From: Mustelus asterias | Lineage: Eukaryota | DNA length: 64,000 nucleotides | Assembly: GCF_964213995.1 (NCBI RefSeq) | Contig: NC_135822.1 | Location: 63,488,001 to 63,552,000 of the forward strand | Reading direction: 5' to 3' | Shown here: positions 1 through 64,000 of the stretch, in pieces | Position numbering within the stretch: position 1 is the first letter of the stretch | Layout of the letters: every line of letters begins with the position of its first letter | Position numbers and translations under genes: made by a program | The notes under the pieces: model-generated | Seen by the model: the letters and a program-made list of their open reading frames with translations, nothing else | Told to the model about the DNA's origin: nothing | Database searches by the model: none

Positions 1-39
1 TGCACCCTAAACTGAACATTACCATTTTCTCTGGGGTAC

Positions 40-690
40 GAGAAAAGAGAGAGCTTGGGGAATGAGTATACACAAACCTTTGAAGGAGGCAGCCACGTTG
101 AGAAGACTATTGTAAATGCATATGGGATCAATGGCTTTATAAACAAAGTACAAAAACAAGTTATTTTTTAAAAAACCTTTATAAAACGTGGATTAGGCCC
201 CAGCTGGAGTCTGGTGTTCAATTCTGAGCATCACACTTTGGGAAGAATGTCCAGGTCTTGGAGACAATTCAGAAGTGATTTACTAGAGTGGTACCATGGA
301 TGAAGGACTTCAGTTACATGGAGAGACTACAAAACTGAAAAGATGTAGGGAGATTTAATAAGGGCTGTTCAAGATGATTCAGTGTTCTATTAGAGTCGAC
401 AAGGGCAAACTGTTTCCGGCTGCAGAAGGGTCAGTAACCAACAGACAGAAATTAGTCCCAGAAATGAGATCAGGAGAAATGTATTCATACTGCAGTTACT
501 TGTAATCTCAAATGCACCCCCAAAAGGGGGGATGGAAGAAAACTCGATAAGAACATTTCAGAAAAAAATTGGATATATGAAGAGGAAAAGATTTTCACAG
601 CAACAGCAAGAAGGCAGGGAGTGGGGCAATCGGATAGCTCTGAGATTTGACACCAGCACAATGGGACAAATGGACTCCTTTTACACTTCA
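40..690 (+). mobile_element. Highly decayed CR1 3' fragment
   Basis: Nucleotide similarity to the CR1 RT end (ttaggccccagctggag..caattctg..) and to the 3' UTR. Confidence 0.6.
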
Positions 691-1749
691 TTATTCCATG
701 TTTTTTAAGGATTTGATCAGTCAAAAGGAAACGGGAGTCAAATAATTTGATGGTATTAGGAAAAGGCAAAGCAATGGTTAAAAATGCTGCAATCTCACTC
801 CGGCATTCAGAAAACAACTTTGACAAAGTCTACTGGGGTTTGTGTAATCCATCTATCTTTGCTGAGTGCATTTTGAGTCAATGCTTCATTGTTCTCTGCT
901 TTTCAAAGCAAGCATCAGTGTTATTTTATCATATCCTGTTGTCATTATACAAACTACTGAGCCCCTTTAAAGACATTAACTCAGTGTTATAAAATTGATG
1001 CCATAAAACAGAGGGGATGTTATCACATCACTCATCCCCAATGAATCAATGATGCATTTCCTTTTCAATAATCATTTTCTACTTTTAAAAGTATTTAATT
1101 ATTCATTGCTTCACTTGTGGCTCAAAGCCTTGTACCTCTGCTTGAGAGTTTTGGCACCTTCAGATGTCAGCCACCTCTCTCCGTTTTTCTGCATGTTTCC
1201 TCTATTCTCATCTACTCCATTTCACTCACTTTTTATTTTTTTCCCAGTCTTTTCCTTCATTCATCATTCTTTTAAGAGCCATTTCACTTCTCTCCCGCAA
1301 CTGGAGATTCTTTGACAGAAGTCAGTGGGGGATTCTTTGTCCATCTAGCCTGGAGAATTGACAGGTATTTTGACCCTGTGAAGCCCAGTCTCGACCATCC
1401 TGTTGGATTCACAAACTTACACTGCCAGTCAGGGTGAACAAGAAAACAAACCGTCAGGGCCAGGAACTCCAGCTGATTTTTCTCCTCCCTTCACCAGGGC
1501 AAACTGAGGTAAATTATACCTCTGGTCCAGTTAACGTGGGATATTAACACGCTTTTGTATGACTCAGTTCTTCATTGGTTGGCATCAATACAAGTCTTAA
1601 TCTAGTGGGGTGGTGACCAATTAACTCTTGAATCCCTTTTGAAATTTAAAATTTCTGTTGAAATGACCTTATTTTTGCCAGCATTTTAAAAGCAATCACA
1701 TCAGAACATGAATCAGCCCATGAAGTTCTTTCTGGTATTCAGCTAGATC

Positions 1750-1784
1750 ATGATGTGGAGATGCCGGCATTGGACTGTGCCCAA
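1750..1784 (-). mobile_element. PLE tail-only micro-insertion
   Basis: atgatgtggagatgccggcattggactg flanked by duplicated ctagatcatgat (1743-1754, overlapping the element end, and 1785-1796). Confidence 0.75.
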
Positions 1785-3999
1785 CTAGATCATGATTGAT
1801 CTGTATCTTCCCTTCATGTACCCACCTTAGCTCCTTAACCCTTGATAACCTAAGCCACAATCCCAGTCTTAAAATTTTCAATTGTCCCAGCATCCACAGA
1901 TATTTTGAGAGAGAGAATCCAGATGTCCATCACCTTTTGTGCAAAAAATTGTTTTCAGTTCTTGCTCTAAAATGGCCAAGCTCTAACTTAAAAATTATGT
2001 CTTCTTGTTCTTGATCCTCAACCACCCTCAACACTGGATTAAATAGTTTCTTCACATCTACCGGAACAATTCCTTTTAAAAGTTTAAACGCCTCAAATCA
2101 GGGAACTCCTCGACCTTCAAAGCCCTAAGAAATTTGCAAGCCAAATAATCTGTCCTCATAATTTAACAAAGAAGCCCAGTATAGTTGTGATTTAAATTTC
2201 AATTATTTGCAAATGATTAAACTCATGGATCCAGGATCGGTTCCTGGCTTGGGTCACTGTGCGGCATCTGCCCCTTCTCCCCGTGTCTGCGTGGATTTCC
2301 TTCAGGTGCTCCAGTTTCCTCCCACAATCCGAAAGACGTGCTGGTTAGGTGCATTGGCCATGCTAAATTCTCCCTCAGTGTTACCCGAACAGGCGCTGGA
2401 GTGACTTCATTACAGTGTTGATGCAAGCTTCCTTGTGACAGAAATAAATAAAATTTAAAAAACCTGCCAGACTGACCTTTCAGAGTCAAGTTATGGATCA
2501 GTGATAACTTCTTCCAATTCCTCCCATCATAAATGCTACTCCTTCACCACTGACCCCAACTCTACACCTCTGCGCAGGCAGAACCAATGAAACTTCAGCA
2601 TTTACCTGCAGCACAATGCTCACCAAACTTTTGTTACCTCCAGACTGAACTATTCTAATACACTTGCCACAAACTTCAACTCCTCTGCAATTCCGCTGTC
2701 TGTTTCTCAACTCACCCCAACTTTTGCTCATCATCCCTGTGCTCATTGACCAGTGTTGTCTCTGGTTGTAACAACATTTTACATTGAAGACGATCAAGCT
2801 TGCTTTTAAATCCCCTTATCCCCTGCCCCATCAGCTTTCCCAAGCTCTCACCAAAACTCTGATCTCTTGTGCATCGCCCCTTCTCTTTATAAGATGAATG
2901 GCGGCCACACCTTCAACACATTCTAGGATTCTTTCAGTGAACTATCACGTCCCCCTCCCCACCACCCATCAACCATCTCCCCTCTTTGATCAAGCATTTG
3001 ATCACTGCCTTTGAATAACAACTCTTTGGCATGGCAGCAATTCTTGTTTTGTATATCTCTTGTAAAATGCCTCGGCACATTTTCCAAGTAATTATTGACT
3101 TGATCTTCAGAAAGCAAAGAACGTTTAAGTCATTCAGAGCATCAGTTACTGGATCAATTTTCAGTCACCTTTAGATTTTCATTTTTCTTTCGGTATAGCC
3201 ACCTGTTGGAAAGAGTATTGTGTATTGGTGCCACATTGGTGCTTTTAAATTTCATTCTGGGATGTGAGCATCACGAGCAAGACTGAAGTTTTTTTCATAT
3301 CTTAATTGTCATGAGAAAATGGTAATAGATCTTCTTAATTCGACTCAGCGGCTTGTTCGGTCACATCAGAGACTAGTTAAGACTCAGCAGAATAATAATT
3401 AAACAAGGGAAATCAAGGGTTTGGTTCTGGTGAAAATCATTGTTATGAAAAACGCTAATTTAAGAACTAATGTATTGTATTAACTACGTGAGCAATAGTA
3501 TGCAGTATATTCAGAAGTAACAACGACATCCAACTTCAAACTAGGACTGTGAAAGCTCCATACAGAATCACAAAAGGTAGAAAGTACCTGTCATGAACAA
3601 CTCATTTTCTCTTCATCTCACCCATCCTCTTCAAATCAGCCCTTTCCCAAACTATTGCTTTTATTTTCACACTGCTACTTTTTTTTCTCTCAAATTTCCA
3701 TTTGGACCTGTATGTCTTTCCACCAGTGGTACATTTTCTAAAAATATGGCAAAAGGAGGTCAAGAAAGCATGGGAGACTTGCCTTTATTTGCTGATGCAT
3801 AGACCATGAGCAGCTAAGCTGGAACTGTATAAAACGACAGACCACAGCTGGAGTCCTCATGCAGGCCTGGTCACCACGTCATAGGAATCACGAGATTGCA
3901 TTAGAGAGGGTAGAGGAGATTTACAAGTACGTTGTCTGGACAGCAGAATTTCAGTTATGAGGAAAGCTTGGACAGTAAGGGAATCAAGGGTTATGGGGA

Positions 4000-4761
4000 C
4001 GTGACGAAACTGTTCCTTTAAGAAATGTATTTTAGTCATGTTTCTGTGCCGAATATGTTTACTAATCCCTTCTATTTTATCTGAGTCATTTTGTTTGGAC
4101 CCAGCAGCACTGCATTGTTTCTACAGCAGCATAATTGATCTCCATGTTTGTTTTAATCTGAACGAGTGCAGAGTTAGGCTTGATTAGGTTGATTGCCAAG
4201 TAAGGTCATATGACTGGGTTGGGCTAGGCTTTCACAGAGAACTTGATTTTGAGATCTTGAGAGATGTTTTGCTCTCTCTCTACGGCTTGCTCTGTTTGAA
4301 GGGGAGACTGGAATCTGCCAAGAAATAAGCCCTTTTCTCTGAGATTCTATTGTCTGGGGGTGGAGCTCTCTCTGGAAGTTACTGCATAAAAATTAGAAGA
4401 CAAGTGTCTACCTGGATCACTCTCCAGAAGGGCCAAAAGGCTGGAAATCAAGTGCCTACATCAGCACCTTTGGTTTCTGTGCTAACTGGCTCTAAAGGAG
4501 GGATTCATGTCTGTGGGGGTACTGCTAAATTGGAACAATAAAGAAAGCTAGCTGTTAAAAATTAAGTAATTTAATTGATAGAAGTTATGCTAATTATTTT
4601 TTGTTACATCCTAACTGTGTTCTTAAATAAAGTTTGTTTTGATAAAAGCTTCCGATTGGCTCACTCATATCTGGAGCGAAACACCTTCTGCTCACCCCAA
4701 TTCCAAAATCAAGAGGCCAACTTCATAAAATACCTTGTAGTTTCTGAACTGATCCTTAACG
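4000..4761 (+). mobile_element. Probable solo LTR inserted in a CR1 3' UTR
   Basis: Splits the CR1 tail caagggttatgggga|..|gggataag. 4-bp TSD ggga, internal AATAAA, termini cgtga..taacg. Confidence 0.55.
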
Positions 4762-5007
4762 GGGATAAGACGAGAAAGTGAAGTTGAGGATTATCATACC
4801 AGATCAGGCATCATCTCATTGAATGGCAGAACAGACTCGATGGGCCAAATTCTCAACTTCTGCTCCTACGTCTAATGGTCTTATGGCAGGCTCGTTGTTT
4901 TCTTGGTCAAGGAAGCTGAAGGGAGCCTTATTAGAAAGGGTGCAGATAGAATGGATCAGCAAGCCCTACTTCCCTTCTTTTGTGGACTCCTGAACCAGAG
5001 GATTTGT

Positions 5008-5028
5008 GGGGGGGGGGGGGGGGGGGGG
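5008..5028 (+). repeat. G21 homopolymer inside a decayed CR1 3' end
   Basis: Directly visible run. Confidence 0.9.
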
Positions 5029-5994
5029 TAAAGTGTTTAGAGTGGATTCAAGGGGAAATGTTTTCAGTCAGAGCATGGTCGGGAACTTGCTGCCTGAAAG
5101 AGTGGCAAATGCAGAAACACTCGTAATATTTAAAAAGCACTTGACATGCACTTTAAGTGCTGGAGGCCAAGAGCCAAAGATTGGGATTAGGCAGAATGGC
5201 CTCTTTCCATGTTGTGGAATCCGCTGCTTAAAACTCCCATGTACCACTTAACTGTTAACTTCCATTAAAACTATGTTTAATGCATTACTTAACTATTGAC
5301 CACCAGTAAATTCAGTGCATTTGTGATGCCAGATAGCTAACCACACCAGATCAAGAAACCATAAGCCTAAATACTTAAGTCTCTCCCCAGTCAGTCAAAA
5401 TATCTTTGCAAAGCTATTACCTCATGCACTATGTACTATAGTACTTAGAAATCAACCTCTTTGCCATCCTAATTTCTCAATGATGCTGTTCCACGGATGT
5501 TAAATTGTGGTTTCATGCTCAAGATTATTGCACTAAGTCCCTGATTTGGTCGCACCATTGTCAGCACATTAGATACTTTCTCTGTGGGCCGAGGGAAAAA
5601 ATCAGTGCACCGATGTAATTTTATTCCTGCTTCCACTGTCTCTGCTGATCCATCATTGTGTCAGAAGTAAATATGCCAATCATACCATGGGCAGGATTTT
5701 ACACCCTCGCTAGACCCAAGACGGAAAATCTCGTCCGAGGTCAACAGACCTTCCCATTGTCTAGCCCTCGCCCACTCTGATTCCTGGGGCAGGCCGAGCG
5801 GTAGAATTCTGACGCATATGTTTTGATGTCCCAGACATTAACAGGATGTAGATTAGGGCAACAAAGCTCATGAACTGACCGCTTTGGACGTCCTCCAAAT
5901 CTGACAAACTAACGCATGAAAAGGGTGGATCCGATATGATCTAGAAAGGACCATCTAGCTTAGGTAGCCAAACACCAGACAGTTGTAATTTTTT

Positions 5995-6347
5995 TAAAAA
6001 TTCATTCTGGGACATGGGCATTGCTGGCTGGCCAGCATTTATTGCCCACCCCTCGTTGCCCTTGAAAGGCAGTTGAGAGTCAACCACGCTGCTGTGGCTC
6101 TGGAGTCACACGTAGGCCAGACCGGGTCAGGATGGCAGATTTCCTTCCCTAAAGAACATTAGTGAACCAGGTGGGTTTTTCCAACAATCAACAATGGTTT
6201 CATGGTCATCAGTAGATTCCTAGTTCCAGATATTTTTTAATTGAATTCAAATTCCACCATCTGCTGTGGCAAGATTCAAACCTAGGTCCCCAGAACATGA
6301 GCCGAGTTTCTGGATTAATAGTCTAGTGATAAGACCACTAGGCCATC
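5995..6347 (-). mobile_element. tRNA-headed SINE sharing its 3' tail with the second non-LTR family
   Basis: Minus-strand head gatggcctagtgg..ggtttgaatc. Tail gggcaataaatgctggcc matches about 51950-52000. Confidence 0.65.
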
Positions 6348-7027
6348 TTAGTATGATGCCTATAGGAATTACAACTAAGAGCCTCCCTTAACATTTGGTT
6401 CCATATCGTTTCTTGAGAGAAGTCGTCAACCTATTAGTCACAACCAATTAGAGAAAAACATTTGGAAAATTCCACTCCAAGTCCAAATTGCCTTTGACTT
6501 CCTCAATGACTCTGTATTCAGTCTACAAGCAGCAGATAGTTTCTTCAATCCTTGTGTGATTGGCACATCAAATAGAAGGACATAACAAAACTAACTCAAG
6601 ATTAAAATGACCATGACCTATCATTTGGTACCTAGTTCTTTTAAGACATACTCACTGTCTTAACCAGAATCACTTCAGTTCTCTCCTCAAGGTATGCAGT
6701 GAATCAAGTTGTTGAACAAGAACTTGCTCAATAGGTCTCTTATTCTTTATGAAAAGAAACTCATAACATTTATTTCATTGGCATGAGCCATGATTTACTA
6801 AAAACGATCCACTGTGCATGCAATTTCAATAGCTTAATTATTTTAAAGACCCGAGTCAAATTGCACAAGTCTATGCTTCTCTCAAATATAGAGACCTAGT
6901 GTTTGAGCCTATCTGGCTAGCCAAGGCATTTTAAACTGGGAATCAGTCACATGGCTCTCCTCTAAGCCTTTCGCAAAGCTTCAAATCCACTCATGTTTAG
7001 GAACCAAGATGGACACAGCATTCTTTT

Positions 7028-7366
7028 GGGCGGCATGGTGGCAGAGTGGTTAGAACACTGCCTCAGTGCCAGGAACCCAGGTTCAATCCTGGCCTTGGGT
7101 GTCTGTTTGTGTGGAGTTTGCACATTCTCTCAATGTCTGTGAGGGTTTCCTCCGGGTGCTGTGGTTTCCTCCCACAGTCCAAAGATGTGCAGGGTCAGAT
7201 GACTGGCCATGCTAAATTGCCCCTTCCAAGATGTATAGGTTCGGGGGATTAGTGGTGCAAATATGTGGGGTTATTGGGTTAGGTCTGGGTAAGATGCTCT
7301 ACTAGAGTCAGTGCAGACTCGATGGGCAAATGGCCTGCTACTGCACTGTAGGGATTCTATGATTCT
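7028..7366 (+). mobile_element. tRNA-derived SINE (HE1/V-SINE-like)
   Basis: A/B-box head, gggtttcctccgggtgct..cccacagtccaaagatgtgc core, LINE-like tail. Confidence 0.85.
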
Positions 7367-8115
7367 TAATAAAGCCAAAACAAGGTCTTGAGTGAGAACA
7401 ATGTGTTGTTTTGTGACAGATATAAACGTGAATGCTCCAGTTCAGCGCTCCATTTGCTTTGGCTGTAACCTTGTGGCATTGTGGACAAACGTTAAGAACC
7501 AGTTAACCAAGGTCTTTTGCTTCCACCACAGTTTTTAGTTCTGATCCTTGAAAGCTGCAAGTGTTTAAGAATAGAATAGAATAGAATAGAAACCCTACAG
7601 TGCAGAAGGAGGCCATTCGGCCCATCGAGTCTGCACCGACCACAATCCCACCCAGGCCCCACCCCCACATATTTTACCCGCTAATCCCTCTAACCTACGC
7701 ATCCCAGGACTCTAAGGGACAATTTTTAACCTGGCCAATCAACCTAACCCGCACATCTTTGGACTGCAAGCAACTCTGGCTCTGATCTCACATTTTACAA
7801 ATCTGGTGGTGACAAATGCCAGTGGTCATGAACATAGAAACAGTCATTGACTGGAGAATTCAGGAACAACACCTTCACACAAAGAGGTTAGAATGTGAAA
7901 TCTGCTGCCACAAGCAGTTGAGCTTTTAAGAGAAAGGTAGACAAACATGAGAGAGGAATACACAGAAAGTAATGTTGACAGAGTTAAGTGAAGAGGGATG
8001 GGAGGCCATTAGTCTGGAACATAAGCACCGTCATGGAAGCGTTGGGCTGAATAGTCTGATAAGCTATGTAATTCCATGCAACTGCATTGCTATGGGTTTT
8101 GGTTTGATTAGATTA

Positions 8116-8530
8116 GGGCAGCATGGTGGCATAGTGGTTAGCACTGCTGCCTCAGTGTCAGGAACCCGGGTCACTATCGTGTGGAGTTTGCACGTTCTCC
8201 CCATGTCTGGGTTTCCTTCGGGTGCTCTGGTTTTCTCATACAGTAAGAAGTCTCACAACACCAGGTTAAAGTCTAACACTTTAACCTGGTGTTGTGAGAC
8301 TTCTTACTGTGCTTACCCCAGTCCAACGCCGGCATCTCCACATCATTTCTCATACAGTCCAAAGATGTACGGGTTAGGTTGATTAGCCATGCTAAATTGA
8401 TCCTAGTGTCAGGGGGAGTGACAGGGTAAATTTGTGGGGTTACAGGAAGTGGGCCTGGGTGAGACTGTGGTCAGTACAGACTCGATGGGCCAAATGGCCT
8501 CCTTCTGTACTGTGGGGATTCTTCGATTCT
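8116..8530 (+). mobile_element. tRNA-derived SINE interrupted by a mini-PLE
   Basis: Same family as 7028-7366. Confidence 0.85.
8245..8345. mobile_element. Mini inverted PLE insertion (subfamily B) inside a SINE
   Basis: About 33-bp hairpin arms plus tail. TSD tttctcatacagt at 8232-8244 and 8346-8358. Confidence 0.85.
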
Positions 8531-11500
8531 AGATATTTATGTGGAACATTTTTCAAAATATTTCACTCAATCCAGATTAACAATGCAAGCAATGATACAA
8601 AAACAAGTGAACTACAACTGTGCTCAAACTATGACTTTAGAGAGGGTGAAATTAGAGTGGGTTCCTGCTCCTGTTCACCAACTTGTGATCTTTGATGAAA
8701 ATGCAACGAAATATGAAGTATAATGTTGAGCTCTCAATACAGTGAGTTACAGGATTACATGCTCGAAGGGTTCAGGATAGTCCTTTCAAAATGGTGAAAC
8801 TGAGTAACTTCCAAATTAACAGTCCCCCCTCACAGGAATGCTATCTCTGAGATATGAAAGGGATTGTTTATCACTCCGTCACTCTGAAGAGAAATAATAA
8901 AGCAGCCCCTAATCATGCAATTTCTCAGGGCTCCCAGTGATAGTGTTACAGAACCAATATGATGGTTTGTGTTCAACATCCAACAAGAATCAGAAGAATA
9001 TCCGAACTGCAGCACATATCATCATAATGCTCCGGGGGATACAAGAAGCTGCTCTCTCATTACCTTTTGTTTCAGTCACATGCAGCTCCTGTTTATTCAG
9101 CAGGTTAAGTATCAAATGAAGACATTAATTGTTCCAGCGAAGTTCAGTGGGTTTTGCATCTTCTTCGTTTCCCCCTCATCCCCCCCGCCCGAGATGAATT
9201 AATGCCAGTAAACCACATGGGTTCCGTTCATTTCCTCAAACGTGCTATCTTAATACTTCCAGCAGACTTCCCGTTCTGTTGAAGAAGCCTTGACACTGTT
9301 GTAAAACATTTCCCTTGATCATCACTTGCGTGCATCTTTAAATGTTATGAAATATTCTTTGATCTTTTCAACTACCGAGGTGATTCACATCATGCAGCCT
9401 CCATGTGGAGTGAGATAGAGGAGCTCGGCCTCTAACCTTCCCCCGATCAGACTTTAGCTTTTTAGTCCAACCAATAAGAAATTTCACCCTATCCATTCTG
9501 CAGTTCCCAATGCACATCATTAACTGCAGAGAATGACTACTTTGTAACAAGGCAGCTGACATCAAACAATCAAGGATTGGGAAAAATCTAAGATTCCTCC
9601 CCCACCGCCCATCCCACTTTAGGCCTTCCATGTTATTTCTGACCAAACTCAAACATAGCTCAACTATCGTCCAATGCTATTACTGCTAAACAAGCAGCAA
9701 GGTGGAAAACAACACATTTCAGCACACTCAACCCTCCTGCATCACCCGAGACTGGGAGCTAGCTGTGCTGAGGCAAACTAGTGTCTGGCTATTCAGTGAC
9801 AATTCACATTGCCATCCTACTGAACTTTACCTAGCTCAGTTTGGAGTTTCAACCAGAAATGTTTTTTGACAACAAACAGTGCATTCACTTCAATGTCTTC
9901 CTCCACCCCCGCTGTTCTTCTCTTGATGCTGTTATTTTCTCACTGGAGTACAGCTTTATAGGCTAGAACATTGTTCTGTCATTGTTCACTCATTGGCTTG
10001 ATATGGAGTGGCAGCAATCTATTCAGTTAAGAAGGTCACCAGAACTGACCTCTCTCCCGTTTTGTGCACCTCAAGCAGCTTATACCTTTGTAGTGATTCG
10101 GGGAGGAAACACTAGCCAACTTTCGAGCTGTGAACCCAAGGATAATTACAGACAACTGCAGCAACCCAATACCACCCCAAGTGAATTCGGCAAATTCACG
10201 AGACTTGGGGTCATACTTAAATCCTTCCTGGTCAAGGAGGCTCTATTTCTGAGCCATCGGGGCACATTTTGTGTTTTGATTTCACATTTCCAGCATCGAC
10301 GCTATTTTTCTTTTATTAAGGCAGCTTTCACACTTCACACAAACCAAAACATTCAAACAACTCACCACTATGAGTTACTTTTAACAGGAGATCCTTTTAA
10401 ATTGGTAGATCTAAAATAAGCAGGTCAAAATGGCAACATTTCACTTCTAGCATGCTTCACGGCACTCTGAACAAAGTCAAGACATTTCTGGAAACAGTCC
10501 CAGTTTTGCCAAATATAAAAAAGCCCAAAAAGATCTTCATGCTAACAAGTGGTTAAAACAATCAAGGATAGAGTTGCACTTTTCACTTATGCAAGGTTTA
10601 AATTGCTGCATAATTGGTTACTATTGATACATCAGAAATAAAGACGGCAAAACTGTTGGCAACCTGTTCACCAGTTGCTTTGGGGAACTGCCCTTGTGCT
10701 CATGTTGACAAAACAGAGGCACACAATTATTGTAAAACTCCTGACATGCCTTCGGGGACATATTCCGTAAAACTAATAAAAACATGAAATGGAAAAACAA
10801 CAACCCATTGTAGCAGCTGATACTAAAGTCAGTGACAGTCAGTTTCAACATTTGGGTCAAATTAATAAATGCCTTATCCCAGAAATCGATACCCTTTCAG
10901 GCTCCACATGCAATTCATTCAGTTCAAAATATTCATTTCCGATTTGCTCTTTCCTAAAAATTTACAGCAACGCTAACGGCTGAGCAGAGAATTGGCTCAT
11001 GCAGGTGGGTTAATCACTATCCTGCTTAGATCGACACAAATCTCCCCACTTAGAAAGTGAAATAAAGAACAAAGAACAATACAGCACAGGAACAGGCCCT
11101 TCGGCCCTCCAAGCCCGCGCCGCTCCCTGGTCCAAACGAGACCATTCTTTTGTATCCCTCCATTCCCACTCCGTTCATCTAGATAAGTCTTAAACGTTCC
11201 CAGTGTGTCCGCCTCCACCACCTTGCCCGGCAGCGCATTCCAGGCCCCACCACCCTCTGTGTAAAATACGTCCTTCTGATATCCGTGTTAAACCTCCTCC
11301 CCCCCCCCACCTTGAACCTATGACCCCTCATGAACGTCACCACCGACCTGGGAAAAAGCTTCCCACCGTTCACCCTATCTATGCCTTTCATAATTTTATA
11401 CACCTCTATTAGGTCACCCCTCATCCTCTGTCTCTCCAGTGAGAACAACCCCAGTTTACCCAATCTCTCCTCATAACTAAGCCCTTCCATACCAGGCAAC

Positions 11501-12113
11501 ATCCTGGTAAACCTCCTCTGCACTCTCTCTAAAGCCTCCAAGTCCTTCCGGTAGTGTGACGACCAGAACTGGGCGTAGTATTCCAAATGCAGCCGAACCA
11601 ACATTCTATACAACCGCAACATCAGACCCCAACTTTTATACTCTTTGCCCCGTCCTATAAAGGCAAGCATGCCATATGCCTTCTTCACTACCTTTTCCAC
11701 CTGTGCCGTCACCTTCAAGGATCTGTGGACGTGCACACCCAGGTCCCTCTGCGTATCTACACCCTTTATGGTTCTGCCATTTATCGTATAACTCCCCCCT
11801 ACGTTAGTTCCACCAAAATGCATCACTTCGCATTTATCAGGATTGAACTCCATTTGCCATTTCTTTGCCCAAATTTCCAGCCTATCTATATCCTTCTGTA
11901 GCCGCTGACAATGTTCCTCACTATCTGCAAATCCAGCCATTTTCGTGTCGTCCGCAAACTTACTGATCACCCCAGTTACACCTTCTTCCAGATCGTTTAT
12001 ATAAATCACAAGCAGCAGAGGTCCCAATACAGAGCCCTGCGGAACACCACTAGGCACAGGCATCCAGCCGGAAAAAGACCCTTCCACTACCACCCTCTGT
12101 CTTCAGTGACCAA

Positions 12114-12588
12114 GATGTGGAGATGCCGGCGTTGGACTGGGGTAAACACAGTAAGAAGTTTAACAACACCAGGTTAAAGTCCAACAGGTTTATTTGGTAG
12201 GAAAAGCCACACAAGCTTTCGGAGCTGCAAGCCCCTTCTTCAGGTGAGTGGGAATTCTGTTCACAAACAGAGCATATAAAGACACAGACTCAATTTACAT
12301 GAATAATGGTTGGAATGCGAATACTTACAACTAATCAAGTCTTTAAGAAACAAAACAATGTGAGTGGAGAGAGAATGCGAATACATTCCAACCATTATTC
12401 ATGTAAATTGAGTCTGTGTCTTTATATGCTCTGTTTGTGAACAGAATTCCCACTCACCTGAAGAAGGGGCTTAGAGCTCCGAAAGCTTGTGTGGCTTTTG
12501 CTACCAAATAAACCTGTTGGACTTTAACCTGGTGTTGTTAAACTTCTTACTGTGTTTACCCCAGTCCAACGCCAGCATCTCCACATCA
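12114..12588. mobile_element. Penelope-like element 3' ends, inverted pair with both tails pointing outward
   Basis: Same sequence as the 3' end of the 56858 element. Left arm 12114-12373, right arm 12384-12588. Confidence 0.9.
12449..12494 (+). ncRNA. Minimal hammerhead motif (mirror copy 12207-12252 on minus strand, loop uugca)
   Basis: Same core as 57823-57868. Confidence 0.78.
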
Positions 12589-13559
12589 TATTAGTTTAAA
12601 CCCACCCGAACTGCACTAGCAAAACTCCCAGCCAGGATATTCGTGCCCTTCCAATTTAGTTGTGACCCATCCTTGTACAGGTGCCCTCCTCTCTTGAAAA
12701 CTTCCCAGTGATCCAGGAGTATGAATCCCTCCCTCCTGGACCAGTCCTTTAGCCAAGCGTTCAATTGTACTATCTCCCTATTCCTGCCTCACTGGCCCGA
12801 GGCATTGGGAGCAGCCCAGAGATTGCCACTCTGGAGGCCCTACATTTTAGCCAATTTCCCAACTCCCTGAATTGCTCTCGTAGGATCCCCCTGCTCTTCC
12901 TATGTACGTAATTTGCACCAATGTGTACAATGAAATAAAGAAGTTTTGCTGGTCTGACTTGTGTGCGTCTCCAATGCTCGTTAATATTTCAGTAATTCCA
13001 TTTTGTTCACCATCACGACATAGAAATACAGGACAGAAACATGCAAACTGGTTTGTCAAGTGTTAAATGTTCTGAATGTCCATCACCTGGAAGCATTATC
13101 ATGTTCAGCATGCAGTGAAAGTAATACAGAAATGACACCGAGGAATTCAGAACTAATTTGTTGCTGTTCCTTGAATCCATTTGCGCAGCTTTCACAGAGA
13201 TTTTGGTCGGTCCAGAGAATCATTGATGGGAAATATCTCGGCTCTCGATTTTCTGGTTCAGACTCCCATAGAGATGATAACCGTGAGGGGAAGTAACTCA
13301 ATTGTTCATTACCACTTTCTGTTTTTGTAAAACGCTAACTCCTTCTCCCTGTTGCAGAGCTTCCTTGAGCCAGAGATGAACTTCCGGACTGTGCCGACTA
13401 GGGGAATTTTTACAGTAACTTCATTGTGTTAATGTAAGCCTTACTTGTGATGAATAAATAAACTTTACTCCCTCATATTTGTGCCATCACCAATTTGCCT
13501 ATTTGCATTTCCATGGCATTGCCTGACTTTACCCCCCATCAGCTGCTGCAGAAATATTC

Positions 13560-14130
13560 ATTTGCGCCCTTCTTACCTCTAGGCTGACTACTCCAGTGCA
13601 GCCCTGGCTGGTCTCCGACATTCTGCCCTCTGTAAACTTGTCATCCAAATCTGTGCTGTCCCTGTCATAACTTGCATCAAGTCCCATTCCCCTATTACCC
13701 AGAATCCTGCTGACCTACATTAGCTCCCAATCAAGCAGCAGCATTTTGATTTTAAAATTTTCATCCATCAGGGTTTTGCCCTCCCCATTCCTGTAACCTC
13801 CTCTCACACCACAGCCCTCAGAGATATCTGCACTGCTTGAATTGTGGCCGCTTGTGCATCACCGATTTTAATCGCTCAACTATGAGTGGCCGTGTCTTCA
13901 ATTGCCCAGGTCCCAGTTCTGGAATACCTTTCCTACACCTCTGGCTCTCAATTTCACTTTCCTCCTTTGAGACGTTTCTTCAAGCTACCTCTTCCATCAA
14001 ACCTTTGGTCATCTGACCTAATATCTTCTTAAGTGGCTCAGTGTCATACTTCACTTTGCAATGCTTCTGTCAAATGCCCTGCAATATTTAATTACATTAA
14101 AGGAGCTTTAAGTTAAAGGCTATTGTTGCT
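13560..14130 (+). mobile_element. L2-type LINE 3' remnant
   Basis: Decayed nucleotide match to the SRLDY.N..L.GL..PITP.L..LHWLP..RIDFKI region. Similar remnants at about 2620-3080, 34480-34790 and 60050-60400. Confidence 0.55.
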
Positions 14131-16440
14131 GAAATACAAGTTGATTGCCACTGATAGACTACAGGTGTCTAAATGGCAAACAAACTTCTAAAACATTCAC
14201 ACAAAGCATCTTGGCTATGCCTGCCACGATTCAGTGGTCATCTCCTGCTGAGGTGAGAAAGGAAGAGAATCATGCATTCAAATCCATGTGCTACAACTCT
14301 CAATCAGATAATAACATAACCCTGAGCATCGGTGGGGCACCTCCTCACAACTGATGATGACATGGCACTGGCAAACACGCAAGAGTGAGCTGTTCACGTT
14401 ATGTCACGGCAATAATTCAGAACCTGCTGAATATTTGATAGAGGAAGAAAAATAAAATTATTCAGATGAAAGTAAACAGAAAGTGCATTATGACTTGAGA
14501 GGATTTAATTGGGTTTTCACCAAGTAATTACCAGTCACAATGTTTTATGCTTTATGGATTCTCCATCACGGTAGACAACGGAATCCACATTTACTAATGG
14601 TTGATCCATAACACGCATAGAAAAGGTTTCATTTGAGGAATGCTGACAGTTTCCCAGGACACTGGGCAAACCTAAGCATACAGTGACTGAACATTCTGTT
14701 CAAAGATCTTGTGCAATCACATCTCTTTCGCGAGGTTATATATTAAAATCAATTGTTTTTAAGCTGTAATTACATAACCTGGCAATTGTGTTAGTCTGTG
14801 TTCGAACCAATGCTAAATATTGTGCAAGTTCATGACCTATAGTCATATACTCTATCGGTATCCTGTTTTATCAAGGGAAAACTGAACCTGCAACTCTCAA
14901 ATCGAATCTTTCAGATCTTGGCTGGCTGGACTTGCAAGCAATTCAATTCAAAAGTTTTAACTTGTAGTTAATGCGAACTTAGTTAATCTCAGTCTGGGAG
15001 GAAGACAGTGCTATACCCAGCCTCAAAAATAACTGTACAGAGAGAGGCAAAAGGAAATAAAACAGCCAAGGTTCTTAATCATTGCCCACTAATCTCAGGT
15101 GGAACCATCAAGTGGCAATAGCATTACGTCAGTTAGCCTTAACTCAAATGTGTGAGTTCACATATGAGAAAATATGAGTTGAGTCAGGTCCAAAGTGATG
15201 TCATATCACCTGTGCAACTCGAAGAAGGCACATTGCCTTCAGATTTGTTGAGCAAAATACACTTACAAATTGAATGAATTTGATTTTTGCTGTTTGAGAA
15301 GCTTTCAACAAAATGATCACACCAAATTGTATTGGATTACGTCAGATCAGTCACACATGGACAACATCACAACGACTTCCAGAGTCAATTTAAAAGTAGG
15401 AGCTCTACAACGGGGCCTCATGACAAAGCGTTTGGTGTGGATCGAAAACAGGGGTCTATCTCATACATAGCTTCACCACACACGAGTGCGCCATCAAGAT
15501 ATAGTTGCTACTGGGCAATGGTCTGTCCAGCCAATTCAATAGGTCTTGATTATTTCTTGTGTACATTTCTGGCAGTGCCTCAGTTTCAATCTGAAGAAGA
15601 AAAACCACTATCATGAGGTATGCGATAAGTATGATCTTATCAAGGAGCTTTTCAAAAACGTCTGGCACTTGGTTTACTGCACAACATATCACCCTCCTTT
15701 ATCATGTTGACATGTACCACCTCTTTAGTGTTATTTAGTGTTTTGTTTCCTTTCTACCCCTCTTAAAGTTCGGTTAATTTGGCTCCTCTTAATTCTAGTT
15801 AAACTCTGAAGTAAGTCTTACCTTATCACAGAGTCCAGGGTGTTTTCACTGATCCTGAAACAAAATGAACATTCTGATTACAGGTTTCAGATAAGAAGTT
15901 GGAAAACTTTCTGGAAATTACATTATTTTTGGATGGATCCTATGCCTCCAATCGAGCTTACTTCTGTTTTTGAAAAACACCAAAGCATTGCAAGTCCAGA
16001 CCTCCTTTGCACTTTAACTCAAGAGAATTGAAGGAATAGTGAAGTGTATAACTGCAACGCGCATATATGAGAGAGACAGATAGATATTGGGAACAACCCC
16101 TTAAAAAGGTGAAAGCAATACCTATAATGAATTATTTTCTTGTAAATCATTATACTATTTTATACTTTCCAACTGTAGAACAGAAATAGGAGCAGACAAC
16201 TTAAGCCTGCTCCATCATTCAATACAATAATTTGACCAAACTTGAACTAAACCTGATACAATGCGTGATCCATTCCAAACTGACATATTCTTAAGAATGG
16301 TTCTAAAATAATTCACTAGTTGTTTAGGTATGTTGGTTTTTAACATTTTCAGGTTAATTTTAAAAAATCAGCTGCTAATCATACACAAACAAAATCACAG
16401 CATGCTTCTATGTGGCTGCTTCCTGTCTCAAACAAACTGC

Positions 16441-16796
16441 AAGAAGTTTAACAACACCAGGTTAAAGTCCAACAGGTTTATTTGGTAGCAAAAGCCACAC
16501 AAGCTTTCGGAGCTCTAAGCCCCTTCTTCAGGTGAGTGGGAATTCTGTTCACAAACAGAGCTTATAAAGACACAGACTCAATTTACATGAATAATGGTTG
16601 GAATGCGAATACTTACAACTAATCAAGTTTTTAAGAAACAAAACAATGTGAGTGGAGAGAGCATCAAGACAGGCTAAAAAGATGTGTATTGTCTCCAGAC
16701 AAGACAGCCAGTGAAATTCTGCAGGTCCACGCAACTGTGGGGGTTACAAATAGTGCGACATGAACCCAATAACAAATAGTGTGACATGAACCCAAT
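16441..16796 (-). mobile_element. Penelope-like element 3' fragment lacking the 32-nt tail
   Basis: Near-identical to the left arm of the 56858 element. TSD aacaaactgc at 16431-16440 and 16797-16806. Confidence 0.9.
16495..16540 (-). ncRNA. Minimal hammerhead motif, sense to NUDCD3
   Basis: Reverse complement reads ccactcac-CUGAAGA-aggggcuuagagcucc-GAAA-gcuu-gugugg. Confidence 0.78.
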
Positions 16797-17045
16797 AACA
16801 AACTGCCTCAGAGACAACAGGTCAAATCTTTGTAACACTTACTTTCCAGTTAGACTGAGTAATGGCCATTACTGCAGATGCGTTTAAACTCATGTAACGC
16901 AAATAAATTAAATAGACCGCCACTAAGCCAAAACTATACAAAAATGCTCAATTTCTGTCATAAGCCCTTCCAAAGAAAATACTTCCAACTCTCTCAGATA
17001 ACATTAAGATAGACTAGATAGCTGTAGTGTTCACCCATAAATGTT

Positions 17046-17051
17046 TTTATT
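17046..17051 (-). terminator. Candidate NUDCD3 polyadenylation signal (AATAAA)
   Basis: Canonical AATAAA on the minus strand about 365 nt past the stop codon. Usage unverified. Confidence 0.4.
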
Positions 17052-17414
17052 GTTTAAGTTCAAAACCATGAGTCGCATATAAATATCAATTCTTTCAGGC
17101 AAAGGGATAAGGACAGTATCAAACACTATTTTCAATGCTCACCAGAAAGCACTCTAAATCACAAACATGGAGAAATTGCTGAAAATAACTGGAGATAACA
17201 AATCAAGTCTCAGAAAAATTCAAAATATGCAACGATTAACAGAAATAAAAATGAATCAAAATAAATACAGAGACTTGGCAACCAATGCTTTGCAATGACT
17301 TCGTTCTGAAGCTCAGAGAAAGTCTCTCATTACTCGAGCAGAGTACAATCCATGATTTACGCTCATCTTCGGTGGCGTTCGGGCTCAGGTGTGTGCCTTC
17401 TGCGGCCGGAGAAA

Positions 17415-17525
17415 TCAGAACTGCACTGCTCCAGGAGAAATGTTAAACAGAGATGGGTCAAACGTCTGCCCTTTAAACGGTGAACCTTCAGCGTCCCAGC
17501 CCTTCTTCAACATCTCGTGCACTTT
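17415..17525 (-). CDS. NUDCD3: NUDCD3 terminal coding exon 6 (KVHEMLKKGWDAEGSPFKGQTFDPSLFNISPGAVQF*)
   Basis: Translated by hand (absent from the ORF track). ttctag| acceptor, TGA at 17415-17417. The six exons total 1086 nt = 361 aa plus stop. Confidence 0.97.
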   Translation of the reverse strand, partial: KVHEMLKKGWDAEGSPFKGQTFDPSLFNISPGAVQF

Positions 17526-17639
17526 CTAGAAACCGTCAACAAATAACAAATAGTTTGAAAAACGAAGAGAAAGTATGTCATTTGTCTCAGTTTGTAACAA
17601 CATATACCACATGCACGAGTTCCTGCCTAGTTACAAACT

Positions 17640-17723
17640 GACAACACCAGGTTAAAGTCCAACCTGGTGTTGTGAGGCTTCTTACTGTGCTTACCCCAGT
17701 CCAACGCCGGCATCTCCACATCA
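17640..17723. mobile_element. Mini inverted PLE insertion (subfamily B) in NUDCD3 intron 5
   Basis: 13-bp arms acaacaccaggtt/aacctggtgttgt plus tail. TSD tagttacaaact at 17628-17639 and 17724-17735. Confidence 0.85.
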
Positions 17724-18449
17724 TAGTTACAAACTCACAGATGCAACTTAAAAACTGCCAGATGAAACCACTGTCCATACATTTACATTTAAGCAGCCAA
17801 ATGAAAAGCCAGAGATCACAAGAGTTGGGAGAAATAGAAGTCAGTTGGAAAATGATCTTTTCACCAGCAGAGTCCAACAACAGCTTCAGGACAAATTAAG
17901 CAAAGGCTTCTCTTTCTATCAGGGTCCAGATTATGAGTCAGTATCAAACCAGCTCCTTGTGGTTGAAAGTTCACAATGTGAAACCATCCAGACGGACAGC
18001 ATCATCTGTTGCTAAAAATTGGTAATCTCATTCCGAGAGGCCTCAAATTCAGGTAGGGCGGTAAAAATGAAGCGCACAGTAAGAAGTTTTGAAGTTTGAA
18101 TAAAATTATATTATTGTAGCAAGAAGTTGTAACTTCATTTATTCTGGACAGGGTCTGACCTTGGAATGCAAAACATTCAAGCCCCGCATAGAACTGCACT
18201 CTCCACCCCTCAAACACTCGGCTTAACATACCATAAACAATGTAGTAACACACAGGCTTTGCCACTTACAATCATGCAGAGAATCTGCTTAAGCAATCAA
18301 AGGCCCTTCACTCCCTGGGGAATTAGTGTTTTGCCCATTCCTTTTCAGATCTTTACCCACCATTTATACCTACCTTTTGTCACCATCTGTTGTGTGTAAA
18401 AGTTACTTTTGAACTCAAGAGCAGCTTTGGTAAAGGTGTGCCGGACTAA

Positions 18450-18738
18450 TGGTTTGATTCCATCCTCAGGTGACTGTGCGGAGTTTGCACATTCTCCCCA
18501 TGTCTGCATGGGTTTCCTCCAGATGCTCCGGTTTCCTCCCACAGTCCAAAGATGCGCGGGTTAGGTGAATTGGCCATGCTAAATTGCCACTTAGTGTCCC
18601 AAGATGTATAGATTAGGGGGATTAGTGGGGTAAATACATGGGTTACAAGGATAGGGTTTGGGTAAAATACTCGTCAGAGGGTCAGTGCCGGCTCGATGGA
18701 CTGAATGGTCTCCTTCTGCACTGTCGGGATTCGATGAT
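18450..18738 (+). mobile_element. tRNA-derived SINE, 5'-eroded
   Basis: Same core and tail as 7028-7366. Confidence 0.8.
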
Positions 18739-19479
18739 TGGAGGGAAAAGGCAAGTAATATGAAAGAAAAATCTTTGACCCACTTTGTAGATACAGAAGG
18801 AAAGAAACAAAACTTGTTTTGTCTTGCCGACAGTTTTTAAAAAAAGTCACATCAGCGTTCCTTAAAATAGTCTCTAATGATCCAAATGCCTTGGCTGCCA
18901 TTTCATTCGGCCATCAGCACAATTCTATATTTAGATGCAATTAAAACATGTCTCCTGCAGAACATTTATCTACGTTCAAGTGTTTTGCCAATACCATAAT
19001 TTGCGTGTGGGAGTAACACTCTTGTTCTCGGAAGGATTCTGGCTACTTATTGTGCAGCAAAACCTTTGTTCATTAACAATACCAGTCACATAATTGGGAG
19101 AAATTGAAAAAACAAACAGAATATGTAAAGTGGCTGAAAGATGCAAATCCATGGTACAGGGACAGACCATTTTGCCCAAATGACCTTGAGTAGTATCCAT
19201 GTTTGCCACCAGTGTCATCCCACAGCTTTGGGTAATGGTACACCCAGCAGAAACCAGGCTTTTAATCAAAACTCTTAAATAGAAGCAAAAATCTGAATCA
19301 TTGGTAGACAAAGGAAAGCCTCATCAGCTCTCAAAACTTTTCCCGTACTTCACATCAAATTATTTTTGAAGACATTAACTTCTGTAAGGTAGTCACTCAC
19401 AGTAATGGCTTTGATCCAGATAAAATGACCACAAACAACAGGTTTATCTGAGTTCATTATGTTTGTGTCTGATAGATTC

Positions 19480-19703
19480 TGTTGATGGATGTTAAATGCA
19501 GAATTGTTTAAAGGTAATAGGCTAACGGGTGTTGGGCATTGATTAGGTAATTATATTAAAATGTTTATATAAAGGAGTCAGCCAATGCTGTCAGGTATGG
19601 ACATATTAGAGTTGAGAATTAAGCTCTGCAATAAACAGCCTCCAGCAAAAGCATTATAGTCTGTGTCTTCTTCACAGCCAGATTTGGGAGTTGCTCTGAC
19701 ACA
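19480..19703 (+). mobile_element. Possible short solo LTR
   Basis: TG..CA bounds with TATATAAAG and AATAAA in the expected order. No clean TSD. Confidence 0.3.
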
Positions 19704-20646
19704 TCAGTGGTGCTGGTCAAGACACTGAGAATACTTCACTCATCTTTAAATAGTGTCATACAAGATGTAACATATATCTGATGCATGAAAAGAAGAAAGT
19801 GGGCCTTGCACAATGTTACTGACCTTGCAGCATTCCCTCATCACTGCAATATCAGCCAAAAATAAAAACAGAAAACACTGGAAATACTCGGCAGGTCTGA
19901 CAACATCTGACAATGTTATTTGCTTGAAACAATAATTCACGTTGCAGGTAAAGGACCTTTCTCTCTCTGCAGATGCTGCCAGATCCGCTGAGTATTTTCA
20001 GCATTTTGTTTTGATTTCAGATTTCCAGCATCTACAGTATTTTGCTTCTCTTTACTTCTCTCTCAGAAACGAGTATGTGGAAGAGGTTCTGCTCTCCTTT
20101 CTGGCTGGATTCCCATTTGTTTCTTATCCCTTCATTGCTTTCCATTTCCCTCATTGTGTTTGACACGGGCTAGAATTCTCCAACCTCGCCCGCGGCTGGG
20201 ATTCACAACTCCCACAGCAGTGAATGGAGTTTTGGCCGAGCACTAAATTCTCCATTCTCGCTGGCAACAGTGCTGGCGCAAACGAGATCAGGAGAAGCCC
20301 AGCCACGGTGGCCACCAAAACTCACTTTCTCAGCAACTGTCTCCAGCACCAATTTATTCCAAGTGGATTCGAACTGAAATTCCATCCTTCGTGTTTCGAT
20401 TCTACCCATGATTGCAGGTGTCTCAAAGATATTCAACATTCCATGAATTGTTGTTCTGGCTGCATCGGGATCCACACACACTGCCATATGTACATTCTCG
20501 ATCTCTCTCTCTCCAGAGGCACCAACTCAATCTCATCTCAAAGCTGCCCTGCTCTGTTGTTTCATTTCATCCCACAGCTTGCTCTTCCTTTCAGGGGTTA
20601 AGGAATGCCAACTCCAGCAAGTCTGGTCCTTGATCTGAAACATTAA

Positions 20647-20773
20647 AGGCCCTGATGTTACTGGCACGGCCGCCCCGAAATTGGGTTGGGCAAGGCTCGC
20701 AGAACGTCATTCCCCGTTGGTCTCGGGCGCGATCTTACCAGCCTCAGGCGGCCGTGCCGGTAAAATCAGAGTC
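20647..20773. mobile_element. MITE with about 27-bp TIRs, probably PIF/Harbinger (relatives at about 5689-5816 and 20167-20305)
   Basis: ggccctgatgttactggcacggccgcc ... ggcggccgtgccggtaaaatcagagtc, flanked by TAA on both sides. Confidence 0.6.
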
Positions 20774-21329
20774 TAAGTCTCCACAGAAGCTGTCAAACTA
20801 TTTTGTTTCTATTTAAAATTTCCAGCATCTGCAATAATTTCCTTTTATTTAACGTCAGCCTAAAGTTTGGTTCAGAACTTTTCAGGGAGGTTTAAACCCA
20901 CAACATTTTGACTGAGAGATAAATAAAAGATAGCCAAATGAAGCAGGCTGACACGAGAATTAGTCATAATGCGCACATGTACTGGGAGTAAACAATCCAG
21001 AGAAATTTCACAGGAGAGAGTGATGAGAAACAAACTGACACCGATTAGGACAATAACCGAAAGCTTTGAATAGCTCAGTTTGAAGGCAGATCACCTTCAG
21101 AATATCAAGTGTGATAAAGACACAAATCACTCTCAGCCCAGTTTTCACTGAATATTCTTATAAACTAGTTCTCTGCTTTAATAGATTTTGTATCTGGCAA
21201 GCTGACTGTCCAAGAAAATAAGTCATGATCAAACGACATGCCTCCTAATAATGAGATAGTGGGAGGAAAATTCACCCCTTCTATTTCTCAGTCTTTGTGG
21301 GAGCCCACAAAGTTTTGGTGGAGTGAACA

Positions 21330-21642
21330 GAATAGAATCCCTACAGTGCAGTTGAGCCCATCGAGTCTACAATGACTCACGACAGAGCACCTTACCCAGG
21401 CCCTGTGCCCCACATATTTCCCATGGCTAACCCATCTAATCTTGGGAGACTAAGGGGTAATTTAGCACGGCCAATCCACAGAACCTGCACATCTTTGGAC
21501 TGGGGGAGGAAACCGGAGCACCCGGAGGAAACCCACGCAGACATGGGGAGAACATGCAGACTCCACACAGACACCTAATGCTGGAATTGAACCCAGGTCC
21601 TTGGCGCTGTGAGGCAGCAGTGCTAACCACCGTGCCGCATGG
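21330..21642 (-). mobile_element. tRNA-derived SINE
   Basis: Reverse complement of the same family. Confidence 0.85.
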
Positions 21643-23208
21643 TTTCACTATTTCATCACGTGGATAAAAGACACCATAATTACCAATTGTTTAGCTGTCC
21701 CTTGATTCAAGCATAACATTTCCTTAGTGTCACGAGTACTTGCAAAGATCTTCAGGTGACTTTTTTGGGCACATACAGCAGGACATCCCATGAGATAGTG
21801 GGACCCAGAGTGCAGGATTGCTTCCTTCCCTTCCCTGCCATCTGTCTGCTTCATCAAGAGACTGGAACTCTTATGTGCAACACAGCTTAATGGACACATT
21901 GTCATCATTCTGAGCAATTCGGAGCAAGCTCCTCTCAATAAATAATGTCAATACTATCGCACATAGAGAACTTGAGAGCTTGTTTTTGTCCTCCTTTGGA
22001 ACATTGGCCATTTGACAATTGAGAGAACAAGACCTGATGGGAGATGATTTTCAATCATGCAGATACATTCTATGAACCTGACTTCAACAAACACACTAGC
22101 ATTTGTTCAATCACCTTCCCATGGAATCTAGAATATGAGGCGGAAATACTGCTGCTGGAATTTCTCTAGTGCTCCTGTGTGTTTCAGAGTCACAATCTAG
22201 GCCCCTGCACTATGGTGACGACAACTGCTCTCTGCGTCAAAATGTTCATTGTCCAGTCCTGCAGCAATGGAGGATTAGAGATGGTTCAGGTTATTAAACT
22301 GGAAGTCCCTAGTCAAGAATCTGCACACTGGCAACAGATGCACAAAGGTCACCGGACATCTGTGTTGGGATAGCGGTGTTCTTGGGCAGCGGAATCCATG
22401 AGTGAGAAGTCCATTTCAGTGAGCCCTCCGCTCATCCCAAATTAGGAAGGGGCTGGCAAAGAAGCCAGCAGATGTTCCATCATGAGATAGAACTAGTCAG
22501 TGACCTTTCTTGTTGGTAACTTGAAGGACATCACCCTTGTGAAAGAAAATCCGAGTCCCAGACACGAGGGCTGTTCAAACGTCCAGCACAGAATGCATTT
22601 TCCACTTTGTCCTTGCTGGGGAACCACACCCAGCAGGAACACCAACTTTGGTCGAAGAAAGAAAGCTCCACATTTGGCAAATTGGAATGCTAGAATGTTC
22701 AGCGATTATTTCAAACTTTTTTTAAAATTTGCTAAAGCACATAGATTTTGCACATAGAAAATCATTCCATCATTTCACTTGCTCAAGTGTTACGAATGCA
22801 CATAGAAGTTGGCAGACCTGTCCTCAGATCGAAATGTCACAGTTCAAAGCAAAAATAAAAAGCCCACGTGCCACCTTCAAAAGGAAAAATATCACAAAGG
22901 CTTTAAAATACACAAGGAAATTCATAATCAAGTTACTTAAATACTTATTTTGGACATGAAAAGTTGCAATTACGGAGGGAAAAAGGAGACAAAGACTTTC
23001 TCTGCAAAACCGGAGCAATTCCACTGGTTCTGCAGCAAACCATAACAGAAATGTTGCTATGTTACTATGGATTTTTTCATTACAGACTTTGACAAACAAA
23101 GTAGAAGGGTTATGGACAGGAAACATGACAAAAATTGATTAGTAATATAGAAATAGATAGGTGCTCAAGTATTACCAACTGTCTCCCCATTCCTGATGGT
23201 TTTCTTAC

Positions 23209-23397
23209 CGTTTCATGACTCTGTGGTTTGCCCTGCATTTTCTGGTGATAATCAAAGGTTAATCTGTCCAGCACTGCATGCTCCTCCTCATCCACTGTTG
23301 CCATCGACCGCTCTTTGTTTATCTTGTCTATGTCTATAGTCTCTTCACCTTCTAGAATTGCATTCCACCAGTATTCCCCATTTTTATTCAAGTTAAT
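23209..23397 (-). CDS. NUDCD3: NUDCD3 coding exon 5 (INLNKNGEYWWNAILEGEE...QGKPQSHET)
   Basis: Near-identical to human GEYWWNAILEGEE.IDIDKINKERSMATVDEEE.AVLDRLTFDYHQK. aacag| acceptor, ACG|gtaaga donor, 189 nt. Confidence 0.97.
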
Positions 23398-24151
23398 CTG
23401 TTAACAAAACAAATATTTAAAAAATATTACATTTCCTTCATAAAACTGAACAGTTAAAGGTACCCAGGGGCACACCTCTAATATGGATGGAATGATGCAC
23501 TTGCATGGGAAGAGTCAAACAAGTAGAACAGCTTTCAAATAAATTTTACATTGGACAGCATCTTATACTTGGAGTGTATTTAATTGTTCATTAAATTAAA
23601 AAAAATTCATAGTATCTCTTAGAATTCAACATTAATATGAAAACAGAGGCTTTGTTAAAACAAGGAGCAAGGTACAGTTCAAAGCATACTTCAATCATTT
23701 ATTTTAAGTGTGTACACATTCTCCAAATAGGGAGAAATGACAACAGCTTGGAATGTGTAGATAAAGAGTTTGCATAGCTGAGAAATCCACAAAATAGGCA
23801 TTGTTGGCTTCAGGCCCCCTTTCCTAATCCACATTTGCAAGAATGGTGGGATTGACAAACTTAAGAAGCTCTCAGCAGAAAATGTAATTGTCAGGTTGGA
23901 CATTGACAAGGATTCTCTCGGGTCAATATTTTCTTTTTCCTGCAGTCTTAAAGTAATAAGAAAATGAACACAGCAAATTGTTCAGGTAGTGGTCTCCTGT
24001 TACTCAGCAAGTTCTTTTTGTCTGCAAGGGAATGTGATGAAATTCCATGGAATAAACAAATGTCATTCACAAGGTCTATCATGAAGAAGGCCAACATTTA
24101 AGAGTCAAGTGATTCCAACGGTTCACATTATGGAGATTTTTTAAAAAATGG

Positions 24152-24450
24152 ACGGGCACGGTGTCACAGTTAGCACTGCTGCCTCACAGCGCCAGGGAGC
24201 TGGGTTTAATTCCGGCTCGGGTGACTGTTCGCAGTCTCCCCATGTCTGCGTGGATTTCCTCTCACAGACCAAAGATGTGCAGGGTAGGTGCATTGGCTAT
24301 GCTAAGTTGCCCCTTAGTGTCCTAGGATGCATAGGTTAGAGGGGTTAGCGGGGTAAATATGTGGTTACATAGAAAGAGTCTCGGTGGGATTGTTGTGGAA
24401 TGGTGTGGACATGATGGGCTGAATGGCCTCCTTCTGCATGGTTTCAATGG
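24152..24450 (+). mobile_element. tRNA-derived SINE
   Basis: Same family with internal deletions. Confidence 0.8.
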
Positions 24451-26559
24451 TAAAGGCCAGTCAGTCTCAGCCTGAAACAGTCCCAGAAATAATTCTCTTC
24501 ACTCAACTTCTCTGCCCAGTCTTTCTGAAAATACTTGCTGCCAGCCCAAGACTTGTGAAAAATTGTGAACATAATTGTTTAATTGGACCTTGCATCTTAA
24601 AACTTATTTTTGTGACCAAATTTAATGCAATTTATCTTAAGTGTGATAACCTGCACAAGGTCCGTGGGGAATCATTGACTGATCTTCCAATGGGACTTGT
24701 TGAGTATGAGTTCCCCTGGTAACAGGCAGTGTGTGACCTGCCAGGCTCAGGACTGAGCCTGCTAAATGGTAGTGCCAGGCAGGTGGTTTTACTTTGAATT
24801 CTGGAATAAAATATTTTCTTTTCCAGTCAGGCTTCCTGAGTCATTACAATAAGGATAATGAGAGTAAAAACAAATCAAAGCAGAAAATGAGCAACTTATT
24901 TTCTACAGAAACTCAGAATAAATCACACATGCACAAAAGAATAAAATTCATCAACCAACCAGAGAGGTGGGTGCAAGTTAAGTTATCCAGTCTTCTTGGA
25001 GTAAGTTAGTGCATGGGATTGGAAAATAAAGTGGAAAGACTAGAGCAATTCATGGAAGACTTCAGCTTCACATCATTAAGTTAGGTTTGAATCGAACTGT
25101 TCTAAACTCCAAAGGCTACTTGGAGACCACTCTGTGCATCAATATAACATTTAACACGAGATTAAGTTTTGATCCATGTGCCTCTTTTGATGCATTGGCA
25201 CTCGACCACCAAGTAAGGCAAAATAATTTTACATTTAATCTCCTGCCATATCCCTATGCTTGGAAGCCTCAGTGCTGGTCCATAATTGGAAAATTATCCT
25301 GAGTTGTGAAAATGCAAACCCATCTTTGAATGTACACGTCATGTATTGAACCCGAGTTATTAATGATTGACACTCAAAATCTCTCCTGCACAGATCTTGA
25401 CCAGTAGTTTGCTGTAGACCTACTTGCTGGCTGGAGTAGAGGCATTGGTAATTTACGAGTCAGCTCAGAGCATTTCCTGTGCAGACAAACCTCATTCCTG
25501 CGACTTCACCATCCCTGACTAAAGGACAATATTCTGCAACAAGGTGACTTAGGGTGGGGATTTTTTCTTCTCATTTTGAAAGGGTTACAAAAACAAAAGC
25601 TTAAATAATTGTAATTTTGAAAATAATTAAACTGGGATGGTGCAGTATTAACTGTGCATTTAGTTCAGCCTTTCTTCATGACTCTGTTATTCAACAATTC
25701 TGCCGTCAGAATTCAAGGTCTCAACAGAGAAGAAAAATTGAGGGAGGAAAAAACAGAGCATGACAATTAAAGGCAATTTTCTGTAACTGATTTCAAGGAA
25801 CTAACATGAAGCTTTCTTCAGGCAACTGATGTTTGCAACAAGCAGACAAGTGAGAGGAAAACTGTTATGTTTGGGGCTTTCATGAGCTGATGTATTTTCC
25901 ACGTTAAGTTGCTTTTGGAACGGACTATCAAATTTCAATTCATCAAGAATAAATATTTCATGAAAAACTGACCTTTACGCAGAACATCCCATTGAATGCA
26001 GAAGAAAAGAAAAGGCCAAAACATTTGCAATCAAATGCATCTTGCGCCAGAAATGCTGTGAGGATAATCCCAGGTCAGCCTCCTCCCGAGATCTCCAGCA
26101 GAGATACCAGACTTCAGCCAGTTTGATTCAGCCCACTCGAGAACAGGAAACAGCAGAAGGTACTCAAGTCCACGGGTTCTGACAACATCCCAGCAGCAGT
26201 ACTGAAGACTTGTGTTCAAATAGCCACATTCCTAGTCAAACTGTTCCAGTAGAGCTACTGTGCAGATATCTACCCGACAATGTGGAAAACTACCCATGTT
26301 CCTGTCCAGAAAAACAGGACAAATCCAACCCAGCCAATTACAGCCTCATAAGTTGACACTCAATCATCAGCCTCTCTCAAAGCTATCCTTGTCCTAAGTT
26401 CGATTTTATTCTTCATCTCATCTGACACATCAACAAGAAGCTTTTCCTTTTCCTCCTCGGTGTTAAGAAACGCAAGCTTCAAAAAGTTACTGATACCAAT
26501 GCTCATCCTGGACCCTCCACACCTTGATTTGATGAAAAGTATTGTTTCTTCCACGCTAT

Positions 26560-27125
26560 ACAGACAAAACCATTCATAGAGAAAGAAAGGAGTGCGCAGA
26601 ATGTAGTGTTACAGCCATGGGTAGGGTGTAGAGAAAGATCAACTTAATGCGAGGTAGGTCCATTCAAAAATCAGACGGCAGCAGGGAAAAAGCTGTTCTC
26701 GAGTCGGTTGGTACGTGACCTCAGACTTTTGTATCTTTTTCCCCGACAGAAGGTGGTGGATGAGAGAATGTCGGGGGTGCGTGGCGTCCTTAATTATGCT
26801 GGCGGGGAATGTCGATGGAGTCAGGAGACGGGAGGCTGGTTTGAGTGATGGGCTGGGCTTCGCTTCGTTCACGACCCTTTGCAGTTTCTTGCAGTCTTGG
26901 GCAGAGCAGGAGCCATACCAAGCTGCGATACAACCAGAAAGAATGCTTTCTATGGTGCATCTGTAAAAATTGGTGAGAGTCGGTAGCAAACATGTCAAAT
27001 TTCCTTAGTCTTCTGAGAAAGTAGAGGTGTTGGTGGGCTTTCTTAACGATAGTGTCAGCATGGGGGAACCAGGACAGGTTGGTGATGATCTGGACACCTA
27101 AAAACCCGAAGCTCTAGACCATTTC
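26560..27125 (-). mobile_element. Rex1/Babar non-LTR 3' fragment (matching tail at about 35810-35970, plus strand)
   Basis: LTNFYRCTIESILSGCIAAWYGSCSAQDCKKLQRVV is typical of the Rex1 C-terminus. Confidence 0.85.
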
Positions 27126-28073
27126 TACTTCACAGTGACGGCTGTGTGTACCGTCTCCAAGATGCACGGCAGCAAAGTTCCTTTGACAGCATCTTTCATA
27201 CCCATTACCTCAACCGCCCGGAAGGATAAAGGCAGCAAACGCATGGGATTGCCACCTTCTGCAAATTCCCCTCCACATCTCTCACCAGTCTTGAACTAGA
27301 TTGCTATGCCTTCAGCAATATTGGATCAAAATCCTGGGACAAATTTCCTAACAGCATTATAGATGTACCTACACAACAGGGAGTGCAGCGGTTCAGGGAG
27401 GAGCTCACCATCACTTTCTGAAGGGCAATTAGGGATGGGCAACAAATGCATGTCAGTGATGCAAATCACCCAAGATCAAATAATTTTTTAAAAATGGAGA
27501 CCAACAAGGAATTCCACAGTGTGCTGAACGAGAAAATCAGAATTATTCTCAGAGTTATACCCTCTCGTCCACTTCACAGCAAACTTCAAACAACAGCCAA
27601 AGAGAGATTCAATTCAGCTCATCTGTCCAGCACCTCACCACGATCACTGACACAAACAAAGGCCTATTTGTATACTTCCAAAATGCCAAAAGGCATTGTA
27701 GGCAGAAGAAATTGATGACACATTAATATAAACTTGTCTTGCTGCTCCACTAGGTATACAGAAACAGCCAATACGGGTGATCCACAAAGAGAGGAAGTCA
27801 TTGGCTTGATTTCCAGTTTGAGAAACAGAAATTCATCAGCCCATCCTTGTTAGCAACTGGAACATAGTTAGCCTGTGTCAACACTTCTAATCATTAACAT
27901 ATAACCTCATGGAAAATACACATACATGGAATTCATACCCAGACCAACTGCAGTGCAACCTCTCCTTGTTCTAATGCCCTGTTGACATGCCATGAGTTTG
28001 TGTGTACCATGGACCTCTTGGACCAAATTGCCTGTGTCTGTGTTGTACATTCCACATACGTTAGCAGTCTTAC

Positions 28074-28217
28074 CAAGATGCAGCACCCTGGTTCTAAGCT
28101 CCACATGGAGTTTTCAGTGTTGATTTTATGCGTCAGTTTTCCATCTACAATGACTTGCTCACTCCCACCTTCAAACACAACCACACGTAGATAGTTGCTC
28201 TGTATATCTACAGAAAC
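28074..28217 (-). CDS. NUDCD3: NUDCD3 coding exon 4 (VSVDIQSNYL...GKLTHKINTENSMWSLEPGCCIL)
   Basis: GKLTHKINTE.S.WSLEPG motif. cacag| acceptor, TTG|gtaaga donor, 144 nt. Confidence 0.96.
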
Positions 28218-30875
28218 CTGTGTGCAAACACAAGGAATAAAATCAAATGATTTCATTTTTATACACAAGTTCCATTTCTCAATTGCATTTTACCTTAATC
28301 AAAAAGTTTAGATGGTCCTGAAATACAGTAATGCAATTTCATATTTATCTGAAGTTATCAGAGTTCTGATAATTCCCAGCCTATGCCAGGTTTCCAATCT
28401 ATGACTCGCATTCTTCTCTGGATCAGAGAGCATGAAAGTCAGGCAGTGAAAAAAAGTAAAGTGCTGTTCCTTCAAGCGCATTGGAAGAAAGTCTAATTTT
28501 ATAAAAATTAAAATCAGTCCCTGGCAGCTAGTGACAAAAGAATGTTAAGCAATGAGCAGTTAGGATTTGGAATGCACTACCTGATTGGTAGCTAGAAATA
28601 GGTTAAAGAAAATAGTCTTCAAAAGGGAACTGAATAAATACTTGAAGGAGGAAAAAATTGCAGAAAAATGGACAAAGAATGGACCAAACCGAATTGCTCT
28701 TTGAAAGAGCCAACACAGACACACTGCGGCAAATAGCTCCTTTGGTCCTGCACTGCATGGCCCAGAACGAGCCTTTTGCCCATCCTGTATTGGGACTGGT
28801 GTGTAGCACAAGATTTGGGAGTGAAAAAACACCATTTTGAAAACAAAAGAGAGAGAACTCCCTCTTTTTTCCCCAAAACTTGCCAAGGGATTGTAAATGT
28901 CCATCTGAACTATCAAAACTGAGTCCCACCGTAAAGGCAGTACCTTCAACAATGCATCTTCAGCCATCTTTGAGCATCGAGCATCACTGGCAACATCAGC
29001 ATTTCTGGCACATCTCTTTTGTAATTCTGGTGCCTTCTTGAATGGTTGCAGCACATTTGGTACACGTACACCTTCAGTGCTTTTAGAAAATAACTTCCAA
29101 CTTGTTAACCAACAACAGTGAAGGAGCCATGACACAGTTCTAAATCAGGATGGTATCTGTCTTGGAAGAGAACTTATAGGTGCTACTCCCATGCATCACC
29201 TTACTCTGTCCTCCTTCCCAGGTGGTTCAGATCCCAGGTTTAGAAAGCACTGTTGAAGGGGTCTTGAAATGTTGCTGCAGTGCATTTGGTACATAGTACA
29301 CACTGCTGCCACTGTGCTTTGGTGGGAGATGGGATGCCAATGACATGGGCTGCTTTATCCTTTGTCCTGGAATTTACTGCATTAGTTGCTCAGCACAAGT
29401 GCTATTGGCCCTGTCAGCTTCACCAAAAGCCTTCCCTCCAACACAAGGTCAGAACGGCTGATCATTGCAGTGTTCAGTGCCATTCACAACTTCTCAGACA
29501 CTGAAATGGTTAGTCAGCAACATTCGGACATGGGCTGGTAAGTGCTAAGTAACATTCATATTAAGTCTTTGGTCAATGGTAATTATCAGCATCACCATTC
29601 AGTGGTAATTCTTTTAAAATCCTTTGATGGGATACATGATAAGGACAGAATTTGTTGCATCCCCAATTGCTTGGCCATTTCAGGGAGCAATTAAGAATCA
29701 ACTACACTGTCATTGAATGTCACAGTGAGATGGTTAGATTCTCTCTTACTGGGAATGATTGTTGTCTGGCACTGATGTGGCACAAATGCTACTTTCCACC
29801 AACTTAGCTGTATGGCCTGAGCTGGTATTGCATGAAATTTTGACATACCCAACTTTCTAAAGACCATTACTTAATGAATGAGCAAGACCAAAAATTTAAA
29901 TCATCTGTATTTGTCATGGTTGCTGGAACACATCTTATATTAAATTCACAAATGAGGATCATCTCCTCAAACCAAAAAAATTCTAAAGCATAAGGCTCTT
30001 TCTGGAAGGATTAATCTAGATCACAGTTTAAATACTTGTAAAGCATTCAGCTTCTTGCACCACAACAAATTACAGGCTGTTAGCTAGCCGTTTAACTCCA
30101 TTTAATTCAAATAACTCTCAACGCTGAACCATGAAACTACAAAGGGTCCATCAGAAAGAAATACAATCTAATCCCAATGAACTGGTTTGTCAAAAACCAT
30201 CACGTTTTCAGCAGATGCTGCCTGGACCAGGGTTTCAGCCACTCATCAGATGAAAATGTACACTATCGCTGACAAAACACCCACAGGTAACTACAATTAC
30301 TGAAGTGGAACAGTGCATCTACACTCCCTGTACTCAAGTTCTGGATATGCAAGCAGCAACACCTTGTGACCTTTTTCTTCAATTTACCTCAACCCAATCT
30401 ATTTTTTTTTCAGGTCATTTGGAAACAGTTTTAGATCATTATGACCTTACCAGGTTTTAGATTTCAGCACCTGACCTGTTCCAGTCTGACTTCACCAGCA
30501 CAATTTTCCACCTACTTCATCTGAAGGCATCAATCTCTCCTGAGTTTAGTTTCTCAGGCACTGGTAGATTATCTGCACCCCAACCAGGAGACTATTCTCA
30601 TGTCCGCCCAAAGGCTGATCAAGCGATTTATTCCACCAGAATTGGAACCTGTTTACAACCAACATGTGTGTACACATGCTTCCCAACAGATATTACTGGA
30701 CATTGTTCAGCAGCAAAAAGTATTTTTATGCACCCGAAGTGCTGTCACAGCCAAGTTCAGTGTAGACCAGGAATCAAATCTGGGACCTTCAGCAGGATGG
30801 CTTTGTGGTGTTCTGGACAAAGTCTTGGCCTATTCAGTCATCACAAAGTTTGGCAATGAATTCTGAACTGGTCAC

Positions 30876-31210
30876 ACACGGTAGCACAGTGGTTAGCACT
30901 GCTGCTTCACAGCTCCAGGGATCTGGGTTCGATTCCCGGCTTGGGTCACTGTCTGTGTGGAGTTTGCACATTCCCCTCGTGTCTGCGTGGGTTTCCTCCG
31001 GGTGCTCCGGTTTCCTCCCACAGTCCAAAGATGTGCGGGTTAGGTTGATTGGCCATGCTAAAATTGCCCTTCGTGTCCTGGGATGCGTAGGTTAGAGGGA
31101 TTAGTAGGTAAATATGTAGGGATATGGGGGTAGGGCCTGGGTGGGATTGTGGTCGGTGCAGACTCGATGGGCTGAATGGCCTCTCTGTGCTGTAGGGTTT
31201 CTAAGATTTT
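30876..31210 (+). mobile_element. tRNA-derived SINE, well preserved
   Basis: A box tagcacagtgg, B box ggttcgattcc, full core and tail. Confidence 0.9.
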
Positions 31211-31281
31211 AAGACCTCTTACAGGTTAACTTATTTGAACCAGGTGGAATCTGGTTCAAAATGCGTGAGATTGGCTATTAC

Positions 31282-31405
31282 CTGTCTTCCTTTCACAATC
31301 GCCTTGGACACTGGCACCTTAACTTCCAGGTCAGTGTAATCCTGGGACCAAGTGTAGTTGTCCCTCACAGCCCCATTGTAGCTATCAGAGTTTTCTTCAC
31401 ATTTT
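31282..31405 (-). CDS. NUDCD3: NUDCD3 coding exon 3 (KCEENSDSYNGAVRDNYTWSQDYTDLEVKVPV...KGRQ)
   Basis: Start of the CS/p23 domain (DSYNGAVR.NYTWSQDYTDLEV). tttgcag| acceptor, CAG|gtaata donor, 124 nt. Confidence 0.96.
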
Positions 31406-33285
31406 CTGCAAAACAAACCAACAAACAATTAATCACAGGTAACATGTCATTCCTAAAACTGCAAAAATGTAATAAAACTGCTAGCTGTGACTTTCTCACT
31501 CTCAAGTCAACAAGCATTCATAAAACAGAGATGGCACCATGTGTATGAAGAGGTCTACTGCACGAGTAAGAAAGGTTGATTCCCAAGATTGGGCCAAATT
31601 GGAAATAATTTTGTGATGTGGATACACACCAATCAAATGCTGTGTCAGCACTGCCCAAACACCTTTCACGGATCATCCTGACATCCAGCCAAGGACAGTT
31701 TCAACGCATTAGTTGGGCAGGATTCAAATCAAAGAGATGTGAGAACAGTTTGCTAACTTACTGCAATACTCTAGCAGTGTTGCTAAAAAAAAAGTCATAT
31801 AGCCCACCCTTGTCCCAGTCAAGGGACCTTAACATCTATCAAGAGCTCCAATATAACATGTGCACCAGTGGTGTACCCAGCTTGGGTGGGGGAAGAGGAG
31901 AGCAACGGATACCTTAAACTTAATACCTCTGTGATATAATGTACACTTCTTTACAGGAGTGGGGCTAGGTCTGTCATGAATAAACACAATCTTTCTCAAA
32001 AAACTTAATTTATTTGTATCTTATTGGCTAGAATTTTCATAACCACTCAGAAAACATTACCCTGAATTTAATGATTTATAACAGTTACCATGTACAGTTA
32101 GTAGATGTGATACAATAAAACATTAATGTTATATTGTTTTTTTCTGTTCCAACAGTGCATTGTTTGTTTTTTCACTTTCCAACTAATATTCAGACATTCA
32201 AAACTCTAAGTCATTCAGGGCACTATTATCTAACCCATGCAGAAGAGTTTTATTGTGTTGGGGTTTCATTTTATATCTGTGAAGATAACTGAAACCTTTT
32301 TGTTTGACCTTTAAATAAGAATTCCTTAATTCCCACCACCTCCTCCCATTTCCATTTAAATGCTCCCACTTCCCTCTCCTGAACCCTTGTTGGAAATGAG
32401 GACTCTGGGGATGAGTGGCAAGGCAGCAAGAGATCATTTGAAAAAGATGTGAATTATAATAGCTCGAGCCCGACACTTCTGCACCATCCAGTCCCCTGGG
32501 TTGAGGGACGATAGCAAGATTGTGGTAAACCCTTCCATTATCTGCACCTGCACTTCTTCCAATGACGTGGGATGCAAGCCACCCAGAACAGGCTGTTTAT
32601 CCACTGACATAGTCAGACATTCCAATACTTCATCCTTCTCAATTTTTACTTTGTATTGTCTCTACTATCTGCAACATTTTATCAGATTCCTCTTCCTAAG
32701 TAAATACCCTACAAAGTAGTCATCAGGTATTCTGGCTTTACCCTGTACTTCTAAGAATATAACCCTCTGTATCAGGGCCCACTCAGTCATTTTCAACACC
32801 TCTATTACATCTCTTGTTCACCTTTTGAATTTGAAAACGAAAAATATTAATTCTTTAGTCTCTCATTACTGGTACCAATCCAGGAAATATCCTTCCCATC
32901 AATATACTGCTACTCCTCATTATCAGTTCCAAAATGGATCCAGTTAACCCAATTTTAAAAAGCTACTGTCCTATTCCTTTCAGAGTCACTCAAGCTGCCA
33001 TGTCAGGGACACAGATTCACTCAAGTATAAACGCTGTAAAGGGAGCAGTCAAACACTGAGTCAAACCCTATGACAAGTAATATCTGCAATGCAGCAGAGA
33101 ACCTGCTACATTTGCTTGGCGCAGTGAGGTGGAACCCAACTATAAACAGAGAGAAGCAGAGACAACAACCCTCGGGTCTCCTGAAAAAGACTATACAGTG
33201 ATTAGTCACATCCTCAGAACTACCACACAGGTGGATATTGATTCTCATTCCCTATTTTATATTAAGAACAAACGGATACACATAC

Positions 33286-33605
33286 TTGGAAAGCTCAAGT
33301 TGCTCCTGTTTCACAACTGGTGCAGCAGCAGTGCCCTCTAGCTGTTTATCAGTAGTGGTGGGCTGCTGTAAATCTGCCTGAATCGCTTGCTCATCTTTCT
33401 CTGTGCTCAGTGTGTTCTGTTCAACCGTCACTGCTGCCTCTGCGTCAGGTTGCTCCTCTGCTGCTGACTCAATCTCCACCTCCTGACCAGGAAGTGGGAC
33501 ACACAGCTTGTCTTCTTCCATTTTCCTGTCATTCAGTTTCTTCTCCAGCTCTTTCACCCGTCTCTCATTATCTTGAATGGAATAACGTTCAAACTTCTTG
33601 AAAGC
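33286..33605 (-). CDS. NUDCD3: NUDCD3 coding exon 2 (AFKKFERYSIQDNERRVKELEKK...QLELS)
   Basis: Acceptor ttttcaag|GCT, donor AA|gtatgt, 320 nt. Coiled-coil and acidic linker resembling human VFKTFDHMARQDDEKRRQELEEK..QEIEIDS. Phases fit both neighbours. Confidence 0.92.
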
Positions 33606-34216
33606 CTTGAAAACAAAATGAAAATGAAAACATTGGCTTTCAAGGGTGTAATCACGACACTTTATGTTAGGTAACGATATCACGAGATGATGAGGTGCTC
33701 AGATGAGAGATTAGAACGGAGGTGCAGGTCAGGCACGATCTCACTGCATGGCAAAGCAGACTGGTGGAGCTGAATGACCTACACGTGTTTCTATTTTCTT
33801 GAAACAATGTATGCCCAATTAAAAGGTCAAACGGCTGAAGAATTCTTGGTTGCAACGGGACTGGCTGAAGCCATTGGCAAGAAAGCTGCCCTTTCCCTTG
33901 CAGAAGCCACAACAAAGACTGAAGCAATGAAAACCTTAAATCCAAAACAAAATGAGTTGGGGGTCACAAAATCCAGATCTCTGTAGGTGCCATTTTACAG
34001 GATTGGACTGTTCATCAAGGAAAAAGAAATTTAATTTGCACATCACCTTTGGAAAATATCCGCAGGAGCTGTTGTACAAATCAAATAAAATTTGATATGG
34101 AGACATTAGAAAGGCAAAATTCTGTGGATGCGAGAAATGACAACAATAAATGCTGCAAATACTCAGTAGTTCTGCCAATATCTGTGGAGAGATAAATCGA
34201 GTTAACATTTCAGGTT

Positions 34217-34426
34217 TAAAGTTTATTTATTAGTGTCACAAGCAGGCTTACATTAACATTGCAATGAAGTTACTATAAAAATCCCCTGGTCGCCACACTT
34301 CGGCACCTGTTTGGGGACGCAGAGGGAGAATTTAGCATGGCCAATTCACCTAACCAGCACGTCTTTTGGACTGTGGGAAGAAACCGGAGCACCCGGAGGA
34401 AACCCACGCAGACATGGGGAGAACGT
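34217..34426 (-). mobile_element. SINE with the same core but a different 3' tail (relative at about 2225-2455, plus strand)
   Basis: Core followed by aattctccctc..aacagg..acttcattgcaatgttaatgtaagcc..gtgacactaataaata. Confidence 0.75.
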
Positions 34427-37400
34427 GGCTGACCTTTCATCAGAATTGAGATCAGTATTTCGAGTTGTTTTTTTAAAAAAATGAGAGCTAATGGAAAAGA
34501 TGATTAAAGGTATGTTTTAAAGAGGGTCTTAAAGCGGAGAGGTCGAGAGGCAAAGAGGTTTACGAAGACAATTCTAGATCTTGGAACTTAGGTAGCTGAA
34601 AGCACCAGATGGAGCGATGAAAATCAGGGACATGCAAAAGGTCAGATTCAGAGCAATGCAAGTACCTCAGGGGGATATCGGGATGAAAGAAGTTACAAAG
34701 ATGGGAGGGATGTGGCCTTTCAGGTATTTAAAAACAAGGAAGAGAATGTTTCAAAGTTGATATATTGCCAGACTGGAAGTGGATGGCCATGATTTTGCAT
34801 CCTATTTGCAACAGGCATCAATGGTGACAGGCATGCAAAATATCACAAGAGACACAAAACAAAATTTATGCTTGTGGGATATCCCTTTGCGAACGTCCCT
34901 GCCTCCTACCCTTTCAATAAATTTGCATCTCAATATCAGGACTCTATATCCGGTAATTCCCCCATTATGTAATTGGTTCGCAACGAGAGGTCTCCCCTGG
35001 CATGGATCTGGCAACCAGAAGAACAGTCGAACAGGGAGAGGGGGGCACTTTTGTTGACTTTCAGAGTTTAGAAATAGGCACTCACTAGTACGATTAATTT
35101 GCTGGGACTGCGTTGTCAACAGGAATCCCTTTAAAACAAAGTCTTGCATTTACATAGTTCATGACCAATGGATGTAACGAAGCACTTTGTATTATTTTGT
35201 GATGTCACATTATCTTGGATCCTGTCATCTTGCTGTAGCACTTTATGATTTCATTCATATCCTTTACAAAACACTGATCTCTGATGATTGTTCTTTAACT
35301 CTTTAATCCCCTAAACAATCACCAGTTTTTGTACACTTCAGCAGCTTGGTTAGTTACCCTGCTGAAAACCATTATGTTGAATGCAATTCAAATCAAGCAC
35401 ATCTGACATTAGGATACAAATGTTCCGACACGGAGTTTCAAAGGAGAACACAACCTTGCTAATAACATTGCACTCGCACACAGGTTTCTTCAAACACATA
35501 AGTACACGGTAGATTTGTTGAGAGAGAAGCTAGCGCAGTTTGAAAGTAAAAAGTGACCGTACTCATCTTGATAGGAAATCCAAGACCATTGATTATGGCA
35601 GATTAAATTCACTTCACTAGCTTTCAGGGATGAGAAGCAGGTCAAACTATAAAAAAGTTAAAATTGTGTTTGCTTGGCAGTGTATCCTGGGCAAATAGCA
35701 ATCTGTCAACACAACCTTCTCGATTCAGAGATGGGAAATTCTTGCAAACTCTCAGAGATCCACAAAGCATTTGCAGTCACATTTGTACCGCTGAAAATAC
35801 ATGATTTATATTAAGTTGATCTTTTTCTACACCCTAACTATGACTGTAACGCTACATTCTGCACTCTCTCCTTTCCTTCTCTATGAACTGTATGCTTTGT
35901 ATAAATAGCGCGAAAGAAACAATACTTTTCACTGTACACCAATATATGTGTTAATGATAAAATAAAATCAGAGCAACATTATAACTGAATGAATTGTAAT
36001 TAAACAAATCCCTTCAACATTCTTTACTAAAATAAAGTGTGTTGCTGATGCAGCATGTATTTCAGGTCGAAATTAAGCAACATGGAAAATCAGAAGTCCA
36101 CCCTGGGCTGTTCAAGCACCTCTGGATGTGGGCTAAATCTGTTAGCCTAAGAAAACTTCCCACGTTGCACGAGTATGTCAATTTCATAGACTTCCTATCT
36201 GGCAACACCACCTCAATTTTAAAAATCTTATCCTGGTTTTCAAATACCTCCATGGCCTTATCCCTCCTCTCGTTGTAACTTCTTCTCATCCTAGACCTCT
36301 GTGGTGCTCCTTCCTTAAGTCTCAGGTTGTGTGGAGGCATGTCAGAGTTTGACTGTGTCGAAATTCTGAAGAGTTGAAGCAGTTATCATCTTTGTCAATG
36401 GAATCAACTCTAACATATCCTTTTAATTCACCCGACAGCTATTTGAAAACATTTTGATTCAAATCTCATGAATCTTCACAAAGTATAGCTTTAGGATAAT
36501 AGGTTGCATCAAATAATTGTAATGGTAATTTTGCCACTCTTATCCATTTTAACCATCTCACGTCTCATCCATATCATCCCTCTATTGCCATCCCCATCCC
36601 TTGTGGAAACAATTTCCCCAATCATGGTAAATGTGCTGCGGGACTCCATAAATAACCCCTCCCTCCCAGGGCTGCTTATTGTTTGCAGCTTCATGTACGT
36701 CACCCATTCCAATCTTCAGAATGCTTCATGTGCCTCCGCGTGCATCAGACACCACCCATCAAATCAACCCACCAATGGATATACCTCTTCCAAGTTAAAA
36801 CAGCCCAGACATTTAAAAAAATCAAATTATCATATAATAATAGTAAAAAGATGCAAGACCCTAGCCCCTCGGACTGAATATCTCTGTGAGGAACTCACTG
36901 TTGCAAACGTAAAAGGCGGCTGCATAGAATTATTCTGGAGACTTGTACCTTTGGCCACACTGTTTTCAAGATTAGTTCTGGCCATCGGCCATTTACATTG
37001 TGCGCAGTTTTCAGATCAGCATTTCTCCTGTGCAGTTATTTTTTCTCTGGCCAGTCTTTACAAGGGGCCCTTGACAGCGAAGCTACTAAAATTTTGAACA
37101 ATCAATAGCCAACTCCAATGCTACGCTGTGTGCATTTCTGTGCTCCTCACCTGGGATGCCTGTACATTAAAATATAATTGATTATTTTGATTGTCTACGT
37201 GTTTATGCTGTAATCGTTTAAGAAACGTCTGAAGCACAAATTCCCATAAAGTCTCAGGTGTCCCAGTCCGGGCTGAGCTTGCTGGCCTTGGCAGAGTGAC
37301 ATGTCGGGGTCAATACAATTGTCACCAGCCGATTAGCGGCCAGACAGCAACAATAACTTAGATTCTTTAACACCTCCAACACGGTAAAACATCTCAAGGT

Positions 37401-37789
37401 CCTTCACAAGGGTGATTTCAACCCAATTTGAGCCAAAGATAGGAGAATAGGTAAGGCAGGTTTTAAGCAGAGAGTACAAGGGAAATTAAAAGGAGAGCCA
37501 GCGATATTCAGGTGGGAATTCCAGTGCTTTAGATCTCAAAAGGTGACGGCGGACCAATTAAAATCAGGTAAGTGTAAGAAGCCAGGTTGGAGAAGCACCT
37601 GGACATCAGAGGGTTATGGAGGTGGAGGATGGTAAACAGGGAGGGATGAGTCTGCAAATCCAGGAGTTAACACAGTGAGCACAGTGGTGATAAGTGAATG
37701 GAATTGGATGTGGGGAGATGAGACATTGGTGTGAAGAGGAGAGGGACAGTGAACTGGAGAAGATGGGTGAACAAAGCGGTGTTGTGGCT

Positions 37790-38240
37790 GTTTGCCCGGA
37801 CCCCCTGCACTCACCCTCAGGGCCAGCTTCTCGGCCACCCCAGGCGGGAAGCCCAGCTTGTCCTCCCTCAGCACCATCAGGCGGAAGAAGTCGGTCTTCC
37901 TGTACAGAAACCCGAAGAAAACTTCCAGAAAGTTCTCGATCTTGCCGACATGCTGCAGGATGCCCAGCAGCGCCTGGTCGTACATCTCGGTCCTCTCAGG
38001 GGGCCCGTCCATTTCCAAAGCGGGGACAGTGAACCCACCCCTTCGGCGCCCAGGCCTCTGTCTCGCCGTCAGTCCTCGGACCCGGAGCCGACCGCCGCAC
38101 GGGAACGAGCTTCGCCTCCTTTTCCTTTCTTTAACTTTCTCCCTTTTTTCCCGGCGGCTTTCCCCGAGACACTTCCGCCAGATTCCGTCCACCGCGACAA
38201 AACGTCCCCCCAGTCACTTGGTCCCGGAATAAAGGTTCCT
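37790..38240 (-). promoter_or_regulatory. CpG-island promoter/5' region of NUDCD3 with an ETS/GABP-type GGCGGAAGT motif (38171-38179)
   Basis: Conspicuously GC/CpG-rich non-repeat stretch overlapping exon 1. Motif seen directly; function inferred. Confidence 0.7.
37815..38012 (-). CDS. NUDCD3: NudC domain-containing protein 3, coding exon 1 (MDGPPERTEMYDQALLGILQHVG...GFPPGVAEKLALR)
   Basis: Matches the NUDCD3 N-terminus (YDQALLGILQHVG..FLYRKTDF..GFPPG). ATG at 38012, donor AGG|GTGAGT at 37815/37814, 198 nt, phase 0. Confidence 0.96.
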
Positions 38241-38529
38241 AGACAACAGCCAGGAGAGAAGCACCCCAGCTTCTGCTGATTGAAATCTTGCAACATTTCA
38301 AATTTGCATTTTCATTGCAAACATTTCAATGAAAGTGACAGCTCGTTTGGTTTACCCGTTCGATTTGTTTCAGTGTCACAAACTGAATGATTCAGTAGCC
38401 TACATTTTAAAATTAAAGGCTCTTGACAATTAAAATCTTGAAAGTCTGCAAGATCAAGAACACTGGCCCACTTATTCTCTTCACTCGCAACAGAAGCTAT
38501 CTTCAGTGCCAATAAGACCTCAAAATGGA

Positions 38530-38725
38530 GCACAGGTAGTAGTAGAGGCGGGTACAATTTTGTCTTTTAAAAAGCATTTAGACAGTTACATGGGTATGAT
38601 GGGTATAGAGAGTTATGGACCAAATGCGGGCAATTGGGATTAGCTTAGGGGTTTAAAAAAATGGGCGGCATGGACAAGTTGGGCCGAAGGGCCTGTTTCC
38701 ATGCTGTAAATCTCTATGACTCTCG
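38530..38725 (+). mobile_element. CR1 3' tail (close relative at about 61800-61940)
   Basis: gggtatagag..gggcaattggga..gggccgaagggcctgtttccatgctgtaaa.ctctatgactct present at both sites. Confidence 0.7.
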
Positions 38726-38788
38726 GTGACATTGATTTGTTGGCAATTCAAAACAACTAATATCTGCAGAGCAAGGTTCCACAAACAG

Positions 38789-38905
38789 GCCGATGGCCAC
38801 ATTCCTCTGAAAACGCCCAATCTTGTCTGATCTCAGAAGCTAAGCAGACTCAGGCCTGGTTAATACTTGGATGGGAGACTGCCTGAGAATATCAGGTGCA
38901 ATAGG
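38789..38905 (+). pseudogene. Near full-length diverged 5S rRNA copy (pseudogene or SINE3-type head)
   Basis: Aligns by eye end to end with vertebrate 5S rRNA (...TCTGATCTCaGAAGCTAAGCAG..GGCCTGGTTAaTACTTGGATGGGAGAC..). Many substitutions, isolated, no oligo-T terminator. Confidence 0.85.
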
Positions 38906-41900
38906 AGCCAAAAGGATTGGTTCCATAAACAGATTAAGGACCCAAGCAATCTGTTGGCTGACCAGAGAAGGTATCTGCCTTTCTTCAGATCATGGCACAG
39001 GTTTTTTTTTACATGTTCCCACATGGAAATATTGTCTGGGATAAATGAGGGTTCAATGAAACACACAAGAACAAAGTCAAACTGGTAACGGCGGAAATGC
39101 TTTCTGAGACAAACAGACAGAGCGTGACAATGGTAAGTTTGGATCAGGAAAGATGGGTAGATGCTTGCTCGAGTAGATCATAAATAACACCATGAACTAG
39201 TGGGGGAAATAGTCCAATAGCCTCATCTGTGCCGTACTCTAAATAATCCGAGTGACCCGACTGATCTTAACTCAATAATGAGATCCCCACATGTTCTATC
39301 AGAGGATCAAAAATATTCACAGGCTTTTGCACAGCTGGGAAATTAAACAGGACTGATAATGGGAAGGAACTAAGAGTTAACAGCCCTCTCCTGCTTTCTT
39401 CAGACTCCAGTACTCTTTTCATTTTTATTATAATTGAACATCTGGTAAACCAAAAGCACTTCACACCAACTCCTTACGCTCTCAAAATATGTCAAAAGGT
39501 GGGTGCAGCATAGTGCAAAGGTAAAGTCGCCAAAGTCCCAGATGACCATAGCCTGAGAGCTGACTGGTGGTGATTTAACCTGAGGATCACCACACTCAGG
39601 CTAAGGGGTAAAGTTGAGAAGGCGGGTCTTCATGAATAACCTCAGCAGGTATGGGAATTGAACCCATACTGTTGGCATCACAAACCAGCTATCCAGCCAA
39701 CTAAGCTGAACTGACCCACAGCACAGCGCAGGAAAGGCAATGGGAATGTTTCATCCTGAACACCATTAAGTTACAATACGTCTGCAGGACAGTGAGATAA
39801 AGGTGAATCCAATTAAAAAGGTTGAAATAAAAAAAGCTAAAGGCTTAAACTAGGGTGAGATTATGTGGGTACATGCAGAATGAGGAGCTTGATGTGTCAA
39901 GTTAATTTTCTCGCACTTATTCAAATCTACTTTGTGGGCCGAAGGGCCTGTTCTGTGCTGTACTGTTCTATCTATCTATCTACTTAATTTGCAGATGACA
40001 CATCTGAACCTTCCTGCTAGCGACTGAGGTGGTTTGTGCTCATATTGCCCTCAAATGGAAAAAGATGGCACAGCAGTTTGATTCACAGACTTGAATTTTG
40101 TTTTACGTTTTATAGCCCTTATCACTTCCTGAAACTTCTGAACAGTGTTCAAAGGGAAATTCTGCAGGGGTTGGAAGTCTACAAAAGCATTTCAAATATG
40201 GCAGGAGGCATCAGTGGGAAGAGCAAATCAGTTAATGTTTAGATTGCAGCCCGATCCAAATCTGAAGTAGTAACTGTCATATTTAACACAATCCGAACAA
40301 GGAAGGACCAGCAGTGCTGAGAAGACAAATCCAGAGAGAAAAATTTAGCAAAATATTTCAAACTATTATACACTCATTGACAAACAATAACCAAATCACA
40401 AACACCACTGTAAAATTTTGTGAACTTCAGTAAGAGAATGAAGTGTCAGTTCGCAGTTGCCAAGACCAAATGTGTGCCTTCAGAACCTTATAATAATTTA
40501 AACAATGTCCACATTTTTCACACACAAAAACAGAAAATGCTGGAAAATCTCAGCAAGTCTGACAACATCTGTGAAGAGAGAATAGAGCTAATGTTTTGAA
40601 TCAAGATAATCCTTTGTCAAGAGTGTCACCGCAGTATTTTGCCGGTATCTACATTATTATTCCCTGGTGTCGCTCTGAAACAGGACAAAAACGCCTGAAG
40701 AAATTTTTGTCACAAGGAATTAGGTACACATTATAGCACAAAGTGGCTGAATCACCACAGCATGAGGAGCCAGAAAATGATGACACTCGACACAAGGTCC
40801 AAATACTTCCAGGCCACTTCAAACAGGTGGAGTTGTAAAAGAACCAATCCAACGGCCATCAGATCTAGCCAGGAAGCTGGCTTCCCAGTTACCTCCTTCA
40901 AAGGAACAGAACACAAACCTCATAGAAGTTTCAGTGATACACAAGATAATGAGAGAGAACGGAAGAGCAAGAGGTAGGAAGAGGGGATAAAAGGGAGAAA
41001 GGAGGAGGAAGTCTCCTGTGGTCACTGTGCATTAACTGCAGTGTGAGCATCATAGCATGTTTCCAGATGAGTGACATGTCCAGCCTGACCTGAGCTTTTG
41101 GGGACAGGAACAGAGCAGAGTTGGGAACAAACATGTCCTTGCCAGTCAATCGTACACCCATCCCCTTGCAAGGTCTGTAGGGCCAACCCCTGTACCTTAC
41201 CTGTGATTGTCCCACACACTGGCACAACACACGCAGCTCATTCAACATCTCCACACCCAGTTGATATAACTCATTGGTGGCTCAACACACTGTTATTAGA
41301 AGTAGCGAATCAGCCTTAAATGGCTGCAGGGCTGTTCTTCCCCTGGGCCATTTTTCCCCTTCCAATCTCCACATGACTGAAATCAATCAGAGCAGGGTGG
41401 AGGAATCACCCTGGTGAGCTTGGATTCTGTTGCAAAATCTTCTCAGCAGCTGGCTGGTAGCCTCTATAATGGTTAATTGTGAATAAATGTTGCAGTTGTT
41501 ATTCACATCACTGGCGAACCAGAATTTCACAGATTACAACTGAACAAGAGGCATGGTTGGGGCACAGTGATAAGTGGATTCAGAATAGTTGGAGCATGAC
41601 ACTGATCCTGTAAAGTTACAAGATTCAAACCTTGGTGACAGCGAGGCGGATTCAATCAAGGCATTCAACAGCAAACTGGATTATTAGCTGAAAAGGGAGA
41701 ATGTGGGGAAAGTGGAACAAGGTGAATTTCTCCTTCGAAGACATGCCGGGCAAAATGACTTCCTCTTATCCTGTAACAATTCTATGAAAAGCTACGTGAA
41801 CCAGAAGCAATGCGACTGAAACCAGGGATTCCACCATCTGGCCAACTGGATCCATCAACATGACCAGTGAATATGAAGCACAAACTTGTCTTGCCCTTTT

Positions 41901-43269
41901 CAGTTCACCATTTGGCTCATGCCCATCATGATGGTGATGTCATGTGCACACTTTAAAGGTTATCCCCAAAGTGGTCCATGAACAATGTACTTGTGTGCGT
42001 GTATTCCACCTTGGAGTAAGTAAACCCATTTTAAAATAACCCAACAGAAAAATATTTGTACTTCAAGGTTAGTTTATTTCACTCTCTGCTCTAGAACACA
42101 AACACACATAAAAATGAAGATACAGCAATACTAATGAACATAAATCAAGATTAGTCCATGTTTGGTGCAGGCCTGATGTGTTTTGAAGTTGAGGAGTTGC
42201 GTTATCTGAAGTGAAGGTCTTGAGGTTATAGACTTGTGGCTGCAGTTGCACTGGCGCCCACTATTAAATTGCCAGAGGTCACTTAACAGCTGAGTTTAAG
42301 TGGAATCAGGCTTTTATACGGATGGGAGCTTCTTTACTCCTGTTCTACAGCATGGCACATTTAACTGTCTACAGCAGACCAGTAGCTGTTTTGAGATACT
42401 TTTCTTGGATTGACACCTTTTCAAGATGGTCCTCTGTGGATCTGCCTTGTTCCTGCCCTTTTTAATGCTTCTTGCAGCTAAGGCAAGCTGGCCACCATTA
42501 TGATGTAACCCACACAACAATGTTGAGTCACCTTCCAAATAAGGCAAGTGGTAATTCCAAGTTATCCAAAACTACCTTATCCCTCTGTAATGATTAAAAG
42601 GGTCAATGTACTTCGATAGGACGAATAAAGGAACTGAAGTCTATGTAAATGGAGAAAAACGGCAGAAAGTTGCAACACAGGGATTTGGGGATCCTTGTGC
42701 ATAAATGACAAAAAGCTAGCATGCAAGTTTAGCAACTTACAGAAACTTATCAGTAAGATTCTGTGTGTTTGGAGGAAAAGCCATCAAATCAATGAGTTTC
42801 TGTTTAGTCCTTGGGAGCATTCATTGAATTTTAAATGTATTTGTCTGAGGAATGCATCCTGCTCTCCTCAGAAGGTGGGATAAAGATCATCAAAATCAAC
42901 ACTGGATGCCTGGAACCATTTTAAGAATAGTCATCAGAATAGCTTTTCTAAAATACACTGTAATATCCCATGTGTCTGCTGCCCTTCTCCTTCTAGATGG
43001 TAGCAATCATGGGTTTGAAAGGTGCTGTCAAAGGAGCCTTGTTCAGTTTCTGTTCAATGGTAACCATCAGGATGTTGATAGTGGGGGATTCAGCAGTGAT
43101 ACTGTGGTTGGATGTCAAGGAGGGAAGGCTGGATTCTCTTTTGTTGGAGATAAATCATTGCCTGGTACGTGTGTATCAATGTCACTTACCACTTGAGCAG
43201 TCCAAGTCTACATGTTCTTCACGTCTCGCTGCATATGGCTTTGGACTGTTTCAGTATCCAAGACCAGAA

Positions 43270-44270
43270 GACTATAAGACATAAGAGCATTCAGGCCATT
43301 CAACCCATCGAGACTACTCCGCCAATCAATAAGAACATGACTGATCTGATGTAATAATCCTCAATTCGGCTTTCCCTGGTCCCACAAGGGGAAATAATTT
43401 CTCAGTATCTACCCTGTCAAGCCCCCTGAGAATCCTATATGTTTCAAAAAGGTCACCTCTCATTCTTCTAAACACCATTGAATACAAACCCAACCTATTC
43501 AACCACTCCTCATAATAAAATCCCTCCATACCCAAGATCAACTTATGAATCTTCTCTTGCCTGCCTCCAATGCCAGTATATCTTTCCTTAGATAAGGGAC
43601 CCAAAACCATTCCCAGTATTCCAGGTGTGGTCTAACTAGTGCCTCATATCATTTTAGCAAGACTTCACTATTTTTATACTCCATTCCTTTTGAAATAAAG
43701 TCCAACATTCCATTTGCCTTCCCTATTACCTGCTGAACTTGCATGCTTGCTTTTTGTCATTTATGTACAAGGATCCCCAAATCCCTCTGTGCTGCAGCTT
43801 TCTGCCATCTTTCTCCATTTAAATAGCATTCAGTTCCTTTATTCTTCCTACCAATGTACATAATTTAATATTTTCCTATACTATATTCCATCTGCCAAGT
43901 TTTTACCCATTCACTTAGCCAGTCTATAGTCCTCTGTAGACTCTTAGTGTCATCCTCATCACTTGCTTTCCCACCCATCTTTGTGTCATCCACAAACTTG
44001 GCAATAGTGCATTCACTCCCCTCATCCAAGTTACTAATATATATTGTAAATAATTGTGGCCCAACACTGGGGCACTCCACTAGTTAAAAGTTGCCATCCT
44101 GAAAATGCCCCTCTTGTCCCAACTGCCTATTAGTTCACCAATCCTCTAGCTATGCTATTATCCCAACACCACGAGCTCTCATATTAAATAGCCTTTTGTG
44201 TGGTACCTTATTGAATGCTTTTTGGAAATCCAAGTATATTACATCTACTGGTTCCCCATTATCTAACCTG
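43270..44270 (-). mobile_element. Decayed CR1 LINE 3' part
   Basis: Frameshifted peptides GPQLFTIYISNL..KFVDDTK and YEEWLNRLGLYS..RRMRGDL. Confidence 0.85.
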
Positions 44271-46062
44271 CATGGCAACGACCAATTGCATGGCTGGTGA
44301 TGGGGCCTGCTCAGGCATGGAACCTGGTTCTGAGATGGTCCAAGTGCTCCTTCAGGGTTTTACCTGAATGTTGACCTTGTAAGATACTAGTTCCATTTTT
44401 TCCATAATAATCCCAGGGATTCACCGGCGACCGTTCCTGAAGTTCCTCACAAGAACAAGAGCACTTGTTCCTAAAGTACTGTTTGTCCAATGGAGCAACA
44501 CCTGTTGTTGGTGTGGTCCGCTGTAATCAAACAGAAGTTGTGCCAGTTTAGTCTCCATAGATGCTGCTAATTGTTTCTTCATGCCATTTTGAAGGTTTGA
44601 ACCGCCTGTTCTGCCAGTCCATTTGATGGTGGGTGATAAGGTGCAGTTTTGATGCATTGGATGCCATTGGAGAGCAGAAGTTTTGGAAATCACCGCTAGT
44701 AAAGACTATGCCATTATCGGAAACCAGGACTTTCAGTATCCCACGTATACTGAAGCGTTCAATTGTATTCTCAATTGTAGCCTGAGAAGTTGTGGAGCCT
44801 ATGCAGTGCACCTCCAACCACTTGGACTGTACTTCCACCATGATTAAAATGATGGAACTCAAAGGGGCCTGCGAAGTCCACATGCACACGCACCCATGGC
44901 CCACAAGGCCATTCCCATGGGTGTTGGGAGGCTAAGGGTGGGTGTTTTTGATTTGGCTGGCACAGGTCACTTTGCTTCAAGTCTGTGATGTGAGATCCAA
45001 AAACCAGGCCACCACATGTTCCTCCCAGCCAGCATCTTCATTTTTGATACTCGCGGGTGGCCATTATGTAGTTCCATTAATATTGGACGTCATCTTCGGG
45101 GCAGAACAATTACTCGGGACCCCCAAAGAATGATCCAATCCTCAACACTAAATTCAGCTTTCTTCATGAAATAAGGTTTCATTTCTTCAGATAGTTGTCC
45201 TTGGAATCCCCCGAATAGAATCATGTGTCTTATTTTGGATAAGGATCTTTTTAGGTCCCAACTTTAATCTGCCTCGCTGATGCTGACAATGTCTCTGAAA
45301 AGTTTAGGGTCATTACACAACCTCTTCCAATGCTGGTAAAGGAGCCAGGTATGTGGACAACGGGTGGTGACTCAACATTAGCTATCTGGGTTCCAGGGCA
45401 GCGTTCCAGAAGATATTTTAGGCCACCAATAACAAGGCCCAGCACTGTTTCAAAGCAGAAGTGATGGGGGGAATTGCCTTGTCTTCTTTGAAGAGGCCTA
45501 ATAAGGATATATGGTCAATGACTATAAAATTCCATAGACTGTAGACACTACTTCACACCAAATACGACCACCAACCCTTCTCAATTTGAGAATCCCTTTG
45601 CTCTGCAGCTGAAAGGGTCCTGGAGGCATTCGCGATGGGCTTTTCCACCCTGTCTTTCCAGCAATGTGACAGCACTGCAACAACCCTGTACGGGAAAGCA
45701 CCACAAGTTCTTCAGGTTGAAACGAGCCAGAAAGTTAGATGACAGTAACTGATGTTTAACTTCTGCCTGCAGAGCTTCCCAAGACCATTTCTGATATTTT
45801 TGTAGTCGGGCACGCAAGGAGGCCAGCATGGAAGCCAAATTCAGGATGAATTTTCCATAATAATTGACTCATCCCCCAGGAAAGATTTTAACAACATTGT
45901 GTTCCTTGGGGTTGGTGCTTTTGATATCTTTTACCGTATCCTCTACTGGATGTAACCCCTTCCCATCTCATCAATAGCCTGAATAGGTTATTTTGGCCAC
46001 TTGGAAAATGCATTTCTCCCTCTTCAAGCAAACTCCCACTCTGCAAAATCTCTGTAAGATAT

Positions 46063-46104
46063 CCACTCCATCTGACGAAGGAGCTGTGCTCCGAAAGTTT
46101 ATGG
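46063..46104 (+). ncRNA. Minimal hammerhead motif, variant B
   Basis: ccau-CUGACGA-a-GGAGC-ugu-GCUCC-GAAA-gu-UU-augg. Confidence 0.7.
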
Positions 46105-46195
46105 TATTTGCTACCAAATAAACCTGTTGGACTTTAACCTGTTGTGAGACTTCTTACTGTGCTTACCCCAGTCCAACGCCGGCATCTCCACATCA
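46063..46195 (+). mobile_element. Penelope-like element 3' fragment (subfamily B) with hammerhead, inserted into Gypsy pol
   Basis: Ends in ...ccagtccaacgccggcatctccacatca and interrupts the Gypsy RT reading region. Confidence 0.85.
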
Positions 46196-47724
46196 AGACT
46201 TCAGTTGGCCAGGTGTTCGTGTTCTGAAGCCCCGGGACCAATACGTCATCCAAGTTTACTGAGACTTTAGGTAGCCCTTGAAGGATGTTCTCCATAACTT
46301 TGAAAAATAGCACATGCTGACAAGAACCCAAAGGGCAAACAGGCAAACTCATAGGGTTCCTTATGTGTGTTGGTTGTCACATATTTCAGGGAGGACTTAC
46401 CCAATTCAAGCTCAAGATAGGCGTGGCTCATGTCCAATTTGGAAAACATCTTGTTGACTTAGCGTGCAAATCTTCGATTCAGGGCATGGGGTACCTTTCC
46501 AGTTTCAAGACCCAATTGCCTGGTAATTTACAGTCCTCACAAAGACAAACTGATTTGCTGAGCTTAACAGGGACTCCGGCTGCAGCCCGTTCTGCAAATT
46601 GCAAGGCGGAAGCTTTCAAGGTACCTTAGTTCAATTTCCACCTTCTCCAGCATGGAGTAAGGGACTGGTCTGACTCTGAAATACCGAGGTGTAACATTGG
46701 CGCCAATGGAGATCTTGAGCTTGACTGCTTTTATATTTCCCAGGCCCTCTTGAAAAATTCCATGGTATCTGCAAATAACTTGTTACAGTCGCCCACACCT
46801 AGCCTGAAGATCTCCAACCAGTTCAACTGGATCTGCTGGAGCCAATCTCTCCCCATAAGACTTGATGTGTGGGCCTGTACAGCAATGAGTGGGAGATGGG
46901 CTGATTGTTGCCTGTAAGTTACTGGGACCACTGTGGTGCATTTTATTGGTCAAGGTTCCACTGTGTAGACTGCCCTTTGTTTCTTCCAACCTTAAGAGTT
47001 GAATGCTTCTAAGTCTTTTCACTGATAATGAAGACTGCAGCTCCCACATCCACATCCATCTTCAAGGGATAGCCATTCAATAGTAATTCCACAATTATCG
47101 GGGCAACTTTTGTTGTAATAACGTAATTCAGTTGTACCTTTCCTGTCTCTGGAAGAGGGGATACCTACATGGTATGCTCAGGTAGGGGCCTCGGCTTTCT
47201 TCCCAGGTAGCACACGTCTTGCCTGAAACTTCACTACAGCTGTCTTCTTTGACAGTGCTTGCAATAATCCGTCATCTGGCAAGTGCGCCTTTATGAACTA
47301 TATTCTCTCATATTCTTGAGGTCACTATCTTCTCTTGACAGTCTGGTGGTGACATTAGGGTTCCTAAATCGCAAGGGTCCTTTTAACACCTGGTTTACAC
47401 AAGCAGTCTCCATTGAGGACTGATGACAAGAGGTCCCTCCCCCTAGTTGGAGGACATTGCTGCCTATTGCACCTTGTAATTCCTGAGCTCCTTTTTCTGC
47501 ATTCTCAAGTGACAAGGCTATTGTAACAATTTTTTTAAAGTCCAAATTGGATTCTGCCAACAGCTTCTTTTACGTGGTTAAGTCGTTATGCCACATACCA
47601 ATCTATCTCACAACATTTCATGAAGAGGTGGTCCAAATTTGCAATGTTCAGCTAATTTCCGCAATCTAGCCAAGAACTCAGTGACAAGATTCTCGAGGAG
47701 TTCTCCCAGCCATTTTGAATCTCC

Positions 47725-47990
47725 AAAGAGAAGAAGGCCCTCCGGCCCACTGAGCCTGCACCAACAACAATCCCACCCAGGTCCTATCCCCATAATCTCA
47801 CGTATTTATCCTGCTAATCCCCCTGACACCAAGGGTCAATTTAGCATGGCCAATCAACCGAATGCGCACATCTTTGGAGTGTGGGAGGAAATCCTTGGAG
47901 ACATGGAAAGAATGTGCAAAGTCCACACAATCACCCAAGTCCAGAACTGAACCCAGGTCCTTGGCGCTGAGAGGCAGCAGTGCTAACAAT
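47725..47990 (-). mobile_element. tRNA-derived SINE inserted in the Gypsy gag region
   Basis: Same family, reverse orientation. Confidence 0.8.
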
Positions 47991-49300
47991 ATCTGTTTTT
48001 TTGTCTCCTTCAATTTTGTTAGCATGGTAGTAGTATTGTGCTCAGTGTACCCCACTTGTGGCATCGGCCTCAAGTTTCCAGAAGAGGCATAATGGCTTGT
48101 CCTTACCAGGTTGTTTGGATAGAAATAGAGAGAAAAGAAATTCTCCTCATCGCCAATGTGGTCATTCAGCCAAACGTCAGTTTCCCACCAGCAATACCCT
48201 CTATTATGCACTGAAGGAAAGGGCTGTGACTGCAGCTTATAGTCAGGTAGTCTCCACCTCAGGACCTACAACCACGGACCGGATGGAGGTTTAAGAACCC
48301 CACTGACCGCTACCCATTGGGCAAGCCTCTGCTCAATCAATAAGGCAGCTTGTACTCCACAAAGCCCATGGGGAGATTGATTGATGATCCTCCATTGCCA
48401 TCATAACAATTGTGCTCACGAGAGGGCAGGCTTCCTAATTCTTCCCTTCTTAAACTGAGCAGCAATGAAACTAAAGTTTAAAACATCCAAAACTGAATTA
48501 GCTTACTGAATATTTTTAGTGCAGCAGAATGAGGTAACTGAAGACATCAGGAAGGGAGGAGACAAATAGCAAAGAAAAACTGGAGAGAGACACAAGAATG
48601 CTGAAAGCAAGACTGTATGTGGAAGAAATTACATTTATCTAGCACCTTCAGTGATTTAAGGATATTTTGAAGTGTTTTACAGCCAATTAGCATGTCTTCA
48701 CTGTTGTAAGATAGGAAATGTGGTACTCAGCTAGATTCCAGAAACAGCAATACATATTTTTAATCTAGTGATGTCAACTTACGATAAAGATTGACCAGGA
48801 CATCAGGAAGGACTATGGTGCTCTTTTTCCAACTGCACTTGGACATCTTTTACATTGATCTGGAGGGGGCAGGTGGATGTTCAGCTTCAAGTCTCATCAG
48901 AAAAATGGTACCTTCAACAATGTAGAATTCTCTTGGTTTTAGTTTAGATTTTGTACTCAGTCTTTGAGTGGGATATGAACTACAAGCTTCTGACTCAGAG
49001 GAGAGACTGCAACTGCAGAGCCAATGATATACATGTCCACATGTGTGCTTTGTATAGAAACATGACAGGATGCTAAACAAAATGACTCTTTAATCCACCA
49101 ACATATAACTTAGCAATTTTATAAACGCATAGTGCAGATGTGTCTAAATCATACAGAATCAAACATGGGGGAAATGGCCAGCCAGCTTTTACTTGGTGTT
49201 GTACACCAAGTGACAAATGTACAGACATTTTGCAAGAGGGTATCCCCGGAGGTGTCCTTACTGCTTATTCTTTATGTTCCTGCATCTTGAATTCAGCAGC

Positions 49301-49414
<114 letters not shown>

Positions 49415-50129
49415 TTATTCCACAACCTCAGAGTACCCAAAACACTTCAGGATCAATGAGGTACTGTGGAAGTGTGGTCGCTGTCATGTCAGAAATATGG
49501 AAGCCAAATTGTGCACAGCAACGTCCCCCAAACAGTAATATGGCAAGGACAAATAATCTGTATCTTAGTCATGTTGATTAAGGATTAAATATGGTTACTG
49601 CACTAGGAATAACTCCTTTTATTCTTCTTCAAACTAGTGGCAGAAATCTTTCAGGCCAACCAAAAACAGCAGATATTCCTTGATTTAATATTGTTTCAGA
49701 AACACAGCACCTGCAAAAGTGCAATATTCCCTCATGACTATATTGGAATGTCAGCCTGGATTTTGTGTTCATGTCTCTGGAATGGAACATCAACCCATTA
49801 CCTTCTGGCTCAGAGGCAAAAGTGCGATCAAGTGCCACGGCTGGCAACGAGGAATTATTACTTATATAAAAAATAAAATTAGTTTAATTAATGTCACTTC
49901 AGTTTTTTATTATTGGTATTGTACGGTAACATAATTTCATCGAGAGAATCCAGTCAAAATTCACTGCATTATAAGTGCAATGTGTTGGCATATAACTGCA
50001 ACTTACAGCAGATTATCTAAGATATTTCTTCAGTGTTTGGATCGGTGGCAAGGCCAACATTTATTGACCTTCCTAATTTTGCTTGAGAAGGTGGTGGTGA
50101 CCAGCTTCTGGAACTGCTTAGGTGAGGTG

Positions 50130-51250
50130 AGAGTGACTACCCTTGCCATCAAGGCAGCACTTTACCAAGTGAGGTATCAAAGGGGCCCAGTAAAACTGGA
50201 GTCAATGGGAATCAGGGGGAAAGCTCTCCGCTGTTGGAATCATACCTGGCAAAAGAAAGATGGTTGTGCTTGTTTGAGGTCAATCATTTCAGTCCTGGGA
50301 CACCGCTGCAGGAGTTCGTCAGGGTAGTGTCCTAGGCGCAGCTATCTTTAGCTGCTTTCACTCAGAAGTGGGGATGTTTGCTGCTGACTGCACAATGTTG
50401 AGCACCATTTGCGAGGAATCATGTCCAAATGCAGAAAGACCTGGACAACATCCAGGCTTGGGCTGACAAGTTGCAAGTGACATTTACACCACAAGTGCCA
50501 GGCAATGACCATCTCCAACAAAGGAGAATCTAACTATTGCCCCTTGACATTCAATGGCATGACCATCACTGAATTCCCAACGATCAACATCCTGGGGGCG
50601 GGGGGTAGGGGGGGGGCGGTTTTAACCATTGACCAGAAACTGAACTCGACCAGTCATAGAAATACTGTGGCCACAGCTCAGGGGTTAAGATTCTGGTGGC
50701 GAGTTCAACTCTCGGCTCCCCAAAGCCTGTCCACCATCTACAAGGCACAAGTCTGGAGTGTGATGGAGTCCTCTCCAATTGCATGGATGAATGCAGCTCC
50801 AATAGAACTCAAGAAGCTCGACATCATCAGAACAAAGTATCCCACCTGATTGGCATCCCATCCACAAATATTCACTGCCTCCGCCACCAATGCATGTGGC
50901 ACTAATCGTTTATAACATCTGCAAGATGTAAAGCAACTCACCATGGCTCTTTCGACAGCGCCTTCCAAACCTGTGACCACTAACACCGAGTTGGACAAGG
51001 GCAGCAGATGCATGGGAACACCACTAGATGCAAGTTCCCCTCCAAGCCACACACCATCCAACTTGGAATTTTCCTTCACTGCCATTCCTTTACTGTCTCT
51101 GGGTCAAAATCCTGGAACTCCCTCCAAAACAGCACAATGGGTGTACATACACCAAATGGACTGCAGTGTCTCAGGAAAGCAGCGGATCACAACCTTGTCA
51201 AGAGTAATTAATGCTGGCCCAGCCAGGGACGCTGACATCCCATGAAATAG
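50130..51250 (+). mobile_element. Decayed non-LTR element (CR1/L2 group, second family), 3' part
   Basis: ggagttcgtcagggtagtgtcctagg (GVPQGSVLG-like) and atgtttgctgctgac (FADD-like), plus family 3' tail. Related pieces at 26150-26370, 27130-27490, 28960-29330 and 42960-43260. Confidence 0.75.
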
Positions 51251-51661
51251 TGTTGTAAAAACTGCTGCGAGGGAGGGATATCAGGATTTTGACGCAGTGA
51301 CAGAGAAGTTAGATTTTCTTTATAAGGAATGAAGCAACATTTGCAGTTTCCAACTGCAATCCAACTGTATTAATTGGATTGTTTTGTATGTTTATTCTTC
51401 AGGTAGGGATAGAGCGAATTATTTTCCTTGAAGTGAAGAATTAGTTAAACTGAACTCATCTCCAAGATAGCATTGCTATAATCAAGAGCATCACAAGTAA
51501 TGCCAGGAGATGTTACTCAGAATCATAAAGTGCAGAGGGAGGCCATTCAGCTAAACATGCCTGTGTTGATGTAACAGTCACAGCATTTCATGGATATAAG
51601 GGAGTTTGAGTTCAAAGACTGTTCGGTACACTGAAGGCCAATGAACTCAATTTCTTCTTAC

Positions 51662-51745
51662 CTGTTTCTTATCAAACAAGGAATGGCTGCTCAAACTCAT
51701 GTGCTTGAAGTGCTTGGCATATCTGCGAAGGTCTCGTTCAAACAA
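51662..51745 (-). CDS. POLM: POLM exon 10 (LFERDLRRYAKHFKHMSLSSHSLFDKKQ)
   Basis: Hand-translated thumb motif F.R.LRR. ctctag| acceptor, CAG|gtaaga donor, 84 nt. Confidence 0.92.
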
Positions 51746-51929
51746 CTAGAGAATGCAAGAAAAATAAATAGGAAAGAAATAGTCAAATTTCAATTCTTTG
51801 GAGTAAATTTCTTTTACTGTATTTCCAGTTGATGGGTTTTTCTCACTTCCTAACAGCAAAACCAAACCCTCCCCCCTGCAACCACAAACTGAAATGATGA
51901 GTGACAGCAATGTCGGGGTCATGCTTGAG

Positions 51930-52870
51930 GACTTGTTTTTAAATTCATTGATGGGATGTGGGCATCGCTGGCTCGACCAGCATTTATTGCTCATCCCTAG
52001 TTACCCTTCAGAAGGTGGTGCTAAGCTGCCGCCTTGAACAGCCGCAGTCCCAGAGGTGTATGTACACCCACAGTGCTGTTAGGAGGGAATTCCAAGATTT
52101 TGACCCAGTGACAATGAAGGAACGACAATATATTTCCAAGTCAGGATGGGGAGCAACTTGAAGGGGAACCTTCAAATAGTGGTGTTCCTCGGTGTCTTCT
52201 GTTCTTGCCCTTGTCGATGGTAGTCGCTGTGGGTTTGGAAGATGCTGCTTAAGGAGCCTATAGTACATCTTGTAGCTAGTGCACATGGCTGTCCCTGTTT
52301 ATCAGTGGTGGAGGGAGTGAATGTTTGTGGAAGGGGTATCAATCAAGCGGGCTGCTTCATCCTGGATGGTGTCGAGTTTCTTTACTGTTGTTGGAGCTGC
52401 ACTCATCCAAGCAAGTGGAGAGTATTTTATTACACTCCTGACTTGCACCTTGTAAATGGTGGACAGGCTTTGGGGAGTTCAGAGGCGAGTTACTTGCCTA
52501 GCCTATGATCTGCTCTGGTATCCACAGTATTTATATGGTTCAGCCAGTTTTGTTTCTAGTCAATGGTCGTCCCCTGGAGGTTAATAGTGGGGAATTCAGC
52601 AATTGTAATGTCACTAAACGTCAAGGGGTGATGGTTAGATCCTCTCTTATTGAAGGTGGTCATTGCCTGGCTGTTACTTGCCACTTGTCAGCCCAAGCCC
52701 GGATATTGTCCAGGTCTTGCTGCATTTGAACATGAACTACTTCAATGTCTGAGGAATCTCGAATGGTACTGAACATTGTGAAGTCATCAGCGAACATTCC
52801 CAATTCTGACCTTACGATGGACGGAAGGTCATTGATGTAGTAGCTGTAATTGGTTGGGTCTAAGACATTA
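51930..52870 (-). mobile_element. Same non-LTR family, opposite orientation
   Basis: ORF YINDLPSIVRSELGMFADD..MQQDLDNIRAWADKWQV; reverse-complement similarity to 50130-51250. Confidence 0.8.
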
Positions 52871-52879
52871 CCCCGAGTG

Positions 52880-53250
52880 ATGGAGTTCTCCAAAGTGGTC
52901 AACCAGTCTGTGTTTAATCTCCCCGATGTAGAAGAGACCGTATTGTGCTCAGCGAATACAGTAGACTAAATCAAAAGAAGTGCAAGTAAATGATTGCTTC
53001 ACCTGGAAGGATTGTTTGGGGCCTTGCACAGTGAAGGTTTAAGTGTTACACCTATTGTGATTGCAGAGGAAGGCACCATGGGAAGGGGATGAGGTGTTGG
53101 GGTGACAGAGCAATGGACCAGGGTGCCATGAAGGGATCAATCCCTTCAGAATTCTAACAGGTGTGGTGATGATGTGTTTGGTAGTGGCATCGTGCTAGAG
53201 AAATAGCAAAAGATAATTATTTGCATACAGAGGCTGGCGGGGTGGAAAGT
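52880..53250 (-). mobile_element. Older Penelope-like GIY-YIG fragment
   Basis: Hand translation FQVKQSFTCTSFDLVYCIR*AQYGLFYIGEIKHRLVD. Confidence 0.7.
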
Positions 53251-53663
53251 GTGGACAAGTGAGGAAGTATAGTTGAGGTAGCTGAGAGAGTCAATGGGCT
53301 TGTAATGATTATTGGTTGACAGTCTGTCACCAGAAATGGAGACAGATAATGAGAAGGAAAATGGAAAGGAATGAAGGCTTTCAGTAACAATATCCATTAG
53401 ACACGATACAAACTGAATCATAAATAGTTCCTCAATATTACATCATTCAGGCAGTAAAATTGAAAATACAGGAAATGAATCGCTTATCTATCTCCGTGAA
53501 GAGAAAAGACAGAATGTTTTGAATTAAGTACTTTTGTCAACTTGTGGATTGATCCAAAATGTTCAACAGTCCTGTCAGTTTCTAAATTGGTCAGCTATAC
53601 AATTCTGCTTTTTTGTTTTGTTTTTGACAATCATAGTGTCTTGTTGCACTTCATTAAACTTAC

Positions 53664-53996
53664 CCGTGAACCTGTCCATCCTAATAAGGCATAAGCATAC
53701 TGGCCAAAGGGTGCAACAACCAGATCCACTCTCACAGCCTTCCAGTCCTTCTCCTTTGCTGCAGCAGTAGTTATGTGCTGAGTGGTGCCTGCATGGCTAG
53801 TCAGTCTAATTCCTCTAGGCTCATTCTCAGCCAAAGAGCCATTGCTGCAGGGTCTGCTCGGTTCTACATTGTTTACCATCTCCTTCTGCAGTTTGAAGAT
53901 CGAAAAACATTTTGCAAAGTGATCAAATATCTCAGGCTCCTGGTTTTTCCATTCGTGGTAACTGTTGTCTGTGATGTCGTCATACAATATTATACC
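53664..53996 (-). CDS. POLM: POLM exon 9, palm (GIILYDD...DHFAKCFSIFKL...WKAVRVDLVVAP...ALLGWTGSR)
   Basis: Third catalytic Asp in RVDL and the GW steric gate. ttttag| acceptor, CGG|gtaagt donor, 333 nt. Confidence 0.93.
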
Positions 53997-54638
53997 CTAA
54001 AATAATTGGAGAATAAACTTAATGATGAATATTTACTTCTTCCACAGGGTTTTTTCCTCTTTTAAAGGGTGACTGCATGAGAATTCTTGCATGTTGACAA
54101 GACATTTATTATGCAAGGGACTTAATGTTAAAAGGAACTAGATTAAGCAACAAAAATTGCAAAACCTTTGCCAACAAGGTTAAAGCACCACTTCTCTATT
54201 GTCTTGTTTTGACCAAAATTTCTTAAAATCTTCTCATTTTCAAACTCAAATTTCAAAATAGTCATGGATAAAGCAAATTGAAAACAATTGTCTGGATTTT
54301 GCAACAGGAAAAATAATGACTAAGAGTGAAACCCTCGGGGGGAAGTTCGGGAGCGGGGGAACCCCGATTACAGGCGTCCCTCAGGCAGGCACAGTGCATC
54401 CATGATGTTGGCGGAAGGAAATTCACGTCTCTGCAAATCCAACCAAACATGAGTGAAGTTGAAAAGCTGAATAAAAATTAGGTTTTCAGCCCCCTTGTCA
54501 TATTTAAAATGACACCCACTTCCTTTAACCGATTGGTTGCCTGCCCAATTTCCAGTTAAAGTTCTCAGTGGATTTTTAAAACTTAAACCCTCTATCTGAG
54601 CTAGACTCATCCTTTTTCCGTTAAAATTCTCTCCACAT

Positions 54639-55803
54639 TGTGATGACCTAGGTGCTGGGAAAAGCCAATAAATTATTTTGCACATAATGTCTGTCTAAGC
54701 CCAAAATGGATATTCTGAAAGTCAGTTAACTGGTTTCCTGATTATGAAACTGTTAGGATCCAAATGCCTAGGTGACTTTGGAAGACAAGAGAATGAACCG
54801 CTAAAGGGAAAGAACAATGTGAGAATGGATGCTTCTCTTAATGGTTTTGGGAAATATTCTGTTATTCTGTAAAGAAGGCTACATGTAAATGATTTAATTA
54901 AGATGGGTAAAGGTTACAAAAGTCAGGTTATCTGTGGGGGGAGGGCTAAGTTATGAAAGGATACAGGTGGCAGATTTGTGCATTTCTGATGAGATATTAT
55001 GGTGGGTTTGAGGTACAAGTAAATAGGTTGGATCGAACATTTAAATTTTAGATAAATTCAGAGTTTGTCTGAATATCAAAGGGAGGTCAGAGTTGACAAG
55101 AAAGAGTTTGCAAACCATTGGTAAATAGAAGAGGCTACATTCCATTTTACTGACCCGAAAGCACAGACAAAATAGAAACATGAACATTTTTTATATTTTG
55201 GAAAAGTTAAGTTCAAAGAAGTGTGGAGGAAAATAGAATCACAGATGAAAGGGAAAAACGATACACAAGAAGTGAAATTGAGAGGGTTTGTTGATGGTTG
55301 TGGGAAGACCTCCTGGACACGGCTCCAGACCGGGAGAAGTTACAGTTTTAATTAGCCATCCAGTCAAGCCAGAAAAGCAGTTTTATGCCCAAAGATATGC
55401 AGGTTAGGTGGACTGGCCTTGCTGAATTGCTCCTTAGGAGCCCAAGTTGTGTAGCTAAAGTGGATCAGGGGTTACGGGGATTGGGAAAGAATGGTGGGGT
55501 GGGGAGTATTGTGGGCCTGGGTGAGATGCTGAGTTGCTGCAGACTCAATGGGTCGAATGGCCTCCTTCTCAGGGATTCTACGTCTGAAAGTTTCTGATTT
55601 ACACAGCAGAGTGGAAACGGATTTGAGAGCTCACGTGGTATACTTTATTAAAGCAACAGCTGCTTTGCCTTGGGGAATATTACTCATTTTTTAGAATTAA
55701 AATAGATCAACATCAAGTGTTGCCTTGGTACTTTAAGTAGGGAATCTTTTTCAAGACTGATTTTAACTTGTGTAACTGTAATTTGTGTTTTATTTTCTTC
55801 TTA
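54639..55803 (+). mobile_element. Possible LTR remnant continuing after the CR1 (aataaa at about 58026)
   Basis: TGTGA start, AT-rich LTR-like body, AATAAA directly after the CR1 insertion. 3' end not defined. Confidence 0.35.
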
Positions 55804-56857
55804 GAACATAGAACAGTACAGCACAGTACAGGCCCTTTGGCCCTCAATGTTATGCCAAGCTTTGTCCGAAACCAAGATCAAGCTATCCCACTCCCTATCA
55901 TTCTAGTGTGCTCCATGTGCCTATCCAATAACCGCTTAAATGTTCCTAAAGTGTCCGACGCCACTATCACAGCAGGCAATCCATTCCACATCCCAACCAC
56001 TCTCTGCGTAAAGAACCTACCTCGGACATCCCTCCTATATCTCCCACCGTGAACCTTATAGTTATGCCCCCTCATAACAGCTACATCCACCCGAGGAAAT
56101 AGTCTCTGAACGTCCACTCTATCTATCCCCCTCATCATCTTATAAACCTCTATTAAGTCACCTCTCATCCTCCTCCACTCTAAAGAGAAAAGCCCTAGCT
56201 CCCTCAACCTTTCCTCATAAAACCTACCCTCCAAACCAAGCAGCATCCTGGTAAATCTCCTCTGCACTCCTTCCAATGCTTCCACATCCTTTTTATAGTG
56301 AGGTGACCAGAACTGCACACAATATTCCAAATGTGGTCTCACCAAGGTCCTGTACAGTTGCAGCATAACCCCACGGCTCTTAAACTCCAACCCCCTGTTA
56401 ATAAACGCTAACACACTATAGGTCTTCTTCACGGCTCTATCCACTTGAGTGGCAACCTTTAGAGATCTGTGGATATGAACCGCAAGATCTCTCTGTTCCT
56501 CCACATTCCTCAGAACCCTGCCGTTGACCCTGTAATCCACATTTAAATTTGTCCTACCAAAATGAATCACCTCGCACTTATCAGGGTTAAACTCCATCTG
56601 CCATTTTTCGGCCCAGCTCTGCATCCTATCTATGTCTCTTTGCAGCCTACAACAGCCCTCCACCTCATCCACTACTCCACCAATCTTGGCGTCATCAGCA
56701 AATTTACTGATCCACCCTTCAGCCCCCTCCTCCAAGTCATTGATAAAAATCACAAATAGCAGAGGACCCAGCACTGATCCCTGTGGTACACCGCTGGTAA
56801 CTGGTCTCCAGTCTGAAAATTTTCCATCCACCACCACCCTCTGTCTTCTATGAGATA

Positions 56858-57930
56858 TGATGTGGAGATGCCGGCGTTGGACTGGGGTAAACACAGTAAG
56901 AAGTTTAACAACACCAGGTTAAAGTCCAACAGGTTTATTTGGTAGCAAAAGCCACACAAGCTTTCGGAGCTCTAAGCCCCTTCTTCAGGTGAGTGGGAAT
57001 TCTGTTCACAAACAGAGCTTATAAAGACACAGACTCAATTTACATGAATAATGGTTGGAATGCGAATACTTACAACTAATCAAGTCTTTAAGAAACAAAA
57101 CAATGTGAGTGGAGAGAGCATCAAGACAGGCTAAAAAGATGTGTATCGTCTCCAGACAAGACAGCCAGTGAAACTCTGCAGGTCCACGCAACTGTGGGAG
57201 TTACAAATAGTGTGACATGAACCCAATATCCCGGTTGAGGCCGTCCTCGTGTGTGCGAAACTTGGCTATCAGTTTCTGCTCAGCGACTCTGCGCTGTCGT
57301 GTGTCGCGAAGGCCGCCTTGGAGAACGCTTACCCGAATATCAGAGGCCGAATGGCCGTGACCACTGAAGTGCTCCCCAACAGGAAGAGAACAGTCTTGCC
57401 TGGTGATTGACAATCACCAGGCAAGACTGTTCTCTTCCTGTTGGGGAGCACTTCAGTGGTCACGGCCATTCGGCCTCTGATATTCGGGTAAGCGTTCTCC
57501 AAGGCGGCCTTCGCGACACACGACAGCGCAGAGTCGCTGAGCAGAAACTGATAGCCAAGTTTCGCACACACGAGGACGGCCTCAACCGGGATATTGGGTT
57601 CATGTCACACTATTTGTAACTCCCACAGTTGCGTGGACCTGCAGAGTTTCACTGGCTGTCTTGTCTGGAGACGATACACATCTTTTTAGCCTGTCTTGAT
57701 GCTCTCTCCACTCACATTGTTTTGTTTCTTAAAGACTTGATTAGTTGTAAGTATTCGCATTCCAACCATTATTCATGTAAATTGAGTCTGTGTCTTTATA
57801 AGCTCTGTTTGTGAACAGAATTCCCACTCACCTGAAGAAGGGGCTTAGAGCTCCGAAAGCTTGTGTGGCTTTTGCTACCAAATAAACCTGTTGGACTTTA
57901 ACCTGGTGTTGTTAAACTTCTTACTGTGTT
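56858..57930. mobile_element. Penelope-like element, 5'-truncated inverted pair (520-bp arms, 1-nt spacer) with GIY-YIG C-terminus and hammerheads
   Basis: Mirror ORFs ...PVGEHFSGHGHS...AEQKLIAKFRTHEDGLNRD resemble the PLE GIY-YIG C-terminus. Centre ctggtgattg-a-caatcaccag at 57410. TSD (tt)ctatgagata at 56846-56857 and 57929-57940. Confidence 0.9.
57823..57868 (+). ncRNA. Minimal type I hammerhead ribozyme motif (mirror copy 56952-56997 on minus strand)
   Basis: cac-CUGAAGA-a-GGGGC-uuaga-GCUCC-GAAA-GC-UU-gug: conserved core, 5-bp stem II, palindromic AAGCUU in place of stem III. Confidence 0.8.
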
Positions 57931-58139
57931 CTATGAGATAGCCAGTTACTTATCCAATCGGCCAAATTTCCCTCTATCCCACAGCTCCTTACTTTCTTCA
58001 TGAGCCGACCATGGGGGACCTTCTTAATAAACCTTTTACTTCTAATTTTGAAAATTCTGATTTCTACTGAGATATGTACGCTTCTTTGTCTCATTCCACA
58101 CCCCCCCCCTCAACCTCACTGTATAAATCTGTTGACTCT

Positions 58140-58280
58140 CTTTGCTCTCAGCTCTGACAAAGGGTCAGCTGGACTCGCAATGTTGGTTGTATTCTCTCCC
58201 CACGGATGCTGTCAGACCTGCTGAGATTTTCCAGCATTGTCTGTTTCAGATTCCATCATCCACAGTATTTTGCTTTTATT
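58140..58280 (+). mobile_element. Older PLE terminal repeat with decayed hammerhead (relatives at 19860-20050, 34140-34450, 40525-40625)
   Basis: gctCTGACAAagggtc..gactcGCAAtgTT followed by gatgctgtcagacctgctgagattttccagcat. Confidence 0.6.
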
Positions 58281-58746
58281 TGTACTTTTCTTCTCTTTTT
58301 CAGAATCCCTCTAGGATTTGGTTTGCTCAGCAATTAACATCTGCTGTGGTCATAACAATATGTAGAAACCTAATTACAGTGGGGTGGAGTCAGCCAGTAT
58401 TTTCGGTTGGCAACTCGAAACAGAGGACTTGTTAAAAAGAAAACAAGCATGGTCCTTTCAAAGAATACTCAGATCTCTGAATCTCTACAGCTTGTGATAT
58501 GGTTAACTACGTCATGCTCTTTCATTGCTTCTTTGCCCATCTGAATGGAGCTGCCTTTGCTTGCTCTCATGATGCAGAGATACCAGAAATATTAAATGCT
58601 TTTGGACCAAAAAAATTCAGAACCGCACTCCCCAGAATTATGGCTAACACATTTCAGATCAGTTTTTGGAGTTACTTCCAAATTGTATAGATTCACAAGT
58701 CTAAAATATTAATTCTGGCAATGTCAAAGAGGCAATATCCAAATCA

Positions 58747-58893
<147 letters not shown>

Positions 58894-59622
58894 TTAAAAA
58901 AGTACTTTAATAGAAGTGGGAACATCTCTTCCTATGAAGGTATTGGAGAAATACAGTTTCAGAGAAAAAACTAAAATATGGTGGTGTTGTTTTCAAATGC
59001 ATTTCTTCAGGATTGAGTTAATGGAGTGCAGTGTTTGGTTCTCACCCCCAAGGCTGTTGGTTGACAAGCTGGTGACAAGGCAAGAAAAAGAAAGAAAGAA
59101 ACGAAAGATGTGCTTGAGCAGGCCTGCTACTGTCCAAAAGCAAGAGAAAAATTGAAACATGCAAAGAGGAAGCAAAATTGGTGAACCAAGTTCACAGTGT
59201 GAAATTGTTGAGCTCATGTTGAGTCCGACAAGCTACAGAAGGCCTCATCAAAACATAGACGCTGTTCCTCAAGTTTACATTTTGATTTGTGCAGCAGGGC
59301 AAGGTCAGGGATGGCTTTGTTAAAGCAAGGTGGAGAATTAAAATGACAGGGTTTGTTATCGGTGTGGGCTCGTTGGGCCGAATGGCCTCTTTCTGTACTG
59401 TAGGGATTCTATGATGTGACAATCCTCAACTCTACTTTCCTGCCTTACCCCCAAAACACTGATTAAAAATCTGCCTACCTCAACCTTGAACATACTTAAC
59501 AACCCAGTCTCTACAGGCCTGTGCAGTAAAGAATTGCACAGATTCACTAACCTTTGCTAACATAAATATTTGCTGAAGTTAACAGGACTAAATGGTATAT
59601 GCGAATGCTCCTGTGCTCTAAC

Positions 59623-59755
59623 CTTCGAAAGCCACCAGTTAATGTTACAACTGCAGCAGGTCGAAATCTGTGTACAGTGGCTTCAACAATTTGCCTGATC
59701 AAATCCGCCTCTGCCTTTGTAACTGGTTTGATAAGGTCTTCGTAATAGAGCAAGC
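59623..59755 (-). CDS. POLM: POLM exon 7 (LLYYEDLIKPV...VTLTGGFRR)
   Basis: TGGFRR nucleotidyltransferase motif. ttacag| acceptor, AG|gttaga donor, 133 nt. Confidence 0.92.
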
Positions 59756-61488
59756 CTGTAAAACAAAAAGGGATCATCACTTAACATTGCTGCCTCACAG
59801 CACCAGGGGCCCAGATTCAATTCCAGCCTGGGTGGCTGTCTGAGGAGTTTGCACGTTCTAAAACTTGGAGTTCAAACTATGTTGAAATGTCATTCAGTTC
59901 AAGTTTTCTTCAAGCAATGCCATAAAGACCTTTTGCAGCTACTGCTAACCTATGTGGTTGCTTGGCAGCACCAAAGAACACAGTTTCATTGCCAGGCATC
60001 CACATTACTGCAATAAACATAATATTTCAGAACAATGGGGTGTTTCAGACAATGTTTACAGAGTTGTCATCTGCCTTTTATCCACCTTTACTCCAAAAGT
60101 TCACTCCCTCACTGTACTAAATTTAAATTTTCATCCTTGTGTTTCTATCTCTCATAGCCTTGATGCTTTCTATCTCTAATTCCATCCTCTGAGAACCTTG
60201 TGTTCCTTCTATTCTGGTATCTTCTGCATTCCCGTTCCCTTTGTTACATCATTGGTATCTGTGGCTTCAGCTGTCTGGGCCATGTATTAGGAAATGCTTC
60301 CTTGAGCCTCTCTGCCTCTCCATCTTTTTGTCCTCTTAAGACCCTTCTTAAATTCACTTCCTTCACTAAGCTTTATTTACCCCTCCAAATGATATCTAAT
60401 TTTACTCTGGCTCAATTTCTACCTAATTAAACATCTCTAAAAATTCAGGGAAAACTTGACAGCTGATAACATCTGTTCCCAGGACGTCAAATGATCCACA
60501 AAAAGTGGTTCCTTATCATGACTCCTTGGTTGAGACATTTTGTAAATGAAAAGTTCTGCGGAAAAGTGGGAATTCTTGTTGCTGCCTCTTTGAAATAAAC
60601 CTCTGAATGAAAAACAAGTGCGACATCCAGACTTCACACTGTGACTCTGGGCAATTTAATTAGATGACTGATAGCCTGAGAGTAAAAGTTTCATCTTGTG
60701 CAGGTCAATAGCCATACAAAACTAGAATATTACACATTTTAATTACCAGATATGCTCAGTTAGCCAAACTCAATTTAAATAACAGTTGGGACACCACAAT
60801 AAATTGGTGTAATCACCCCTGTCCTTCTTTGAATTTTGGTAGTTCCCCAATCCCGAAAGCTATCATTTAAAAATCCTTGTCCTGGATAACAAATTCCTCA
60901 GCTCATTTCAACTTACTCCTGCAACCTCATCCAGCTCTACACTCCTCTATCCCACCTTGGGTGACAGTATTTCCAGATATGACAGACTTGACACTAGGAT
61001 TTATTAGCTTGTAACAACTCTCCCACCTTTAAAATCTGCATTAAAGACCTCATTCCAGCTTTCGCCACTAAACGTTCCCCTAATATTTGGTCAATTTCTG
61101 ATTTTTTTTCCCCCCTCAAAAGAAACACCTTGTGTATTACGATCGATTAAAGACACTATACAAGTGAAAATTCACAATCAACTCAGTGCGATAAAAAGTG
61201 TGGATACGTGATCAGGAAAGGACAGGGCTCTCAAAAATAATAGCAAACTAACACTCGCATTTAAGTTTAAGACTAGACACAGGCAAACAAAGCACAGTTG
61301 GCATGCACTGAACGATATGCTTGCAAAGATCACTCATTCTGAAAAAGCAGAAGTAAAATATATAAATGAGGCGAGAAGACAATGTGCGCCATGATCTCAA
61401 CCCCCGCTCCCATTCTGACCGAGAAACACAAGCGGCTTAAAAGGCAGCATATCAAATTACACTTAGGTTTTGTCCAAAACTTTATTAC

Positions 61489-61609
61489 CTGCTTCCTGCT
61501 CCTTTGAAAGTTTTATTTTTGATGATCTCAGTTCATCCAGTGTTCGCAGCCCCTCTCTGAACCACTTATCAGCTGTCTTCACACCAACACCAAAGATAGT
61601 TGTAAATTG
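61489..61609 (-). CDS. POLM: POLM exon 6, fingers HhH (QFTTIFGVGVKTADKWFREGLRTLDELR...QEAG)
   Basis: IFGVGVKTA..W.REGLRTL motif. ctgcag| acceptor, G|gtaata donor, 121 nt. Confidence 0.92.
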
Positions 61610-62330
61610 CTGCAGAACCAGGAATAAGGATTACAAACCATGATACCAGTTACTGACCTACTGTGTTTATAGAAACACAAACAGAAAAAAAGCTCTCGAG
61701 CAAAGTATTGTTATTTTCAAATAGATGTAATTAGTTGCAGTCCGTAAAGGTGCATAGGAATATCTATCCTTATGCGCGCACAAATATACAAAGCATAAGA
61801 AAAATGGGTAAGATGGGTATAGAGAGATATGGGCCAAATGCAGGCAATTGGGACGAGCTTCGGGGGTTAAAAAAAGGGCAACATGGACAAGTTGGGCCAA
61901 AAGGCCTGTTTCCATGCTGTAAACCTCTATGACTCTGACTATAAAAATGAGCAGTATACCATTTGAACGCTCAAGCCTGTTCTGCCATTCAATAAGATCA
62001 TGGCTGAAGGGATTGTGACCTCACCTCTACTTTCTTGACTACCTGCCCCATAAATATAGACTCCCTTGTGGATTAAAAATCATTGTCTAACTCAGCCTCC
62101 ACTGCTCAGACCTAAATTGTCACACTTGTTGTGATTACGTCCACAAGGTTGATGTAGTATAGAAATGATTCATTCCCATTACTTTGACGCAAGACAATCA
62201 CTCTTTCCATTCTGGTCAGGTTCACCCGATTTCCTCAGCATCCAATTTCTGACAGTATTTGAAACCTGCCAAGTTAATTTTTCAGTTTATTTCACATGTA
62301 TAGCAAAACATATCTGACACTAAGACCTAC

Positions 62331-62402
62331 CTTTCGTGTTTGAAAACTCTCACTTTGGATCAAATTCTGAACTTCACTGCAGGTTCCATCTTCAAGGATT
62401 TC
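62331..62402 (-). CDS. POLM: POLM exon 5 (EILEDGTCSEVQNLIQSESFQTRK)
   Basis: Hand-translated. ctgcag| acceptor, AAG|gtaggt donor, 72 nt. Confidence 0.9.
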
Positions 62403-62516
62403 CTGCAGCAAGGAAACTCATGTTTTTAAATTAAAGTGCTGCATCAACAACAATAATAATAATCCAGCAGTGTGTAACAAACAGCTGTTCTCCTGGTTAC
62501 CCAATAGAAAGCCTCA

Positions 62517-62717
<201 letters not shown>

Positions 62718-63184
62718 CTAGGCAAAATCAAGACAAGTCATCTCATCTCATCTATTTGGATCAGTCCATTTTGGTCTACACATTTCAACAGACCCAATTT
62801 CCACTAATTGTAAAGATTCCAAATTCATCCCAGGATTCTAAAAATAATCACAATCATTCCTATCTTACTTTGCATACATTTTGAGTCTTGAGCCAAGAAT
62901 TTTCTTCTTTCTCCCCTTCCAAGTCACAATTGAGACGAGACAGCATGTGTCAGCAGAGTAGAGAATCCTCACAGTCATGACCTAAACCTGTTTTCAACTA
63001 CATGCATTTTCTAACTGCGTCATCAATTATGAATATGTGCAGCAACCAGAACCAATTATGCCTCTAACCTAGGTTCGAGGCATAAGAAAGAGATCATCAG
63101 TTTGGGCATGACAAAGGGTCTGAATGACCAATATAAATGTATTCTTGAAGTTTGGGGATAGCAAAGGAGGGCTATGATTCTTAC

Positions 63185-63280
63185 CGTTAATAATCTGTTT
63201 TTGTTGTCCAGCGTGGTCCTTCTTTGACAGGCATACGGTGAAACAGGAACCACAATGGTACCAGCAGCAGCTCTTTTTAC
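63185..63280 (-). CDS. POLM: DNA polymerase mu, exon 3 (VKRAAAGTIVVPVSPYACQRRTTLDNKNRLLT)
   Basis: YACQR.T.L motif of Pol mu/TdT. ttttag| acceptor, ACG|gtaaga donor, 96 nt. Exon numbering by analogy to human. Confidence 0.85.
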
Positions 63281-63899
63281 CTAAAATCAAATATAAGTGG
63301 AAGTGTTTTGACTAATTCCAGCCATACACAAGAAAGCCTTATTCTTCCAAATGAGAATCAAAACAGCCACAAAGTAATGATGTGACAGTAGCGAAGTGGA
63401 ATTTCTCTGTGATGGAGGGAACTTTAAGATGACATGCCTCTGATGACAGACTGGAACACTACATGCAAACTCAGTAATTCTCACCAAGAGGCATGTCCAC
63501 AACATTTCAAAGCATAGTTGATGACTGTCCGGCCAGCTTTGCTCAAAACAGAAGCAGTAAGGCAGACCGAGGAACACTTAGAGATTCTTCCCACATGACT
63601 GCAGTAAAGTGCAAGACAATACCTAATGAATAGGGTGGTTTTCGGTAGACAAGCGGTTTGAAGCACGCCAGTTGTTTTAATTGGCAAACTGTCTATTTAC
63701 TTGGTTTGACTCCAGCAATATCACTGCTCACATTCAGCACCCCCTAGACTTGGGGGACAATTCTCCCTGCCCGTTGCGCTGCTCTAGCAGTGCAACGGGC
63801 CCGGAGACATCAGCAGAGGCTGTTTAGCAGGCTCCCCACTGGGTGCTGCGGCCTCCATGCTTCTCTGGGGCCAGGATTTTAGTGTAATCAGCTCCATGC

Positions 63900-64000
63900 C
63901 GGATATCGAGTTGGAGGGGAATTTGGCCACACAGTCAAATGTATAAGGAGTACAGTAGGGGGCTGAGGACACAGCCTTGTGGGGCACCGGTATTGAGGAT
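63900..64000 (-). mobile_element. Rex1/Babar RT fragment running off the window end
   Basis: Hand translation ILNTGAPQGCVLSPLLYSLYTFDCVAKFPSNSI. Confidence 0.8.

Follow-up and report, generated by a model that had tools for sequence, protein, structure and literature searches.

Two Penelope-like elements (PLEs) of Mustelus asterias interrupt the reverse transcriptase (RT) gene of two diverged CR1 hosts at the same base, and this shared base is quite likely due to a preference of the PLE for a spaced palindrome, TG-N16-CA, that conserved RT codons spell out. The window, meaning the whole stretch of DNA analyzed, comprises 64,000 nt of the forward strand (assembly GCF_964213995.1, contig NC_135822.1, positions 63,488,001-63,552,000).

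Coincident PLE junctions in two CR1 hosts

PLE sequence joins CR1 at 12113/12114 (copy 1) and 56857/56858 (copy 2). As the initial annotation had reported and the sequence confirms, each junction lies 9 nt from the ccctctgtcttc anchor, within the Leu codon of the RT W-L-x-x-R-R-Q motif and in the same orientation. The PLE tail ends at the two junctions are 1 nt apart.

Locus of copy 1:
11061..12113, minus strand: CR1 host 1, covering the C-terminal half of RT and the 3' tail (tblastn, 70% to amino acids 615-899 of the full-length CR1 ORF2 P0034)
12098..12113, minus strand: the half of target site 1 that remains in host 1, with CA at +15/+16 from the tail
12114..12376, minus strand: left arm of copy 1, with tail
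12384..12588, plus strand: right arm of copy 1, also tailed, with 4 differences from the left arm over 204 positions
12589..12604, plus strand: half target site flanking the right arm of copy 1, with CA at +15/+16
12594..12788, minus strand: probable end of an esterase ORF1 of CR1, running collinear with host 1 (best PDB match the ORF1-encoded protein 4c1b, a weak match at E 0.059)

Locus of copy 2:
55803..56857, minus strand: CR1 host 2, likewise covering the C-terminal half of RT and the 3' tail (93% to P0034 amino acids 611-936; RVT_1, E 4e-14)
56842..56857, unstranded: left part of target site 1, consisting of the TG half-site, 2 nt and the first copy of the 12-nt duplication (56846-56857)
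56858..56889, minus strand: one-sided PLE tail, 32 nt
56890..57409, minus strand: tailed arm of copy 2, 520 nt, with 0 differences from the other arm
57411..57930, plus strand: inverted, tail-less arm of copy 2
57413..57616, plus strand: end of the PLE ORF, 68 amino acids that close the GIY-YIG endonuclease at its C-terminus (match to named shark PLE proteins, 84-94%)
57929..57944, unstranded: second duplication copy, 2 nt and the CA half-site
57941..58055, minus strand: continuation of CR1 host 2 upstream of site 1 (matches P0034 amino acids 574-616)

The hosts are indeed diverged, with 68.8% identity over the 923 nt compared, whereas the PLE arms of copies 1 and 2 are 98.1-99.0% identical. 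This contrast speaks against a junction inherited from one chimera, in agreement with the earlier view that no single chimeric ancestor was involved. Copy 2 also has its own 12-nt duplication (56846-56857 and 57929-57940), past which CR1 resumes. Under a uniform model, the probability of a same-base coincidence in one window is about 1e-5, which is weak alone over the whole scan.

The hosts display the features of CR1 LINEs, namely an APE-RT ORF2 of CR1 type, a short-repeat 3' tail and, more weakly, an esterase ORF1; P0034 carries RT plus endonuclease Pfam families. A Pfam search of the ORF1 piece (12594..12788) returned nothing. The name CR1 for these hosts is that of the initial annotation and is presumptive.

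Identity of the PLE

Copy 2 has the layout of an EN+ PLE: inverted pLTR, one-sided tail of 30-40 nt and target duplication. Window copies are truncated, and their 68 amino acids match, at 84% identity, the C-terminus of P0009, a protein bearing RVT_1 and the GIY-YIG motif; a Pfam search of this 68-amino-acid end returned nothing. Among 31 relatives, the EN+ motif, seen in relatives only, was matched in 14, with many matches stopping short of it, and the CX2-5CxxC linker upstream of GIY-YIG, a region missing from the window copies, was present in 13. Judged by layout and relatives, the element appears to be an EN+ PLE. Microsatellites were found in 0 of 8 junction flanks, so the insertion tendency of Neptune and Nematis, which is non-diagnostic, was not evident. 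Neither Rfam nor folding established a hammerhead ribozyme in the pLTR: there was no Rfam match, and a hairpin that forms between CUGAAGA and GAAA, the hammerhead core motif, had a z of -0.20. The other inverted repeats, located at 42.6-43.9 kb and at 50.5-52.7 kb, lacked a PLE match. A tail-pattern search of metagenome, genome and viral contigs gave no match, and a PLE peptide search found no related loci. An uninformative search of proteins of 44-140 amino acids yielded no candidate for a chimeric tail-plus-CR1 peptide.

A probable bipartite target motif spelled by RT codons

Five further PLE sequences lie in the window:

1751..1784, minus strand: 35-nt PLE stub, not fitting the motif
8245..8345, plus strand: short PLE in a SINE, 13-nt duplication, TG-N16-CA
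16441..16796, minus strand: PLE without tail, 10-nt duplication, TG-N17-CA
17641..17723, plus strand: short PLE in unannotated DNA, 12-nt duplication, TG-N16-CA
46063..46195, plus strand: older PLE within the remnant of an LTR element, duplication of 3 nt, TG and CA in register

At six of the seven tail junctions in the window, CA lies 15-16 nt into the flank, and three of these six are outside CR1, in the SINE, the LTR-element remnant and unannotated DNA. The probability of CA at +15/+16 in 6/7 is 1.6e-6 (1.8e-5 for 5/6, with the RT site counted once; 0.004 even were offset and dinucleotide picked post hoc). TG-N16-CA was present in register, around a 12-nt core, at four of six reconstructable empty sites, and its background is 374 of 64,000 window positions (0.6%); the motif was examined at seven tail junctions and six empty sites in all. 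The seven flanks have in common only T at position 1 (6/7, P 0.003), A or C at position 14 (6/7) and CA at positions 15-16 (6/7), with positions 2-13 not conserved. For this reason the resemblance of tatctcat, tttctcat and ttggtcac, initially offered as a target signal, is mostly not one, and the 8-mer was rejected. Duplications measured 12-13 nt at three of five motif-type sites. Exceptions are the stub at 1751-1784, which misses the motif, and one site with 17-nt spacing. At 46063, where the duplication is just 3 nt, the host appears locally altered. Literature searches gave no description of the TG-N16-CA motif.

Within CR1 RT, a Trp (TGG) and a Gln (CAR) six codons apart spell TG-N16-CA. 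W-x5-Q(H) occurs in 97 of 109 anchored CR1-type RT proteins, and in 13/13 of the shark-like group. Because these conserved codons force the motif, the site matches across CR1 subfamilies, and, if the motif is indeed what the element reads, synonymous change could not remove it from any CR1 lineage. A constraint on one retroelement's protein can thereby offer another an insertion site even where no targeting has evolved.

Insertion hotspots in public-run contigs

Contigs from public runs contain about 100 further insertions at site 1, with joints at its boundary in 4/4 runs. Enrichment over background is at least 20-fold (rough lower bound 20-33x), measured on host-2-like CR1 only and with contig depth as a crude copy proxy from one study, possibly the window's own source. 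The motif alone could give about 114x, and the estimated enrichment lies within that figure. A second site was also used:

56396..56415, unstranded: second hotspot, TG-N16-CA, about 450 nt from site 1, with joints at 56409-56411 to the tail

This site fits the motif in register (chance 0.003-0.005) and is empty in the host 2 copy and absent from host 1. Among nine CR1-to-PLE joint rows listed, five fell at site 1, three at the second site and one (56786 to 56895) off any motif. Tail-less ends, represented by at least five distinct joint rows at site 1, share the left boundary at which the tail joins it, which is what a symmetric cut predicts; among joints listed, most tail-less ones share 1 letter. 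Five other TG-N16-CA sites exist in host 2, only one of which was among the 15 of 295 joints listed. Most of these sites are without listed joints, indicating that more than the two dinucleotides is needed. Of the remaining four, one is private to that copy.

Collectively, public-run joints and window motif statistics uphold the part of the initial annotation that proposed a target preference making this CR1 RT codon a hotspot. Site 1 is a genuine hotspot, most likely not through CR1-specific targeting.

Alternative explanations

Pairing of the 3' tail, which the initial annotation had suggested as a cause, finds no support, as the match is about 1 nt in 6/7 junctions. A related reading, in which RNA just past the tail pairs with the target primer and picks the site, draws on the T that begins 6/7 flanks, on the single letter common to most listed tail-less joints and on the several letters that the 1751 stub has in common with the RNA continuation suggested by contigs. 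The lack of conservation at flank positions 2-13 and the placement of CA 15 nt off the junction make this reading very unlikely, and initiation at RNA sites non-homologous to the cut DNA is reported in PMC11167929. Equally improbable is that old chimeras, one or a few in number, multiplied, whether CR1 was copied together with the PLE inside it or gene conversion or segmental duplication was at work. High depth of a joint contig can reflect one event in many copies, but the identities of hosts (69%) and inserts (98-99%), the private duplication of copy 2 and the variety of tail-less joint rows speak for repeated insertion. Coincidence, for which one might cite the many windows scanned and the mere two events in this one, is largely refuted by the recurrence of site 1 joints across runs and by motif statistics at unrelated sites, and is scarcely credible.

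True CR1 targeting, by recognition of a long CR1 sequence or a CR1 RNA or protein tether, evolved to inactivate the host in the manner of Tx1L in Tx1D, is unlikely, if less so than the foregoing. It would fit the strong enrichment of site 1, the failure of some host 2 motif sites to act as hotspots, and the placement of two of seven window tails at site 1 and a third in the probable CR1 ORF1 end. Against it, the short motif is obeyed by three non-CR1 tail junctions, and the second CR1 site is missing in host 1. Moreover, the tail end runs into unrelated flanks in 690, 669 and 191 contigs (X20, X21 and X23; agreement 0.35), and site-1 joints make up 0.01-0.02% of tail-bin depth, an inflated denominator. 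The share of site 1 among all insertions is probably <1%. Nor is there support for the idea that one retroelement disables another by strategy, given that 4/7 window tails are outside CR1, three of them on the motif, and that hundreds of contigs per run place the tail in unrelated flanks. CR1 disruption would instead be a by-product, a caution against taking nested insertions as antagonism.

A model for integration

A preference for TG-N16-CA could be exerted by the GIY-YIG endonuclease, probably as two protomers of a putative dimer, each reading a half-site. Strands would be nicked 12 nt apart, each nick 2 nt inside its half-site, and each 3' end would prime cDNA on element RNA, the two starts lying at the tail end and about 33-42 nt upstream. 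We lean slightly toward such two-end priming as the source of the 12-nt duplication and of both arms, the tailed one and the inverted one without a tail; the enzyme would then be a symmetric cutter priming both strands. More tentatively, the shark PLE may be a dimeric spaced-palindrome cutter fused to RT that reads TG-N16-CA with a fixed 12-nt stagger and primes at both ends at once. If true, dimeric two-end priming would account for the way PLEs are laid out, with an inverted pLTR plus tail. Little is understood of how PLEs integrate, and a two-sided target rule with fixed stagger supplies a precise substrate to the in-vitro assay that already exists for PLEs, one that would test whether inverted repeat and tail are made by two protomers, with priming on both strands.

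Comparison with known systems, here from excerpted text of each source, places the shark PLE among related elements. PAc, a Poseidon PLE of Anolis, is predicted to dimerize, and it cleaves and extends both strands from two RT start sites on RNA that bracket the tail (PMC11167929). Unlike the shark PLE, this enzyme, the one PLE enzyme that has been characterized and a member of another clade, prefers AT-rich DNA and ATT, with no bipartite motif reported there. Neptune and Nematis EN+ PLEs (PMC8557442) have in common with it an RT followed by C-terminal GIY-YIG, the CX2-5CxxC linker (here in close relatives) and an inverted pLTR whose tail, 30-40 nt long, is one-sided, but show microsatellite bias and variable duplication rather than a spaced palindrome and 12-13 nt duplications at most motif-type sites. 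Pen2a_Av and Pen2 of Adineta vaga (PMC3846280) share inverted pLTRs, a 31-nt tail, 8-10 nt duplications and nesting in retroelements, but are described as single copies, with no recurrent site or motif. Single-position hotspots in host repeats, one of them in both orientations, are known from human nested elements (PMC2836564), which involve Alu, hAT, ERV1 and MaLR rather than PLEs. Tx1L of Xenopus (PMC1950540) also occupies one site of another transposon, but stringently and with an APE endonuclease, whereas the shark PLE is dispersed and CR1 is a small share of its targets. The stringent pattern of Tx1L, with almost every copy at a single site of a single host repeat, is not seen here, where 5/7 tails are elsewhere and loose ends are diverse.

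Structure of copy 1

The double tail, missing duplication and displaced right flank of copy 1 were absent from the initial annotation. A tail is found on each end, the longest word shared between its flanks is 6 nt, the right flank is another part of the host, and about 2 kb of CR1 is gone. Copy 1 most likely arose from separate insertions at the RT site and at an ORF1-end site, which a deletion would later have fused; the alternative is a single event using two sites.

Results

Re-reading of the sequence placed two junctions between a Penelope-like element (PLE) and a CR1 retrotransposon exactly where the initial annotation had put them:

12113/12114: junction of PLE copy 1 (about 12114-12588) with CR1 host 1
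56857/56858: junction of PLE copy 2 (about 56858-57930) with CR1 host 2
56396-56415: second CR1 insertion site (site 2)

As had been proposed, both PLE tails join inside the same codon, the Leu of W-L-x-H-x-R-Q-R-V-V-V in the CR1 sense (site 1), near residue 611–616 of the 936-aa CR1 ORF2. The hosts are indeed diverged, with 68.8% identity over 923 nt, whereas the PLE arms of the two copies are 98.1–99.0% identical; the insertions thus arose independently, after the hosts had split. This contrast, together with a 12-nt duplication private to copy 2, upholds the earlier view of separate events without a shared chimeric ancestor. Both the nested insertions and the hotspot described below are real. 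An older third CR1-like RT piece (43380-44266, minus strand; 42% to P0034, a full-length CR1 ORF2 reference protein) spans the homologous position with no PLE in it, and is degraded and frameshifted there. Three matched proteins (P0051, P0117 and P0126) carry bacterial names and come from short contigs; 69–80% identical to this shark CR1 RT, they are probably contamination.

Copy 2, unlike copy 1, conforms to the textbook pattern of a PLE insertion. Copy 2 has a one-sided tail of 32 nt and two identical inverted arms of 520 nt each, and CR1 resumes beyond its far end, a type of layout already published in the consulted portions of PMC8557442 and PMC3846280. Within 56858-56918 (minus strand), its tail is in frame with the downstream CR1 RT, with a stop 21 codons upstream, a run probably without consequence. 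Copy 1 carries a tail on both ends, lacks a duplication and shows 4 mismatches between its arms in 204 positions. Two of these are neighbours and none is farther than 115 nt from the tail, a clustering that suggests two templates. The reading we favour for copy 1 is a pair of opposite-orientation insertions at two motif sites, fused via recombination of like-oriented arms; alternatively, a single event may have used two sites. The right flank of copy 1 has weak similarity to the esterase of a LINE ORF1, the best of 7 matches being 4c1b at E 0.059. Because site 1 falls so far into ORF2, about 2 kb of CR1 would be gone should the two flanks derive from a single element. At the centre of copy 1 (12377-12383) a short arm piece is locally inverted, suggesting template switching or repair at a fold-back.

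A target preference of the PLE, as initially claimed, was evident in the flanks. CA occupied positions +15/+16 from the PLE tail at 6 of 7 tail junctions in the window (P = 1.6e-6; 1.8e-5 with the RT site counted once; 0.004 fully post hoc). The six include both ends of copy 1 and junctions in a SINE, in an LTR-element remnant and in unannotated DNA. Of six rebuilt empty sites, four had the spaced palindrome TG-N16-CA in register, one had 17-nt spacing and one was a miss (P = 1.7e-8 against a background of 374 of 64000 positions; 2e-6 when copy 2 is left out). The region at 44500-47200, with RT- and integrase-like peptides, is what we take to be a decayed LTR-retrotransposon remnant broken by a copy from an older PLE subfamily. 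The tail-less PLE end contributes TG (or CA) in register at two places, 57920-57944 and 17624-17643, so that these insertions regenerate TG-N16-CA at their own junctions, which could favour repeat insertion at the same place. Within 1743-1796, the target of a 35-nt PLE stub lacks the motif and has several letters in common with the RNA sequence that continues beyond the tail; the stub is possibly a microhomology-primed insertion.

Contigs from four public sequencing runs (X20–X23) among 23 listed, representing one study and at most 3 samples and possibly the source of the window, were aligned to copy 2. Among the 15 joints listed of 295, 9 were CR1-to-PLE: five at site 1 (56853-56856 to the tail-less PLE end, 56891-56899), three at site 2 (56409-56411 to the PLE tail) and one, at 56786, matching neither. 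The remaining six comprised two CR1-internal skips, two PLE-internal skips and two opposite-strand PLE-PLE joints. Insertions with copy 2's own junction align straight through and are uncounted, making site-1 figures lower bounds. Summed site-1 joint depth was 2011 (X20) and 3821 (X21), compared with a depth of about 19 and 28 for longer records. Depth ratios, which are not copy numbers, imply roughly 107–137 insertions at site 1 and 47–78 at site 2. Relative to the 7 tails that the 64-kb window contains, rough enrichment was at least 20–33-fold at site 1, bearing out the suggested hotspot at the CR1 RT codon, and 9–18-fold at site 2. Joints of tail end to tail-less end on opposite strands (56857 to 56892/56893; 10–16 contigs per deep run) are what PLEs inserted next to or inside one another would produce.

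Site 2 also coincides in register with TG-N16-CA (chance 0.003–0.005), and host 1 lacks this motif. Four further TG-N16-CA sites of host 2 are absent from the 15 listed joints; one occurs in this copy alone, A or T adjoins a half-site in two others, and that at 55952 is unexplained. Context beyond TG-N16-CA therefore matters. Trp is encoded by TGG and Gln by CAA or CAG, and a distance of six codons between the two invariably yields TG-N16-CA. Among the best 120 CR1-type RT matches, less 11 without the anchor motif, W-x5-Q(H) was found in 97 of 109 (13/13 shark-like proteins, defined by identity of at least 65%, and 84/96 others). Site 1 is thus held by protein constraint, and for this reason is common to diverged CR1 subfamilies, whereas site 2 depends on synonymous codons.

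Discussion

The initial annotation pictured a retroelement that disables another. The same motif is used at a SINE, an LTR element and unannotated DNA, and tail ends lie mostly in unrelated flanks (at least 690 contigs in X20, at least 669 in X21 and 191 in X23; agreement 0.35); targeting of CR1 as such is not supported. Most PLE insertions are outside site 1, whose joints amount to 0.01–0.02% of tail-bin depth, an inflated denominator; we infer a site-1 share of all insertions below 1%. The stringent targeting of another transposon that defines Tx1L, as excerpted from PMC1950540, is not seen here in the shark PLE. Transposon-within-transposon hotspots are general in human according to the portion consulted of PMC2836564. 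In the literature searched we found no account of a spaced-palindrome PLE target or a PLE hotspot in CR1, although supplements, Repbase reports, subscription journals and Fig. S1B of PMC11167929 may bear on this; the consulted sections of 10.64898/2026.07.22.740005 and PMC12602865 are silent on both.

Pairing of the 3' tail, the other determinant initially put forward, explains little of site choice: the first flank base is T in 6 of 7 junctions, and primer pairing adds only about 1 nt. Duplications of 12–13 nt occur at 3 of 5 motif-type sites, and the left boundary of site 1 is identical for tailed and tail-less junctions. In the mechanism we propose, a two-fold symmetric complex would nick both strands 12 nt apart, with cDNA primed from both 3' ends, in one case at the tail end and in the other 33–42 nt upstream. 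In the available extracts of PMC11167929, an anole PLE has both strands cut and extended, with two RNA start sites bracketing the tail and a dimer predicted; it resembles our proposal in two-strand cutting and two RNA starts and differs in preferring ATT. Restriction enzymes include dimeric GIY-YIG enzymes that cut palindromes (PMC3161791, in part).

The final 68 PLE codons matched 31 of 37 candidate shark proteins at up to 94% identity. A GIY-YIG domain with two internal cysteines was found in 14 of the 31, and a CX4CxxC linker, assigned to the Neptune and Nematis clades in the part consulted of PMC8557442, in 13. Shark gene models P0012, P0015, P0017, P0020, P0025, P0026 and P0029 contain PLE endonuclease fragments, reflecting either mis-annotation or exonisation.

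Follow-up and report, generated by a model that had tools for sequence, protein, structure and literature searches.

The palindrome in an intron of POLM in Mustelus asterias is a real and unusually perfect example of a known PLE structure. That the insert is a genuine PLE insertion is nearly certain, and the reading that we prefer, probable if well short of secure, is that a Neptune-type PLE entered a LINE in this intron head to head and inverted in one event, with two nicks 12 nt apart that would both have primed RT. All positions refer to the window, the whole stretch of 64,000 nucleotides that was analysed (Table 1).

As evidenced by a base-by-base check, the two arms are 100% complementary over 520 nt, with 0 mismatches and the first mismatch at offset 521. 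The earlier note had described a perfect palindrome with 520-nt arms and a 1-nt spacer, and the self-comparison that it proposed indeed returned exact identity; the tail of 32 nt that it placed on one side is found on the left arm only, and the TSD, expected at 10-12 bp, measures 12 bp and encloses the whole unit. The mirror ORFs that it mentioned are also present (57201-57413 on the minus and 57407-57619 on the plus strand, 70 aa), but their translations are not identical as claimed, as the centre codon differs, and their near-identity follows trivially from the symmetry of the palindrome. The GC content is 47% in the arms and 36% in the central 11 nt. A scan of the 64 kb for hairpins (arm score >=12, spacer <=30 nt) yielded three, all of them in one PLE family.

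Table 1. Positions of the palindrome, its sister copies, the interrupted LINE and the flanking POLM exons in the window
Feature	Position	Strand	Remarks
Tailed arm, 5'-truncated PLE copy	56890..57409	sense on -, as POLM	from self-comparison and relatives
Tail-less arm, inverted copy	57411..57930	sense on +	last 2 nt overlap the TSD
Centre base A	57410..57410	+	first base of a Thr codon in 6/6 scored relatives, hence native to the tail-less arm
PLE tail, 32 nt, element 3' end	56858..56889	-	putative distal RT start; tail concept from PMC11167929
12-bp TSD, left copy	56846..56857	+	
12-bp TSD, right copy	57929..57940	+	first 2 nt common to the tail-less arm
Left target half-site CTG	56841..56843	+	2 nt outside the TSD
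Right target half-site CAG	57943..57945	+	2 nt outside the TSD
C-terminal 69 codons of the PLE ORF (end of the GIY-YIG endonuclease) and stop	57201..57409	-	matches aa 575-643 of P0129
Minimal hammerhead motif, pLTR	56950..56997	-	descriptor scan; core from 56988, 6-bp helix II; outer bounds approximate
Mirror copy of the hammerhead	about 57823-57870	+	
Copy B	12114-12588		two tailed arms head to head
Copy C	16441-16796		tail-less solo; 10-bp TSD
Copy D	8240-8345		hairpin
Copy E	17641-17725		hairpin
Copy F	46063-46195		tailed solo
Copy G	1751-1777		27-nt tail-only insertion; duplicated target overlaps the tail end
POLM exon upstream of the intron (aa 323-356)	58750..58851	-	
POLM exon downstream of the intron (aa 357-467)	53664..53996	-	
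Host LINE, 3' part (RT C-terminus and 3' end)	55800..56857	-	RVT_1 E=2e-13; outer boundary approximate
Host LINE, 5' part	57941..58030	-	frame continuous with that of the left flank after removal of the insert and one TSD; outer boundary approximate

With shark PLE ORFs containing RT, a CX4CxxC linker and GIY-YIG, the arm-encoded peptide shares 84-94% identity, in keeping with an EN+ PLE. Note that of the PLE ORF no more than the final 69 codons are present in the insert. Among the relatives, P0129 contains RVT_1 at E=5e-9 and P0123 contains GIY-YIG at E=2.5e-4, slightly short of the Pfam cut-off, while a Pfam search with the 70-aa arm peptide gave no match. The linker lies upstream of GIY-YIG in six of the seven named relatives scanned, the exception being the chimeric XRCC5 model, and for the CCHH motif two Cys are found between the two tyrosine motifs in P0123, P0126 and P0129, with the downstream His visible. 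A CX2-5CxxC linker is common to Neptune and Nematis, and by the description in PMC8557442 the shark linker fits either of these, but not Poseidon. Our label 'Neptune-type' is a provisional one based on the linker together with the vertebrate host; with Neptune-clade PLEs the shark elements share the C-terminal GIY-YIG with such a linker, as seen in the relatives, and a minimal hammerhead. The 32-nt tail matches the one-end tail of 30-40 nt in EN+ PLEs, and its outer end is the same in copies A, B, D, E, F and G; an arrangement of tandem pLTRs, as in a complete element, was not observed. A MITE or foldback DNA transposon is ruled out by the one-sided tail, the PLE ORF remnant and the variable 5' truncation. 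Peptide sequence from this PLE is also included in the shark RefSeq models USP8 X2, FAM210B X1, SNAPC5 and XRCC5 X2.

In the pLTR, the hammerhead core shows an unpaired base and a helix II of 6 bp, and the substitutions in copy F keep this helix paired. The motif is of the type described in PMC4209133, where a single minimal hammerhead is reported without detectable self-cleavage and pairs on opposite strands 100-700 bp apart are described in Schistosoma. An Rfam search gave no hammerhead match in the window, the only match being a degenerate 5S rRNA-like copy at 38789-38907 (62 bits), and the isolated hammerheads folded no better than shuffled sequences.

The host gene is POLM: on the minus strand of the window, nine exons agree exactly with M. 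asterias POLM X1 (P0001) over aa 125-523. The intron that holds the palindrome separates aa 356 from aa 357 and is 4,753 nt long, of which 819 nt lie between the donor and the palindrome and 2,861 nt between the palindrome and the acceptor. The location in a POLM intron given by the earlier note thus stands by the exact exon matches, whereas its number, 'intron 8', is conditional on two more exons upstream of the window; we take this numbering to follow that of human POLM. TdT, favoured by matches in the PDB, was rejected as the host gene on the 100% match to RefSeq POLM and on shark POLM orthologues. In comparisons with known structures, the exon at 53664-53996 gives a better score for TdT than for Pol mu.

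Both RefSeq isoforms of POLM, X1 and X2, splice across the palindrome-bearing intron. The acceptor of X2 lies 37 codons into the downstream exon, and the same shift is seen in a Stegostoma isoform (P0031), one of 30 other proteins examined for it, which rules out the insertion as the cause of isoform X2. Judging from the RefSeq models that join the flanking exons and from the Stegostoma isoform, there is no sign of a POLM splicing defect, and nothing here supports a regulatory role of the palindrome for POLM. At 57833 on the minus strand, the antisense arm contains a consensus-like 5' splice site in POLM sense.

Within the intron, the palindrome interrupts a LINE that we take to be of the CR1 type. 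In silico removal of the insert and one TSD restores an RT frame that is continuous across the empty site.

The PLE family is represented by seven insertions in the window, designated A to G, where A is the POLM-intron palindrome (56858-57930). TSDs of 10-13 bp were found at A, C, D, E and G, but none at B and F. The outer ends of the copies agree within about 2 nt; numbered from the tail end of the element, the positions of the tail-less ends range over 33-51. In copy B the two arms end at 261 and 205 and are joined by an 11-nt re-copy of positions 202-212; they differ at 4/204 sites, and host DNA has been lost. The left flank of this copy is the RT part of a LINE and the right flank resembles the end of LINE ORF1, so that much of ORF2 seems to have been lost, through either two far-apart nicks in one event or a later deletion. 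The 5' junction of copy C (window 16431-16806) contains a re-copied stretch of 26 nt, which suggests an abortive template jump. The empty site of copy D is confirmed by six uninterrupted SINE paralogues; for copies A, C, E, F and G no uninterrupted paralogues were found.

The LINE copies holding A and B are 69% identical and are broken at the same homologous base within 1 nt (56857 and 12113). This shared break point led us to compare the target sites across copies, and the layout that emerged is CTG-N2-[12 nt]-N2-CAG, that is, CTG-N16-CAG, in which a 12-nt core is flanked on either side by 2 nt and a half-site. In A and B, the half-sites are supplied by conserved RT codons of the two LINE copies. 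With the register fixed by the tail end, 8/14 half-sites are present at strict register (two each in A, E and F, one each in C and D, none in B and G), and 11/14 when offsets of 0-4 are tolerated; the background is 0.021 per half-site. A null of 20,000 random draws, free in the choice of both trinucleotide and offset, yielded no more than 6 matches at strict and 10 at tolerant register. Note that recognition of the motif was post hoc and began with A and E, that A and B share a homologous site, and that the left register of copy F was set with the motif already known; when the discovery sites A, E and F-left are removed, 3/9 half-sites remain at strict register (about 8e-4 by hand arithmetic). 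The misses amount to 6/14 at strict register, and the right half-sites of B, D and G are missed at every tolerance. The CTG half-site is present in the interrupted SINE of copy D, yet in none of its six uninterrupted paralogues. CTG-N16-CAG is thus possibly a new target rule, as far as these seven sites can indicate. The target bias of Neptune-clade PLEs is described as microsatellite-directed in PMC8557442, as a tendency and not a strict criterion; by inspection, 0/7 of the shark sites are microsatellites.

A search for the target motif inside one arm found none, and self-targeting of the arm region is accordingly not supported. The centre of the palindrome (57400-57420) reads CTG-N15-CAG, one base short of the motif, which may be due to chance (roughly 6%) or may mark a site that was cut again. 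Searches for related DNA in genome contigs other than eukaryotic assemblies gave 87 pattern matches by protein with 0 confirmed and none by the tail pattern, and searches of phage and plasmid sequences gave no match.

The three hairpins that combine a tailed with a tail-less arm are asymmetric at their junction. The tail-less arm has the longer reach in A (553 vs 552), D (74 vs 68) and E (73 vs 63), and the spacer belongs to this arm in all three, an outcome of 1-in-8 by chance; in copy A the assignment rests on one base, which could alternatively be an untemplated A. For this family we envisage an RT-endonuclease, probably dimeric, that would nick both strands of CTG-N16-CAG 12 nt apart, each time 2 nt 5' of CAG. 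One nick would prime at an inner start site and give rise to a tail-less, leading cDNA; the other would prime at an outer start site, probably on the same RNA, and produce a tailed, trailing cDNA. Both would terminate close together, with the tail-less cDNA 1-10 nt ahead, and their 3' ends would then be joined by a template jump or by 1-3 nt of microhomology and filled in, leaving identical arms, a near-zero spacer and a TSD. In a variant, the leading cDNA would fold back before annealing to the tailed one, with the same product expected here. Two primers would in this way explain the identical arms, the matched truncation, the one-sided tail, the spacer rule and the TSD together, and copy C, a tail-less solo, fits with priming from the inner site alone.

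Each enzymatic step of this two-nick reading is one that we infer, from seven copies in one window. A close parallel is provided by Poseidon PAc of Anolis carolinensis, which is reported to nick and extend both strands, with RT from two sites that bound the tail and a predicted dimer (PMC11167929). The anole enzyme differs in belonging to the Poseidon clade and in its cleavage preference for ATT, not CAG, and that in vitro study leaves the later steps unvalidated; a term search of its main text retrieved no discussion of palindromes, staggered cuts or TSDs. Also counter to the model, the spread of the tail-less ends is looser than a fixed start site would predict, and copy B lacks a TSD and combines two tailed arms of unequal length.

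An inverted unit could also be produced from a single primer if the tailed first-strand cDNA folded on its own 3' end, copied itself to near the tail and jumped to the second target end. Such a snap-back needs no added assumption to account for arms that are identical and truncated at matching points, and it would accommodate the microhomology of the tail-less end with the TSD, 2 nt in A and about 4 nt in D. It is nevertheless unlikely, as a loop derived from the tailed arm is expected but seen in 0/3 hairpins, the spacer being native to the tail-less arm; moreover, a 1-nt loop would be unable to prime directly, and neither the stop at the tail boundary nor copy C is accounted for.

For the head-to-head Penelope palindromes of rotifers, PMC3846280 puts forward a model in which an antisense RNA from the pLTR folds back and primes cDNA on itself, and the hairpin is integrated. 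The loop would fall on the tail-less arm, as observed, if this RNA started inside the pLTR. A second template would however be needed for the tail, the antisense promoter activity is hypothetical, and the anole enzyme uses nicked target DNA of both strands for priming in vitro (PMC11167929), which leaves this route improbable for the shark copies.

We give equally little credence to an ordinary inverted PLE pair that was perfected later by spacer deletion or intrastrand template switching, although palindromes are rearrangement-prone (PMC7999016) and copy B, with its unequal, diverged arms and its loss of host DNA, would suit such a history. Against it, a single pair of TSDs surrounds the whole unit, the tail-less end is at the usual place for the family, and the short hairpins D and E share the layout of the palindrome. 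Palindrome instability is also expected to add central asymmetry, not to remove it. An assembly artefact, be it a fold-back read or a collapsed longer inverted repeat, is very improbable: it would produce perfect identity and a 1-nt centre, and inverted PLE structures are known to trouble assemblies (PMC8557442), but a fold-back read mirrors one flank. The flanks of this unit are different from each other and bear a 12-bp TSD, and they connect in frame, so that the RT frame of the split LINE continues across the empty site; in addition, only one side has a tail, and the layout recurs in two sister copies.

The preferred two-nick reading may be extended to the family as a whole, which would then be a two-armed, site-selective integrator with a dimeric GIY-YIG enzyme, a CTG-N16-CAG target, a 12-nt stagger, two cDNAs on one RNA and near-spacerless palindromes as a routine product genome-wide. 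This wider proposal is tentative, and on balance we doubt it. If it were true, the genomic copies would constitute a ready record of how PLE tails and inverted repeats arise, a problem described as open in PMC8557442. From the symmetric target with its fixed stagger and from the spacer rule come two sharp predictions, open to a check in the shark genome and with purified protein.

The kind of object found here, an inverted 5'-truncated PLE with a one-sided tail, is already known, as the earlier note had held for inverted 5'-truncated structures; apparently new are the symmetry of the target and the spacer rule. Inverted 5'-truncated copies as described in PMC8557442 and, for Pen2a_Av, in PMC3846280 share with it the head-to-head copy, the 30-40 nt tail at one end, the TSD, the palindrome at the junction and the hammerhead in the pLTR. 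Unlike these, the M. asterias insertion is palindrome in its entirety, with error-free arms of 520 nt and a centre of 1 nt, and its symmetric CTG-N16-CAG target has no counterpart among the PLEs in the available text of the two papers. Shark PLE palindromes or the target motif were likewise not found reported in the accessible literature, including the available text of bioRxiv 10.64898/2026.07.22.740005 and PMC12910113; Repbase, Dfam, subscription papers and supplements lie outside this scope, and the cut-site data in the supplements of PMC11167929 are possibly relevant to the novelty of the motif. The earlier note had mentioned neither the host LINE and the sister hairpins nor the symmetry of the target motif and the asymmetric spacer.

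The two-nick reading bears a likeness to twin priming of L1, where a second nick primes RT and an inverted segment results. Inversions of L1 consist of non-overlapping parts of one RNA, whereas the two cDNAs of the shark palindrome cover the same stretch of RNA, and a palindrome is the consequence. With human PATRRs and inverted Alus it shares close and highly similar arms, which carry a risk of hairpins and breaks, but PATRRs are >90% AT, so that the shark arms are not PATRR-like (PMC7999016, PMC13155455). The longest perfect human inverted repeat in the recent survey of PMC13155455 has arms of 140 bp, and those of the shark are almost four times longer.

The absence of differences between the arms (0/520) sets an upper bound of 0.57% on their divergence. 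At the rate of 7e-10 per generation reported for the epaulette shark (PMC10587355), a different shark from M. asterias, this bounds the age of the palindrome at up to about 4 million generations. The insertion had been called very recent, for which this bound is too loose; what stands is that the palindrome is younger than copy B, or was homogenised (0/520 vs 4/204, p about 3e-5).

When folded computationally, the POLM pre-mRNA strand is predicted to form one full-length duplex, in agreement with the 520-bp RNA duplex that the earlier note foresaw, and action of ADAR or Dicer on such a duplex is plausible. The suggested sequestration of the hammerhead would probably be of minor impact, given that a single minimal hammerhead is described without detectable self-cleavage (PMC4209133). 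Most likely, the palindrome serves no function for the host and is a by-product, either neutral or mildly harmful. Long, identical and unspaced arms represent a high-risk profile for instability (PMC7999016), and shark palindromes would offer a natural test of the tolerance of the vertebrate germ line for perfect palindromes. Given that the seven copies in 64 kb include three short-spacer hairpins and, in addition, one inverted pair, shark genomes may hold many such palindromes. An older short repeat at 58155-58246 and 40528-40619 begins with a decayed hammerhead-like sequence and, by its resemblance, is possibly a pLTR relic of another PLE family.
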